Shown: piece after piece, positions 1 to 64,000 of the stretch | How positions within the stretch are numbered: position 1 is the first letter of the stretch | Layout of the letters: each line of letters opens with the position of its first letter | DNA from: Amoebophrya sp. A120 | Taxonomy: Eukaryota > Protista > Dinoflagellata | DNA: 64,000 nt | Direction of reading: 5' to 3' | Assembly (NCBI GenBank): GCA_905178155.1 | Contig: CAJINV010000029.1 | Span: forward strand, 106,603-170,602 | Position numbers and translations under genes: made by a program | Notes under the pieces: generated by a model | Database searches by the model: none | Seen by the model: the letters and a program-made list of their open reading frames with translations, nothing else | What the model was told of the DNA's origin: nothing

Positions 1-1280
1 CAGCTTCCTGCCCTACAGAAAACCTTTCCAAAGTGGAAATCTGTCTTGCAGCTTCCTGCCCTTCAGACAGAAAAAATCCCCAGAGTGGAGATCTGTCTTA
101 CAGCTTCCTGCCCTACAGAAAACCTTTCCAAAGTGGAGATCTGTCTTGCAGCTTCCTGCTCCACAGAAAGCCTTTCCAAAGTGGAAACCTGTCTTGCAGT
201 TTCCTGCCCTTCAGAAAAATTCCCCAGAGTGGAGATCTGTCTTGCATTTTTCTGCCGTTCAGAAAAATTTCCCAAAGTGGGCATCTTTCTTGCAGCTTCC
301 TGCCCTACAGAAAACCTCCCCAGAGTGGAAATCTGTTTTGCAGCTTCCTGCCCTACAGTAAACCTTTCCAGAGTGGAAATCTGTCGCGCGGCTTCCAGCT
401 CTACAGAAAACCTTTCCAAAGTGGAGCCCTGTCTTGCAGCTTCCTGCCCTTCAGAGAAATTGAAATTCCCCACAGGGGAGATCTGTCTTGCAGCTTCCTG
501 CTCTTCAGAAAAATTCCCCAAAGTGGAGAGCTGTCTGGCAGCTTCCTGCTCTACAGAAAACCTTCCCAAAGTGGGAAGCTGTCTCGCAGCTTCCTGCCCT
601 ACAGAAAACCTTTCCAAAGTGGAAATCTGTCTTGCGGCTTCCTGTTCTACAGAAAACCTTTCCAAAGTGGAAATCTGTCTTGCAGTTTCCTGCCCTTCAG
701 AAAAATTCTCCAAAGTGGAGATCTGTCTTGCAGTTTTCTGCCGTTCAGAAAAATCTCCCAGAGTGGACATCTTTCTTGCAGTTTCCTGCCCTTCAGAAAA
801 ATTTTCCAGAGTGGAGATCTGTCTTGCAGGGCCCTGCCGTTCAGAAAAATTTCCCAAAGTGGAAAACTGTCTTGCAGTTTCCTGTCGTTCAGGAAAATTT
901 GGGAGACTGTCTTGCAGTTTCCTGCCGTTCAGTCAGGAAAATTGACCAAAGTGGGAAGCTGTCTTGCAGTTTCCTGCCCTTCAGAAAAGTTGCCCAGAGT
1001 GCCCACCTGTCTCGCAGCTTGCTGCCCTTCGGAAGTGTCCATCTGTCTTGCAGCTTGCTGCCCTTCAGGAAAATCGCCCAAATTGTGAGCCTGTCTTGCA
1101 GCTTCCTGCCCAGGGCTTTCGACCTACAGAAAAATTGCCAGGCCTTCAGAAAAATTGCCCAAGGTTCAGATCTGTCTTGCAGCTCCCTGCCCAGGGTTTC
1201 TTTTCGGCCTTCCCAAAAATTTGCAAGATCTGTGTTGCAGCTTTCTGCCCCGGGCCTTCGGCCTTGCGAAAAATTTGCCA
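1..1280. repeat. 48-bp tandem satellite (cagcttcctgcccttcagaaaaattccccagagtggagatctgtcttg), runs off the window start
   Basis: About 26 degenerate units; 16-aa periodicity in several ORF frames; same unit recurs at 29150-31530. Confidence 0.95.
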
Positions 1281-1846
1281 GAGGCTCCCCGAAAATAAAA
1301 CGCGCGAAATTCAAAAGGGTGGGGCTGGGAGGGCGGGCGTAGATTCCCGCCCCTTGTTGTGTTGGCGACGCGATTCATGAGACACCGGCGGCCCGGTTCC
1401 GCCGAACCCAGCCGGGCCGGTTCCCGCCAGACCACCGAACGGAAAAGCCACCCCGCTCGCCGCCAGCAAGATCGCCGCCCGGTGCAGGCCTGATGGTATA
1501 TATCTATGTTTTTTTTTGTGTGTTTGTATGTATTTTTCAACGAACGCTGCCAGAGCTGAGCATGAAAGATGAATGTGAACAATGTGCGGCCATCCAGCGA
1601 CGAGCAGCGTTTCAGCTTCGCTGGTATGTAGCTCTCGAGGCATTATTGTTGATACAAAGTTAGAAAAGAACAAACTCAAACTAAGAAAGCACCAATTCAA
1701 ATTAAGCGCAAAACCCAACGCAAATTAAACAATCGAAGTCGAAACTTAGCACCCCGAAACTGCAGTAACCCGAAAGCACGAACAAACTAGCACCGCCACG
1801 ACCTTGTCGATACGAATCTATCGCAAAAGTATCTTGCTATCTTGCT

Positions 1847-2102
1847 TAACAAGTGCAAGCATGTCTGGGTCTGAAAGATATTTGCATGACAAACGCACGC
1901 AAGATACTAAGCCGGTGATGTTACATGAGCCCGCGGGTCGAAGATTGCAAAAGTTCGACTCCTCTAGCAGCTTACGCAATACAGATTTTTGCTGCTCATG
2001 CAGTACAGATTTTTGCAGAATCCAAATGCAGCATCAAAAGATACACGATCTGCAGGGATGCAAGTTGCACTCTTTCAGGCCCAAACATCTTTGCACTGGA
2101 TA
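1847..2102. mobile_element. Introner family A, decayed
   Basis: taacaagtgcaagcatgtctgggtctgaa ... ttcaggcccaaacatctttgcactggata; DR not recognisable. Confidence 0.65.
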
Positions 2103-2204
2103 CTTTATTTTTCAAGTTAAGATAGACATAGCAACACCTACACCGGCCTCCTGCGTCGCAGTTCTATTCTGCCTGCAGTGCAACATACGGCAACCTTTAA
2201 CAAT

Positions 2205-2513
2205 TACCTTGTGGAAAAACGTCCCCCCCGGCCCATCTTCAAGATGTGCTCGCTAGGGGTATGCACACAAATCAGCAGCGTGTGGCTGTTGCGCATAAGA
2301 AGTTTGGTCTCGCAGTGCGGTGCGTGGTGTTCGCGCTGGTGTTTAGCTACTAGCGCAGCCGCGTCGCAAGTCGATCAGCCGTTTGGCTCTGCTTCTAGCA
2401 TGACAGATCCTATAGCGTACTTAGCGGCCCTCCGATTCTAGCATCACAGATCTCATACTAACCACTAGCGAACGCTTTTCAGATATGCACCGGGGACGTT
2501 TTTCCTCAGGATA
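2205..2513. mobile_element. Introner family D
   Basis: taccttgtggaaaaacgtcccc ... ggggacgtttttcctcaggata; DR acaat/gcgat. Confidence 0.75.
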
Positions 2514-4189
2514 GCGATAGGCTTGCTGTTTTTTTGACTACTATCTCGCCCGGTCTTCCTTTTGGGAAAAAAGTCGCACCTCCACACCTACAACAGGATA
2601 AGACGCCGCGGCAATGTCAATGCAGCAGTCGGACCCGGACGCGGATAGCAGCAATCCGATAGAAGAGGAAAAGCGTTCGGAGGCGTATGCTATCCAAAAA
2701 TGATATCCCGCCCCCACTCAAAATGTAAATTCCCAGCTTTTCCAGGCACCCATGCCAGATTCCGGGCCACCCAGCCTTGCGCGGCGCCCTTCTTTCTAAA
2801 GTGCTGTGGTTCGATAGTGGTGGCCCGTGCGCCCCTTCCGGTTCGGTAGCCAGAAGCTCGGGAGGGCGCTCTGGCAGTGCGGCACCTCTGCTGCCATTGT
2901 GATTGTGTTCCTGCCAGAACGTCTCCGCGCTTTTCAGGGAGTTGCGCCCCTGCCGATGGTAGCTTACGGCCGGCCCGCTTGGCCCTTTTCTCCAGCACTT
3001 TGGTTGCCGTGGCAGCGGATTCTTGTTGCCGCGCCGAAGGTCTTGGTGCCACAGCAATAACTGCGACGCCTACTCATGTCCCCCTCGGGGGCTCTTGGCG
3101 ACGCAAATTGCTAAAGGCGGCCCGCGGCCCGCGGGAGAATGCAAACTACGACAGGGGGCCCGTAGCCTCACAGTTCGTTGGAGGCCCGCCGCCGATGGAG
3201 CGCGACCTTCCGACTTTCTGTTCGCAGCGTTGCTCGCCCCTGTGGCACGGCAGAAGCCGGGCGGGCCCAATTTTTTCACTGCGTAGCCCAGCCCCATTTT
3301 CTCAATCGGTAACCAGAAAGCTTGGGAATTCGCTCCGCCAGCAGAACGGTGGGCCCTGTTGTGTACCCCAGGAAGAGCAGTTGCGGCAGAATTCGCCTCC
3401 TGTGGTATTTGGGAGGGCCCTTCGTGTGCGCCGGCCGAGGCGAGCTTTATTTCCATAGCTTTCCAGGGAGTTGCGACCCTGCCGATGGTAGCTTCTTTTT
3501 GTGCCCGCACTTTGCCGGGGCTTTCTTGTTTGAATTGAGGGCGCGAACGGGGGCCGCCCCCGGGCAGCTTCGCGGCGGCCCTCTTTTGGGGCCGCCCTGC
3601 GTCCGCTGGTTTCGTTGCTCTACGTAGCGGAAGCCCCTGTAGCCATTTCGCCTGCTTCTGGCTGATTGTTTGTTGGCCCGGTGCGGGTGTTTGCCGGGAT
3701 CATGCAGCGCACCCCGCTGCACCCCCACGAACACGGGCGGCGGCGGGGTGCACTCTCCGGCCAACCTCCTAAGAGCTTATTTGGGGGACTGCAGCCTACC
3801 TGCCCTGCCGGCTTGGTAGATTGTTAGCTTCCTACAACCGGCCCGGGACGGGGCAGTTTTGTAGCAGGGCGCCGCGCCCAGGCGCTCCCGTTTATCATTT
3901 TGTGGGGCCTGCGCATGGTGCTTACCCCCCGTGCGCTAAGCGCCGAGCCCCCTGCCAGGCTTCTTTGCCATTTACCAATCCAAAAAGCATTCCCGCTCCC
4001 CCTGCCCCTTACTTTGGAAATTTATGAGTTGAGTGGGGGCGGTCTGGCGGAAGGATACCGCGACGCACGACTCTACGGCTGATGCCGTATAACGGCCTGC
4101 ACTACCCGCCAGCCCTGTGCACAGAAATACGCACTAAAAATCTGTCAGGATCAGGCATGGCAAAGAGCAAGCTCTGATCTTTTCATGCG

Positions 4190-4415
4190 CAAACCCAGCA
4201 AATTCAAATTCAGAACTTGTGATGCGCAAACTCAGACACTTCGATGCTCATAGCAAGTTTGGAACTTGTCATGTGCAAACTCAGACACATCGATGCTCAT
4301 GGCACATTTGGAGTTTGTCAATAGCAAACTTGGAACTTGTCAGAGCAAATTCCTAACTTCTCAGAGCAAATTCCTAACGTGTCATGCGCAAATGCAGACA
4401 CTTCGATGCTCATGC
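4190..4415. repeat. Three copies of tgt(c/g)atg(c/t)gcaaa..cagacac(t/a)tcgatgctcat plus shorter subrepeats
   Basis: Direct repeats near 4218, 4267 and 4379. Confidence 0.8.
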
Positions 4416-5236
4416 ATTCGAAGAACAAGGACGGACGGACGGAATGTCTGCAATGTCAGTGGCCCTGAACCTGATATATTTGAGGTCTATAGCAAGTGAA
4501 CGAAGGCGATACCAATGAAGGAAAATCCATCCCCTCCCCATGTTGTCGCCTCTCAGACCGCCTCGCTCAGCTGGAGCAATCTCAATGAAAGACGACGTAT
4601 TGGAGCAATGAATCTGTGATGCAAATTGTGGCTGATCTCTTCTTGCATTTCGTGCTCTGCTATGATCTAGCTCATGTCAACGAATCTGATGCGATCTAGT
4701 CTTTTGGTGTTTACCATGACAAATCTAGGACGCCCGAAACTGCATTGCAATCCATCCCGATTCTTGAAGCACTTTCCATGTCAAATTCAAATTATGACTG
4801 AGGCGCTTTCCATGTCGCAGTCAAATTATGGTTGAATGACTGCAGCGCTTTCCATGTCAAAGTCAAACTATTTTGGACGGTGGCTAGTCTAGAGGCTGAG
4901 GCTCTTGATGCGGTGTCTAGCATGACAAACTTATGAGGCCCCAAATAACGGGATTGACAGTCGTAACGAATTGGCATGCAGGACAAATTAGCGGATCGAA
5001 TTGAGATTGTTCCAGGAGTACTTGAACGCGGGCAGTTAGGTTCTTTCATCACGAGAGGACCCGCGACGAGTAGACGGAGAACCCGGGCCGGACCTCGCGA
5101 CCAGCACGCATGCAACCTCCGTGCGTTTATGACCGAGGAAGGAGTCAAGGAGGTTCCGTTCTTCTGGTTCCCCTAGCGCACAGAGACGGGCTTCCGGCTC
5201 CTCGACGAATTCTGCCGGGCCTCGTCGCCTCGTCTT

Positions 5237-5373
5237 TGCTCCAGGGCCAGTGCATGGTATCAAGTTTGTCGACCAAGGCGGCGGCCTTGCCGGGAAATTA
5301 GACCCTTGTCCTTGCTCCAGGGCCAGTACATGATATCAAGTTTGTCGATCCGCGGGTTTGCCTCGCCGGGAAA
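5237..5373. repeat. Imperfect tandem duplication, about 75-bp period
   Basis: tgctccagggccagt.catg.tatcaagtttgtcga...gccgggaaatt occurs twice. Confidence 0.8.
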
Positions 5374-5516
5374 TTCGATCCGCGGGCCCAGCATGGGTTC
5401 CCGAACTATGGCCTCGGAGGCCTCGAGTCGTAAATCGCCTTCTTTCTACAATGCACTGCAGATCCCGGGCGCATCGAACATCACACAGCGGAGCGCTGAG
5501 ATCGCAAAAGACCTCA

Positions 5517-5896
5517 CATGAGAGTGCACAACTCCCCCTCCCCCTCATTTGTCATGCAAAATACTATAAATATGAACTGCAAAAGTATCGTACTACGTAC
5601 TCGTATAAATGGTATCGTACTAGGTACTCGTATAAATGCATTACAAATTTCCTCAGCATGAGAAAGAAATAAAATTTGTAATGCGGATTCACCTCAAGAA
5701 AAAGATTTGCAATGCATGACTGCAATACGAGTGCGACACTTTTGCACAGGATATCCTACCCAGTTTGGCTTTCTTGGCTCAATAGCATTACACTCCTGGT
5801 ATCCAAATTTGTCATGCAAAGCCTGTATTCTTGCTGACGCTTGTATTGCTGTTCATGCAATACAAGCGAGGGGAGTGGGGGTTGTGCGCTTTCATA
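5517..5896. mobile_element. Introner family E carrying a nested family C element
   Basis: catgagagtgcacaactccccctc ... gggggttgtgcgctttcata; DR cctca/cgtcg. Confidence 0.8.
5571..5753. mobile_element. Introner family C, nested in E
   Basis: tatgaactgcaaaagtatcgtac ... cgacacttttgcacaggata; body matches 59764-59918. Confidence 0.8.
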
Positions 5897-6324
5897 CGTC
5901 GTCAAGTTCGTCTACTACGACCGCGGGAACCATAAGGATCTGAGGTCCAATCCTCCAACTCGGTGGTTACCGAATTTTTCTCCGACGACACCAACGCACC
6001 GCATTCCAGCAGTTACGTCGCGGGCTACATGAGCTCGCAATGCGGGAACACCAGCACCCCTGCACTGCCGGTGGACCTGACACTGACTGGCAGCAGCCAC
6101 CAGCACGGGACCAGCAGTGGTGGCGCCGGGGGACATCATGGAACTGCCGGCGATATCATATTGAATGAAAATGAAGTGCCCCGCCCCCAGATGAGGTGGG
6201 AACTATTTCTGCGGAAGACGTTGGTTTATTTCTCAGCGAGGAACAGCTGCATTTCTCAGCGAGGACCAACTGCTAGACCGGAAGTACGAGGCGCAGCGGC
6301 GGCGGCTGCAACAGCGAAGACGGG

Positions 6325-6643
6325 TAGCAATTGCAAATATCGACTGGTAGCAATTGCAAATATCGATCTGGGTCTGGAAACTTGCGATGCTAGAATGTGA
6401 CACTTGCGATGCTAAAGCACTGCAATACGCACCCAAGCATGACACTTTTTTGAGCCGGTTCATGGTGTTTCGGTTTATTCCGCATGGAAAACTGCGTTTT
6501 TGCATGGCAAACTGCATCTCAATGAAATGAAAAAATGGCAGGCAAGATGCCTGCTTCTGCATGACAGATAGACCAATCAATCATGCCCGAGAAGCATGAC
6601 AAACTTGTTTCTTCCAGACACAGACACATATTTGCATTTGATA
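6325..6643. mobile_element. Introner family A with duplicated left end
   Basis: tagcaattgcaaatatcga twice, then tctgggtctggaa ... tttgcatttgata; perfect DR acggg. Confidence 0.9.
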
Positions 6644-6693
6644 ACGGGACCGCCGAAACGAGATTGCCGACGAGCGGGAAGTGAGCAAACAGG

Positions 6694-6922
6694 TATGACA
6701 ATGCGCAACTCCCCCTCCCCCTGATTTGTCATACAAAGTGCTTACCTAATTTACGCCGTACCTCTTGGCACTGTCTGCATGACAAGTTGTGGCAGCCCAA
6801 ATAGCACTAGTACACCCCTGTCCAAATTTGTGATGCAAAACCGGCATTCTTGCTGACGCTTGTACTATTTCTGTTCATGCAATACAAATGAGGGGGACGA
6901 GGGGGAGTTGTGAACTCTCATA
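6694..6922. mobile_element. Introner family E
   Basis: tatgacaatgcgcaactccccctc ... gagggggagttgtgaactctcata; perfect DR acagg. Confidence 0.93.
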
Positions 6923-6961
6923 ACAGGTGATGCGCAACGCGGAGATGTTCCGGCACGAGCT

Positions 6962-7260
6962 TATCCTGTGTAAAAACCTCCCCACTCCACAGTTGTAGTT
7001 ATGCGGATTTGCAATATACAGGAACAGTTGCAATGCGCATCCCCATTACAGGCACAATCTTCTATCGTGTTTTATTTTTTGGAATTTGCCATGCTGCAAA
7101 CAGGATAAGGAGACATTTTTGTGGTGCGGCTGTGCACGCCAAACTGCAATACGATGCAGAGAGCCACTTCAAAAATCTGTAACGGCTCCCAAACTTTCTG
7201 GATTTGTGTTGCTAAGCTCCCAACTTGACTCTGGGTGGATAGGGATGCCTTGCCAGGATA
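6962..7260. mobile_element. Introner family D
   Basis: tatcctgtgtaaaaacctcccc ... ccaggata; perfect DR gagct. Confidence 0.88.
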
Positions 7261-7266
7261 GAGCTG

Positions 7267-7371
7267 TACGCATTGCAAATATGTCTGGGTCTGGATGTGT
7301 AGTGCATGACTTCAAGGACAAAAAGGATTACTGATGCCTAAATACGATGAGAGGGGGTTGTTGACTCCCAT
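7267..7371. mobile_element. Chimeric introner remnant (family A left end fused to family E right end)
   Basis: tacgcattgcaaatatgtctgggtctgga ... gagagggggttgttgactcccata. Confidence 0.6.
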
Positions 7372-7468
7372 AGCAACCAGCTCTAAACGACCGTGACGAG
7401 GGAAAGGATGGCGCCCGTGCAGGTGCTCCACCACGACACGGCGAGGGGAATAAGCCCGAGGTGACGAA

Positions 7469-7626
7469 TATGCATTGCAAAAGTATCGCACTAGTATACT
7501 TTGCATGTACAAATTGACTTAGCATTACAAATTAATATAAATTTGTAATGCGGATTTGCCTTAAGAAAAAGACTTGTAAATGCATATAGAGCAAGTAGTA
7601 CGAGTGCGATGCTTTTGCACTGCATA
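7469..7626. mobile_element. Introner family C (158 bp)
   Basis: tatgcattgcaaaagtatcgcac ... gatgcttttgcactgcata; paralogous to 9182-9339. Confidence 0.9.
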
Positions 7627-7671
7627 CGAGTGCGTGAAGATGAAGAACTTTCCCCGGTCGGCGTGCGGGGA

Positions 7672-7953
7672 TATCCTGAGCAAAAACGTCCCCGCCCCGC
7701 AGTTAGGTTCGTAACTGTGCAACACAAATTCTGAAGATTTGGGAGTCTCGCATGACAAGTTTTTCTCTGTATTGCAGTGCAGGTTAGCTGCAAGGACAGC
7801 CACATCACAAATCCACTTCCCGACTCTCTTTGCAGCATTACAAATGCCAAAACACAACTGAAAATGATGCTCACGGGGAAGCGCATTACAAGTCTTCCTG
7901 TTATTGCAAATCTGCATGACAACGTTGGGGTGGGGCCGCTTTTACTCAGAATA
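7672..7953. mobile_element. Introner family D
   Basis: tatcctgagcaaaaacgtccccgcccc ... ggggtggggccgcttttactcagaata; DR gggga/aggga. Confidence 0.9.
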
Positions 7954-8032
7954 AGGGACCGATCGACGTGACGCATGAGGTGGACGCGGTCCCGCGCGAG
8001 CAGGGAGAGAAACAGGGGAAGCGGGGCAGCAG

Positions 8033-8353
8033 TATCCTGAGTGAAAATAGCGTCCCCATCCACCGAGAGTTGTCTTTGTCATGCAAATCTGCATGATTAA
8101 GGTGGTTCTCATGCGGAGCCCCATGAGGGCTGTTTTCTAGTCGCCGCGTGTCGAAATTTGTGATGCTCGAATAAGCATAGTATCGATATCTCAGGTATGT
8201 GATGCTGCTGCAGTAGTGAAACAGGATTATACTGCGAGGCCACAGTCACAGAACTTGTCATGCACAACAGCCAAAGCTTGAGCTTCTTGTTCTTGACTTG
8301 TGTAGCAGATATCCCATCTCGACTATGAGGTGGGGACGTTTTCACATAGCACA
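8033..8353. mobile_element. Introner family D
   Basis: tatcctgagtgaaaatagcgtcccc ... ggggacgttttcacatagcaca; DR agcag/agcaa; body resembles 11121 and 52446 copies. Confidence 0.8.
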
Positions 8354-8392
8354 AGCAAGCGGACTCGATATGGGGTTCGCGCACGGACTCGA

Positions 8393-8659
8393 TATGGGGT
8401 TCTCAAACGCTACATAGTGAGTTGCTACGTGAACTTGTCATGCAAGATTAGCATCAGCACCGACCCACACGAGCAAGCTCCTTCGCATGACAAATCTCGG
8501 AAGGGCATGATAATTATAATGTGCCGAGTTTGTTGTAACTAATTCTGATGCGAAAACTCAACCTCTTGCTCTTTCCTTCCAATTTTGCATTTGCTATTCT
8601 TGCATATACAAACTGGTCATGTAACAGCTCACAATGTAAAAACGATTGAGAGCCCCATA
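8393..8659. mobile_element. Introner family B
   Basis: tatggggttctcaaacgctac ... aacgattgagagccccata; left junction duplicated at 8361-8392. Confidence 0.8.
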
Positions 8660-8863
8660 CCCGTTGAGTGCACCACCAGCAATTCGAAACCAGTTTTCGA
8701 CTTCCATAGCAGCGCCTTGGGCCCTCTGTCAAAGAGTTTGCTTGGTCCCAAGCGGTGAGGGGCGCGAGCAGTGCCGGTGCGGGGACCAGCGGAAGAAAAG
8801 TGCGAAACAACTATCCTGACGATGAACCACGAGACGAGGACTGTGTGGACGGAAAGAAGCACC

Positions 8864-9085
8864 TATGAAATTGCACAACTCCCCTTCTGCCTCATTTGTC
8901 ATGCGAAATACCAAATCTACTCTTTGGCCCTTTCCCTTTGGAATATTAGCATGACAGATTCTGAACGCCCAAACACTACTACAATCCTGTGAAAATTTGT
9001 CATGCAAAAGCTGCACTCTTGCAGGCCCTTCTATTGCTGTTCGTGCAATACAAATGAGCAGGAGGGGGAGTTGTGCACTCTCATA
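8864..9085. mobile_element. Introner family E
   Basis: tatgaaattgcacaactccccc ... gggggagttgtgcactctcata; DR gcacc/gcaac. Confidence 0.9.
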
Positions 9086-9181
9086 GCAACCGGCTGCAAA
9101 CGACCGTGGTGAAGGAAAGGATTGCGCCCATGCACGTGCTCCACCGCGACACGTTGTGGGGAATAAGCTCGAGGTGACAAA

Positions 9182-9339
9182 TATGCATTGCAAAAGCATC
9201 GCACTAGTGTGCTTTGCATTTACAAATTGACTTAGCATTGCAAATTCATTTTATTTGTAATGCGGATTTGCCAAAAGCAAAAAGATTTGTAAATGCATAT
9301 AGAGTAAGTAGTACGAGTGCGATACTTTTGCACTGCATA
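9182..9339. mobile_element. Introner family C (158 bp)
   Basis: Same termini and flanking exon as 7469-7626. Confidence 0.9.
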
Positions 9340-9456
9340 ACCGAAAACGGCCGTGAAGATGAGGAACTTTCCCCGGTCGGCGTGCGGGGATATCCTGAGC
9401 TTTCCCCGGTCGGCGTGCGGGGATATCCTGAGCAAAAACGCCTCCACCACGCAGTT

Positions 9457-9900
9457 AGGATCTACTATTCGTCTTTCTTCTTTTGAGGATCCATTGCTAT
9501 TTTTGCGGATCTATTTTTCCAGATCGGCTTTTTCCAGATCTCAACAAGATCTCTCTTGTCGGGTCAGGATCTGTTTCTGAGGATCTGAGGATCTTTGTGC
9601 GAGGCTCGAGGTTTGCGGATCTATTTTTCCGGATCGGGATCTGTTTTCTCGGGATCTGTTACTGGTTTGAAGGTCAGTGCAATGCTACAGATCAGGAGCA
9701 GGATCGGATCTGTTTTCTCGGGATCTGTTTTGAAGGTCAGGAGCATTGTTACAGATCAGGACCAAGATCATTTGCGCCGATCTATTTTGTACAGATCAAG
9801 ATCAAGATCATTTTGCGCAGATCATTTGTACAGATCAAGATCATCAAGATCATTTTAAGATCATTTCGGGCCTTTCACCAAAACCCCTGCATAGAGATCA
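9457..9900. repeat. GATC-dense low-complexity tract
   Basis: Reiterated ggatct then agatca motifs; truncates a family D left end at about 9424. Confidence 0.8.
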
Positions 9901-10665
9901 GGTTTAGCTTACAGCTCAACGACGTCCCGCCAGGCGCTTCCATATTCGAGCGGTGTGAGCTGCGGGATTCCGATACAGCGGAGGACGAGGGCGACAAGGG
10001 CAGCCGTTGTGGAGGCCTCAGCTGGTGCGATCAATCTCAACTGAAAGATAGAACGTCTGATGCAGATTGGAGGCAATCGGTCTAGATATGTTGGCGCGTC
10101 TTAGCGTTAGCGCTGCAAACCTATCAAGCCTCAGCCCTCAAGCTAAAATCTGTGCATCAGGCCCCCATCCGTAAGCTAAAATCTGTGCAGAATCTGTCAC
10201 GACAAACAGCAAACCGCACCACTGACATCTGTGCAAAGCCCTTCAACAATCTGTCGGGCCATCGGTTAGTGCCAGCGCAGCTGCTTACTGGGCTGCGATG
10301 TAGAGAGTGCGTTGTAATAAAGCTTCATCAAGTCGAAAGTGCTCAGGCCAGTTTCTCTCCCGGATCATGTTCGGTGATCTTGAAACTATTCCAGTTGAGA
10401 TTGTCGCAGCTGAGCAGGCCACACCTGTGCCTGCAAACCTTGCGAAGTCCGGGAAGATGCAGATGGTGTCGCCCAGTTACACCCCGGTGTTCAATCTGCG
10501 AGACTTGCGCGACCACCTTGAGGACTCGCCACTGGGGCGGCCGGCTTCAACCGCGAGCGGTGGGTCCTACGGGAAGACGAAAAGCTGGACCCCTCATTCG
10601 CGACCAGCGAGCAGACACCGTCCGTCGGGCTCTTTCTCCGCCACGTTTTGTTCTCGGGGGAAAAG

Positions 10666-11077
10666 TATCAACTGCAAATAAGTATGTCTGGGTCTGGGAG
10701 GTTGTAAGGCTAGAAGTGAATGATAGGCGCACTCCAATGCAATGCAGCCAAGCATAGCATGAATTTTTGGCCTGCTAGGTCGTTTTGCATACGTATCGCG
10801 CATGCCAAAGCTGCGTTTTTGCATTGCAGGCAACTGAGGAACTAGTTTCTGTGCCCATGCGTCAGTCAGTATCGAGCTATATCAACAAACACGCATGGTA
10901 AATCTAGCAACCATGCAAAAACGCAGCTAAGTTTGTAGTGCGTCCTGCGCATGACAGAGCGCTTTAAAAATTTGTCATGCTGCACTGCACTCAAGGGAAG
11001 GGCACAGACAATCGTGGCCATTCAGCATTACAAGTCTCCAGACCCAGGCCGAAGCCCAGACCTATTTGCAATGCATA
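10666..11077. mobile_element. Introner family A (long)
   Basis: tatcaactgcaaataagtatgtctgggtctgg ... cccagacctatttgcaatgcata; DR aaaag/ggaag. Confidence 0.8.
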
Positions 11078-11120
11078 GGAAGGCGGAAGTGATGGATTTG
11101 ACGGAGACGGAGAGGCTCGC

Positions 11121-11415
11121 TATCGTATTCAAAAACGTCCCCCCCTATAGCTGTAATGCAAATCTGCATGCTGAATCTGAAAAAGAAAATGTTTATCATG
11201 TGGAGCCCCATGAGAAGCATTTTCTATTCGTGTTTTTGAATTTGTCATGCTTCAATCAGCATCATATACGAGATCTGTGATGCTGCTGAACTAGCTCAAG
11301 CAGCACGAAGATACGAGTTCAAATTTGTCATGCGAAACAGCCGAAGCTTGTGGATTTGTCGAGCCGATTCCCCATCTTGACAGACTATGGGGCGGGGGCG
11401 TTTTTACATAGGATA
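11121..11415. mobile_element. Introner family D
   Basis: tatcgtattcaaaaacgtcccc ... gggggcgtttttacataggata; DR ctcgc/ctcgt. Confidence 0.9.
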
Positions 11416-11713
11416 CTCGTGCAGCAAGTTTGCCCGCGGCGTGCACGACTATGGGCGCTCGGTCCGCGAGCGACGCAGGGTTTTGACCCTGCAGGTAACG
11501 GCAGGTGGCAGCCTGGTCGAAACGAAGATGGAGCTGGCCGCTGGCGCTCCCGTGCAGGGATCCGAGCTGCAGATCTTGTTACTCCTACGTACCCGGTGTC
11601 GACGTTTCAAGACCCCGACACATTTGCAATTGATACAAGGTAGTCCTCGGGGTTCAATATTCGAAGCAATCGGGGAGAGGTTTGGCAACCAGGGGAGGGG
11701 GATGGATTCTTTT

Positions 11714-11980
11714 TATGCATTGCAAATATGTCTGGGTCTGGAAAGTTGTCATGCTATATGTCCGAATCATGCGCAAACTGTATTGCGGAGCCGCGCATGA
11801 CAAGTTTTTGAGCGACTATATTTATCTAGCGTTAACCGCATGACAAATGCAACAAGTTGCGTTTTTGCATGAAAAACAAGTGGCATTGTAGCGCAACGAG
11901 CATGACAGACTTTTCTGTATGGTCGACCAAGCATGACAAACTTTGCATTCTTCCAGACCCAGACATATTTGCATTTGATA
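11714..11980. mobile_element. Introner family A
   Basis: tatgcattgcaaatatgtctgggtctggaa ... ttccagacccagacatatttgcatttgata; DR ctttt/ttttt. Confidence 0.93.
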
Positions 11981-12303
11981 TTTTTCATTATGATAAAAAA
12001 CCAAGCGGACGGGGATGCCGGGCGCGTGTGCTGGCGACCTGTGTGTGTAGACCCAAGCTGAGGGCCTATCAAAAATACAAAGAAGACCCCGGTGGTGGCA
12101 GGACCAAAAAGCGCCGCGCTGTCCGAGGTGGAGAAGAACCTCCTCCAGACGGACCTCGGCAAGTCGGGAGAGGGCATCAGAGTAGGTGTAGGAGCACTCG
12201 CCTCGCACCTCCTACGAACCGGAACCGACGGGCAGGCTTGCGGCGGGGCCGACTGTTGCGCACGTCTGCTTCTTCTGCTCAACATCACGATGGTGCAAAT
12301 TGG

Positions 12304-12609
12304 TATCAAGTCGATATTATGCAATGACTCTATGTCTGGGTCTGGAGGATTGCAAGGCTTGGCTGGTGCCATGGGTCTCAGCTCCTTCAAGCAAGAGCTT
12401 CGCCGCTCCTGCTTTGCCATCCATGCGAAAGCACGGCTGTAGGCCTATCATGCGGAAAAAGTTGGTATTTGTCATGCGGAAGAAGGAATACATCACGCCC
12501 GCACTGCAGCGCCTCGCGGGGTCTAGCTCTGTGTGGAATTGTCCACCTGATTTTATATCTACGAACGCGTTTCACAACTTTCCAGACCCAGACTGAGTTC
12601 GTGTGGATA
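12304..12609. mobile_element. Introner family A, decayed
   Basis: tatgtctgggtctgga near left end and ttccagacccagac near right end; exact termini uncertain. Confidence 0.6.
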
Positions 12610-12798
12610 GGTAGTGGACCTGTCCATTCTTTCGAAGGAATGGTATGGGTTGCGGGAGTATAGAAGCCCCGCGATGGCGGAGACACTGCTTGGGCCAGGG
12701 CAAGAGCACCGCACCAGCACGGTTTTTGCGGCCGGAGAAACTTTATCCTAGAAGAAAAAAGCACGCCCATGCGCAAGTAAAGAATGTATTTAGTGTGG

Positions 12799-13190
12799 TC
12801 GGGTTCCAGATGGTGTAAGGTCTGGCCCCGAGTGGTCTGTATGTTTTTGGATGTGCTTCGGGTTCCAGATGATGTAAGGTCTGGCCCCGGGTGTGCCTAC
12901 TGGTTGGATGTGTTTCGGGTTCCAGATGGTGTGAGGTCTGGCCCCGAGTGTTCTGCATTTTTAGGATGTTTTATTTCCGGGCTCCAGATGATGTGAGGTC
13001 TGGCCCCGGGTGTTCTGACTGGATGCGCTTCGGGTTCCAGATGGTGTGAGGTCTGGCCCCGAGTGTTCTGCATTTCTAGGATGTTTTATTTCCGGGTTCC
13101 AGATGATGTGAGGTCTGGCCCCGGGTGTTCTGACTGGATGTGCTTCGGGTTCCAGATCGATGGCGTGAGGTCTGGCCCCGAGTGTTCTGC
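12799..13190. repeat. Minisatellite, 7 units of 54-61 bp with a conserved core and alternating linkers
   Basis: Core cgggttccagatg(g/a)tgt(g/a)aggtctggccccg(a/g)gtg. Confidence 0.92.
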
Positions 13191-13770
13191 ATTCTTCGCG
13201 TATTCGTTCTAATCTATGTACAGAGATATTTGAAGCCCCAGGCCGTCGACGGGTCGGAGACGGCCTAGGGGCGAAAGATTCGCCGCAGCCCCCGCCCCTG
13301 CCTCAGTCGGAGAGGCCTGTGGCGGAGAAACCTGCTAAATATCTGCTAAATTTTGCGGGATTTTTCAAAATCATGCGCAGCGGGGTGCGCCCCGTCTGCA
13401 AGGTTGCAAATGCCGGGCCGCGCCGCCGCGCCGGTTTCGTCTGGCGGGATGTTTGCCCCGCTGGCCGAATCAACTGCCCACGCCGGGCCCTGTTGCCACC
13501 TGGGTAACATTCTGGGGCCGGGGCACAAATTAAAATTTAAAAAATCCGGCCGTTTTCCGGGGTATCGTCTTCCGTCTGGCAGGTCGCCGGCGTCCCTGTC
13601 TCGGGCGCCGGTTCCCGGCGTCGTGGTGTTCGCCTGCTTGTGGGGGAAGTTGGTTTTTCTGTCGGGCGGCCCCGGGCTCGTGTTTTCTCTCCTCTCTTCA
13701 TCTTTGCCTTCGCCCGGGGGGTGGGCTCCTTGTTTTCCGGTCCTTTTCCGGACAACCCTCATGCCGTTGC

Positions 13771-14470
13771 ATTTGTAATGCGGAGAGCCCGACCTTTCAA
13801 AGGTCGGGCTCTCCGCATTACAAATTTTGAAAGGTGCCCATTGCCAACTGAAAAGGTACCTTTTTTCCTTTTCAGTTACCAATGGGGATTTTCGCCACTC
13901 GGTGAGTGGCGAAAGCGCTTTCGCCACTCACCGAGTGGTGAAAATCCCCCTTGGTAACTGAAACACTTTTCAGTTACCAAGGGGGATTTTCGGAAGGTAT
14001 GTTTCTTTGATTTTGTCGAGCGGGAACTGGAACTCGGTGAATGAAATTTCTCACCAAGTTCCAGTTCCCGCTCGACAAAATCAAAGAAGCACTTTTCTGA
14101 TTTTGTCGAGCGGGAACTGGAACTTGGTGAGAAATTTCATTCACCAAGTTCCAGCCCCCGCTCGACAAAATCAAAGAAGCGCTTTTCTTTGATTTTGTGA
14201 TGCGGCTTTTCTCCTGTGGGGAGAAAAGCTGCATCCGCATCCGGCCGGTTTTCCAATTTTGTAAAGAAAAACCGCGCGCAAAACAAGCAGCGTTGCGCGA
14301 AAAACGGGCACAAGCCCTATGAAAAGCGCAGCTTCTACCCCGTCCGGACCGGGAAAAGTTGTAAGCAGGTGGAGCCCCATTTGCTTCCTCATTCTCGTAG
14401 GTCGCTAGTTTCATTCTCGTGGCACTATATGCTCGCTTTGGGGTCAAATTGTATTTTGTCCGTTCATATC
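13771..14470. mobile_element. Family F right-end module: tandem hairpin array ending ttgtattttgtccgttcatatcc
   Basis: Perfect palindrome with 27-bp arms at 13771-13825, then further hairpins; terminal ~280 bp homologous to 28310-28620 and 39650-39888. Confidence 0.85.
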
Positions 14471-14716
14471 CTGCCCCAATTTCTGCCCCGGCAGGATCCG
14501 AGGGGGAGCGCAGGACCTGAACGGGCAGGGTCCGTCCGCGCTTGCATGGTTTTCGGCGGAGGTGCGGGCCCCGGAGTTGGTTCTTGGGGTCGGGGGTGTG
14601 AATGAGGTCGGGGAGATGGTGAATGTTGCGAGCTGGTTGGGGTGCTCTGATTCGTGTCTGCCTGTGTTAGCTACATTGTTTAAGGATGGGGATGGGCGTG
14701 CTTTCCTGCAGAACAA

Positions 14717-17397
14717 ATGTGGAAGGACGTGACGGGCTTCAGGGTCGAATCGTATTATCAAGCGCCACCATTCCTGGGTCTGGAAGAAAGCAGACACCGA
14801 GCACAGCCATGCAGCTTTTCGAATTGTATGGAGGCTAGACGCCTCAGAATGCGCACAGTGCGGAAATGATGAAGCCGCGCACCGTAGTGACAGGCAGCGC
14901 AGCGCAGCCTGTTGCCTTTTGTAGAGTCCACAGTCCAGAAGCATATCTGGGAGCGGCTGCCCCGTGGCTCTTTCTAACCTACCACGACGCAGATTTTTGA
15001 AGTTTCCCCCAAATTGTATTCTTCCAGAACCAGATACATTGGCAACCCATACTCCTTTCGGGTGCCTGTTCACGGTGGCGCCGTCTCGGTGCCAGTGGGA
15101 GCCGAGCACGAAAAAAATCCAGCAGATCAGGAACCGCCCCACCACCGGCTGCCTGGTGTGCCAACTTTTCTTCGACGACGCCACGCAGGAGGTGTGGACG
15201 CGCCTTGCTGCAGAGGTAATCAAAAGCGTTATCATGTGTGAAAACGTTCCCACCCCAAAGTCGAGAAGAAAACTCTCTGCAACACAAAGCGACAAGCTTT
15301 GGTTGTTGCGCATGACAAATTTTATCTCGTAGTGAAATCGTGTTTAGCTGGTTCAACTGCATTTATTATGACAGTGCACAGCTCTCCCTACTCCCCGCCA
15401 TTTGTCATGCAAAATGCCCAGTCCACCCTTTGCCTCTTGGCACTGTTCGCGTGACAAGTTCTGCCGGCCCAAGTAGCACAATACTTCAGTGCAAATTTGC
15501 CATGCAAAACCGGCACTCTTGCTCATGCGTGTATTGGTATTGCCGTAGGGTAATGCCAATGCCACTGCAGGGCGATGTCGCTTTCAGAGGACATCCCAGA
15601 GAAGGAAGTCCTCTGATAGTGTGAAAGGCTACTGCGGTCGCGAGGCCCGCTCGCTTTCAGAGGATACTCCAGAAAAGGGAGGCCTCTGATAGCAGGATCG
15701 AGTCGACAACAAAGCTCCCGGAATGCGCCAAAGGCTAATGCGGTCGCAGGGCCAAATCGCTTTCAGAGGACATCCTAGAGATGAAGGAAGCCCTCCGATA
15801 GTGTGAGAGGCTACTACGGCCGCAAGGCCGCCTCGCTTTCAGAGGATATCCTGGAAAAGAAAGTCCTCTGATAGCAAGAAAGGCGCAAGCGGCTGCCACT
15901 CCAAAAAAAAGCTAGCAAGAAAGGCGCAAGCGGCTGCCACTCCAAAAAAAAGCTCCCTATGCGCGAAAGGGTAAGGCTGCTGCAGGGCGCACTCGCTTTC
16001 AGAGGACATCCCAGCGATGGGGGTCCTCTGATAGTGTGAAAGGCTACTGCGTTCGCGAGGCCCACTCGCTTTCAGAGGACATTCGAAAAAGGAAGTCCTC
16101 TGATAGCGGGGAAGGGCTACTGCGGTCGCAGGGCGGACTCGCTTTCAGAGGATATCTCAGAAAAGGAAGTCGCCTGAATGTGTGAGAGGCTCATGCGGTT
16201 GCGGGGCCAACTCGCTTTCAGGGGACATCCAAAAGAAGAAGATCCTCGGTGCTTTGGCGGGGGGGGTGTGTGTTCAAAAAGCTGCATGAGAGATCTGCAA
16301 ACAGAAGAAGCAAACTGAGTTTGTAATGCGACGGAGGCAGTCTTCATCTTGTGCGGCAGGGGCAGCGCGTTCAGCGTGACAAATTTGGAAAAACGCCCAG
16401 AAAAGGACCAGACAGGAAGAAAGTCTGGCCGTGTCATACCGTCGTCGTGAGTATGCGGCGGTAGGTCCGCGATGTCATATGCACGACAAATCGACTACCT
16501 TATCCTTCCTCTAGCATAACAAGCTTACATATACATAGAGACAGCATTAGAAAAGTGCCCTCAACCTCATGGGGTTGTGCATGGTAAACATTTTTGGCTT
16601 GCAGATTGATTTGCGCGACAGCTCTGGGGTGGAAACGTTTTTGCACAGGGTAGACGTGGGTCCGCCGAAACTTACACTGCCGTTCGTCTATGGTACCGAC
16701 CCGACGGACGTGCGGCGGTCCGTTTTTATCAATGGCGAAGAGGTGGCGCTTACGAATTGCCCGCATCTCAGCTGGTTCTGCGACTGTGTGCGGCTGCTTG
16801 TCAAGCAGCACCTCCCCGAATCCGGTGTCGGACAAGCTACGCCCGTGGAAGCGCCAACGCAAGTATCAAAAGAAAAAAGCTGTTCGTCACGATCACTCAT
16901 GGGCTGAATTTTTGAAATGCAAAAATATCTGTCATGCTGAAAAATGCAGCACATTCACACCCAAACTTCACACCGGAGTACTCTAGTGCTTCCGCGGTAT
17001 TACATATGAAACTTCTGAAAGCTGTGAAGCTAAAAAAAAAAACTCCTATGAATAAACGCAAAGCCTGCGTCTTACTGTTGCGAGTGGCAGCGATTGTGAC
17101 ATCAAGCTTTTTTCTCTCCATAGCAAGAGGTACTTTCCTACTAGTCTTAGCCGTTTTTGCGATACCGCAGTAGCTGTTCTTTTGGAATTTTGTCCATTCA
17201 TGAATAGTAGCGCAGGCGGAGGCGCTTTTGATCCTGATGAAGTAAGTTGTTTCCGCCACTGCTCAAATTGTGCAGAGCTGAAGGCACTACCTGCTCAACG
17301 GTTCTGCGTGCAAGATAGAATAACGAAGCACACAGCTAGAGAAGATGATGCGACTACGCTGACACAGGGGCAGATGAAGACTGAAAAGCATAGCTAG
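14717..17397 (+). CDS. Hypothetical protein upstream of the transposase gene; exons about 14717-14755, 15057-15229, 16658-16863, 17128-?; both ends uncertain
   Basis: Removing elements 14756, 15230 and 16864 (+5 nt each) gives MWKDVTGFRVESYFGCLFTVAPSRCQWEPSTKK...AEVIKSVGPPKLTLPFVYGTDP...EAPTQE in one frame; the 3' part may need GT-AG introns. Confidence 0.5.
14756..15051. mobile_element. Introner family A, decayed
   Basis: tatcaagcgccaccattcctgggtctggaa ... ttccagaaccagatacattggcaacccata; removal restores frame. Confidence 0.7.
15230..16652. mobile_element. Bloated family D introner (1.42 kb) containing a family E fragment (from 15367) and a satellite
   Basis: tatcatgtgtgaaaacgttcccacccc ... 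ggggtggaaacgtttttgcacagggta; DR agcgt/gacgt; removal restores frame. Confidence 0.8.
15575..16250. repeat. 73-bp satellite, 8 cores, most with internal hairpin tcagagga...tcctctga
   Basis: tcgctttcag(a/g)gga cores at about 15578, 15651, 15757, 15833, 15993, 16066, 16139, 16212. Confidence 0.92.
16864..17122. mobile_element. Introner family I
   Basis: tatcaaaagaaaaaagctg ... aagcttttttctctccata; perfect DR gcaag. Confidence 0.85.
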
Positions 17398-17849
17398 AAC
17401 GATCAAAAAGAGAAATACCACCTCCGCGACGCCCGTAGGTTTCCTACTTTCGTATTCTTTTATTTCGCGCCAGGGAGGTGGGGCGCACTGTCGATCTTTT
17501 TCTGCCGTCCCCTACCACATGGAAACGACAATCCCTGTTACCTGCTTGAGCTGCAGTGTTGATTTCGCACTGCAAGAGATAGCTCTGACCAGATCCTTAT
17601 AAGTTTAAGGCTAAGACTATGCTTTCAAAAAAAAAAAGAGCTAGTTCTGACCAAAGATAGCAAGCAAACAATAAACAATGCTCGTCCCCACTACTGGCAC
17701 TAGCGACGGTCGTTCTCGTAACACGACGCAACTTATCTTTTTGACAAGCAAAAGTAAGATCTACCAGCTTCAGCACGAGAGTATTTATCAGTTCGCGCTA
17801 CGGCGACACATAAAGAAATCCCCCGAGCGCAAATACCTACGCAAGTCAG

Positions 17850-18141
17850 TATGAAGATGAAAGATCCCCCGCCCCCATATTGCAAACAAAATCTGTGATG
17901 CTGGATTTGTGTAAGAGTGCAGCATCTAGACTCCTTTGTGTTTCGAATTCGATTTCCGCATTGCAAGCTGCGCTTTTGCATGACAGGCAAGACGCTTATT
18001 TCCTGCTCGCGTATTACAAACTCAGGTGTCATGTGAGATAAGCATGACAAACCTGCAGTCTTCCAGACCCAGACGACATATTTGCAATTCGTAAATCGAT
18101 CTCCGTTGCAATATGGGGAAGGGGGGCTTTTCATCACCATA
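17850..18141. mobile_element. Introner, D-like termini enclosing a family A right half
   Basis: tatgaagatgaaagatcccccgcccccatattgcaa ... ttgcaatatggggaaggggggcttttcatcaccata; DR gtcag/gtcaa. Confidence 0.82.
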
Positions 18142-18189
18142 GTCAAGGGGCGGGAATAGAAGCAAGCGCAAAACAAGGAAGTGAGCGGC

Positions 18190-18532
18190 TATTCATTTCA
18201 AATATGTCTGGGTCTGGAAAAATGCAGTCTTTTGATGCTAAAGAGGTGCGTTGGTTTCGGATTGTGATCCATTTCAAACATTTCTGCTGGCTTCGGATTC
18301 TAAAACATCTGCATTGCATGAGCGGCGCGAAGAGCTTAGTCGTTGCTACGCGGGGAGGGCGTCTCTCATGTGGAACAGGCATCAAGAAGCCCACAAAAAG
18401 ACTGTGACGCTATGTTGGCATACATCACAGACATCAGGCAACATGCAAAATGTGCATGACAAACGTGTTTTCCAAGCAACCAACCAACCAAACACGGCAA
18501 TCTTCCAGACCCAGACGTATTTGCAGTGCATA
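18190..18532. mobile_element. Introner family A
   Basis: tattcatttcaaatatgtctgggtctggaa ... ttccagacccagacgtatttgcagtgcata; DR gcggc/gcagc. Confidence 0.9.
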
Positions 18533-18600
18533 GCAGCTGTCCACGTGCGGACACTAAGAAACGGCTGGGCAATAACACGCGCGAGCACCATTGCGGCGCG

Positions 18601-21600
18601 ATGCAGCCGTTCTTCGACTTCGGGAGGTACGAGCACGAACACCTGACCAAAGCCGGCATTTCGCTTCAGAACGAGAAGTGGAGACCTCTCTCCGTCCCGG
18701 TGAAATGGATGAGCTTGGCGCAGGGATTGCCCCCCAGGACCGGCGACGCGGTTATGGCTACGAACTTCCGTATCCTCAGCAAAAACGTCTCCTCCCCACC
18801 ATAGATACACCAATGTGAGAACTTTGCTACACAAAGAAAGCCAGGAGGTGGAGCTTTGGGACTCACGCACAAAGAGTTTGCATGTAAAGAAAAAACTTCA
18901 TTACTTTGCAGTTTTTGCATGAGAAATTTTTCTGGCATCAGCAAAGCGCTCTCTTGTATTGCACAAGCACGAGGCAATCACGTCCCTTATGGAGTCTGGA
19001 TGTCATGCATTTGGGCATCGAGAGTTGCGTGACCGTGAGGCATTTTTCTGGGTTGGGGTGAAGGGGACATTTTTCCACAGAGTATTCCTGCTCTGCCGGG
19101 GGCCAGGCATTTCGTCGTGTCGGAGCGTATCAAGTGCAAACATTTCTGCGCCGCCGCCTCTCTGCTACTGGATTACCGACATGGAAATCGCGCAAGAGTA
19201 GCACTGGGACGCATTATACAGTCCTGCTTTCCGATTTGTGCATTACTTGTCATGCATGCCCACCCTCCGAACCAACAAAGGTAAACAGACCTACGTCCTC
19301 GGATCGTGCAGGACAGATGTAAGGGAGCCAGCGCGCCTACAGCTCTTGAAGATCCAATGCATCAAGCAGCAGAAATCTATGCTTCGTGTCTTCAACGGCC
19401 CGGAATTGTTTGCACTGCATAGACCGTTCTTAACGTCCCCCGCTGGTGTGATGATAGCGGCGACTATTTGGAATTTTCCGTGGACCCCACGTGGACCCCA
19501 CCAGACCCAAACCCGGGGAATTCATGCAAAGCGCAGACCGACATCAGGATAGCGGTCAACGGGTCAACCAAGAAGACACCCACCTTCTACTACAATCTCG
19601 CCTCGGAGAGAGGGCGAAAGGGCATGAGAACGCACTACTTCTTGCAGTTCTACTTGGGAAATAAACCGATGGGGATCAACGCGAGGTACAACGACGTGAC
19701 GCGAGCGGACGCATGAAGGTGCACAACTCCCCCTCCCCCTCATTTGTAATAGATGAACGGCAACACAAGCAACGACAGAAATTAGGTTTTCCGCATGACA
19801 AACTGGAACATGGACTGTAGTACTATTTCAGGTTCCGAAATGTGTCATGCAGGGAGTGGCTTGGTCTTGGTGCAGCACCTATTTCTAGCACTCGTTTAAC
19901 CATGACGATACTTGTACTCCCTTACCTTGATACCTTATTGCCTTCTTGTAGGCGCATAGAGAGGAGCTTTCAAGTACTTTTATACATCTGTAAGGCTGTC
20001 GCATGGGGGCGACCTGCCCTGAGACCTCCGATGTCATGCAAGCAGTGCTTCAACATCCACGCTCACGCAGGTGGGGGATTTGCATTTGGTATTTTGCATT
20101 ACAAATGAAGGGGACGGGGAATTGTGCACTCTCATAGGGCGCTGCACTGAAGTACAAGGAGACGGGTGCACCGGTCGACACTGTTTACGTTTCGGCCTTA
20201 AAGTGGGACGAGGCGCGCAAAGGGTATGAGATCGACCAGTCTGTCCCGGTGCAGGTGTTTCGCCCGGTACCGGTTCCCGCCTCCGCTTCGAGCAGCTCGT
20301 CCTCATCATCCCGAAACAGTCACCACCAGCTGGGGGCGGGCGCGGAAGGAAACGTGCTCCAGGGCAAGGGCAGCCAGGCACCGGGGTACTTCGCAAATAC
20401 CGGGCAAAATTACCACGCACAGGTAGGCGGCGGGAGCCAGTTCGATATGCACCGGAAAAATTTGCTCGAGTCCGCCCACTATATCTTGTTGAAAAGTAAT
20501 GCTTTTGATTCGATAAACAAATCAAAAGCATGCTTTTCTTCTTGATATCCATCCAGCAACCCCAGCTCCACGTGGTGCATCAAGCCCCGAGTGCAAGCAG
20601 CTTCGTTCCACCTGCTTCGTGTGGTTTCCCCTCGCACCATTATGGCAGCAGTGTTGCAAGCTTTACCGCGCCACCTCTAGGAGCACACATCGTCTACTAT
20701 CAGGGTAGCGGCTTTGGGGCACCGCAACACACAATGAGCGCACCGCCTGGAGGAGTATATGGTGGCGCCGGCTTTGGAGCACCGCAGCACGCAATCAGCG
20801 CACCACCCGGGCATGCTGGTGCCGGCTTTGGGGCACCGCAACACGCAACGAGCGCACCACCTGGACACGGTGGCACCGCTGTGCCAGACGCGCAGCAGAC
20901 GTTAGCGCAAATTGGTCACCCCGGTCCAGTATGCATTGCAAATATGTCGGGATCTCGGAAAGCGGAACGTGTGGCGCTTCTCTTCCAACCTTCTTCCATT
21001 GCGACACACATGGTTAGCAAATGAAGTGGGCTCATTCAATCACTGCTGTCATGCCTGCTGTTCGTGTAGTGTGAATGTCGTCCGCAAGGTGTGACGATGG
21101 AGAAACAATGGATAAAGCCCGCTCCGCGTGACTGTATTTGCCTGGAAGTGATTCTGCAGCCTGCCATAGTTCAGCTGCAGCGTCACAGGTTGAAGCTCTT
21201 CCGAGACCCCGACATATTTGCATCTGATACCCAGCCAACTACGGTCTTCACCCCGCGCCACAGGCAGGCTTCGGACAAACACCTATGACGTTCTCAGTCG
21301 TTACGCTGGTAGCTGTTTTATGATTCCCCATGCATGAGTAGTGCTTACTGCTACCCTCCCCACTAAGACGCTGTGATGAGTGGCAATTTTTTCTGCTTTG
21401 GTTGTTGCATTGGTAGCTGGTGCGTGATTTGTCATGCAGAACTACTGCCACCCTCACCCTCCACACGATGGAGGTACTTTCTTTGACAGAGGGAGTCCAT
21501 GACTCCAGATCTGTAATGCAAGACGCGGGAGCTTAAGCTTGCTTCCCTCTTCTACTTTTGCTATTAGTCTTTGCATCGCAGATTCATGCAACAGCAGTCA

Positions 21601-24600
21601 CTGTAACGTGTGAGAACCCCATAGCCCTGCAAACGTCGTTCGGGCAGCCCGCTCACAGTCCGCCGGTCTGTGGACAAACGCCGCAGGGTTCTTTTTTCCA
21701 CCCGGGCCAGCACATTGCCTCGTCGATGCCGCAGGAGCACTTCGCGTCCCTATCCAAGGAAAAAGGACCATGGCTACCAGCATTGTCTTTATCTTCTATG
21801 CAAAAACGTCGGCCATGTTTACAAATCCAGCACCGAGGCAGTCGAGGTCATTCCGCGACCTCAATTCGAGGGTCTGCAATACGAAAAACAAATGGTGGCA
21901 AGCTTCAGCGCGGCTACTGATTTTTACGTGTTTCGCGTGTAGATTTTTTTGCGTTTTTGCATGCTGACACGCAGCACGCGTGACAAATCCGATTGATTTC
22001 GGCCACTACGCATTTCCTGTTCCACTCCCACAGCTCGGCTATACATGAGAAACGTGCTAGCTACATCTGTACAGTAGTACTGGTAGATAGTACGCCAGTC
22101 CAGACTTGCACCAGTACGCAAGAGCAGGCTTTTCAGGGTGGTGGTCTTTCTTTTCCGTTTGATGGTCTCCTCCATACAGCTTCAGCAGCCCCGATGCCTC
22201 CCAAGGACCGCCTGAAGCGCAGCGGAAACTCGTATCGAGTGTGCTGGGTCCTGGCCGGCAACCGCAGCTCGATGGACTTGGAAGTGGCAGCGAACAGGAC
22301 CACGCACAGCCACCGGCCCCCGCGGACTTGGCGACAGGACGACTTTCGTTTCGCGAGCCGCCGCAGCAGCCCGCAGCTGGAAATGACACCCACATCACTG
22401 TATCAAACTGAAAAGTGCCCCGAAGCCAGAACGCAAATAAATTGCGTGCGCGGTTTGGCTGGCCTTGGTGGTATGCGCCGTCTCTGACCTACTATGAATG
22501 TGGCATACAGGGAGCGGACTTGTATGTGTGACAAACCGGCCCTGGAGCCGCGCTGCCTAGCAATATTCTGATGCAGCAAGTGCGTTTTTTCATGCTACAG
22601 AGCAGGCACTTGGAATAGAAAAAAGCACCTCGAGGGCAGAGTAGGGGCCGAGGGCTACGGGGCTGGTGAGGTCATAAAACTTACGCATTGCAAAAATGTC
22701 TGGGTCTGGAAGAAGCCAAACTTGTCATGCAAATTCTGGACTACGCAAGAATTCGTGTTGCCTGAAAGCCGAAAGCTGTCCACTTTTTGCTATGCAAGTA
22801 GCAAGTTTCTCATGCAGAATAGGCATCAGGAGACCTGAACGAAACTTGTAATGCTTTTGCGCGCATCCGCATTCCAGAGCATCTGCGTGATCCAAAAGAT
22901 GCATGACAAACTTGCAAAACTCCAGACCCAGACATATTTGCATTTGATAAACTATCCGCAAGGCAAAAGGCCCCGCGTAGATGCAAACAAACCTCTTACT
23001 TTGGCTTTCTGGGGACCGGGCACTTTTCAGCTTGATACAGCCAACCTCCGTCTCGCGGAGCCTCGTCGCTGATACCCCAAGCAGGACACACCGAGCAGCA
23101 GGTGGCTGCCATCGGTGCCGTCCCAAATACCAGCCGGAATTTGCCGACCCCGATTGGACCTGCCCAGCCACCGCAAGACAGTTCACTGGGAGCAGCAGCG
23201 AGCTCCAGTCCACAGCCGCGCCTCCACTCTACCGGGAACAGACCGGAGGATACAAAAGACGAGAACATGCTGCCAGTCGTGGACACGGAGATACAGCAGG
23301 AACCACCGCCACGCCCAGAGGATGTGCCGATTGCGGGGGGACAGCAGCAGGCCTCTGCCAATGCACGACTAGGACAAGAAGGCGCGGCCAAAGTTGTTGA
23401 ACCAGCTGCGCTATCGGATGCAAATTTGTCTGGCTCTGGAAGAATGAGTGTAGATTTTTGCCATCCTGCGTTTGCATGACGCAGAAGGTCGTCGGCCATG
23501 AAAGCCCCAGCGCCACAGATTTAGGCTTTGAGAGGGTTCAGCAATACCTAATCCGCATGACAAATCCCCCGCCATTGTGTGACAAGAAGTGAGCATCTTT
23601 TAGTGCCTATGCATGAGATATTTGATGCGTGTTGTGAAATTAATGCGCGTCACAAGGTCGCACTCTTCCACACCGAGACAAATTTGCATTTGATAAACCC
23701 ATGTCTTGTACCGCAGCAGCGAGCAGCTCAGGGTCATGAATGCGTCAGGCAGCTGGACGGCGGGGGAAAGCTACAACCCAGAAGTTACGCCCGGCATGGA
23801 AGCTAGCGCACGTGGCATCACGCAGGCCGCCATTCCGGACCGGGTACCAAAAGCAAACCAGGCGGCGCCTGCTCAGCGTAAAAAACCGGAAAAAGCAGAT
23901 AGTGCTGGACACGTTCTCGACTATGCATTGCAAATGTGACTGGATCTGGAAAGTTGGAAGCTTGAACTTGTGATGTGTGCATAGGTATATTGGGGGCCCC
24001 CACAAAAAAATGAAAAATCAAAATCTGTCTTGCATCACAGCAAAAAAAAACCCGCCCTTGGACATCCTTGGGGAGGATTTCTAATGCAGGGCGTGCGTCG
24101 CACAGTCCTTAAAGAGCCTGTGACGCTGAACCCTGCCTCCCAGACTTCGCAGGGCGTGGAAAACCTGCATGGCAAATTTGTGTTTCTGTAGTCTTCCAGA
24201 CCCGGACACATTTGCACTCGAGATCGCTGAGAGTTTGGCAATTATCGTAGACGAGGGCAGCGTGGTCGTGGATATATTGCCTTCGCGTTGTGGGGCCACG
24301 CAGCGAACGTTGGCGCGGTCGCGTCGTGTCGGGCGCGTGGATGTTTATCAAGTGCAAATATGTCTGGGTCTGGAAGCTTGTGATGCTAAAGACGTGCTCT
24401 GGAAGCTTGTGATGCTAGAGAGTGCAAATGTGTCTAGGTCTTGTCATGCTTAATACGCATGACAAGCTGCGTCTTTGCATGACGAGAAAGAAGTGCTGCC
24501 TTCTTTGGTGGCTATGCAGTGCCGGTTTTTCAGGAGTGCAAGAGAGACACGCAACACCAATTCCGCTTTTCCAGAACCAGACAAGACATGTCTGCGCTTG

Positions 24601-27600
24601 ATAATATTTACCCGGTGCCAATTTCTACCGTCGATCCCTCTACGGGTACGATTTCGGCCGGACTTGACCCTGTTCGCGATAAGCATCTCATTGAGCTCCT
24701 GGAGCCGGACCGTTCTATGGATTGGGCAGCTGATGACGCAGCTGTGTATGCCGGGCACATCGCCAAAAATACAATCGAAGGAGAACGCGAGGAGGGCGGT
24801 GACACAGCGGTAGACGATTTGGAAACACTCTTTGGCGATGGCGAAGGCGACGCGGTTATCCTCTGCAAAAAAATTCCCCCCGATCCATAGCATTATTTAT
24901 TCGCAGGGCCCAAGAAGAATGTAGCAGCGAATGGCTGTGCCTGCCGTGCTAAAGCGCGGCCTTTTTTGCCGTGCACAGGAGGCGCCCGCGTAGTGTTTGC
25001 CCCGGCTTTGGGACTGAGGCCCGGGGGGCGGCCTTTGGGCTCGATGAGCTTACCAGGCAATGCGCCGCCAGGGTGCTCCGGGGCGAAAAACGCTGCCCCC
25101 CCTTGGCGGCATTTTTTTCTACCCGGTTGTTCGGACAAGGAGCCTGCTTCCAAAAGAGGCGCGGAGAAATAATCAGCCGCCCGGCTCCGCACAAGACGCC
25201 AGCGCCTCCGTTGTGGGCGCTCTTCATTTTTTTCGCAGATTCTTTCCGGCAGGTTTCTGCCGCCGGGATTTCTTTGCTTGCAGCAAAATTGGCCTCCCCG
25301 CAGTGGGTTGCAGAAATCCCGGCCCGCCAAATGGGCGGGCTCAGCAAAGGCCCACCGCTCTAGAGATTCTGGGAGGCGAAATCGGCCTGCCGAAAAAGCA
25401 CAGCGCTCTGGAGGCAGAGCAGAGCCGAAAACGGGCCCGGGCGGGCCGGGCAGCAGTGTGCCCAGCAAGCGGGCCCCCGAAGGGCCCGCGCCCCGGCTCG
25501 GAAAGATGAAAATAAAATAAAAGAAGCGCCGGAAGCGCCCAAATGGTTGCCCATTTCTTTTGGCGCGTGCATTCGGATGCAGCGAGGCCTTTGGGTCTCT
25601 GGATATCATATGTGTAAGTATTGGAGAGCCTTATGGCGGGTGGGAACGGGCTCAGACGATTGGAGCGGGGCCATACATTTTTGCACTGGATGCCGCACTA
25701 TCAAATACGAATATGTCTGGGTCTGGAAGGATGCAGTTTTTGGATTCTAAAAAAATTTGTATTGCATGACTTGCAAGATGAGTCTAGTGCTTGTGCTACG
25801 TGGGGAGAACATGGCTCATGCGGAATAGGTAGCTGAAAGCTCTCCAAAAATCTGTGGCGCATGGGCCATCAGCTGACAGCTCTCCACAAATCTGATGATG
25901 ACCAGTGACGACTGTAAAGCATGACCTTATGCATGACAAAGTTGGCAATCTTCCAGACCCAGACATAGTTGCACTTGATACGCACCAGGCAACGAAAGAC
26001 GCAGCGGAGCGCCGCGCAGCTGCCTATCAAGGAGGTAAAGGCGATGACTTTGATGAAAACAGTGGGGCGGCGGATGTCGGCGGAGCTACAAAACCACTTG
26101 CCGGCGCCACAGACGTGGAGCTGGTCAACGTCTTCGGCGAAGCACCAACAAAGCTGTCATCTTTTCAAGGGCCGGCGCCACCTATCGTCAAGCGATCTAT
26201 CATCCGCCACCTTACCGAGAAGTACGCCGACTTCGGAAAGGGCGAACAGAGTACTCCGACCGGCTGGCACGAGTTCCTGCTTGTTGACGCCGCTGGCACC
26301 CCGCAGAGATACGCCCGGTTCTATTGGTTCAACCCTACGCGCCGCGCGGATGGAAAGAGGGTGCGACTGGCTTGCCCTCTCGTTCACGAGGACGGCTCGG
26401 CTTGCGACGGCGAGCTTCAGCCCTGTCCAAAGGCCGTCCCGTGCCGCTCTCGACCATATGTCGACGTCGGAGAAGACGGCTACGTGACTGGTCCGCAGCT
26501 ACAATGCACCCGCGCCTCTCGGAAGTCTGTGAACGCGTGTCCCGGAGGTATCCAATACAAATGTGGCTGGGTCTGGAAAAGTCGGGGTCTGTCATGCACA
26601 TTTTGCATGACCAGCGAAGTCTGTGATGCAGGTCCTAGCGTGACAGATTTTTTAGAGCCTCTTGATGCTTATCACGCATAAGAAGTGCCTCCTTCGCGTG
26701 CCAAGAATTGGACTCCTTTCGTTGCTCATGCAGCACAGATATTTCTAGAATCCGCAAACAGCACTGCCAGTATTATCTTCCAGACCCAAGCGCGTTTGCA
26801 TTTGATAGTAGGCGGCACGAAACGATTTATGTCTACCGCGGCCAATTTTTTAACTGGGAACAGGCTCGGGGAAGGCCTCGCGTTCGACACGTTTATCCTG
26901 TGGAAAAACGTCCCCGCCCCATGGTTGCCCCATATTTTGGTCTTTCCCAGTACATGGGCACCCCATCGCTGTCATGCAAATGCGCAATGGCAGGGCCATG
27001 CGTAGCGCGCATCTCCATGAGAGGCGTTTCTAGTCGTGTTCTGGCATTTGTAATGCTGTAAACAGGATGAAAAAGTGGCTCTCTCATGCGGCTTACCTTG
27101 CTAACCGCCAGCACTTGTCATGCACAACTACCGAAACCTGGCGACTTGTCTGGCAGATTTCCCATCTTTACTATGGGGCGGGGACGTTTTTACTCAGCAT
27201 AGCGCTCGGAAGTAGTTCTTTGTGTGTTTATAATGGAAACAACTCTTGCACTCGTATAGTTTTGCAAAAAATTACTCCATTACTTAGCTCGCTGCAATGG
27301 AACGCGAGGCATTGCAAGTTAGCTAGTTAGTCACTTCGTCTCCTATACCTAGGTAGCCGTAAGTAAGCATCCTACCTTCCTGATCAACTACCTAAATAGT
27401 CATAATGAGCTAGGGCGAGAAATAACAGTAAGGGCAGCCGGAAGTACGTAGGTTGAGACATAGCCAGTCATGCGCAGCTTCTAGGCGAGCCCGACCTTTC
27501 CGCATTTGTGATGCGGAGAACCGGAGGCGCGGCCTTTCTCCACCCGAGGCCCCGCGGGGAGATGAGCTGGAACTTTGGCAATGCCAAAGCTCCAGTTCCC

Positions 27601-30600
27601 GCTCGACAAAAGTGGGAAATGATGCGACAGGATGTCTCTTTCAGAAATGTTGAAAGACGAGACATCCCTTCGCGTCTTTTATCACTTTTGCCGAGCGGGG
27701 ACTGGAGCTTTGGCATTGCCAAGGTTCCAGTTCCCGCTCGACAAAGATGTGAGAGAGTGTTTCTTTCATCAAAAAGATGTCGCATCTTTTTCCACTTTTG
27801 TCGAGCGGGAGCGAGCTGGAACCTTGGCGCTTTCGCTACCCCCCGGGTGGCGAAAATCCCCACTGGCAAATGAAAACGCTCTCGGTTTTCAGGTGGTTCT
27901 TTCGCCACCCGAGGGGTGGCGAGAACCCCCATTGGTAATTCAAAACGTTTTCACTTAGCAATGGGGATCTTCGCCACCCGAGGGGTGGCGCAAGTGCTTT
28001 CGCCACCCCCCGGGTGGCGAAAATCCCCCTTGGAAATTCAAAACGTTTTGAGTTTCCGAGTGGTTCCTTCGCCACCCGAGGGGTGGCGAAAGTGCTTGCG
28101 CCACCCCCCGGGTGGCGAAGATCCCCATTGGTAATTCAAAACTTTCGCAGTTACCAATGGGGATTTTCGCCACCCGAGGGGTGGCGAAAGTGCCAAAGTT
28201 CCAGCTCCCGCTCGACAAAAGTGGGAAATGATGTGAAGGGATGTCTCTTTCAAAAATGTTGAAAGACGGAACACCCTCTCACATCTTTGGCAAGTCGAAG
28301 TTTGCGAATTTGTGATGCGGCTTTTCTCCTGCGGGGAGAAAAGCCGCATCTAAATCCGGCCGGTTTTCCAATTTTGAAATGCAGTTTTTCTCCACCCGAC
28401 CGCTCGAGCGGAGAAAAACCGCGCGCAAAGCAAGTAGCTTTGCGCGAAAAAACGGGCACGAGCCCTATGAAAAGCGCAGCGTCCACCCCGTCCGGAGCGG
28501 GAAAAGTTGTAAGCGGGTGGAGCCCCATTTGCTGCCTCATTCTCGTAGGTCGCTAGTTTCATTCTCGTGACAGTATGTGCTTTCTTGGGGTCAAGTTGTA
28601 TTTTGTCCGTTCATATTCTAGGGCGGTTCTATGCAGCAGCCTTTTGAAAATAGTTATGGGCTTCAGCGCCTCTATAATACCCGCAAGCTAACTCTTGGAA
28701 AATAGTTACGAGCTTCAGAGTTGTCCCTTTTCCCGTTATAGTGCGGGCCCGAGTTTGTCGACACTCATCCGGCACACTGGTGGCAGAGGAAAAGGGACCT
28801 GGTTCGGTCTCGCCACCAGTGTGCTGGCAGCGGCGAGGGAGCGTTGCCTTGTTGGTTTCTTGCGGGCGCGGTCTGCGTTCCCCCCCCAACAGGACACCGC
28901 CCCCAGCTTTCGCGCGGAGGATTACCCGCTTCCCTTCCGCTCCGATCCCTTTCTTGCGTCCGCTGTCTTCCGAAGAATTTACGCGGAGATGTCTGAAAAA
29001 GCAAAGCCGCTGCTGGACGCCGAGACGAAGAGACAGACCGCGCCAGGCGAAGCGGTTTCGTGGGACTGCTATGAGGTCCTCAGATGTTTCAACTTTAAAA
29101 AAACCAAAAGAAAGAACTTAGCTAGTTGGACTGGTGTGAGTGGACAGATTCCTGCCCTTCAGAAAAATTGCCCAGAGTGGAGATCTGTCTTGCAACTCCA
29201 TGCCCTTCAGAAAAATTCCCCAAAGTGGCAGTCTGTCTTGCAGCTTCCTGCCGTTCAGAAAAATTGCCCAGGGTGGCAATCTGTCTTGCAGCTTCCTGCC
29301 CTTCAGAAATCTTGCCCAGAGTGGCAATCTGTCTTGCAGCTTCCTGCCCTTCAGAAAAATTCCCCAGGGTGGATATCTGTCCTGCAGCTTCCTGCCCTTC
29401 AGAAAAATTCCCCAGGGTGGGGATCTGTCCTGCAGCTTCCTGCCGTTCAGGAAAGTTCGTAGCTTTGCGCGCGCGCCACCAGGAGAAAAGCGCGCCACCA
29501 GGAGAAAAGCCGTGTCGTTGTTCGTGTTTCGCTTGAGGACGTGTTGATGTGGTAAAGCCACAGGGAAAGGCAGTGGCTGAGAGTTTTCAACTTAAACACG
29601 TGGATCCTGTGAGAGCATGCGGATTTGTGTGAAGGCGCATGCTGTTGCGCCAGTTGAGGCGTGTGCGTCAATGCGGCTTTTTTCAAAAAGTTGCATTGTT
29701 GTACTGTTCTTGCGCTAGCCTTTTGGCGTCTAGTTTCGGAAAGAAAAAAAGAAAGATGAAGAATGATCCTCCTCATCGCGGGGACTTGGAGACCCATTGG
29801 CGGCCTTCTTTTGTACGATCTGTCGCCCTGTTTCGCGCCGGCGGCTGATCGATCCGCGTTTTCCTTCATCTTTGCGGCCCGCGTTAGAACGAGAAGAAAA
29901 ATTGCCCCGAGTGGATACCTGTGCTCCAGCTCCCTGCCCTTCAGAAAAATTGCCCAGAGTGGAGATCTGCCCTGCAGCTTCCTGCCCTTCAGAAAAATAG
30001 CCCAGGGCGGCAGGCTGTCTCGCAGCTTCCTGCCCGTCAGACAGAGTGAAAAGCTGCCCAGGGTGGCAAGCTGTCTCGCAGCTTCCTGCCCTTCAGAAAA
30101 ATTGCCCAGAGTGGAAATCTGTCTTGCAGCTTCCTGCCCTTCCGAAAAGTTTCCCAAATCTTCAGAAACTCCCTGCCCTTCAGAACCTGTGTAGTATGTG
30201 TGGCAAATTTTTCGGAAGGGCAGCAAGCTGCAGGACAGATGTACGAATTTAGTCTGAAGGGCAGCAAGCTGCAAGACAGACTTCCACTGTGGTAAATTTT
30301 TCGGAATGGCAACAGGCTGCAAGACAGATGCACACTTTGGGGAATTTTTCTGAAGGGCAACAAGCTGCAAGACAGACAGGCACGCTGGTGGATTTTTCTG
30401 AAGGGCAGCAAGCTGCGCGACAGACTGGCACTGTGGTGGATTTTTCTGAAGGGCAGCAAGCTGCAAGACAGACTGACACTGTGGGAAATTTTTCCGAAGG
30501 GCAGCAAGCTGCGGGGCAGCCTTGCACTTTGGTGAATTTTTCCGAAGGGCAGCAAGCTGCGCGACAGAAGTCCACTCTGGGGAATTTTTCCGAGGGGCAG

Positions 30601-33600
30601 CAAGCTGCGAAGCAGATGCGAACTTTGGCGAATTCTTCTGAAGGGCAGCAGGATGCAAGACAGATTTGCACTCTGGGGGATTTTTCCGAAAGGCAGCAAA
30701 AAAGAAAATAAAGAACGATCGCCCTCCTCGGGAGGACTTGGAGACCGATTGGCGGCCTTCTTTTGTTCGTGCTGTCGCCCTGTTTCGCGCCTGCGGTTGA
30801 TCGGTCCGCATTTTCCTTCATCTTTGCGGCCCACGTTAGAACGAAGAGAAAACTTACACCGTGGAGGATTTTTCCGAAGGGCAGCAAGCTGCAAGACACA
30901 GGCGCACTCTGGTGAATTTTTCTGAAGGGCAACAAGCTGCAAGACAGATCCACACTCTGGAAAATTTTTCTGAAGGGCAGCAAGTTGCAAGACGCAGGCG
31001 CATTTGGGTGAATTTTTCTGGAGGGCAGCAAGCTGTGAGACAAATTTGCACTTTGGGGAATTTTTCTCAAGGGCAGCAAGCTGCGAGACAGATGCGCACT
31101 GTGCTGAATTTTTCCGGAGGGGGGGCAGCAAGCTGCCAGGAAGATTCACCCTGTGGGGAATTTTTCTGAAGGGCAGCAAGCTGCAGGACAGCCCTCCACT
31201 TGGGTAATTTTTTCTGAAGGGCAGCAAGCTAGCTGCAAGACAGGTCCCCACACTGGGCAAGTTTTCTGAAGGGCAGGAATCTGCAAGACAGAGTTCCACT
31301 CTGGACAATTTTTCTGAACGGCAGGAAGCTGCGCGACAGATATCCACTCTGGGCGATTTTTCTAAAGGGCAGGAAGCTACGCGACAGGTTTTCACTCTGG
31401 GCAATTTTTCTGATCGGCAGGAAGCTGCAAGACAGATATGCGCTATGGTAAGTGTTTCCGAGGGCAGCAAGCTGCAGGACAGATTTGCACTCTGGTGGGT
31501 GCTTCTGAAAGAAGGGCAGCAAGCTGCGAGACAGACTACCAAGGTGGAGGCCTTGCAGCCCTGCCTAGGTATAAAGCCAGCCGCCCAGTGTCGCGGGCGT
31601 GTTCAAGGCCCGAAGCAGTTTAGCACTTACGTCATGCAAATCGCTCTGCCTGAGCTACTAGCTACTGAATTAAATAAGTTCGCACGCTTCGAAGGTCGCC
31701 AGCTCTTTTGGTTTTTTTTTACTTGGGGGCCTCACTTCTGTGGGCGCCATAGTTGCACCGGAGTCCGGTCCGTCAGAGGTACTCTCGGAACACTGCTCGC
31801 CACTCGCGACAAGCGTATTCTCGGATATGCATTGTTGCCGCGGGAGAGTGCGGAAGCCTTGCTTCCGCTGTTCTCGGGAGTGAAGCAGCGCCACCTCGCC
31901 AGAAACGAGCAACCCCCTGCCTTGATATTATCAAAAGCAAACGTGTCTGGGCCTAAAGGGTTGGAGCTTGTGCCCCTAGTTTTGGGCTGTTGTGCAAAAA
32001 ATCTCCATTGCGTGAGGATGGCGACTGTTGCCATCTGGAGAGGGCATCTGTCATGCGGAATAGGTATCGAGAAGCCCGCAAAAAAAATCTGCGACTTTGT
32101 CATGCGGAACAGGTATCAAGTTCAGGAAGCCTACAAGAAAATCTGTGATGCTAGGGCATGCATCACTGACAGCATGGCTCACGCAACACGTGCATGACAA
32201 ATTTCAGAATCTTCCAGACCCAGACATGTTTGCAGTTGATAGATATTCAACGACAACAATTGCTGCGGCGCACAGTTTCCGTCGCTGACAGGGACCGCCA
32301 CGGGGTCCGACGAATGGCGGCAAGCGGGCGAGCGTTTGACCTGGGGGCATGCGTGGCAGGCTTTGGGAGTGAAGTACAGCAAGGGGGACATCTTCCACGC
32401 AGCGCGGCGGATCTTGCGAGTCTGCTCCACCAGCAAGCGACACGAACAGTACGGCGCCTTGTGCGCAATGGTAAACTCGGCTTTCTTATCACCTGCCAAG
32501 ATGTCTGGGTCTGGAGCTGCATGAAAAGCATCGATATGGCTGGGCTGCACATGTATGCGCTCTGCGCGACTCGGTTTGTCGTGCGGAGTGCATACATGTG
32601 CAGCCCAGACATATTCATGCTTTTCATGCAGCTCCAGACCCAGACATGTTTGCAGCCCATAATTTCTGGTTGCGGACCCGGAGCGGGCGGCGGGCTTGGC
32701 CAGGGAGCTCGGCAGGGACCCGACCAACCGGGACCTCCGGGAGCATTGCGACCGCATTGCCCCGGGGGGGGCCGTCGTGTGGGAGCGGCTCAAGCGGTGC
32801 GTCCGCTATGAATTGCAAAAGTATCGCGCTACGCAATACAATGGCCATGGATATGGCATAGGCAAGGCATTGAGGTGGATAAGTATAAAGCAGAGCCCGC
32901 AGCATATCACTCACATAAATTAATAAAGCGCGCAAGATAGACAAAGGATAAAAGTGAAAAAGCGGAGGCTTTCAGTGGTATTGACATAGCTACGCGCTTA
33001 ATATCGTAAGTGTTGGACTTTGAACACACCGGCCACACTGAGTGACTAAAGCTTCTACCCAGTAGGTCTCTCAATCAGCTCCAGCACTTCAATCTCTCAG
33101 CAGACAGGGCGAAAGCCTCTGGCTGTGTTGCATCCTGTAAAGGGAAGTCATTCAAATTCATCAGCAAACTGTGACCCGGGCGGGGTCAGAGTCAAGTGCC
33201 TAAGCAGCATGGGAGTACCTCCCTCAATGATGTCGGTTTAGTGCTCGACCCTGGCGGGAGTCAACCCCCTCAGGATGGTCATTCTGAACTTCTAGACCGA
33301 GCGGAGTCCCTTCATTTCACTCCGATCGTGATGGCTTTGCCTTCGTAGTATTTGGAGGATTCGGGTCAAATGGTGAAGAGGTTCCTTTAGGATCTAGCTA
33401 GTTCAGGTCATTTCGGCCTATCATTTCACTGGGAGCAGGCAACTCGGACCATCTTCAGAAGCTCCAGACATGGTTGTGAGAGGATTCTGATCACATGGCC
33501 AACAATAAGAGGCAATGGCGGAAAGCGCAAAAATGGAAAGAGATAGATAGCAAAAGGCTGAGACATCTGGGAAATGCCAACGCTTGAAACGTAGCGCACT

Positions 33601-36600
33601 CCCATAACCGCAGCACGGATCTCCTCAGCGTGAGAAGTTACGTCTTTGCTTCGGGCTTACTTTAAGAAAAAGACTGGTAGGCGCATGATTGTAGTTATTA
33701 CGAGTGCGATACTTTTGCGCAGGATGTCCGTTACTTCCTGACAACTCCGGGCCAGTCCACACAGACTGCGGCGCTGGACAAGGCGATATATGAATTGCAA
33801 ACATCTCTGGGCCAGGCAGGGCGCAAGGCCTGCCGCGCAGGTTTTCCGTTCTGTGGTGCGATCCCTGTCATGCCTCCCCTCGGTCTGAAGCTCCCGCGCA
33901 ACTTCATCAGAGAAAAGCAGGCAACTTTTTGCAATCATTCAAGCAGCGCAGATTTTTGCATGATCCAGCGGTCGCTAGGCGTCGATCTGCAGCTCCGCCC
34001 TCTTAGGTTCCCCATGGCCCTCCCTTTCCGCTTCTGGAAAGTGAAATAGTCAGCGCACTAGGTGTGCTTTCTTTTGCTTGGTATGTTTTTATTTTTGTTC
34101 TGGGCTTGTTTATTTTGCTATGCTTATTGTTGTATTTCCCTTGGAGCCTCTTGAGCTCTTTCAGACCCAGAGAGATTTGCAGTGCATAGGCCCATTTACC
34201 AGGCACTGGTGCAGCTCCGGCGGCACTGCCTCAACGGGTGCTTCGAAGATGTCCCGGCCAATGCTCTCACCGGCGGCCCACTGGTGGAGCAGGATAAAAG
34301 TGGAAAGTTTATTTCTTCCCGGGGAACGCCCTGCGTATCCAGTGCAAAGAATGCGTCTGGGTCTGGAAAAGTGCAATGCTCCTTGTCGTGCTCGGCTAGT
34401 AAGACTCTCTCCAGTCTGTCGAGCGCGTTAATTGCCGAAAAGTCACACTTTTCTTTCATGCAGTGAAGCTCTTCGTCATGATGCAGAATGGGCACCGCTT
34501 TGGATAGAAGCGCAGAAGCTTGTCACTCGGAGGTTAGAACAAGCTCAGAAAATTGCTATGCAAAGCCCCATGTTGCTATGCCACTCCGCATTGCGTCAAG
34601 TTTCCAGACCTAGACAAATTTGCAATGCATATTGGGTGGAGAGTTACAATTGCGAGGCCAACCAGATCGACGACCACCACTCAAAGACGCCGGACGGTTA
34701 CGGCCACCGCCTCCGAGCTCTCAACTTCGGGTGGAATTTCCGCCGTGTCCTCGGATGGAAGTCGCGCGACGTTCTCGTCCTGAATGTGGAGCTCATGCGG
34801 TTGGCTCTGCTCGAAGGTTACCCCGCGGCAGACCTCGCGTTCTGGGGGTACTTGTTGGAGACGCCAACACCAGCACAGCCCGTGGAGGTCTTTGGCGCGG
34901 ATTACCTTTCCGCGCAGTACAATGGTCCCGGTTTGATTTGTGAGCCAGCACCGGCAGACCGTATGCGTTGTAAATGTGTCTGGGTCTGGGAGGGCCCGAG
35001 CTTGTCATGCTAAGTCTGGATTGTAAGTGCAAAAATTTGTGTTGCATGACTACCAGCAAAAGCTGTCCACTTTTGAACAAGTTTAGAGGCAGTTTCTCGT
35101 GCAGGGTAGGCATGATAGAGACGTCGCAGAACCTGTCATGCTAGGTTCTTCATTCGAAACATCATGGGGCATGGAAAATCTGCATCACAAGTTTGCACTC
35201 TTCCAGACCCAGACATATTTGCAATCCATAGACCGCCCAGGTCCGGCACCTTCATCCTCCTCATCCTCCTCTGTCCGAAAGCCGCTGCTTCAAGCCGTTC
35301 CGGAGATAGGCCCGGCACCTTCGTCCTCCTCGTCCTCGTTTGTCCGAAAGCCCCTGCGTGAAGCCGTTCTGGAGGTAGCCCCGGCATCTTCATCGTCCTC
35401 GTCCTTTGTCCGAAGGCCGCTGCGTGGAGCCGTTCTGGAGATAGGCCCGGCACCTTCATCCTCGTCCTCGTTTGGTGTTCGTCCGCCGGAGATAGGGAAG
35501 CGAGCCGTCTCGCTCGTGACACTTGCTGGCCCCGAGCCCACAGTGTCGACGGCAGGCGCATCTGGGTCTGCGCGCACAGTATCGAAGTGAAATGTGTCTG
35601 GCTCTGGAGCGGTTGCGCCCGTTTTGCATGTCCCGCACTCCCGAGAAACCTGTATGGCGTGGAACAGCAAGACCTAGCGTCGCGATTTCCATTGCCATTC
35701 AGAGCACAACTTGTGATGCGTTCTGTGCATGAAAAAGCGATGGAGAAAAAGTTTATTTGTCATGCTTCCGGGAACTGAGAGCTGAATCGTGGCCATGCAG
35801 CTCGCAAGCGCCCAGACCCAGACACATTTCTAATGCATACACAGATGCCGAGGTGGATGCGTCACCTCCTGCTGCTACCGAGGTGGAAGCTTCTGTGGAG
35901 GTGGATCCCAGTGACATGCTGGACGACCAAATTTTTCCTCCGCAAATTATGACCGACGACAGTGCAGCCGCTGCTGTGCCCTCCGCGGGCGGCATTGTTT
36001 GGCCTCGGAGAAACCGCGCGGCAAAGGCAGCAGTCGCACCCACGACTGCTGGTTCGAACGAACTCGCCAAGGGCTCGAAGCTTGGGACAATCAAAGCGAA
36101 CTACGCCGCCAAAAACAAGCCCCCGCGAGTACTTCCCTTCGCGGCCACTTCCAAGAGACGGAAACTATCCGAACCGAGTCAGGAAGACCTCGATCTGGAT
36201 GGAAGCCTCGAGGGCGACGCCTTTTGCGTGTATGAATTGCAAAAGTGTCTGGGTCTGGAAGATTGGAACTTGTCATGCTAAAGCCAAATCATGCAAAAAT
36301 CTGTGTTGCATGACTGCCAAAAGCTGTTCTCCTTCGACCAAGTTGGGAGGGAGTTTCTCACGCAGGATAGGCATGACAGAGACCTCACAGACTCTGTTAC
36401 GCTAGGCCCTGCATTCCAAGCCTCATGGGGCATGGAAAATATGCATGAGAAGTTTGCAATCTCCCAGACCCAGACATATTTGCATTTGATATCGCGGACA
36501 TGGCGACACTTTGCGACCAAAAGCAGGCAGATGAAGCAGGACCGAACAAGCCGAAAATTGATGTAGATCGCGTTCTGGAGCTCGCGAACATCGGTGGCGG

Positions 36601-39600
36601 TGCTGACCTGTCGGACATGGATGCCGGAAGTGAGCCGAACGCAAGCAGCAGCTCTGTGGCTTTACCTGCTAACACGCACCGGGTTGCGGTTGTTTCTGGC
36701 GTGGAAGTATCAAATGCAAACATATCTGGGTCTGGAAGAGAAACGCAGACATTTGCCATGTTGTTTTTGCATGACGCAAAAGGTCTCTCATGTAAGCCCT
36801 AGCATCACAGATCTCGAGAACCTTCCGCAGACGCAATGCCCAATCCGCATGAGAAAGCCTCTATTTTGGTGACAGGAAGTGGGCGCCTTTTGCTGCCTAT
36901 GCGTGAGAGTTTTTTGTGTGTAGTTGCGAAATGCGCTGCACAAGTTCGCATCTTTCCAGACCCAGACACATTTGCAATTGATAGGAAGCTGCGTCAGCGC
37001 CAGGTGGAAGCTTTAGCTTTGGGGTTGAGAACATACAAGGCCCGGCCCCTGCAAAGTCCCCGCTTCCTGTTACAACGATGCCCACGGTGGCCGCTTCGCT
37101 GAAAAGGCCGGCCGCTCTGGTTGCGGGCAGTCCGAGTGCCGCCAAAAAACAGCAGGACCCGAAGAAGATATCCGCTGCAAATGATATATTTCGGTCTGGA
37201 CGATAAAAGAAAAAGCTGCAACTTGTCATGCGAAGGCACAACCCCAAAAAAACTTTGTATAAACGCCAAAAGATGTAGATGCCCCGTTGCCGTTTCTGCT
37301 AGGCAAGGGGCGGATTTACCATGCGGAACAGGCATCACGAAAGTCCCGCAGAGTCTGTGACGCTTCTGTTCGCATTCCAGACCATGGCTGTGGTCCACGG
37401 GATGCATGACAAATCCTGCGCTCTTCCAGACCCAGACGAATTTGCATTGGATACAAAACGAAAGTACACAACGACTACGCTTTCATCTCGCACGGCATGC
37501 AGATGCCGCTGGACCCTATGAAACACCCGGAGGTCGCGAAAATACTTCGGGAACTAGTGCAGGCGGACATGGCTCTTATGAATGACGCTAAGGCGCTCTA
37601 CGTGGAGTACATGAAACGAAGCACCGCCGGCCCGCACACGAAACTCCCCGGAACGAATGAGAAGATGATTGGCTTTTGGTTGAAGGAACAGTTCAAAGGC
37701 GACAACCGCGAAACGCCGAAGGCACGTTTTACAATCTTCGGCACGCGCTTTCACAAAGACCCCCACGGTATGGGTATGAACGGACAAAATACAACTTGGC
37801 CCCAATGCGACCATATGGCGCCACGAGAATGTCGCCGCTGGCTCCGAAGGCCGCCGCTGGCGCCGGGGCCGCCACTGACTTCTCAAGCCGCCGCTGGCTC
37901 GGAAAACCGCCGCTGGCCCGCCGGCCGCCGCTGGCGCCGGGGCCGCCGCTGACTTCTAGGCCGGCCCGCCGCTGGCTCGGAAAACCGCCGCTGGCCCCCT
38001 GGCCGCCGCTGGCGCCGGGGCCGCCGCTGACTTCTAGGCCGGCCCGCCGCTGGCTCGGAAAACCGCCGCTGGCCCCCTGGCCGCCGCTGGCGCCGGGGCC
38101 GCCGCTGACTTCACGGGCCGCCGCTGGCCCGGAAAACCGCCGCCGCTGGCCCCCTGGCCGCCGCTGGCGCCGGGGCCGCCGCTGACTTCGCAGGCCGCCG
38201 CTGGCCCGGAAAACCGCCGCTGGCCCCTTGGCCGCCACTGGCGCCGGGGCCTCCGCTGACTTCTCCGGCCGCCGCTGGCATGGAAAAGAAGCCGCCGCTG
38301 GCGCCGGGGCCGGCCGCCGCTGACTTCGCAGGCCGCCGCTGGCTCGGAAAACCGCCGCTGGCCTCGCGGCCGCCGCTGGCGCCGGGGCCGCCGCTGACTT
38401 CACAGGCCGCCGGGGCCAGCGGCGGTTTTCAAAACCGCCGCTGGCCCCCTGGCCGCCGCTGGCGCCGGGGCCGCCGCTGACTTCGCAGGCCGCCGCTGGC
38501 TTGGACAACCGCCGCTGGCCCCCGGGCCGCCGCTGGCGCCGGGGCCGCCGCAGACTTCTCAGGCCGCTGGCTCGGAAAACCGCCGCTGGCCCCCTGGCCG
38601 CCGCTGGCGCCGGGGCCGGCCGCCGCTGATTTCTCAGGCCGCCGCTTGCTCGGAAAATAAAACGCCGCTGGCCCCCTGGCCGCCGCTGGCGCCGGGGCCG
38701 CCGCTGACTTTCCAGGCCGCCGCTTGCCCGGAAAATAAAAACCGCCGCTGGCCCCTTGGCCGCCGCTGGCGCCGGGGCCGCCGCTGACTTCTCAGGCCGC
38801 CGCTGGATTGGAAAAGCGCCGCTGGCCCCCTTGCCGCCGCTGGCGCCGGGGCCGGGGCCGGCCGCCGCTGCCCTCTCAGGCCGCCGCTGGCTTGGAAAAC
38901 CGCCGCTAGCGCCGGGGCCGCCGCTGGCTTCTCAGGCGGGCCCGCCGCCGCAGGCCCGGAAATAAAACCGCCGCTGGCGCCGGGGGGGGCCGCCGCTGAT
39001 TTCCGAGGCCGCCGCTGGTTTGAAAAACCCACCGCCGATGGCCCCCTGGCCGCCGCTGACGCCGAAGGCCGCCGCTGGCTCGGAAAACCGCCGCTGGCCC
39101 CCTGGCCGCCGCTGGCTACAGAAAGTGAAAGCGAGAGGCCTCCGCCGGCGCCAGGGCCGCCGCTGGCGCCAAGGCAGGCCGCCACTGGCTCCCCAGACCG
39201 ACCGCCGCTGCTGGCCCGCAGCGAGCGCTCAGGCCGTCTACGATCCGTAGACAGCCTGAACGGCCGTGAGGGTATATCGTGAAGTCGTGAAATGCAGTAG
39301 GAGGAGGCGCGGCACAAACAGAGAACTTTTGAAGTTCCTGGATGTGTCATGCGCGCCAGAGGGGGGCGGGAACCCAAACCCATTGCGTTTCCACGCTACC
39401 GGGCACCCACGGCGCTGGGTATTGGGTTGGGAAAGATTCCTCCCCACCCAATGGGTGGAGAAGCAACCGTTTGGTGATTCGTTTTTTTTTTTGAAATTCC
39501 AAGCGGCTTGCTCTCCATCCTCTTGGTGCGGAAAGATTCCTCCCCGCCCAATGGCTGGAGAAAAAGCCGCGTCGGAATTTATTCGCTCTGTTTTGAATTT

Positions 39601-41242
39601 CCGAGCGGCGTTCTCACCAGCCGACTGCTGGGGAAAGATAAAGCAGGCCGCTTTGCGAATTTGTAGTGCGGTTCTTCGCCACCCAGGGTGGCGAAAAACT
39701 GCGAAAAACCCCCGAGGCCCCCTCCCCCCCCCCCTGAAAAGTGAAGCCTCTACCCCGTCCGGGACGGGAAAAATTGGGAGCGGGCGGAGCCCCATGTGCT
39801 GCGTCATTCCCGTGCGCCGCTCGTTCCCGTGGCACTCATATGTGCTCGCATTCCTGTAGGTCAGGTCGTATTTTGTCCGTTCATATCCCACGGCGCACCC
39901 AGTACGGGAGGCGCAGCCGTGCAGCCGCCCGAGAACCGGGAACAGCTGGCGCAGAAAGTTCAGGGAAGTTCAGCCGCCTCGGGCGCCGCTGCGAAAAGGG
40001 ACACGGCGAGCCTCGGCACGGGCTCGAAGGGGGCGAACCAGGCAGCGGCCGAACCGAACAGCTTGGGCAGCTCTACGAACGCTGGGCAGCCGGCTGGCGA
40101 AACCAGTGCTGCAGCTAAGTGGTCCCGCTGCAAAAAATGCGAAATGAAGAAACCGGAGTGGTACGACAAAAAAATTGGACTGACGAACCAGATAGACATC
40201 CCCGCGATGGTCCGTAGGGTTCAGGATGCCGGGAACAATTTCTTTCAAGGAGGCAAGGGAATGTGTGTGCAGTGTATTTGGCACAAGGCGAAACAGCCGC
40301 CGTACGATTTCGCGAAAGACGACTACAGCGGCTTTAACACGACCCGGACGGCCGTTCTGAAAACCGCAGGAACACCCACCTGCCTGCTGACGCGTTTGGC
40401 CCAATACATCGAGTACGCAGTGCAAGAGTCAACGTGTCTGGGTATCTCTGGAAGACTGAGACATGTGATGCTGGATGCGGATTCTAAAAAAGTCTGTGTT
40501 GCATGAGCAGCAAAAGGAGTCCAATTCTTGCTACCTGGGCAGAGCAGTTTTCATGTGTGATAAGCATGAAGAAGCTCTAAGAAAATCTGTGATGCTAGGA
40601 CCTGCATAGCAGACCTCACGGGACATGCAAAAAGTGCATGACATTGTTCCAGACCCAGACGCAAACGCATTTGCATTTGATATCGACGACCGTGCCCGTG
40701 CAGCAATTGTTCCGCCGCCAGCGCAACCACCTGCGGGCACAAACGTTATCGTCGGACAGAACGCTCCTGCACCCGCAGGGCCGCAATTCCGTGCAACTAT
40801 TCCTCAGCCAGAAAACACGTCCGGCAAGTATTGCCGGGCCAAGGAGACAGCACCGGGAAACGCGTGCACGAAGAAGCCCGCTGATGCTCCTTTGGTGTGG
40901 CATTGGAGTTTCTTGGTGCCGGGCGAGAAGGTGCCGCCGGCCTTCGACCTGTGTAGCCGCTGCAGATTTCACCGCACGCTGCGCGACATCATCGACGCGT
41001 CCGCGGATGGCGCCCCGGGTGCGGTTCTGGAGACCCTGCTGCAGAAGGTCCGCGAGTGCCACCCAAATGCTGACCATTCTCGATTCCCCTCGCCTACTCG
41101 CCAGGACGTTGCGAAGCTCGAGACTTTTGCTAGAGGCGACACACCTGCGCAAGGGTACGATGCGAAAAGATGGGCAAAACACAAACGGGCGCAGCGGGAG
41201 GTCATCTGGCAGCAGTACCAGAACTGCTTGCGGCAATGGTAG
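18601..41242 (+). CDS. Large DDE transposase (DUF6729-like domain, DxxH-type core), 2,367 aa, 30 exons: 18601-18770, 19090-19127, 19427-19711, 20142-20445, 20553-20929, 21235-21283, 21629-21750, 22170-22400, 23043-23411, 23701-23921, 24229-24345, 24609-24856, 25698, 25986-26548, 26813-26893, 27207-27228, 28746-29069, 31757-31928, 32247-32486, 32667-32806, 33732-33788, 34194-34335, 34637-34961, 35236-35579, 35845-36230, 36497-36707, 36989-37168, 37459-37768, 39894-40413, 40688-41242 (left DR copy kept by convention)
   Basis: Removing each element plus 5 nt keeps one stop-free frame over 29 junctions; total 7,104 nt, divisible by 3. Ordered motifs FYWFNP..LACP..C, GEAVSWDCT, RILGYALL..PPALIFNDNNCC, KGDIFHAARRI, DLREHCDR, RGTPCVES, GWN, EVFGADYL. 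Start codon uncertain (first ATG after in-frame TAG at 18157). Confidence 0.88.
18771..19084. mobile_element. Introner family D (transposase intron 1)
   Basis: tatcctcagcaaaaacgtct ... ggggacatttttccacagagta; DR ttccg/ttcct. Confidence 0.88.
19128..19421. mobile_element. Introner, A-like (intron 2)
   Basis: tatcaagtgcaaac ... gtttgcactgcata; DR gagcg/gaccg. Confidence 0.85.
19712..20136. mobile_element. Introner family E (intron 3)
   Basis: catgaaggtgcacaactcccc ... ggggaattgtgcactctcata; DR ggacg/gggcg. Confidence 0.88.
20446..20547. mobile_element. Short 102-bp introner-like intron (intron 4)
   Basis: tatgcaccggaaaaa ... ttttcttcttgata; DR decayed; frame restored. Confidence 0.65.
20706..20870 (+). 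repeat. Coding repeat, 3x GFGAPQHxxSAPPG
   Basis: Visible in ORF 20530..21024. Confidence 0.85.
20930..21229. mobile_element. Introner family A (intron 5)
   Basis: tatgcattgcaaatatgtcggg ... cccgacatatttgcatctgata; DR tccag/cccag. Confidence 0.9.
21284..21623. mobile_element. Introner family B (intron 6)
   Basis: tatgacgttctcagtcgttac ... gtaacgtgtgagaaccccata; DR decayed. Confidence 0.85.
21751..22164. mobile_element. Introner family H (intron 7)
   Basis: tatccaaggaaaaaggacc ... ggtctttcttttccgtttgatg; DR gtccc/gtctc. Confidence 0.8.
22401..23037. mobile_element. Introner family G with nested A (intron 8)
   Basis: tatcaaactgaaaagtgccc ... gggcacttttcagcttgata. Confidence 0.88.
22682..22949. 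mobile_element. Introner family A nested in G
   Basis: tacgcattgcaaaaatgtctgggtctgga ... tccagacccagacatatttgcatttgata. Confidence 0.9.
23412..23695. mobile_element. Introner family A (intron 9)
   Basis: tatcggatgcaaatttgtctggctctggaa ... gacaaatttgcatttgata; DR lost (tgcgc/aaccc) but frame restored. Confidence 0.88.
23922..24223. mobile_element. Introner family A (intron 10)
   Basis: tatgcattgcaaatgtg ... cacatttgcactcgaga; DR tcgac/tcgct. Confidence 0.87.
24346..24603. mobile_element. Introner family A (intron 11)
   Basis: tatcaagtgcaaatatgtctgggtctggaa ... gcgcttgata; DR atgtt/atatt. Confidence 0.9.
24857..25692. mobile_element. Bloated family D introner with GC-rich insert (intron 12)
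   Basis: tatcctctgcaaaaaaattcccc ... catttttgcactggatg; right end inferred from terminal similarity and frame. Confidence 0.7.
25699..25980. mobile_element. Introner family A (intron 13)
   Basis: Family A termini; perfect DR cgcac. Confidence 0.92.
26549..26807. mobile_element. Introner family A (intron 14)
   Basis: Family A termini; DR ggagg/gtagg. Confidence 0.9.
26894..27201. mobile_element. Introner family D (intron 15)
   Basis: tatcctgtggaaaaacgtccccgcccc ... ggggcggggacgtttttactcagcata; DR acgtt/gcgct. Confidence 0.92.
27229..28740. mobile_element. 1.5-kb introner containing a family F hairpin module (intron 16)
   Basis: tataatggaaacaactct ... agagttgtcccttttcccgttata; DR gtgtt/gtgcg; frame restored. 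Confidence 0.78.
27480..28620. mobile_element. Family F right-end hairpin array, nested
   Basis: Repeated cgccacccgaggggtggcg and gagcggga..ctggaac..gttccag..cccgctc hairpins; terminus ttgtattttgtccgttcata. Confidence 0.85.
29070..31751. mobile_element. 2.68-kb satellite-filled introner (intron 17)
   Basis: tatgaggtcctcag ... gggcgccata; DR actgc/gttgc; removal yields SWDC-TGVRSVRG in frame. Confidence 0.8.
29150..31530. repeat. 48-bp satellite in inverted (foldback) arrangement
   Basis: Forward blocks 29150-29455 and 29900-30185, reverse blocks 30200-30700 and 30860-31530; ~130-bp spacer duplicated at 29770-29900 and 30722-30852. Confidence 0.92.
31929..32241. mobile_element. Introner family A (intron 18)
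   Basis: Family A termini; perfect DR gatat. Confidence 0.92.
32487..32661. mobile_element. Fully palindromic family A introner (intron 19)
   Basis: The two halves are near-perfect reverse complements; DR tttct/atttc. Confidence 0.9.
32807..33726. mobile_element. Family C introner with ~760-bp foreign insert (intron 20)
   Basis: tatgaattgcaaaagtatcgc ... gcgatacttttgcgcaggatg; DR tccgc/tccgt. Confidence 0.88.
33789..34188. mobile_element. Introner, A-like (intron 21)
   Basis: tatgaattgcaaacatctctggg ... cccagagagatttgcagtgcata; DR lost (cgata/ggccc) but frame restored. Confidence 0.85.
34336..34631. mobile_element. Introner family A (intron 22)
   Basis: Family A termini; DR ctgcg/ttggg; splits RGTPC from VES. 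Confidence 0.9.
34962..35230. mobile_element. Introner family A (intron 23)
   Basis: Family A termini; perfect DR gaccg. Confidence 0.93.
35243..35475 (+). repeat. Coding repeat, about 4x PAPSSSSSSxVRKPLxxAVxEI
   Basis: Visible in ORF 35099..35590; roughly 69-bp period. Confidence 0.85.
35580..35839. mobile_element. Introner family A (intron 24)
   Basis: Family A termini; perfect DR cacag. Confidence 0.92.
36231..36491. mobile_element. Introner family A (intron 25)
   Basis: Family A termini; DR gcgtg/tcgcg; body similar to 34962 copy. Confidence 0.92.
36708..36983. mobile_element. Introner family A (intron 26)
   Basis: Family A termini; perfect DR ggaag. Confidence 0.93.
37169..37453. mobile_element. 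Introner family A (intron 27)
   Basis: tatccgctgcaaat ... atttgcattggata; DR gaaga/caaaa. Confidence 0.88.
37769..39888. mobile_element. Complete 2.12-kb family F inverted-repeat element (intron 28)
   Basis: tatgggtatgaacggacaaaatacaac ... gtcgtattttgtccgttcatatcc; perfect DR cacgg; removal fuses ORFs 37497 and 39796 (KDPHG-APSTGG). Confidence 0.87.
37830..39235. repeat. GC-rich satellite built on gccgccgctgg inside the family F element
   Basis: Dozens of ccgccgctg(g/a) subunits in a ~75-80-bp higher-order unit. Confidence 0.93.
40414..40682. mobile_element. Introner family A (intron 29)
   Basis: tacgcagtgcaagag ... catttgcatttgata; DR tcgag/tcgac. Confidence 0.88.
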
Positions 41243-42217
41243 GAAGACACGGGGGGACAAATAGTAGCACGATGTGCGAAGCGCCAGGACCAGCAACAGG
41301 GCAACAAATACAGCTGGGCGACAACGCAAATACATCTCCCGGGTGGCTCGCGACAGCAGCCGCCGATCGTAGTCACCTCTCCCTCAACGTCGCTGCAGCA
41401 GTATGTCGAACAGCAACACAAATTTTCAACAGAATAACTACCAGCAGCCGCCTGCTGTTAACGTCGGCGCGAAGAATTATGCGCCAGGAGCTGCGGGAAC
41501 AAAACGCAAAGGCTTTCCCCAAAGCAGCAGCTTCTCGTCTTTTTCCACATCGATCTGCAAAAGGCAGCAAGAAAGGTATTTTTTGGATACGCCGTAGTTG
41601 GTTTTGCTCCACAGGGACTCTTTATTTTCAAAAAAAAGCATTGGAATTGCCCGCCATTGACGATGATGCTGCTGAATTGATGTAGGCTGAAAAATACACG
41701 AGGCGTCGTGGAGATTTCAAAGACATACTTTCTAGCGGGGTCGTGCAACTAGACGTAGAGCAGTAGCATAGGACTAAAAAGCAAAATCCCAGAGGGATGA
41801 AGTAGTTTGCTTTTCTTTCAGGGCGTATTCCTCAACCAACGAACTCTTTCAGGTCGTACAAGCACAAGAAACGACCTCCACATGGGCGTCCCTTCAGCAG
41901 CAGGAGCGCCAGCAGCTCGAAAATATCCGCCCGGGTTGTCGCCGAGAATGAGTTAGGGCGGAAATGACAAATCAAACTTCAAAAATATGAGAAACTACAT
42001 CAGCAGCTATGGAGACTACACGATGAATAAATTTTCGAGCCCGTGCAAGAGCCTTGCTGCTGGTCGTGTAACTGCGAAGAATTCTTCATCTCCCTCCTTC
42101 AGAAGCGAAGCCGTGCAGCCTGTACGCTACTACACAGGTGGTCGTGTAGAAGAGGATCAACACGAGCTGGGCCGCTGCTCCAGCTTCCGATTGGATTATA
42201 AAAAAATAAAAAGCAAG

Positions 42218-42485
42218 TATCCAGTGCAATTATGTATGGGTCTGGAAAAGTGCAGAGTTTGTCATGCAGGTTCTGCATGCGCCCGAAGGTCTGGAATACA
42301 GAGGCGAGCATCACAGTAGCTTATGTGAAAGCATTGCAATGCCTACTCAGCATGGTAAGAAGTCCTCTCTCAGTGTGGCCAAAAATGGAAGCATTTGCTG
42401 TTTGCGTATGGCAGCGTTTTGTGTACCTGAAAAAGAGCATCACGAGTCTGCATTCTTCCGGGCCCAGACATATTTGCACTTGATA
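42218..42485. mobile_element. Introner family A
   Basis: tatccagtgcaattatgtatgggtctggaa ... cccagacatatttgcacttgata; DR gcaag/cccag. Confidence 0.88.
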
Positions 42486-42965
42486 CCCAGGTCCGTCGCT
42501 TCTGACAGTAGCACAACTGGCAGTGGGAGCCGCGCGAGGAGAGGCTGCAAGGGACCACTAACATCTGCAGGAGAGAAAAATGGCGAATCTTCAGTGCAGC
42601 CACCGACGTCTCGCAGTTGTCTGGCCAGTACTTCTAAGACGAGGCTGGCAAACCAGTGACAAAAGCGCGCTTGCTAACGATGGACCAGCTCCCCCTGCCA
42701 GTGCGCTGGAGATGATGAAATTGATGAAACCACAGCCAGATCGCGCGCGAAAGTATAGCAAGCTGCTGCAATATCTGCCCCTCGAACCACGAAACGCGAT
42801 CAGCCGATGAACATCAATCAGCTGCCGCACCCGAGCGCCAGCGCGGCACGAGCGCAGCTTCATCTTCCTCCAAATGCAATGACAGTTACTCCGCTTCGCT
42901 AAACGAGTTTGTGAAGCGACAAACCTTGAAGGTCTTTTTGTGCACGCAGTCGGAGCCATGGACCA

Positions 42966-45900
42966 GTGTCGGTCAAGTGCACGCGGCCAGTGATAGTCCA
43001 CTTTTCGGAGGTGGTAGTGGCTTTTCTGCTGTGCGGAATTATAAAAGCGGCAGCTTCAGTTTGCTGCAGCAAGCCGGCGGTGCTGGAGCGGCGCAACAGG
43101 TGCCAGGAGGTGAAGGTGGAGAAAACAACCTTTCCGCAGCTGCAACGGCTTCAGCAGATGAACGCACAGCATCCAGGTGGTTCTTCTATGCACAACCAGC
43201 CACATGGAAACATGCCGGTCGGCCGGGCGGAGCATCACCCAACGCAGACGGCACACGGCAACCACCAGCGCTATGGGGTGGCCAAGCGTTACCTTTTCAG
43301 CTGTTGCATGGATGGATTTGTCATGCAAAATTATCATCAGCATGTACGGGGAAAAGCTGCTTTGCATGACAAGTTGCTGAAGTGTAAATAGCATGGAAAT
43401 GCGGTCCACATTTGCAATGCAAGAGCGGCAGGGTGCTCCTGGTCAGTTTTGCTACTCTTGCATTACAAATTCATGTAAAAGCTGAGAATGTAACACTTGA
43501 GAACGCCATAAGCACTTGAATTGTGGTGGTGGTGGTGGTAGTCACATGACCCGAGCGGGGCGTGGCGGGGAACGGGAACAGCCTGAACGTGGTGGGCACA
43601 ATAACTACCGCGGAGACCTCCAGCAGCACCGCACTCATCGCGATGAGCAGCGCGGCTTGGAGCAGCAGCACCACGCGCAACAGCAACAAGGTAGAAGCTA
43701 TGGCTACCAGGGCGGCCACAACCCGGGTGCTCCTGGTCGACCACATCAGCGGGCCGCATTCTGAGTCTGCACGGAGTATCAAAGTGCCGATGCCGGTGCA
43801 GCCATCGATGCTGCCGCGGAAGCAAGAGGTATATACTACGTTGGCTCCAGTCTGTCATGCAAAATCTTGCATTGGAGGTGCGTCAACGTCTATGGTGGAT
43901 TTGCAAGAGAAGCGTGCAAAAACTTCTTAAGATTTATTATTCCGAAAAGTAGGAATCGATCGCAATACTAAACGGGTTGACCTGGAGCGGGAGGCTTTGC
44001 CCCCCCAGCAGCACACAATCAACATCTTCTCAACCCGCCCCCGCGGTTCGGCACTCCGGGGTACAACAACCCGAATGTGGTGAACAACAGTAGCACTTCT
44101 TGTCCTCTATCGCAGCAGCAGAAAGCCTGCTCTCCGATGCAACAGCCCGTTTTGACGTTGCCGCAGGTTTCTCCTGTTGGGGCAGTTGTCCCGGATTTGA
44201 ACGTGCACGCATCGACACTACCCCCGCAGCAGCGGAAATTCTCAAACGTGTCCAAAACTCCTCCGATCGGCCCGCCGCCCCCGGCGCCGCCTTGCTTGAC
44301 CCAGCATCCGCCGCCATCGAGGGTAAGTATTGTTGCCGCCGGAACAACTGTTGGCACGGTCAATTTGAACCAACAGGGAAGTTGTAGTGCGGCGGGTGGT
44401 CCAGGTCCGGTGCCGCCGAGCAACTCCACCTGTGGACAGCAGCAGCAGCAGGGGACGAACAATACGAACAACAGCAATTTGCTTGATTGTGCCTTGAACA
44501 GCACCTCCCAGGGGATGTTGTGGACCACGGACCCGACTACCGCCCAGCCGCCGGCTCTGCCGCCGCCGGGTCTGGGGTTGGAAGTCGAATTTCCGACGAA
44601 AATGGGACTGCCCGGGAATGCGAGTATGGCAACATGATGGTAGAACAGCAGCACGCCCCTGACCAGAACTGGACTTCTGCGACTGGAGGTTCTTTGCTGA
44701 ATAACTCTAATGCGAACCCTCCGAACCCGCCACCGAACTACAACCAGCAACAAGTTTCTGCCAATACCACTTACGGGGGCCAGGCTTTCAACGAGATGGA
44801 ACAACAGCATCAAAATCTCCAACAGCCGCATGTTGATACGATGAGCCCCTCCTCCTGCAACCCTCCGTATTACCCGCTGCCGCCGGATGATAATCTCAAC
44901 ACGATGCAGCTAAGCTCTTGCCACGACGACCTTCATGAGAATGAAAAAAGCCTCAAAATCGACAACGAGGTGCTGGAAGCGGCGAAGATCCACGACGAAA
45001 ATTTGACCTCGAGTGAGGACAAGCACTTAGACATGCTGATATGGCGTTCTCAAACGTTACATTCTCAACTGATGTTACATGATTTGTCATGCAAAATGAG
45101 CATCAACATACATTCACACAGTGAAGCTACTTCGCATGACAAATGTTGGAAAGGCTAAACAGAGCCTAAATCTGTGCGGAATTTGTAATGCTACATGTGC
45201 AACCTCCATTCTTGGTCTTTTGCCATTCTTGCATTACAAATTTATGTAACAGTTGAGAATGTAACGTTTGAGAACTGCATAGCTGAACACGTTTACCTAC
45301 ACGCGCGACCAGATGCTTCACCTTCGTTCTTACTGTGACTTGGGCGAAAATGATGACAGCACGCGTTACAAGCTGCTCACGACCGTGGACGGACCGCCGA
45401 TGCCAGGCTTCGGTTGTCGAAAGAAGGAAAAGCAAGAAAGGAAATTGCTAGCGGAGCAGGAGCAACTGGCAGCGAGTGCCGCGGCCGTGCGCAAGCAGGT
45501 CGAGAAAATGGATTACGCGTTATTGTCGGGCCCTCCTACTATTGGACAGCATGGTCCACCGCTGCCGTGTACAACAACTGCAAATACCTTGCAACTGCCT
45601 TATCACAGCCATAGTAGCCAACAGCGTCAGCGGTACTACTCTCACGGAGCTGGTTCGGCGTTTTTGGATCAACCGCCGACGTTGCCGCAGCAATTGCAGC
45701 ATCTCCGGGGCGGTGCTAATATGGCCGGGCATAATCAAGGGCAACACTACAACTCCCGCGAGCGCGAGCATAGCAGTCTCCGGACGGATCAGTATCACCG
45801 CGATCAACGGGCCGCGCATCAGCCTTATAATGAGCAGCGGCACAATGTTCCTGGTGATCTGCATCATCGTCGCCAGCAGTACAACAACCCGAGTGATCAA

Positions 45901-48900
45901 CGTCGTGGGTACAGCAATCCACCTAACTACAGCCAACACATTCCCCCGCCGCATCTTCAGTCGAGACATGTGCCTGTGCCTGCTCCCCCGCAACATCACC
46001 AATCCCAGCATCATGTCGCGCAATCTGTGTACAATGCAGCTTACAATGGTCAACAACAGTACTACGTGAACAAAACGCACACTGGTCCGGGGACGGCGCC
46101 CGCGCCAGGCTGCGGGTACAACAACCAGCAGCCGTTGCACAGCGGCCCGCCAGGAGCCCAGTCCCATCATGCGCCGCATGGTGGCCTTCCTGGTAACCCG
46201 CCGCGGTTTCAGCAGATGAGCGCACATAATATGCACAACCAGCCGCAGGGCAACTCGCCCGTCGGCCGGGCGGAGCATCACGCGATGCAAATGGCACATG
46301 GCAGCCGGCATTTGGGTGGTCACATGACGCCTGCGGCAGGACGTGGCGGAGAGCGGGACCGCGAACTATCAATTGCAAATATGTCTGGGTCTGGGAGATT
46401 GCGACATTTGTCATGCTAGTCTGGCATGACTCTGAACTTTGTATTGCGTGGCCGCGAAGCGCTCCTCCTCCCTGTCATGCAAAAACGCTGCTTCTCATGG
46501 GAGATACGCAACTCAGAACCATGAAAAAAACTTGTCATGCTTGGCAGCGCATTACAGTGAAATCACTATAATTATCTTCCTTGCATCACAAGCTTCCAGA
46601 CCCAGACGTATTTGCATTTGATACGAACGTGGGGGACACCATTACCGCGGAGACCAGCAGCAGCAGCAGCAGCAGCACATTCATCGCGGTGAGCAGCGCG
46701 GTTTGGACCACCATCACGCGCAACAGCAACAAGGTGCCAGCAGCTATGGCTACCAGGTCGGCAACAACCCGGGTGGTGTTTCTGGTCAACAACATCAACC
46801 CAGCGCCCACACGCCGTATGCTGGATCAGGACGGAATATCAAATTGCCGAAGCCAGTGCAGCCACCGATGCTGCCGCGGAAGCAAGAGGTATGCACTTGC
46901 GTCATTCCAGTTTGTCATGCAAAGTTTATTATTGCATCGGTGGGTAAAGGTCTATGGTGGATTCGCAAGAGCAGTAGTATGATTTCTGAAATTTTCAATT
47001 TTTGAATACCGATTCTTGCAATACAAAACAGCTCGACCTGCCCGCGCCTCCTCCGCCGCCACTGCAGCACGCTGAACAGCCCTCAGCCTCTTCGAACAAC
47101 CGCATGGGAGCTGGACAACAGGCCGCTGCGTCGTCTTATCAGGTCGGAGTACAGCCTGCTGGTGGTGTTTCAGTGCACCAGCAGCAGCACGTGACCTCCA
47201 CTGGGCGTGGTCCTCACGGTCAACACCCGACGCACCAAATGAACCGCGCCCAACAAGTTGGGGTTTCGCCGGCCGAGCCATTGGACGATACCGCGGAAAC
47301 CAAGGACGGCTTCACTCCCAGAAGCGAATATGGGGAAGATGACTACAGGTATGAAGTTTGTAATATGTAGCCATGCATGATCACAGATGTGCATCGTGTA
47401 TCTACTTCATGACCTGACTCAACAGCATGACAGAAGATTTACGATTTTGACTTCTTGAAACCATTTGTGACGCAATTACTACTAGATGACCGACAAAATG
47501 CGTAATAGCATTTATTTATTTTATCACTACCCAAACAGCGACAATTACGACAATCTCTCCGATGGCGTCCCCATGGGTGGCGACTACACCAACACCCCGC
47601 TGCACCACGAACTGATGCACGACGGTCGCGGCGCTTTAGCCGGGAACTTGCAAAACCTGAACTCCGGCAGCAAGCGTTTGTTCAACAGCAAGGCTGATGG
47701 GTCTTGTCAGGAACACGTGCCGTTTGAGGGTTTGGTGTCGAAATCCCGCGAGCAGAGCTCCACCCCGGGGCCGCACAGCGGTAGTTCATCGGCTGCTTCC
47801 GCTGATTGCAGTTCTGGTGGGAAGAATACCAAACAAGCGACGTTTCTAGAAGGTGCCCAACAATTACCTAGTGAGCCGCAGAATATCAACCCCGACGCGA
47901 TTGGGAGTTCTGGCACGAATTCGTCCATGGCCGCCGCTGGTTATCCTGGGCAAAAGTATCGTACTCGTAGTAATCGCAGGTATGCATTACAAATCTCCAT
48001 CCCAAGGTAAAACAGCGTGACAAATTCCATTTGTCATGCTGAGCTTGTATTGCAATTCCTACTACTACGATACTTTTGCAGTTCATATTGGCCCTCCGAT
48101 GCTGATTTCCGGTATGAGCCGAGCGAACGCGCAGATCGGGCAATCTAGTACAGCCAACAAGGCTGCTCCTGCAACGGCTAATGCAGGAGGACTTGCACTT
48201 GGAGCGGCAGGTGCAGGCGTATTTGACCAACAGGCGCCCCCGTTTAACGTCGATATGACGAACCTTGCTCCGCCACCCGCGATGAACAACATGATCCCAG
48301 GGAGCGGCTCGGGAATGAACCAGACCGGCCTCCCTGTGCCGCTTTGCGTCTCCAAATCCTGGGGTCGACACGGCGCGACCAGCCCACCACCGGGCGTTTG
48401 CCCGCCGCCGGAGCCGCCACGGGGAATGCTTCCGCCGGGCGTTCTGGGCGGACCGTCGTTGCTGGTTTCATCTTCGCAGCAACAGGGAAATAACTTTTCT
48501 GCTGCAGGAGCAGGTTCTGGTGGTTTTATTGCAGCTGCAGGAAAGCACGGTAGTTGTACTACCCCAATGAACAATTCCAGTGACACAAAGTTGCCCTTGC
48601 CCCTGCAGAACCCGCATAATTCTGGTAAAGGAGGTCAACAGCAACTGCATTCGAAGCAGCCGTACGCCGAGCAACAGTACGCCGGTGACGCCAATCCAAG
48701 GGATCTCCCGCTTCTACCGTCGGGCGCAATACTATAAACAAGCAGCGGGTGAACAAGCGCGCGGCTCTGGTTGCGGAGCAGCAGCACAAACTGCCGATTA
48801 ATTTCTGTTCGCAGCAGTAGCCCCCGCAGCACCAACAACTTCCTGATGTTTACAGCATTCCGGTCCCCATGCCATCCTCCCGACAGTTGTTGCCTCCAGG

Positions 48901-49777
48901 AGAAGCCAGTACCGCTGCGATGCAACCCCCTAATACAGCAAGTGCCGCTGTAGTTGAGCACCAAGAGCCGGGCCTGTTACCCTTCGCATCGCAACAAGCG
49001 CCGACTCTTCCAAGCGCAGGAGCCGCTGGCTCATGCAAAAAGCCTACTAGCAATAATCCCGCCGCTGCTGCTCAATCCTACCATCAAAGTGCTCCTGTTG
49101 GTCAACAGCCGATATCAACAAAGCCGGAAGGCCAGCTGACCATGGAAGTTGGCCAGCATTTACAGCCAGGTAGCGTGCAGGTTTTGAGTCGCAACCAGTC
49201 GACAAGCTACTCACCGGCGGAGAACTCTAGCACTAAAATGACCACGACCTCCGCAGTAGGAGCACCCCAAGGTGGACCTCCTCCTGCCGTTATTGCTCAG
49301 CAACCCCCGCTGCCGGCCAGCATCGGCACTGCAACTACCAGTATTGCCGCCGCTACCTCCGCGGCACTGACGAAGCAGGACAACTTTCAGATTCCCCAGA
49401 ATCCACCACCTCCGCCACCAGTAGCTGCAGTTGTTCCAGCGTCGCAGACGCAGACGCAGATTATTCATCAACAGAACGACGGTAAGAATAATGTTGTCAC
49501 CAACGATGAACAACAAGGGAATATTTTGGACGAGTTCGGTGCGGACAATATTTGGACAGCAGGGGCCGAACTCCTGTGGACAGCAGCAGCAGCAGGTGAC
49601 GACAGCAATTTAACGTCGAGCGAGGACAAACACTTAGAGATGCGGAACGTGTTCACTTACACGAGGAGCCAGATGCTGCGCCTTCGTTCTTGCTGCGATT
49701 TGGGCGAAGATGATGCAGCAACTGGATTGCTGCATTCCGCCGGTGCCGCCGGTTCTGATGCGTCCGTTCGTGGATAA
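42966..49777 (+). CDS. Gln/His/Pro-rich low-complexity protein locus, internally duplicated, partly frameshifted (may be pseudogenic); continuous frame about 44487-48737 after intron removal
   Basis: ORFs 44487, 45313, 46703, 47002, 47486 and 48036 join in frame via introns 45040, 46367, 46889, 47349 and 47942; frame breaks near 43760, 44600 and 48700. Confidence 0.55.
43272..43510. mobile_element. Introner family B
   Basis: tatggggtggccaagcgttac ... gtaacacttgagaacgccata; DR agcgc/agcac; absent at paralogous site ~46309. Confidence 0.92.
45040..45281. mobile_element. Introner family B
   Basis: tatggcgttctcaaacgttac ... gtaacgtttgagaactgcata; perfect DR gctga; absent at paralogous site ~49644. 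Confidence 0.95.
46367..46623. mobile_element. Introner family A
   Basis: Family A termini; perfect DR cgaac; absent at paralogous site ~43586. Confidence 0.95.
46889..47031 (+). other. Probable canonical GT-AG intron
   Basis: gag/gtatgc ... aaaacag/ctc joins RKQE-LDLPAPP in frame. Confidence 0.7.
47349..47538 (+). other. Probable canonical GT-AG intron
   Basis: tacag/gtatga ... aaacag/cgac joins EDDY-SDNYDNL in frame. Confidence 0.7.
47942..48087. mobile_element. Introner family C
   Basis: tatcctgggcaaaagtatcgta ... tacgatacttttgcagttcata; DR ctggt/ttggc; frame restored. Confidence 0.88.
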
Positions 49778-49807
49778 TGTTGGTCAAAATCAGGCCAACG
49801 CTGTCGA

Positions 49808-50107
49808 TATCCAATGCAAACGCGTCTAGGTCTGGAAGATTTCAAGACTTGTCATGCTACTTTTCCATGACGATGACCCAGCCAGGACCATGAGGTCTCG
49901 GTCTGGCGGGCATGACATAGGATGACGGACTCTACGACATCTTTCTCATGCTTGCCTCTCCTGCACGAGAAACTTCTTGCTCTTCCTCTCAAATTGTTCC
50001 AAAATGGACAGCTTCTGGTAATCATGCAACACAGATTGTTTCACAGTCCCGACTTAGAATGACAAGTTCGACGGTTGCAGACCCAGACATCTACTTTGCA
50101 ATGCATA
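49808..50107. mobile_element. Introner family A
   Basis: tatccaatgcaaacgcgtctaggtctggaa ... tttgcaatgcata; DR decayed. Confidence 0.8.
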
Positions 50108-50479
50108 TTCAGCCAGTTTGTGATGCTGGAGCACGATACTGCTGCTGGTAACGATAGCGGCGCCCGCAATACAGAATCTATGGACCACCCAAAAGCGCAC
50201 ACTTTGAATTCAATTTGATGGAGCAGAACAATCGTAGTGGTTACGCCCGTGCAGCCCCCCGAGAGCCACTTGATGCCGGGAACACTTGTAGCGATGGTGA
50301 GTACGCATGGCAAAGCGACCTGCTGCGCCATGCCCTTGTCTCGACGGTTAGCTCCGGAAGCTGGTACCGGTCCGATGCAGCCGCCGGCCGTAGGAGCTCC
50401 TAATAAAGCAAGTGCCACCAGTGGAGCCTTTTTCCGCGAAAAAATGGTGTTGCGGCCCGGTGGACCTGTTCCTCGAATT

Positions 50480-50773
50480 TATGCAGTGCCAAGTTGTCTG
50501 GGTCTGGATCTGGAAAGATACAAGCTTGTCAGGAGGCTGTCCTCGGATTCCAAAATAAAAAATCTGTATTGCATGCGCAGCAAAACTAAGTAGTCCAATT
50601 TTTGCTACCTGGAGCTGGCATTTCTCATGAGGGATAGGCATGAACGCAAAACCTGCGCAATCTCGAGATGCTGGCGCATACGTCAATGATATTGTGGGAG
50701 TGGGCCATGCACAATGTGCATGGCAAACGTTGCACCTCTCCAGACCAAGAGATAAACATATTTGCAGTGGATA
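50480..50773. mobile_element. Introner family A
   Basis: tatgcagtgccaagttgtctgggtctgga ... tttgcagtggata; DR gaatt/gagtt. Confidence 0.85.
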
Positions 50774-51329
50774 GAGTTTGGCCGCTAGCACAACCTGCAG
50801 AGCGACCTGGTGGCCCTCCTTGCTGCACGAGCCGCACTGCAAAAGCGGAAGCCAGTCGATCAGGAACTTGTCGCTTTGTCGGCGCACGACTTACCTCAGG
50901 AAAATGAAACCCCGGCGGATTGCGGCGCTACCCTCAGACTCATCCCATACACAGAACCGCACTGGAATTTTGTGACTTGCGTAGGTGGTTGTCGGGGGAT
51001 TTCTGCACCGTGACAACCTCAATTCTCTCTATGTAGTGGGCACAAGAAAAAACTAATGTTAATACAAAGCCACTACCCTCTGTCCCCCTGTTATTGAGTT
51101 CTACCCATCTTATCGCTCGTATGTGTCGCGTTCGGCGCGACTGCAGGAGAAACGAAGCATCTACTTTGGCGAAGCTTCTAGTTGTAGTTCTACCAAAAAA
51201 AATGTTTTTCTGAGCTTCGCCCCCTGTACGTATCTTCAACCAGAACGAAGCACAAACCTGATCGACGAAAATTAGTTACTGAAGCCGCAATGCTTACGCT
51301 TCACGAATATCAGCAGCACTGCTCCAGTG

Positions 51330-51419
51330 GCAACGCTGCAGAGTTTTGTTTACAGTACTGGCCAGACCAGCGTGGCCAATGCTGCAGAGTTTTGTTTACA
51401 GTACTGGCCAGACCAGCGT
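51330..51419. repeat. 47-bp tandem duplication
   Basis: gctgcagagttttgtttacagtactggccagaccagcgt occurs twice. Confidence 0.9.
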
Positions 51420-51847
51420 CCTATCGGTCTCCGGCTGGGCTGCACATAGGTAGGGCGCGGTGTGGGGGCACGCCTTCTTGCCTTGTCCCTGTCCGTCTTT
51501 CTAGGGTCGGGGCTGGTGGCTTAGGATGCCCGAAATGAAGCAACCCCGCTACCCGGCCGGCCCCTTGGCTCTTTGACATGCCATGGCGCGCCGCCGGAAT
51601 GCAAGCGCAACGGGGAACAGGAGCAGTACTGGGATCCATGTTGCGACGACGCCGCAGCTAGCTGATCTGCTAGCTGCGCTGCCCCGTGATTGTGTGGTCG
51701 GTCCCTGCGAGGAGATCATGAGAGAGGTGACGCTCTTGGTTGCGTGCCAGGGCGAGGTCGCATCTACAAACGAGATGCTTGGTCCGTGGCATCTACAAAC
51801 AAAATGGCGCAACTGCAATGGAAATCCTTAATCTTTCCATTCTCCTA

Positions 51848-52863
51848 ATGAACAGATCGCCCCCGCCGAAGCACGCGCCTACGGTCCCGAGCCGTATGAT
51901 GGTTCCCTCCCGGATGTAGAACATGTCCACAAGCTGATGTGTGGCTGGATTCCGCAGAAGTACGTGGACGAAGCTGCAACCATCGTCAAAAAAACCAAAC
52001 TATGGAAAACGCGCTATCACTTGAAAATATTTTTGGGTCTGGAAGACGAAGATTTCCAACTTGTAGCGCGTGCTCTGGACGACGAGGCGTTTAAATTTGT
52101 ATTGCATGAAAACCAAAGTCACCCAATGAATTTGTGCTGCACACACAAGGATAAGGAACTGATCACGCGGAATAGGCATCTTCAAGAGGCCTCGGCAAAG
52201 CCTGTGTTGCATGCTTTTCCGTGCATTCGAGACCATGCGTGTCATCCAGCAGACGCATTAGAAGCAAGATCATTCTCCCAGGCCCAGGCATGTTTGCAAT
52301 GCATACTCGCGCTGCTGTTATAAAAGCGGAGCAGCTCAGGAGGGCAAAGGGGAACAAGTCCGACGCAGTTGGTATGCAATGCAAAAGGGTCGCATCCGTA
52401 TGATTCGCATAACAAATTGCCTCAAGAAGAACACTGCGGCGTGTCTATCATTTGTAAAAAGGTCCCCACCCCATGCTTGTAATGAAATTTTGCATGCTGA
52501 AGATGATGTTTCTCATGCAAAGCCCCATAAGAAGCATTTTCTATTCGTATTTCGGAATTTGTCATGCTCCAATCAGAATGATATGCCGCAGTTGTGATGC
52601 TGGCGAACTAGCTAAACAGGATTACACTACGAAGCCAAACTTCTCATGCGCAACACCCAAGCCTTGTGGATTTGTCTAGCAGATATCCATTTTGACTCTT
52701 GTGCGGGGACGTTTTTACTCCGGATAGTGTCATGGAGGGACAGGGAGGAAGGCGGGATCTCTCATGCATGATTCTGGTTAGTCTTAGTATGATCGCGATG
52801 CTTTTGCAGTGGATAGGCAAACGCGTGGAACAATCGGAGACCCTCGACGCAAGCGAAAGGTAA
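51848..52863 (+). CDS. Hypothetical protein, probably the 3' exons of a gene (..52014, 52311-52372, 52821-52863)
   Basis: Removing elements 52015 and 52373 (+5 nt) gives ..CGWIPQKYVDEAATIVKKTKLWKTRAAVIKAEQLRRAKGNKSDAVGRVEQSETLDASER-stop; 5' end unresolved. Confidence 0.45.
52015..52305. mobile_element. Introner family A
   Basis: tatcacttgaaaatatttttgggtctggaa ... gtttgcaatgcata; DR cgcgc/ctcgc. Confidence 0.87.
52373..52815. mobile_element. Introner family C with nested D
   Basis: tatgcaatgcaaaagggtcgc ... gcgatgcttttgcagtggata; 157 bp after subtracting the nested element and one DR copy. Confidence 0.88.
52446..52726. mobile_element. Introner family D nested in C
   Basis: tatcatttgtaaaaaggtcccc ... 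ggggacgtttttactccggata; perfect DR gtgtc. Confidence 0.93.
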
Positions 52864-53894
52864 GCGAGCACCACTCACTATCTTTACATCTTGCATTGAG
52901 CGCGCACCTCTACTAAACTTTTTAACTACATCCTGTCGAAATCGAGAATCAAAGAAAGCACTTATGACTTTTCGTAAGTGTCTGCGTCGGCGTGCTTCTG
53001 CCTTTTCGTAAGTAACCGGCCTGACCTTAGTACTGTCACAGTAAACGAAGACGTAAATAGCCGGCCTGACCTTAGTACTTCTGAGGCAGCGCTGCGAGCG
53101 CCCTGCCTGTAGGTGTAGGTAGTGGCAAAGGCATGGACGAAGAAAAATTTCAGCACGACCAGCGAGGAGAAGGGCAGGGCTAGTGCCACTCTTCAGAAGT
53201 CACACGCTCGCTGCTTCTTGTGTTTTGACTAGTACCACTCTTCAGAAGTCGCTCGCTGCTTCTTGTGCTTTGACACCAAAGATCTAACACATCTATCATT
53301 GCGATGCGTACTACGTTTTTTGATTTGAGCGTGGCTGCAGCATGCGATGAATAGTACGCGGCGACTGTCGCTGCCAACTAACACACACGCTTGCAGATGA
53401 TAAAATTTTGAAGGCGCTCCCTGCCTTGTGCAGGATTGATCCAGCAGCTCGATGAACGTATATAAAAAATGGAGAACTTCTGCTTCATTGCCACACAATG
53501 CAAAAAAAAACTCTACTTCCCAAGGTCCCACCGGCGGCGGCGACATTGCGGGCGGGCGGGGTGGTCTGTTCGGTTTCTTGTGGTGCCGGTACCTGGGAAG
53601 CAACGGACCCCGACCAGTGTCTCATGAATCGAGCCCGACACGGGGCCCTCTTCAACGAACCACTCGCTTCGCGATGTGCTGAAAGTTTAAAACTTTGGAA
53701 CTTTGCATCGAGAAAGAGAATTGTGGGCCGAGACCTGGAACTTTGCATCGAGAAAGAGAATTGTGAACCGAGACCGAGGGGAGACTAGTGCGACCGGGGG
53801 CGCGAGCGCTTTCCCCACGCGCTTTCGCTTTGATGCCTTCCCTCGCGCGCTGGGAGGGAGCCGCGCTGCCTTCCCCATCGACCTACCCGCCGGC

Positions 53895-54545
53895 GTTTTC
53901 GCACTTGAATGGCGCCGGCGTTTCTTTGCTGGTGTTTTCGCACTTGAATCGCTGGGGGTGCTTTTTGTTTTCTCGTCGGTGGGCTTTTCCATGTGCCTCG
54001 CACGCAATTAACCCTGCGCGCGCCCACAGGACGAGGATGGCGCGCGGTGTTCCTTTGCTCCCCGCGCCCCGTTTTCTCTGGTCGGTGCGGCCGGGGAGCC
54101 CTACCATCTACGCAACCACAGCCGGCGCAAGCGTCTGCGCATCGGCATTTTCGCACTTGAATGGCGCGGGTGTTTCTTGGCCTTTGTTTTCGCACTTGAA
54201 TCGTGGGGGTGTTTCCGCTTTATTGTCTTCAGCGCTGGGCCTGGGCCTTGCCCTACTATCAAGAAGTCGTGTTGCCTGCTGCGGCTGGTTTCACCATTGG
54301 CAGAACCACGGTCGGCAGCCGCGGGCCGTGGCGCTGGCGTTTTCGCACTTGAATGGCGCCGATCTTTCTTTGCCAATGTTTTCGCACTTGAATGGCCTCG
54401 GTGTTTTTTTGCTTCCTCACCGCTTCGGCCTGTTCGCCGTCACTCCTACTTTGCTCAGAACCAGTCTGCGCGCGGAAAGGCAGTCGCGCAAGTGATTTCC
54501 AGCAGAAAATCGCTTGCATTTTTGCCGTTGAATGGCGCCGGTGTT
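53895..54545. repeat. Paired ttttcgcacttgaat motif array
   Basis: Three pairs (about 53897/53935, 54148/54187, 54340/54379) plus a decayed copy near 54522. Confidence 0.85.
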
Positions 54546-54662
54546 TTTGGTGTTTTTCTTTCACAACACACCAAAAAAAATTTTTCGGCCCTGCGGGGCT
54601 ATCTTTTTTTTGCGGTGTGATTTCCCTCCTGAATGAGAAACGCGCACTCTACGGCGACCCGC

Positions 54663-54992
54663 TCTCGGCTCTCGGTTTCCGATTCCCGGTTCTCGGTTTC
54701 CGGTTTCCGATTCTCGGTTTCCGATTCTCGGTTTCCGATTCTCGGTTTCCGATTCTCCGTTTCAGGTTCTCGGTTCTCGGTTTCCGATTCTCGGTTTCCG
54801 ATTCTCGGTTCTCGGTTTCCGATTCTCGGTTTCAGGTTCTCGGTTCTCGGTTTCCAATTCTCGGCTCTCGGTTTCCGATTCTCGGTTCTCGGTTTCCGAT
54901 TCTCGGTTCTCGGTTTCCGGTTTCCGATTCTCGGTTTCCGATTCTCGGTTCTCGGTTTCCGGTTTCCGATTCTCGGTTTCCGATTCTCGGTT
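54663..54992. repeat. Heptamer microsatellite (ttctcgg / tttccga variants)
   Basis: About 47 tandem 7-mers. Confidence 0.95.
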
Positions 54993-57927
54993 TTTTACGC
55001 CCTGGCCATGGCTTAACTTGATACCCCAAGAACAGGTGTTGACACTGCTACTTCTCCCGTTGAGGTGGTCTAGTATGATGTAGCGTAGGTATTATTTCGA
55101 ACGGAGCAGCGGTTGTGGTGACCGGTTGTAGCTCTGAGAACGATGGTGCCCTACAGCGGTGATGGAAACCGATGGAGGATGGAAAGGTTGTCAAATGAAA
55201 ACCGGTGGAGGTTTATCGAGGAGCAGCAACACGACGAGTGCGGGATAACTCGACGCTTGTCTCTTGAGCTCTACTCAGCCCCGCTCGAAGGTTCTTCAAA
55301 TCCGGAGGTTGACGCCGAATGACTTTTCTTTTGCCTGAAACCTCCTGTCGAGCTCGTGACGGTGCCTTGAAGTAAATGTAAATTTCAGTTTGTCATGCAG
55401 AAAAACAGATTTCATCAAGAAGCAAGTCAAATTCTTCATGCAACAGCACACGACAAGTACAGAAACTTCAAAATCAAAAATACCTCAAGAACAGGTAATA
55501 TTGACACTGCTTGCGCCGGCAAGGGATCGACCTAGAGTGTGTCTTTCCACCTTCCAGGACAGGGCTCAATGTGAAAGCACGGGGCCTCGAGATAAATAGC
55601 ACCGCCGGTGGATGCTTTTATTCCTCGAAGGCGGGTGCGAACACCAGTGCGGAACGGCGCTTTCTTCACCTGAAGTGGTTGTAGTAAGTTTCTCATGCAG
55701 AAACAAAAACTGCAACCGTGTAGTCCTGGCATTGTAGGGTATTTTCGAAGTAGTAGATCATGTCGCGCAAATAAGATGAAATCATCGCACTTCTACTATA
55801 CACATTCAAAAAGTTGTACAACAGTACTCCAGCTGGTCCTCGACCGCTGCAACGAAAACGCTGACGTGAAGGCCGCGGCTACTGCAAAGACCTCGTTTAC
55901 TTTCCAACACGGGATCAAGAAGCTGCACCCGCGGAGAGGAGCCCTGCGCAGATCGATGCGTCGAAGACACCAGGGACGGTGATGGTTCAAGAAACTGTCC
56001 TACATTTTGAAAAGACTGTTGCTGTTCGTCCTATCACTCTGTGATAAAATTATTCGGACATAAGGCAGAGCACGACATGAATTGTGAATGATTGCAAACT
56101 TGATCTTGATGATGTCTAGAGCCCCGACTGCTGGGGAAAATTTTTCTTTTTGGGTGGAAGGAAGACCAGACTCTGCGCCGGCGCAGCTGCAGCCACAATC
56201 ACAATCAAAGGTTTAGACGAATCAAAACTTCCAACTAGTGTACTAACTTCAAAAATAGGACCAGATTGTTCGTTTTCGCGAAACTAAATGTTACTTAGCA
56301 CTGCAGCGTCAAATATTTGTTCGATGCTGCGGCCTCACAATACACGGTGCAACATTTGGTATTCCTCAAACTCGCTATCGAGATAGAGCTCTGACCATTT
56401 GCATTTTGTTCTCTCGTAATTCATAATAAAAACAAAAGTCCAAGATAACCTCGACAGCTACTTCCCGCCACAACAAGTTAATTTTTACATTGCTGATTAT
56501 GATGCGAATTCAACAAGAGGAAAAAACACAGACAAACACGAGTTCTCTCATGTTGCGCTACTCTATCCCATTTTGCAATCAATAAATAGCACCGACTTTG
56601 CCATCCTTCTCCGGCGTACTAGAGCTTGCAGACAAAAAAACACAAAAGCATCGACGTCTTGAAACAACGAAGCCTTCAGCAAAGTCAGAGACTCGGGATG
56701 TGGGGGTGGCGGTGGTAGCGGGAACTCAAATGGTGCATCATCAAGCCCGCACGGGCCAAGAAGATGACAATAATCAAGTCGCCGTCGCGTCCGTCAAAGC
56801 CCATAAATCAAAAAAAAGCACCCCGTTGCAAAAGGCGCTGCGACTTGGTTTTTGATCGGTCGGAGCACTCACTTCGGCCACTGGCTTTCACCGAACTTGA
56901 TGGCGGGGCAACTACCAAGCAGCTGTCCCACGCGGCTGCAGGCACGACAGCTCCGACGAGGAACCATCAACGCGCGCGCCCACACCACACGCCAAACGGC
57001 AACGCTCCGAGCGCGGGGCGCCCGACCAAACGGGCTAAATGGGGGAGGGCAAATACAACATGGCCCCAAGCCCGGGCGCCGGGGCGCCCCGCGAGCGCCG
57101 TGGGCCCGATAACCGGAAGCGCGCAAAGCAATGCGCACAATCAGCCAGCGCCGGGGTCGGCGGCAAGCGCCAAAAGCCTCCCAGGGTGGTGGCCGGGAAG
57201 GCGCCGGAGGGCCTGGGGCGGCGCCGGGCGTGTGAGCGAGCGAAGGCCGGCGCTCTCCGCCCCGAAGAGTCCGGTCGTCCTGCAGGGCCTTGCGGTCCTT
57301 CCTTGCGGAGTGCGTCCCCACGGGCGTCGCGCCGCTCCGCCTGCTGCGGGCTGCTCATCTCCGCGAGGCTCTTCCGCTTCTCCGACCTTCTTCTCCCTGT
57401 GCCGCTTTATTCTCCCTGTGCCGCGAGGGCAGCAGGGGATGGGGCGCGCCCGCGCCCGCCCCCGCGCGGCGCAAAGGCCCGCGGCGGCCGGGGTGCGAAA
57501 CGGCGCGGCCGGGGCGCAAAAAGGCGGGCCGGGGTGCGCGTCGGCCGGGGCGGGCGCGAGGCAACCGCGGCGCCGGTCGCCTCACCCAAAACCGTCGCAA
57601 TGTCGGGGGGTTTTCGAAGGCAAAGGAGAAGCGCCCGCCGGGCATACTCGCTATCCGTCAACTGGCTGCCGGCCTCTCCGCGCAGTGTTTTGCGGGTCCG
57701 GCGGGGGCCGGCGCCGGCGCCCAACATGTGGCCCAGCGTCGTCCGGAAACCTCACGCAGACCAAACAGGCCGGGCGTATTTCATCCTTCTGCCCGAGCCA
57801 GTTCCTCCAGCCATGGCACCCACTGCAAGGCGCGAGGACGTGCGCCGCCGGGCGTGCGCGGCCTGCGCGGTCCTCTGCTTGTCGTCTGTAGTAGCTAAAG
57901 CACGGCCCGGCCTTGGTTTTTGTTTTC

Positions 57928-57930
<3 letters not shown>

Positions 57931-57959
<29 letters not shown>
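57931..57959. repeat. (AC)14 microsatellite
   Basis: Direct reading. Confidence 0.97.
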
Positions 57960-58560
57960 GCCGAAGGCACAACTGTGCAGACTCTCGCGGCAGTTCACTT
58001 GGACGGAAAAACACCTCCCTGGTGCGGCACTCCTGCGCTCGCGAGATAACGCCTCACGGACTTCTATGTGGATTTCGCGAGAAACTAAAAACTCAATGTC
58101 GTCCGTAGTTCTTTCTTCGTTATCTTTGCACTCCTTTGTTCATTCTAAAATCTCCGAAAAAACTGGTTCGCGGCCAATCGCAACACTTTCTTCTAAAATA
58201 CTTTTACTATTCGTCCAACACCACCGTGTTTGTGTGGTTGCTGTATCACTTCGAAACTGTCTGCGCTGTTAGCGTTAAAAAACTTGTTCCTATGTCATCT
58301 TTTGGTGTAGTTGCTTTTGTCTGAGCTTGCAGCTAAAAAAAAATTAGTTGAGCAGGATCTTACTTGGCTTTAAAAAGTATAAACATTGCAGTATACGAAG
58401 GTAAGAATCAAAGACTTTAATCTTACACTTGTCGCTGATGTCAAGACCCGACACCAAAGTTCTAGTAGCACACTGGCGTTCCTCCTCTCTTGTCAACTAA
58501 TCCGCCAAAGAACCGTCCGATTTCTTTATCCGTGTTGTACGCAAAAAAGTTCGTCCGATC

Positions 58561-61500
58561 TCACTGTTTATCTTCCGTGTTGGAAACAGGCTCCGATGAA
58601 CTCGATCCTTTCAGATCGGACGAAGAAATTGCGGAAGTTTCCAGTGCTTCGATAGTTGAGATTATCTCCCGTACCAGAAATAATTGCGAACTTGATGCAG
58701 CTGCTGTTCCCGTTACTTCATCCTCGTTCAATACTTTGGTGCTGGTTGTCTTACTCTTGCTTTTGTCACCGTTCCTCACTGTACTGCCTGCTTGGAGATC
58801 CTGAGCCTCGTGATCATGTGGTTGTTGCTGTTCCACGGTTGATGGAGAGGAAGCAGCAGGAGCTTCTGTCGCCGTGTCCTTCTTCGTGCAGCTGTCATTT
58901 AATATTTCTCGAGTAGTAAACAGCTTCTCCCCTAGCTCGAGCAAAGACCTCGTCTCTGGCACTTCAAGCAGTGACAGGATTTCTTCCGTCCGGTGGCAAC
59001 GGTCGGGTTGGCCGCAGTAGAGCACACCGTGGTGTAGTTTGATGAGCAGGGAGTTTTGATTTTGATCCTCACCTGGAAGATTTTTTTCCTGCTCTGCTCG
59101 TCCAGGTGTACCACCGGCTTGTTGCACGCCAGGAGCTGTTGGCGGGGACGCGACAGTGCTAGTTGTACCTTTCATCACGAGGAACGGTTGTATCTCACCA
59201 TCAGATCTCGGACCCGGTTTCTTGAAGACTACAAGCACTGGATTTTTACCGGTTCTTGTTCTATTTTCACAGATGCTAGTTTCGCGTTGGTTTGGATCTG
59301 TTTCGAGCGCGTCGCCCTCGCCGGCAGAAGAAGAAGCTGAAATTGGTTTCATCTCCGAAAACCTGAGTTCATGCCCATCGGAGAGGGTGCACGTCACCGT
59401 CTGCTGTAAAGTCGCCAAGGGCAGTACCGGTGGGTAACGATAATCGTCGTTGCGTTGCCCGAAAAACAAATCGAAGCCGACGTAGATCCCGCCGGTACAA
59501 CTACGCGCAGCAGGTTTTCCGCAGTTGGCTTGCGACTCCGAAGATTCTTTCATGTTCTCGTCCTGCGCGCCTTCCACGACACCAAGTTTATTCTGCTTGT
59601 TGCTCTGTACTGGTTCATTTTGCTTCACGAAAAAACACTTCGGGCGGCAGAAGAGGTTAGCTGCATTTCTCTGCTGCGTGATCAATCCGCGGAACACCAC
59701 CCCAGCGGCCCACGCCGGCTGGAAGAACAGCAGAAGGTTCAACAGTGGCTGGATGGCGACACGTATGAACTGCAAAAGAGCCGCACACGCACTCGTATAT
59801 ATGCATTACAAATTTCCTCAGCATGAGAAATGAAATTTGTAATGCGGATTGCCCTCAAGAAAAAGCTTTGTAATGCATGACTGCAACTACTACGAGTACA
59901 ATGCTTTTGCACAGGATAGCACGAGATTTCTGTGGGAATGCCTTTAGCGCAGACACATCCCCGGCGAAGAGCAGCGGTTCCGCCTATTACAATGAAAAAT
60001 GCCCCCACCCCCGAACTTGAAAGCATTTGTATTGCAAACCTTTCCAAATGAAACATTCGCCCTCTTGCAAGTATCAGCATCACAGATTTCCGATCGTGAA
60101 TAGCAAAAATTTGTATTGCAAAAGATCCCAGCAAGAGCGGTGCCTGTCATGCAAGCGATGCGAAACACGACTAGAATCTGCATCAGAAAGATTCATACTC
60201 CTTTCATGCATGACAAAAAGTTTTCATTTGGAAACTTCGCATCACAAATTTTTGCAAGTTTGGGGTGGGGGGCACTTTTCACTGTAATACCGCCTCGGTT
60301 CGGTTCAGACTCGGGAAAAGTTCGGTGGTCAGGGGTAGAAGAGAACTCTTGCCGTCCTGCTCTGTAGTAGTTGCTGATGTATATGTAGTTGTAGTACTGC
60401 TCGCGGATTGCAACGTGCGGAGACTCTGCACGAAATGCTCCATGAGCGGTTTGTCCAGGGGCTTCCTCCGGGAAAGGTGATCTTCCTGCTGTGGCTCCAT
60501 GTTGCACACAGCACCTTTTTCTTCTAACGTCAGGATGGCGCGTATGAGGGTGCGCAAGTCCTCCTCTGCCTCTTTTTCATGCAAAATACCAAATCCGCAT
60601 AATGGAAATGCTATATGCGTTGAAGCATCCTGTCGATGGCATGTTTAGAAGTTTCAGGGCCGCAAATAATAGCACTACAACCCGTGGTGTGCGGGTTTGT
60701 CATGCGAAAGATACTGCTTACATTTGTGGCGTGGCTTCTGTTGCCCGTCATGAACTTCAAATGCTGGGCCAGGGGGAGCTGTGCAATCTCATAGCGCGCC
60801 GCGAGACGGTGTCCACCAATTCCGCAGTCAGCAAAGTTGGTTTTACAATCAGTTCGACACCTTCGATCTTCGCGGGAAGCTGGAGTAGTTTCATATGCAT
60901 TACAAAAGCACCGCACTCATAGTAAAACGAAAAAATAGTGGTAGTCGAGCATGACAGATCTACCTTTGTATGCTGAGCAGCATTACAAATTTTATTTTTC
61001 ATGCTAGCCGGATTTGTGATGCGATTTCTATCAGTACGACACTTTTGCAGTCGATATTTCAGTTTGTCCAGCACAGCCTCATATCCATTGCAAATATGTT
61101 TGGGTCTGGACATTTGTGATGCTAAAATGTGGATGATGGAAACACCTCCGAAACCGAATGCAGCCCAGCATGACAACTTTTCATAATGCGTTCTCATAGG
61201 ATAGGCAGTTTGCATTTTTTGCATGAGAAAAATGGATGCGACTGTTTTTGGTATATGCAACACAGACTTGTTCACAGGAATGCGAATGCAAGACCAGCAC
61301 TACAAGCTCAAACTTTATTCCAGGAGCAGACATATTTGCATTTGATACCCCCACCGCCAGCTCAACTGGTGCTCCTCCTGTTGTTCCATCGCACTGCTGC
61401 AGCAACAGCGAGGTTAGCGACTCTTGCAGGGAACAAGCTGGATCTCCCTTTTCCCCTGTTTCGAACCGCAAGGCTACGTCGACTGTGGCATCCAAGAGGT

Positions 61501-64000
61501 CCGACTCGACTGAAGATTTGAAGCGGAACAAAACGCCGAGTTCGAGGTCGAGGAGCGAAACGGAGTGGAGCTTGAAGGAGCATGCTGCTCCAGTCACCGT
61601 GTGAATGGTCGTGTTCTGTTCTTGTTCCAGCTGTGCATTGGTTTTGGTGATGGTGCCTATCGCTTCACTACTGTCGCCGAGACTCGCCGACAAGGTCGAC
61701 CACGGGTTCGTACAAACCAAGCTATCGGTTGTAGCTGCACTCTTTCCTCCTGCGCGCGGACCGCCTGTTCGTGACGATGATGATGGTGATGATGACGATG
61801 ATGATGATGAAGTGTAGTCACAGCGAGGACTACACTCGAACTTAACCGCTAAGCCTGTGATTTTTGACTCCGCTACGTTCGTGGCACTGGACCCGGAGGG
61901 ACACAGCTGCGTCATTCGCCGGAACGACTTTGGTGTCAGGCGAAACGACCGGGTCGCTGGCAAGTCGGAGTCGGTGGTACTCAGAAGCCGCAGATCCACG
62001 TCGAGGCTGGCACCCGACAGGGAGCGGTTTTGCGCTTCAACTGCGTCGCTAAACTCCTTCTCGCAGAGCTCCACCTGCGTTCGTACGGCCTTTTTGACGA
62101 TGTTGGTGCGTGGAACATCTTCGTCGTTCTCCCAATACTCCCCTTCCGATTCCACTAGATCTTCGAAAACATACCTATAAAGATCCGTCAAGCGATCCCG
62201 GCTGAAGTCACCAAGTCCGACCAAGGACAGCACCGCTCGCGTCCGGCCGAACGGTTTCGATCTGGCGCTCATGAAGAGTATGGCGTTGCGCAGTTGCAGT
62301 TCGGCTCTGCCCATGGCCGGCACGCCGGGAAGCACGGAGCCTGGATGCACCCCAAACCCCCGCAAGAAAACCTCCATCAGAATCGCGAGCCCTAGCTTCT
62401 TCTTGTCCCGCGGCTTCAGCACCAGCAACGCCTGTGTGGCCGAAACAATGACGCTCTCGGTGACAGCAAACTCGATACCTACTACAGTGCAGGTGACATC
62501 CTGCAGATTGGAAATGGGTGTTGTCGGCACTATTTTGCTTGGTTCGTCCTTGTCATCCTCGAACCATCCAAAACCGATGAGAGTCGAACCTGTGTCGTCA
62601 TATCCCGAATCGAACAGGCGCGCAGGCAGGCGAGAGGTAACAACGCGCGAATCAGGGTCGTGGCGCTTGACGGTCATATCACACGCCCAGGCAGTTTCGA
62701 ACGGAAGCAAAAGGCCGACGAGTTCGGACAGCGCAGGTTGAGGTTCTGAAATTATGTCACCGAAGCGAAATAGTCGCTCAGCGGCGCGCCGGGGGATGAG
62801 TGGGAACAAAGAGGAAGTTTCCGAAAGGAGACTGTGTATCAGCTCCGATTCGGGCTCGGACCGGGGCCCGGGCATCATCTGGGAGGAAGCAAGCAACTTC
62901 TTGTCCACGTCAGCAACTGTGTGATCTTTTGTTCGCCCTCCAACAGCTTCCTTCAGTTTTCGAAAATTCCGCACGAGGCTTTTCGAACGGAAAAAAATAC
63001 TTCTTGCACTGGCGGCAGGAGACGGAGCTACGAAGTCCAAGACGTCCGCGGACTCGGGTAGGCCGAGCAACTTGAGTTCTTCCAGGACCGTTAGCGGATG
63101 ACGTATCGACGTCGTAGTTTTTGCAGTTGCACTCTCCGGTGGCGGCCGATGCGAGGCCGCGTAAGGAGGCAGGGTCAGCAGAATCTTCTCGATATCCGCT
63201 GGCACTTTGCACACCTCGTCCCATCCGCGATAATTGTGACGCCGCACTATCACTTTGCCGCTTACCGCGTTGGTCATCTCGTCTTCGGAATCGGAATCCA
63301 CGTCGAAAGACAGCGATTCGTCCAGATCCTCGCTCCCGCTCCCTTCCACGAGATGCCATGTTCCGAAGCTGAACGCAAACCTGCATCCCGCTCCCGCTCC
63401 CGATTTTCTGTCGTCCACAAATGCCATGTTCCTGCCTAGTATCCGAACATGCCTGGTACGGGTACCTCGGCCGTTGATGTCATCTGCACAGTATGGATAG
63501 CGAGCGTGGCGCACACGAACGATAGCGATACATAAATATAGGTCCCACCTTTAGATACAACAAGAACAAGGGCAAGGCCGAGCAAGCTCCTTTTCGAAGA
63601 CACTGGAAAAATATCAATTTCACAATCACATTCACAGCTCCACACAAATACAAACAATTTTCCAAAGGGAAAAATGGAAGCTGCGCCTACTGCGTCAAAA
63701 AATGAAATAAAGCAGCTGTAATGATGGTGCAAGAATGTACAACAACTTAGTTGCAATTTATAGATACGAGTAAGCCGTCGTCGCAGTGGATAAGAACCGA
63801 AACCGGACGACAACCTCTAGCACCGCTCCGTCCACTTGAAAGGCATGCTCCCCGACATCGAGAGCGAGGGGACCCGCCTTCGACTTTTTCACGCCAAGCT
63901 GGAGCACTGCGCCGAATTGCAAATCCAGCCAGATGACCTTTTTCAGCTTGAAAAAAGTGCTTTTCCCTAGCACCAAAGTGTTCCTGTCCTCTTCATTGAA
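58561..64000 (-). CDS. Hypothetical protein, more than 1,250 aa, probably 5'-partial; exons 58561-59758, 59919-59979, 60290-60537, 60794-60888, 61057-61076, 61348-~63500, and probably 63762->64000
   Basis: Five introners removed (+5 nt) join ORFs 61181, 60757, 60279 and 58561 in one frame; the junction near 63500-63761 is unresolved; no family recognised. Confidence 0.8.
59764..59918. mobile_element. Introner family C
   Basis: tatgaactgcaaaag ... cttttgcacaggata; DR acacg/gcacg. Confidence 0.93.
59985..60289. mobile_element. Introner, D-like
   Basis: tattacaatgaaaaatgcccccacccc ... ggggtggggggcacttttcactgtaata; perfect DR ccgcc. Confidence 0.94.
60543..60793. mobile_element. Introner family E
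   Basis: tatgagggtgcgcaagtcctcctc ... gggggagctgtgcaatctcata; perfect DR gcgcg. Confidence 0.93.
60894..61056. mobile_element. Introner family C
   Basis: tatgcattacaaaagc ... acttttgcagtcgata; perfect DR tttca. Confidence 0.92.
61082..61347. mobile_element. Introner family A
   Basis: tatccattgcaaatatgtttgggtctgga ... cagacatatttgcatttgata; DR cctca/ccccc; frame restored. Confidence 0.9.

Follow-up and report, generated by a model that had tools for sequence, protein, structure and literature searches.

The stretch of Amoebophrya sp. A120 DNA analysed here (64,000 nucleotides, called the window, whose coordinates are used throughout) carries on its forward strand, between positions 18601 and 41242, a single-copy gene of 22.6 kb that consists of 30 exons and 29 introner introns (Table 1). 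It begins with the ATG at 18601 and ends with the TAG at 41240-41242; an in-frame stop lies upstream at 18157-18159, and the gene has no earlier ATG. When each of the 29 inverted-repeat elements located between 18771 and 40682 is removed together with 5 nt, the exons join into a coding sequence of 7,137 nt (2,378 amino acids and the stop) that contains no internal stop codon.

A preliminary description of the locus had predicted a single stop-free frame with all 29 junctions in phase, and the in-silico splice bears this out. The length it gave (7,104 nt, 2,367 aa) is 11 residues shorter than that of the present model, the likeliest source of the difference being intron 7 (element 21751-22176), which has weak terminal inverted repeats (TIRs). 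Its codons for three putative catalytic residues (D at 29064, D at 32252 and E at 34639) were recovered, with residue numbers that are 8 higher in the present model. Those of its motif strings that fall within a single exon are where it had placed them, and PPALIFND and RGTPCVE are divided by junctions, as it had implied.

Table 1. Exons and introns of the gene in window coordinates. Each intron is the element given in the last column plus 5 nt; TSD, target-site duplication, with the number of matching positions in brackets.
Feature	Position	Strand	Remarks
Exon 1	18601..18770	+	
Intron 1	18771..19089	+	18771-19084, family 2, TATCCTCAGCAAAAACG...; TSD TTCCG/TTCCT (4/5)
Exon 2	19090..19127	+	
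Intron 2	19128..19426	+	19128-19421, family 1; TSD GAGCG/GACCG (4/5); GT..AG reading possible
Exon 3	19427..19711	+	sole open frame
Intron 3	19712..20141	+	19712-20136, CATGAAGGTGCAC.../...GTGCACTCTCATA, left end degenerate; TSD (4/5); GC..AG possible
Exon 4	20142..20481	+	sole open frame
Intron 4	20482..20552	+	20482-20547, 66-nt hairpin element; start preferred to 20480 with frame known
Exon 5	20553..20929	+	GFGAPQH..SAPPG repeats; sole open frame
Intron 5	20930..21234	+	20930-21229, family 1; TSD TCCAG/CCCAG (4/5)
Exon 6	21235..21283	+	
Intron 6	21284..21628	+	21284-21623; TIR TATGACGTTCTCA/TATGGGGTTCTCA
Exon 7	21629..21750	+	uncertain boundary
Intron 7	21751..22181	+	21751-22176; weakest TIR; six frame-compatible alternatives
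Exon 8	22182..22400	+	
Intron 8	22401..23042	+	22401-23037; family-1 copy nested at 22682-22949; TIR score 20/30
Exon 9	23043..23411	+	sole open frame
Intron 9	23412..23700	+	23412-23695, family 1
Exon 10	23701..23921	+	sole open frame
Intron 10	23922..24228	+	23922-24223, family 1, right end degenerate (GAGA); TSD TCGAC/TCGCT (3/5)
Exon 11	24229..24345	+	
Intron 11	24346..24608	+	24346-24603, family 1; TSD ATGTT/ATATT (4/5)
Exon 12	24609..24856	+	sole open frame
Introns 12 and 13	24857..25985	+	24857-25692 and 25699-25980 (family 1; TSD CGCAC/CGCAC, 5/5), each plus 5 nt, spaced 6 nt; formal 1-nt exon at 25698, effectively one composite intron of 1,128/1,129 nt
Exon 14	25986..26548	+	aa 853-1039, Cys-rich: FYWFNP, VRLACP, RPYVDV, LQC
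Intron 14	26549..26812	+	26549-26807, family 1; TSD GGAGG/GTAGG (4/5); GT..AG possible at 26548..26808
Exon 15	26813..26893	+	
Intron 15	26894..27206	+	26894-27201, family 2; TIR score 22/30
Exon 16	27207..27228	+	22 nt
Intron 16	27229..28745	+	27229-28740 (1,512 nt); internal palindromic repeat; TIR TATAATGGAAACAACTCT / TATAACGGGAAA..ACAACTCT
Exon 17	28746..29069	+	C-terminal ..GEAVSWDC; candidate first catalytic Asp D1181 (codon 29064-29066)
Intron 17	29070..31756	+	29070-31751 (2,682 nt); foldback of ~48-nt satellite repeats
Exon 18	31757..31928	+	TGVRSVRGTLGTLLATRDKRILGYALLPRESAEALLPLF..PPALI
Intron 18	31929..32246	+	31929-32241, family 1; TSD GATAT/GATAT (5/5)
Exon 19	32247..32486	+	D1242 (codon 32252-32254, FNDNNCC); D1287-x-x-H1290 (KGDIFHAARRI)
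Intron 19	32487..32666	+	32487-32661 (175 nt), short family 1; perfect TTTCT repeat lies 1 nt off register and its use would break the frame
Exon 20	32667..32806	+	DLREHCDR
Intron 20	32807..33731	+	32807-33726 (920 nt), right end degenerate (GGATG); TSD TCCGC/TCCGT (4/5)
Exon 21	33732..33788	+	
Intron 21	33789..34193	+	33789-34188, family 1; decayed TSD (1/5)
Exon 22	34194..34335	+	..SSRGTPC
Intron 22	34336..34636	+	34336-34631, family 1; TSD (3/5)
Exon 23	34637..34961	+	candidate catalytic Glu E1434 (codon 34639-34641, CVESYN), FGWN, EVFGADYL; sole open frame
Intron 23	34962..35235	+	34962-35230, family 1; TSD GACCG (5/5); GT/GC..AG reading possible
Exon 24	35236..35579	+	repeats GPAPSSSSSSFVRKPL..
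Intron 24	35580..35844	+	35580-35839, family 1; TSD CACAG (5/5)
Exon 25	35845..36230	+	sole open frame
Intron 25	36231..36496	+	36231-36491, family 1; TIR score 20/30
Exon 26	36497..36707	+	sole open frame
Intron 26	36708..36988	+	36708-36983, family 1; TSD GGAAG (5/5); GT..AG possible
Exon 27	36989..37168	+	sole open frame
Intron 27	37169..37458	+	37169-37453, family 1
Exon 28	37459..37774	+	C-terminal region begins; sole open frame
Intron 28	37775..39890	+	37775-39885 (2,111 nt); 18-nt perfect TIR TATGAACGGACAAAATAC; internal GC-rich tandem repeats
Exon 29	39891..40413	+	CxxC..CxxC segment; sole open frame
Intron 29	40414..40687	+	40414-40682, family 1; TSD TCGAG/TCGAC (4/5)
Exon 30	40688..41242	+	terminal TAG 41240-41242

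The reading frame and its probable conservation

The elements were placed by their inverted ends, independently of the frame, about five boundaries being picked with the frame known. Automatic chaining of inverted-repeat candidates, which made long false jumps, was dropped, and the elements were curated one by one. The frame dictated by their lengths stays open throughout the 30 exons; among the 25 exons of at least 60 nt, 14 are open in no other frame. With removal offsets other than +5 and +2 the joined frame contains 27 to 38 stops, and with +0, +1, +3, +4 and +6 it contains 33 to 38; an offset of +2, which belongs to the same frame class as +5, leaves none. The probability that such a frame arose by chance is roughly 1e-6 or less, with the five or so frame-aware boundaries allowed for. 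The exons have a GC3 of 0.65-0.70, compared to a GC content of 0.53 in the introns. These data support the existence of one long, intact, introner-interrupted open reading frame that escapes ORF finders and GT-AG models, as had been anticipated.

A genome search located the gene at one locus and on one duplicate contig that is 99.5% identical. Between these near-identical copies there are 19 differences in introns and 3 in exons, two of the latter three being synonymous. The frame has stayed open although many of the in-gene TSDs have lost their match, an observation that speaks in favour of selection and of the elements being taken out of the mRNA; the spliced product is thus probably under purifying selection. 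Over positions 31700-37699, three RNA-seq runs gave neither exon coverage nor junction reads, and the contigs of a fourth run, only tentatively taken to be RNA, likewise gave no exon coverage or junctions. Tandem-duplicated copies located at 43-50 kb of the window are only about 77% alike.

The introns as inserted elements

The introns are non-autonomous TIR transposons ("introners"), inserted 29 times with a 5-bp TSD each. Clear TIRs are present in 28 of the 29 elements, most of which are about 260 nt long and end in TAT[C/G]...[C/G]ATA, the same 4-nt termini being common to all the element families in the gene. Five sites have a perfect TSD (5/5), eight match at 4/5 and nine at 0-2/5; altogether 91 of 145 positions match (63%), against about 36 expected by chance. 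This identity and the degenerate termini of several elements indicate that many of the insertions are old. Family-1 copies elsewhere in the genome have a perfect 5-bp TSD in 14 cases out of 15, and a genome search with the translated element of intron 14 returned more than 5,000 first-look candidate places, with 147 scored matches. ORFs within the large introns contain no Pfam domain.

The introns had been called non-canonical. This holds for 24 of the 29, whose element boundaries lack a G[T/C]..AG; introns 2, 3, 14, 23 and 26 also allow a G[T/C]...AG intron made of the element plus 2 nt, and use of that reading would keep the same frame. The cut register has six possibilities per intron. A canonical GT-AG gene model, although some junctions (26548..26808 among them) would permit it, was rejected, since for ten introns no G[T/C]-AG pair in frame exists within 15 nt. 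Of the introns, number 23 was folded and gave a hairpin closed by pairing of its two terminal bases (-115.9 kcal/mol, z -6.1). Introners have entered the 7.1-kb frame of this gene on 29 occasions, probably as in its neighbours, and have duplicated a 5-bp target site each time. In the pre-mRNA, the inverted ends would anneal to each other as a long hairpin and so draw the exon ends together, and the element plus 5 nt would then be excised. Such hairpin-based removal is the process published for the non-canonical introns of Amoebophrya.

This type of intron has indeed been described in Amoebophrya (Farhat et al. 2021, PMC7789003; Gozashti et al. 2022/2025, PMC9860276, PMC12130899), and the introns themselves appear to hold nothing new. 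Over 60% of the 66,565 RNA-seq-supported introns of A120 are non-canonical, with inverted repeats of 8-20 nt and direct repeats of 3-5 nt (PMC7789003), and a single A120 gene with tens of introner introns is on record (PMC12130899). The published introners share with those of the present gene the hairpin-forming TIRs, the short direct repeats at the boundaries, the usual lack of GT-AG, a length of about 240-300 nt, thousands of copies and the presence of many introns per gene. The difference lies in the sharpness of the rule: TAT[C/G]...[C/G]ATA across families, a 5-bp TSD and an intron equal to the element plus 5 nt, whereas the 2021 paper reported variable repeats and no family-specific motif (PMC7789003).

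The central block and its resemblance to DDE transposases

The predicted 2,378-residue protein would have long disordered arms around a central block (residues ~900-1540), which probably comprises, after a segment rich in Cys, a DDE domain of the Mutator clan (MULE/IS256-like). The candidate catalytic residues in the spliced model, D1181, D1242, D1287xxH1290 and E1434, are all intact. D1287xxH1290 sits 45 aa after D1242, and 192 aa separate the second Asp from the Glu. In MULE and hAT, a (C/D)(2)H motif is found 15-45 aa past the second Asp (PMC5499845), and the gene displays, at the level of motifs, the succession D, D, (C/D)(2)H at that distance, and E. A loose signature regular expression, written after the sequence had been seen, matches 5 of 3,000 shuffled sequences (0.17%). 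The motifs thus support a putative D..D..DxxH..E array at the centre of the protein, ordered and spaced as in DDE transposases of the (C/D)(2)H type.

A lead of another kind came from exon 19, used as a query against the 7.7 million clusters of the ESM Atlas. Its nearest clusters were Mutator PF20700 (0.90), then PF00872 and PF10551, and the ten best all belonged to one clan. The match, of low recognition (1636), shares 147 features, where true family members typically share 170, and a score of 0.9 is attained by 4-10% of shuffled proteins. The score of the match lies in the range expected by chance for this method, whereas the agreement on one family does not. Exon 23 gave a weak match (0.84) to DnaQ-type exonucleases. 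Pfam searches with 20 exon segments gave only noise, with no match at E <= 10, and PDB searches with three exons did the same. No match was returned by phmmer for exon 14 among 1.84 billion protein representatives, by homologue searches with exons 19, 23 and 30, by a metagenome scan with exon 23, or by the PF10551 and PF20700 HMMs anywhere in the genome. With the putative DDE domain split over exons 17-23, no single exon would be detectable. AF2, run on the single sequence for part of exon 14, gave a pLDDT of 41.7. The assignment to the MULE-type DDE group made in the preliminary description therefore agrees with motif order and spacing and with the exon 19 lead, but finds no Pfam, PDB or HMM match exon by exon; transposase identity is partly supported, and the gene is a candidate on the strength of its motifs and of one language-model lead. 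The link to DUF6729, also put forward, is not supported: a six-frame genome search with the PF20499 HMM found nothing at the locus, its sole match in the genome being a weak one (E = 0.5) to an ORF of another contig, rich in Cys but unrelated. Neither Pfam nor the protein search gave a match for exon 14, and the likeness is limited to the motif parallels named in the preliminary description.

The gene has several traits of Mutator-like transposases: the residues D, D, (C/D)xxH and E follow one another in that order, D-x-T surrounds the first Asp and E-S-x-N the Glu, and the catalytic core is preceded by a segment rich in Cys. Exons 17-19 also fit what we take to be the MULE consensus (D-x-T ... 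E-S ... h-h-x-D ... (C/D)xxH). It differs from them in having no significant per-exon HMM match, in the 192-aa spacing, presumably longer than in typical MULEs, and in the far greater size of the protein, with its long low-complexity arms. In being a single-copy gene without TIRs, it resembles FAR1/FHY3 and MUSTANG, which we take to be domesticated derivatives of Mutator-like (MULE/IS256 clan) DDE transposases. It differs from an autonomous DNA transposon, being devoid of TIRs of its own and not multicopy: the flanks contain no specific inverted repeat pair and no terminal repeats of its own, introner-related or otherwise. The "intact transposase" first proposed is an intact ORF, but its single copy, the lack of flanking TIRs and the lack of any transcript seen give no support to an active mobile-element enzyme. 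A sole copy without terminal repeats, and with large extra regions, the gene is most likely a transposase-derived gene maintained by the host (domesticated, or a relic sole copy) rather than a multicopy autonomous transposon.

Status of the gene

We consider it probable that the locus is a real single-copy protein-coding gene, split by introners, with a Mutator-like core and most likely maintained by the host. The gene could instead be a real but fast-evolving orphan, unrelated to transposases, in which the D..D..DxxH..E array and the Atlas match arose by chance. The absence of sequence or HMM homology at the level of exons in any search would be expected of such a gene, and Amoebophrya proteins are reported to evolve fast (PMC7789003); the Atlas calibration permits chance matches at 0.9, and the signature was defined post hoc. 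We nevertheless regard this reading as unlikely, as the family was predicted from motifs before an independent method, the Atlas, gave the same clan for exon 19, and the fit of exons 17-19 to the MULE pattern and the rarity of the signature among shuffled sequences also speak against it. That the gene is dead, a former ORF recently riddled by insertions that are not spliced out, with decay still to come, agrees with the lack of RNA evidence and is very improbable: the state of the TSDs and termini points to many old insertions, a neutral 7.1-kb frame would not remain open that long, and the differences between the two copies concentrate in introns.

The gene could also encode the missing trans-acting transposase, still active, that mobilises the introners with TAT[C/G] ends and 5-bp TSDs, which would require their removal from its own mRNA. 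It is the sole Mutator-like candidate seen, the MULE and Mutator HMMs giving no match anywhere in the genome, and its candidate catalytic residues are intact. The introners have been recently active, as their perfect TSDs indicate, and termini common to all in-gene families are expected of a single enzyme. Moreover, the genome paper found no transposase in A120, and used this as an argument against a transposase-driven spread of non-canonical introns (PMC7789003). Such a role seems improbable all the same, since the TSDs of MULE and hAT are 8-10 bp long (PMC5499845) and those in this gene 5 bp, since the gene has no introner-related TIRs and since no expression was seen in the RNA runs. At least 30 integrase (rve) loci in the genome, among them a recently active LTR element that also makes 5-bp TSDs, are an alternative source of this activity, as are the integrase-like ORFs inside some TIR-flanked introner families of A120 (PMC12130899). 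An autonomous element with introner termini was sought among the integrase loci; the multicopy 7-kb element found there is an LTR retrotransposon, and in 12 further 10-kb stretches around rve matches no ORF is enclosed by a pair of family-1 TIRs.

If the reading of a Mutator-like core in a host-maintained gene is true, A120 has a concrete and testable transposase candidate. Its catalytic core is distributed over exons 17-23, seven pieces of 18-108 aa each, and would be missed when the assembly is searched for domains as well as by GT-AG gene models. Were the gene the introner transposase, it would overturn both the published absence of a transposase in A120 and the ruling out of transposase-mediated spread. 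The rule TAT[C/G]...[C/G]ATA plus a 5-bp TSD correctly predicted the frame at 29 junctions and, even if the gene is a domesticated relic, could serve to re-annotate hidden genes throughout the genome.

A single frame across 29 introners

The window is positions 106603-170602 of contig C29 in an assembly of 115,520,608 bp. Reading of the sequence, together with a scan for terminal inverted repeats (TIRs), shows 29 elements in the stretch 18771-40682, and almost every one of them starts with TAT[C/G] and finishes with [C/G]ATA, the exceptions being one TAC start, TATA ends in two elements and one degenerate end (CAT, AGA or ATG) in four. One family, with the TIR TATSNNNTGCAAAYRTGTCTGGGTCTGGAAG, accounts for at least 17 of the elements and a second, with the TIR TATCCTSWGSAAAAACGTCCCC, for two or three; the remainder belong to further families that have the same 4-nt termini in common. 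The smallest element has 66 nt and the largest 2,682 nt; the mode is about 260-300 nt. Perfect 5-nt target-site duplications (TSDs) are found at five elements of the gene (CGCAC, GATAT, GACCG, CACAG and GGAAG) and 4/5 identity at eight, while at nine sites only 0-2 positions match and several termini have degenerated; overall, 91 of 145 TSD positions match, versus about 36 expected by chance. Of 15 copies of the main introner family (family 1) fetched from other loci of the genome, 14 carry a perfect 5-bp TSD beside TAT[C/G]...[C/G]ATA. The introns of this gene are transposon insertions that make a 5-bp TSD. A search of the genome with the translated element gives more than 5,000 candidate matches. 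As RNA, intron 23 folds into a single long hairpin with its first and last bases paired (-115.9 kcal/mol, z = -6.1).

When each element plus 5 nt is removed and the exons are joined from the ATG at 18601, a frame of 7,137 nt (2,378 aa) is obtained, which ends at the TAG at 41240-41242 and has no internal stop. Offsets of +0, +1, +3, +4 and +6, in the other two frame classes, leave 33-38 stops; +2, in the same class as +5, leaves none. All 30 exons are open in the frame that the element lengths impose; of the 25 exons of at least 60 nt, 14 have no other open frame and most of the rest have one other. About five boundaries were picked with the frame known (20482 not 20480, 33789 not 33787, 19712, 32661 and intron 7); even with these allowed for, an open joined frame would arise by chance with a probability of roughly 1e-6 at most. 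The preliminary description had announced a hidden stop-free frame of 2,367 codons across the 29 introners; the frame stands, with a protein 11 aa longer. The excess most likely comes from intron 7, where the TIR is the weakest of all and six other placements would keep the frame; apart from these ~11 codons, the gene model is robust.

Only 6 nt separate the elements of introns 12 and 13, which leaves a formal 1-nt exon at 25698. In practice they are one composite intron, and must be removed either sequentially or together. The second introner of the pair inserted in or beside the target-site copy of the first. The 5' region has two additional introner copies a short way before the start codon; upstream of the nearer of them, a TAG closes the frame. 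Satellites, tandem or foldback, fill the two giant introns: in one, a ~48-nt unit in inverted arrays; in the other, a GC-rich unit whose 2-kb bin reaches 70.5% GC.

Coordinates of features at the locus and elsewhere in the assembly
Feature	Position	Remark
Introner copy, 5' region	17865-18095	
Upstream TAG	18157-18159	
Introner copy, 5' region	18190-18532	
Intron 7	21751-22176	
Introns 12 + 13	24857-25985	
Second introner of the pair	25699-25980	
Giant intron	29145-31540 (satellite stretch)	
Giant intron	37900-39250 (satellite stretch)	
Intron 23, GT..AG-type reading	34961..35231	
Counterpart of contig C133	24642-29276	reverse orientation
Coverage by run X6 contigs	32100-32299; 35100-35299; 36100-36499	depth ~90-110
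Diverged tandem duplication downstream of the gene	43585-43909 vs 46625-46971	~77% identity
Cys-rich ORF	C1:11983672-11986836	ORF 1312-2166
7.06-kb LTR retrotransposon	C1:15597500-15605500	
7.06-kb LTR retrotransposon	C2:4741512-4748565	
7.06-kb LTR retrotransposon	C8:3694608-3701653	
7.06-kb LTR retrotransposon	C18:1071906-1078958	

The encoded protein

Residues ~200-900 and 1541-1914 are low-complexity, and CxxC pairs occur in the C-terminal 460 aa. Between them, residues ~900-1540 comprise a Cys-rich segment (exon 14) followed by the motif series of a putative catalytic core: ..VSWD(1181)CTGVRSVRGTLGTLLATRDKRILGYALLPRESAEALLPLF..PPALIFND(1242)NNCC..KGD(1287)IFH(1290)AARRI..DLREHCDR..RGTPCVE(1434)SYN..FGWN..EVFGADYL. 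The motif strings of the preliminary description that are confined to single exons were all recovered on the + strand at their places, as were the codons of the three catalytic candidates (29064, 32252 and 34639), with residue numbers 8 higher here. MULE domains follow the pattern D-x-T, hydrophobic run, E-S, h-h-x-D, (C/D)xxH, to which the central motif series corresponds. The central pattern also fits the criterion of a (C/D)(2)H motif 15-45 aa past the second Asp in MULE and hAT transposases (PMC5499845). A loose signature regex, written with the sequence already seen, matched 5 of 3,000 composition-preserving shuffles.

Exon 19 alone has ESM-Atlas neighbours in Mutator-like transposase clusters (PF20700 at 0.90, PF20700 twice more, PF00872 and, lower, PF10551), and its best ten all fall in one clan. 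Calibration indicates that such a score can occur by chance; a chance match to the very family predicted beforehand is much less likely. The exon 19 result is an independent lead in favour of a transposase. The other searches speak against one: exon segments searched singly gave no Pfam or PDB match, no homologue was found with the exons, and exon 14 had 0 matches among 1.84 billion representative proteins. Since the core is split over seven exons (17-23) of 18-108 aa each, these blanks are weak evidence. A Mutator-clan DDE domain is rather likely, and a transposase identity of the product is plausible.

Profiles of PF20499 (DUF6729), PF10551 and PF20700 likewise found nothing at the locus, a further point against a transposase, and the parallel with DUF6729 proteins was not upheld. 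The only PF20499 signal in the genome, spurious at E = 0.5, is in an unrelated 284-aa Cys-rich ORF with CxxC pairs on another contig, and the profile search gives DUF6729 membership no support.

Probable maintenance of the gene, and mobilisation of introners

Decayed TSDs and degenerate termini mean that many of the insertions are old, and 7.1 kb of frame is intact despite them. GC3 of the exons is 0.65-0.70, versus an intron GC of 0.53. Contig C133 (4,635 bp), probably an uncollapsed haplotype or assembly duplicate, is 99.5% identical to 24642-29276 and has all the same introners; of the 22 differences, numbers too small for a test, introns have 19 and exon 14 has 3 (K908Q and two synonymous). 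Together, the intact frame, exon GC and C133 differences favour a maintained gene. On 31700-37699, three RNA-seq runs labelled as the same species and the contigs of a fourth gave only repeat-derived pieces on elements, with no exon coverage and no junction, a result not counted as negative. Contigs of run X6, whose RNA status is only guessed, cover introner termini and no exons, as would be expected either of abundant RNA from repeats or of DNA from other copies.

The gene is present at one locus plus the duplicate contig; no specific inverted repeat pair bracketing it was found, nor any Pfam domain in the ORFs that its large introns contain, and the protein is far larger than usual transposases. 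These features suggest a gene derived from a transposase and maintained by the host, or else a sole relic copy, which introners would have invaded as they did its neighbours. The full reading, an introner-split, maintained, transposase-derived gene, seems to us somewhat better than an even proposition.

Alternatively, the product might be the missing enzyme that mobilises the introners: no other Mutator-like gene was found in the genome, and the termini are common to all introner families in the gene. We regard this as unlikely, however, since MULE and hAT enzymes make TSDs of 8-10 bp (PMC5499845) versus 5 bp here, and integrase (rve) loci number at least 30 in the genome. One of these is a 7.06-kb LTR retrotransposon with ends TATGAC...TTCACA, 5-bp TSDs (GATGG, GTTTA, AGGGT and ATTCA) and one 1,980-aa ORF with the rve domain; with at least four copies 98.7-99.7% alike and LTRs that match perfectly for 300 nt or more, it was recently active. 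Moreover, integrase-like ORFs within TIR-flanked A120 introner families are already published (PMC12130899). In the twelve 10-kb stretches screened, family-1 TIRs bracketed no ORF for an integrase, so that an integrase, too, is only a candidate for the role.

Intron class and boundaries

The A120 genome (115.5 Mb, 51.2% GC) has 66,565 introns backed by RNA-seq, of which over 60% are non-canonical, with inverted repeats of 8-20 nt and boundary direct repeats of 3-5 nt (PMC7789003); a single A120 gene with tens of introner introns is on record (PMC12130899). All intron features of the present gene agree with the published description, and their class is therefore already known.

All 29 introns had been called non-canonical. 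This holds for 24, which lack canonical dinucleotides at the boundary, and ten introns have no in-frame G[T/C]-AG option inside 15 nt. The other five (2, 3, 14, 23 and 26) can also be read, in the same frame, as element + 2 nt, giving GT..AG, or GC..AG in intron 3. What the locus adds is a sharp rule, namely TAT[C/G]...[C/G]ATA termini, a 5-bp TSD and an intron equal to the element + 5 nt, and the further detail that a 5-mer target running from G to G yields a GT..AG or GC..AG intron of element + 2 nt, because its duplication makes the insertion G|TAT...ATA|G. Such a target offers an easy path by which a non-canonical introner can become canonical.
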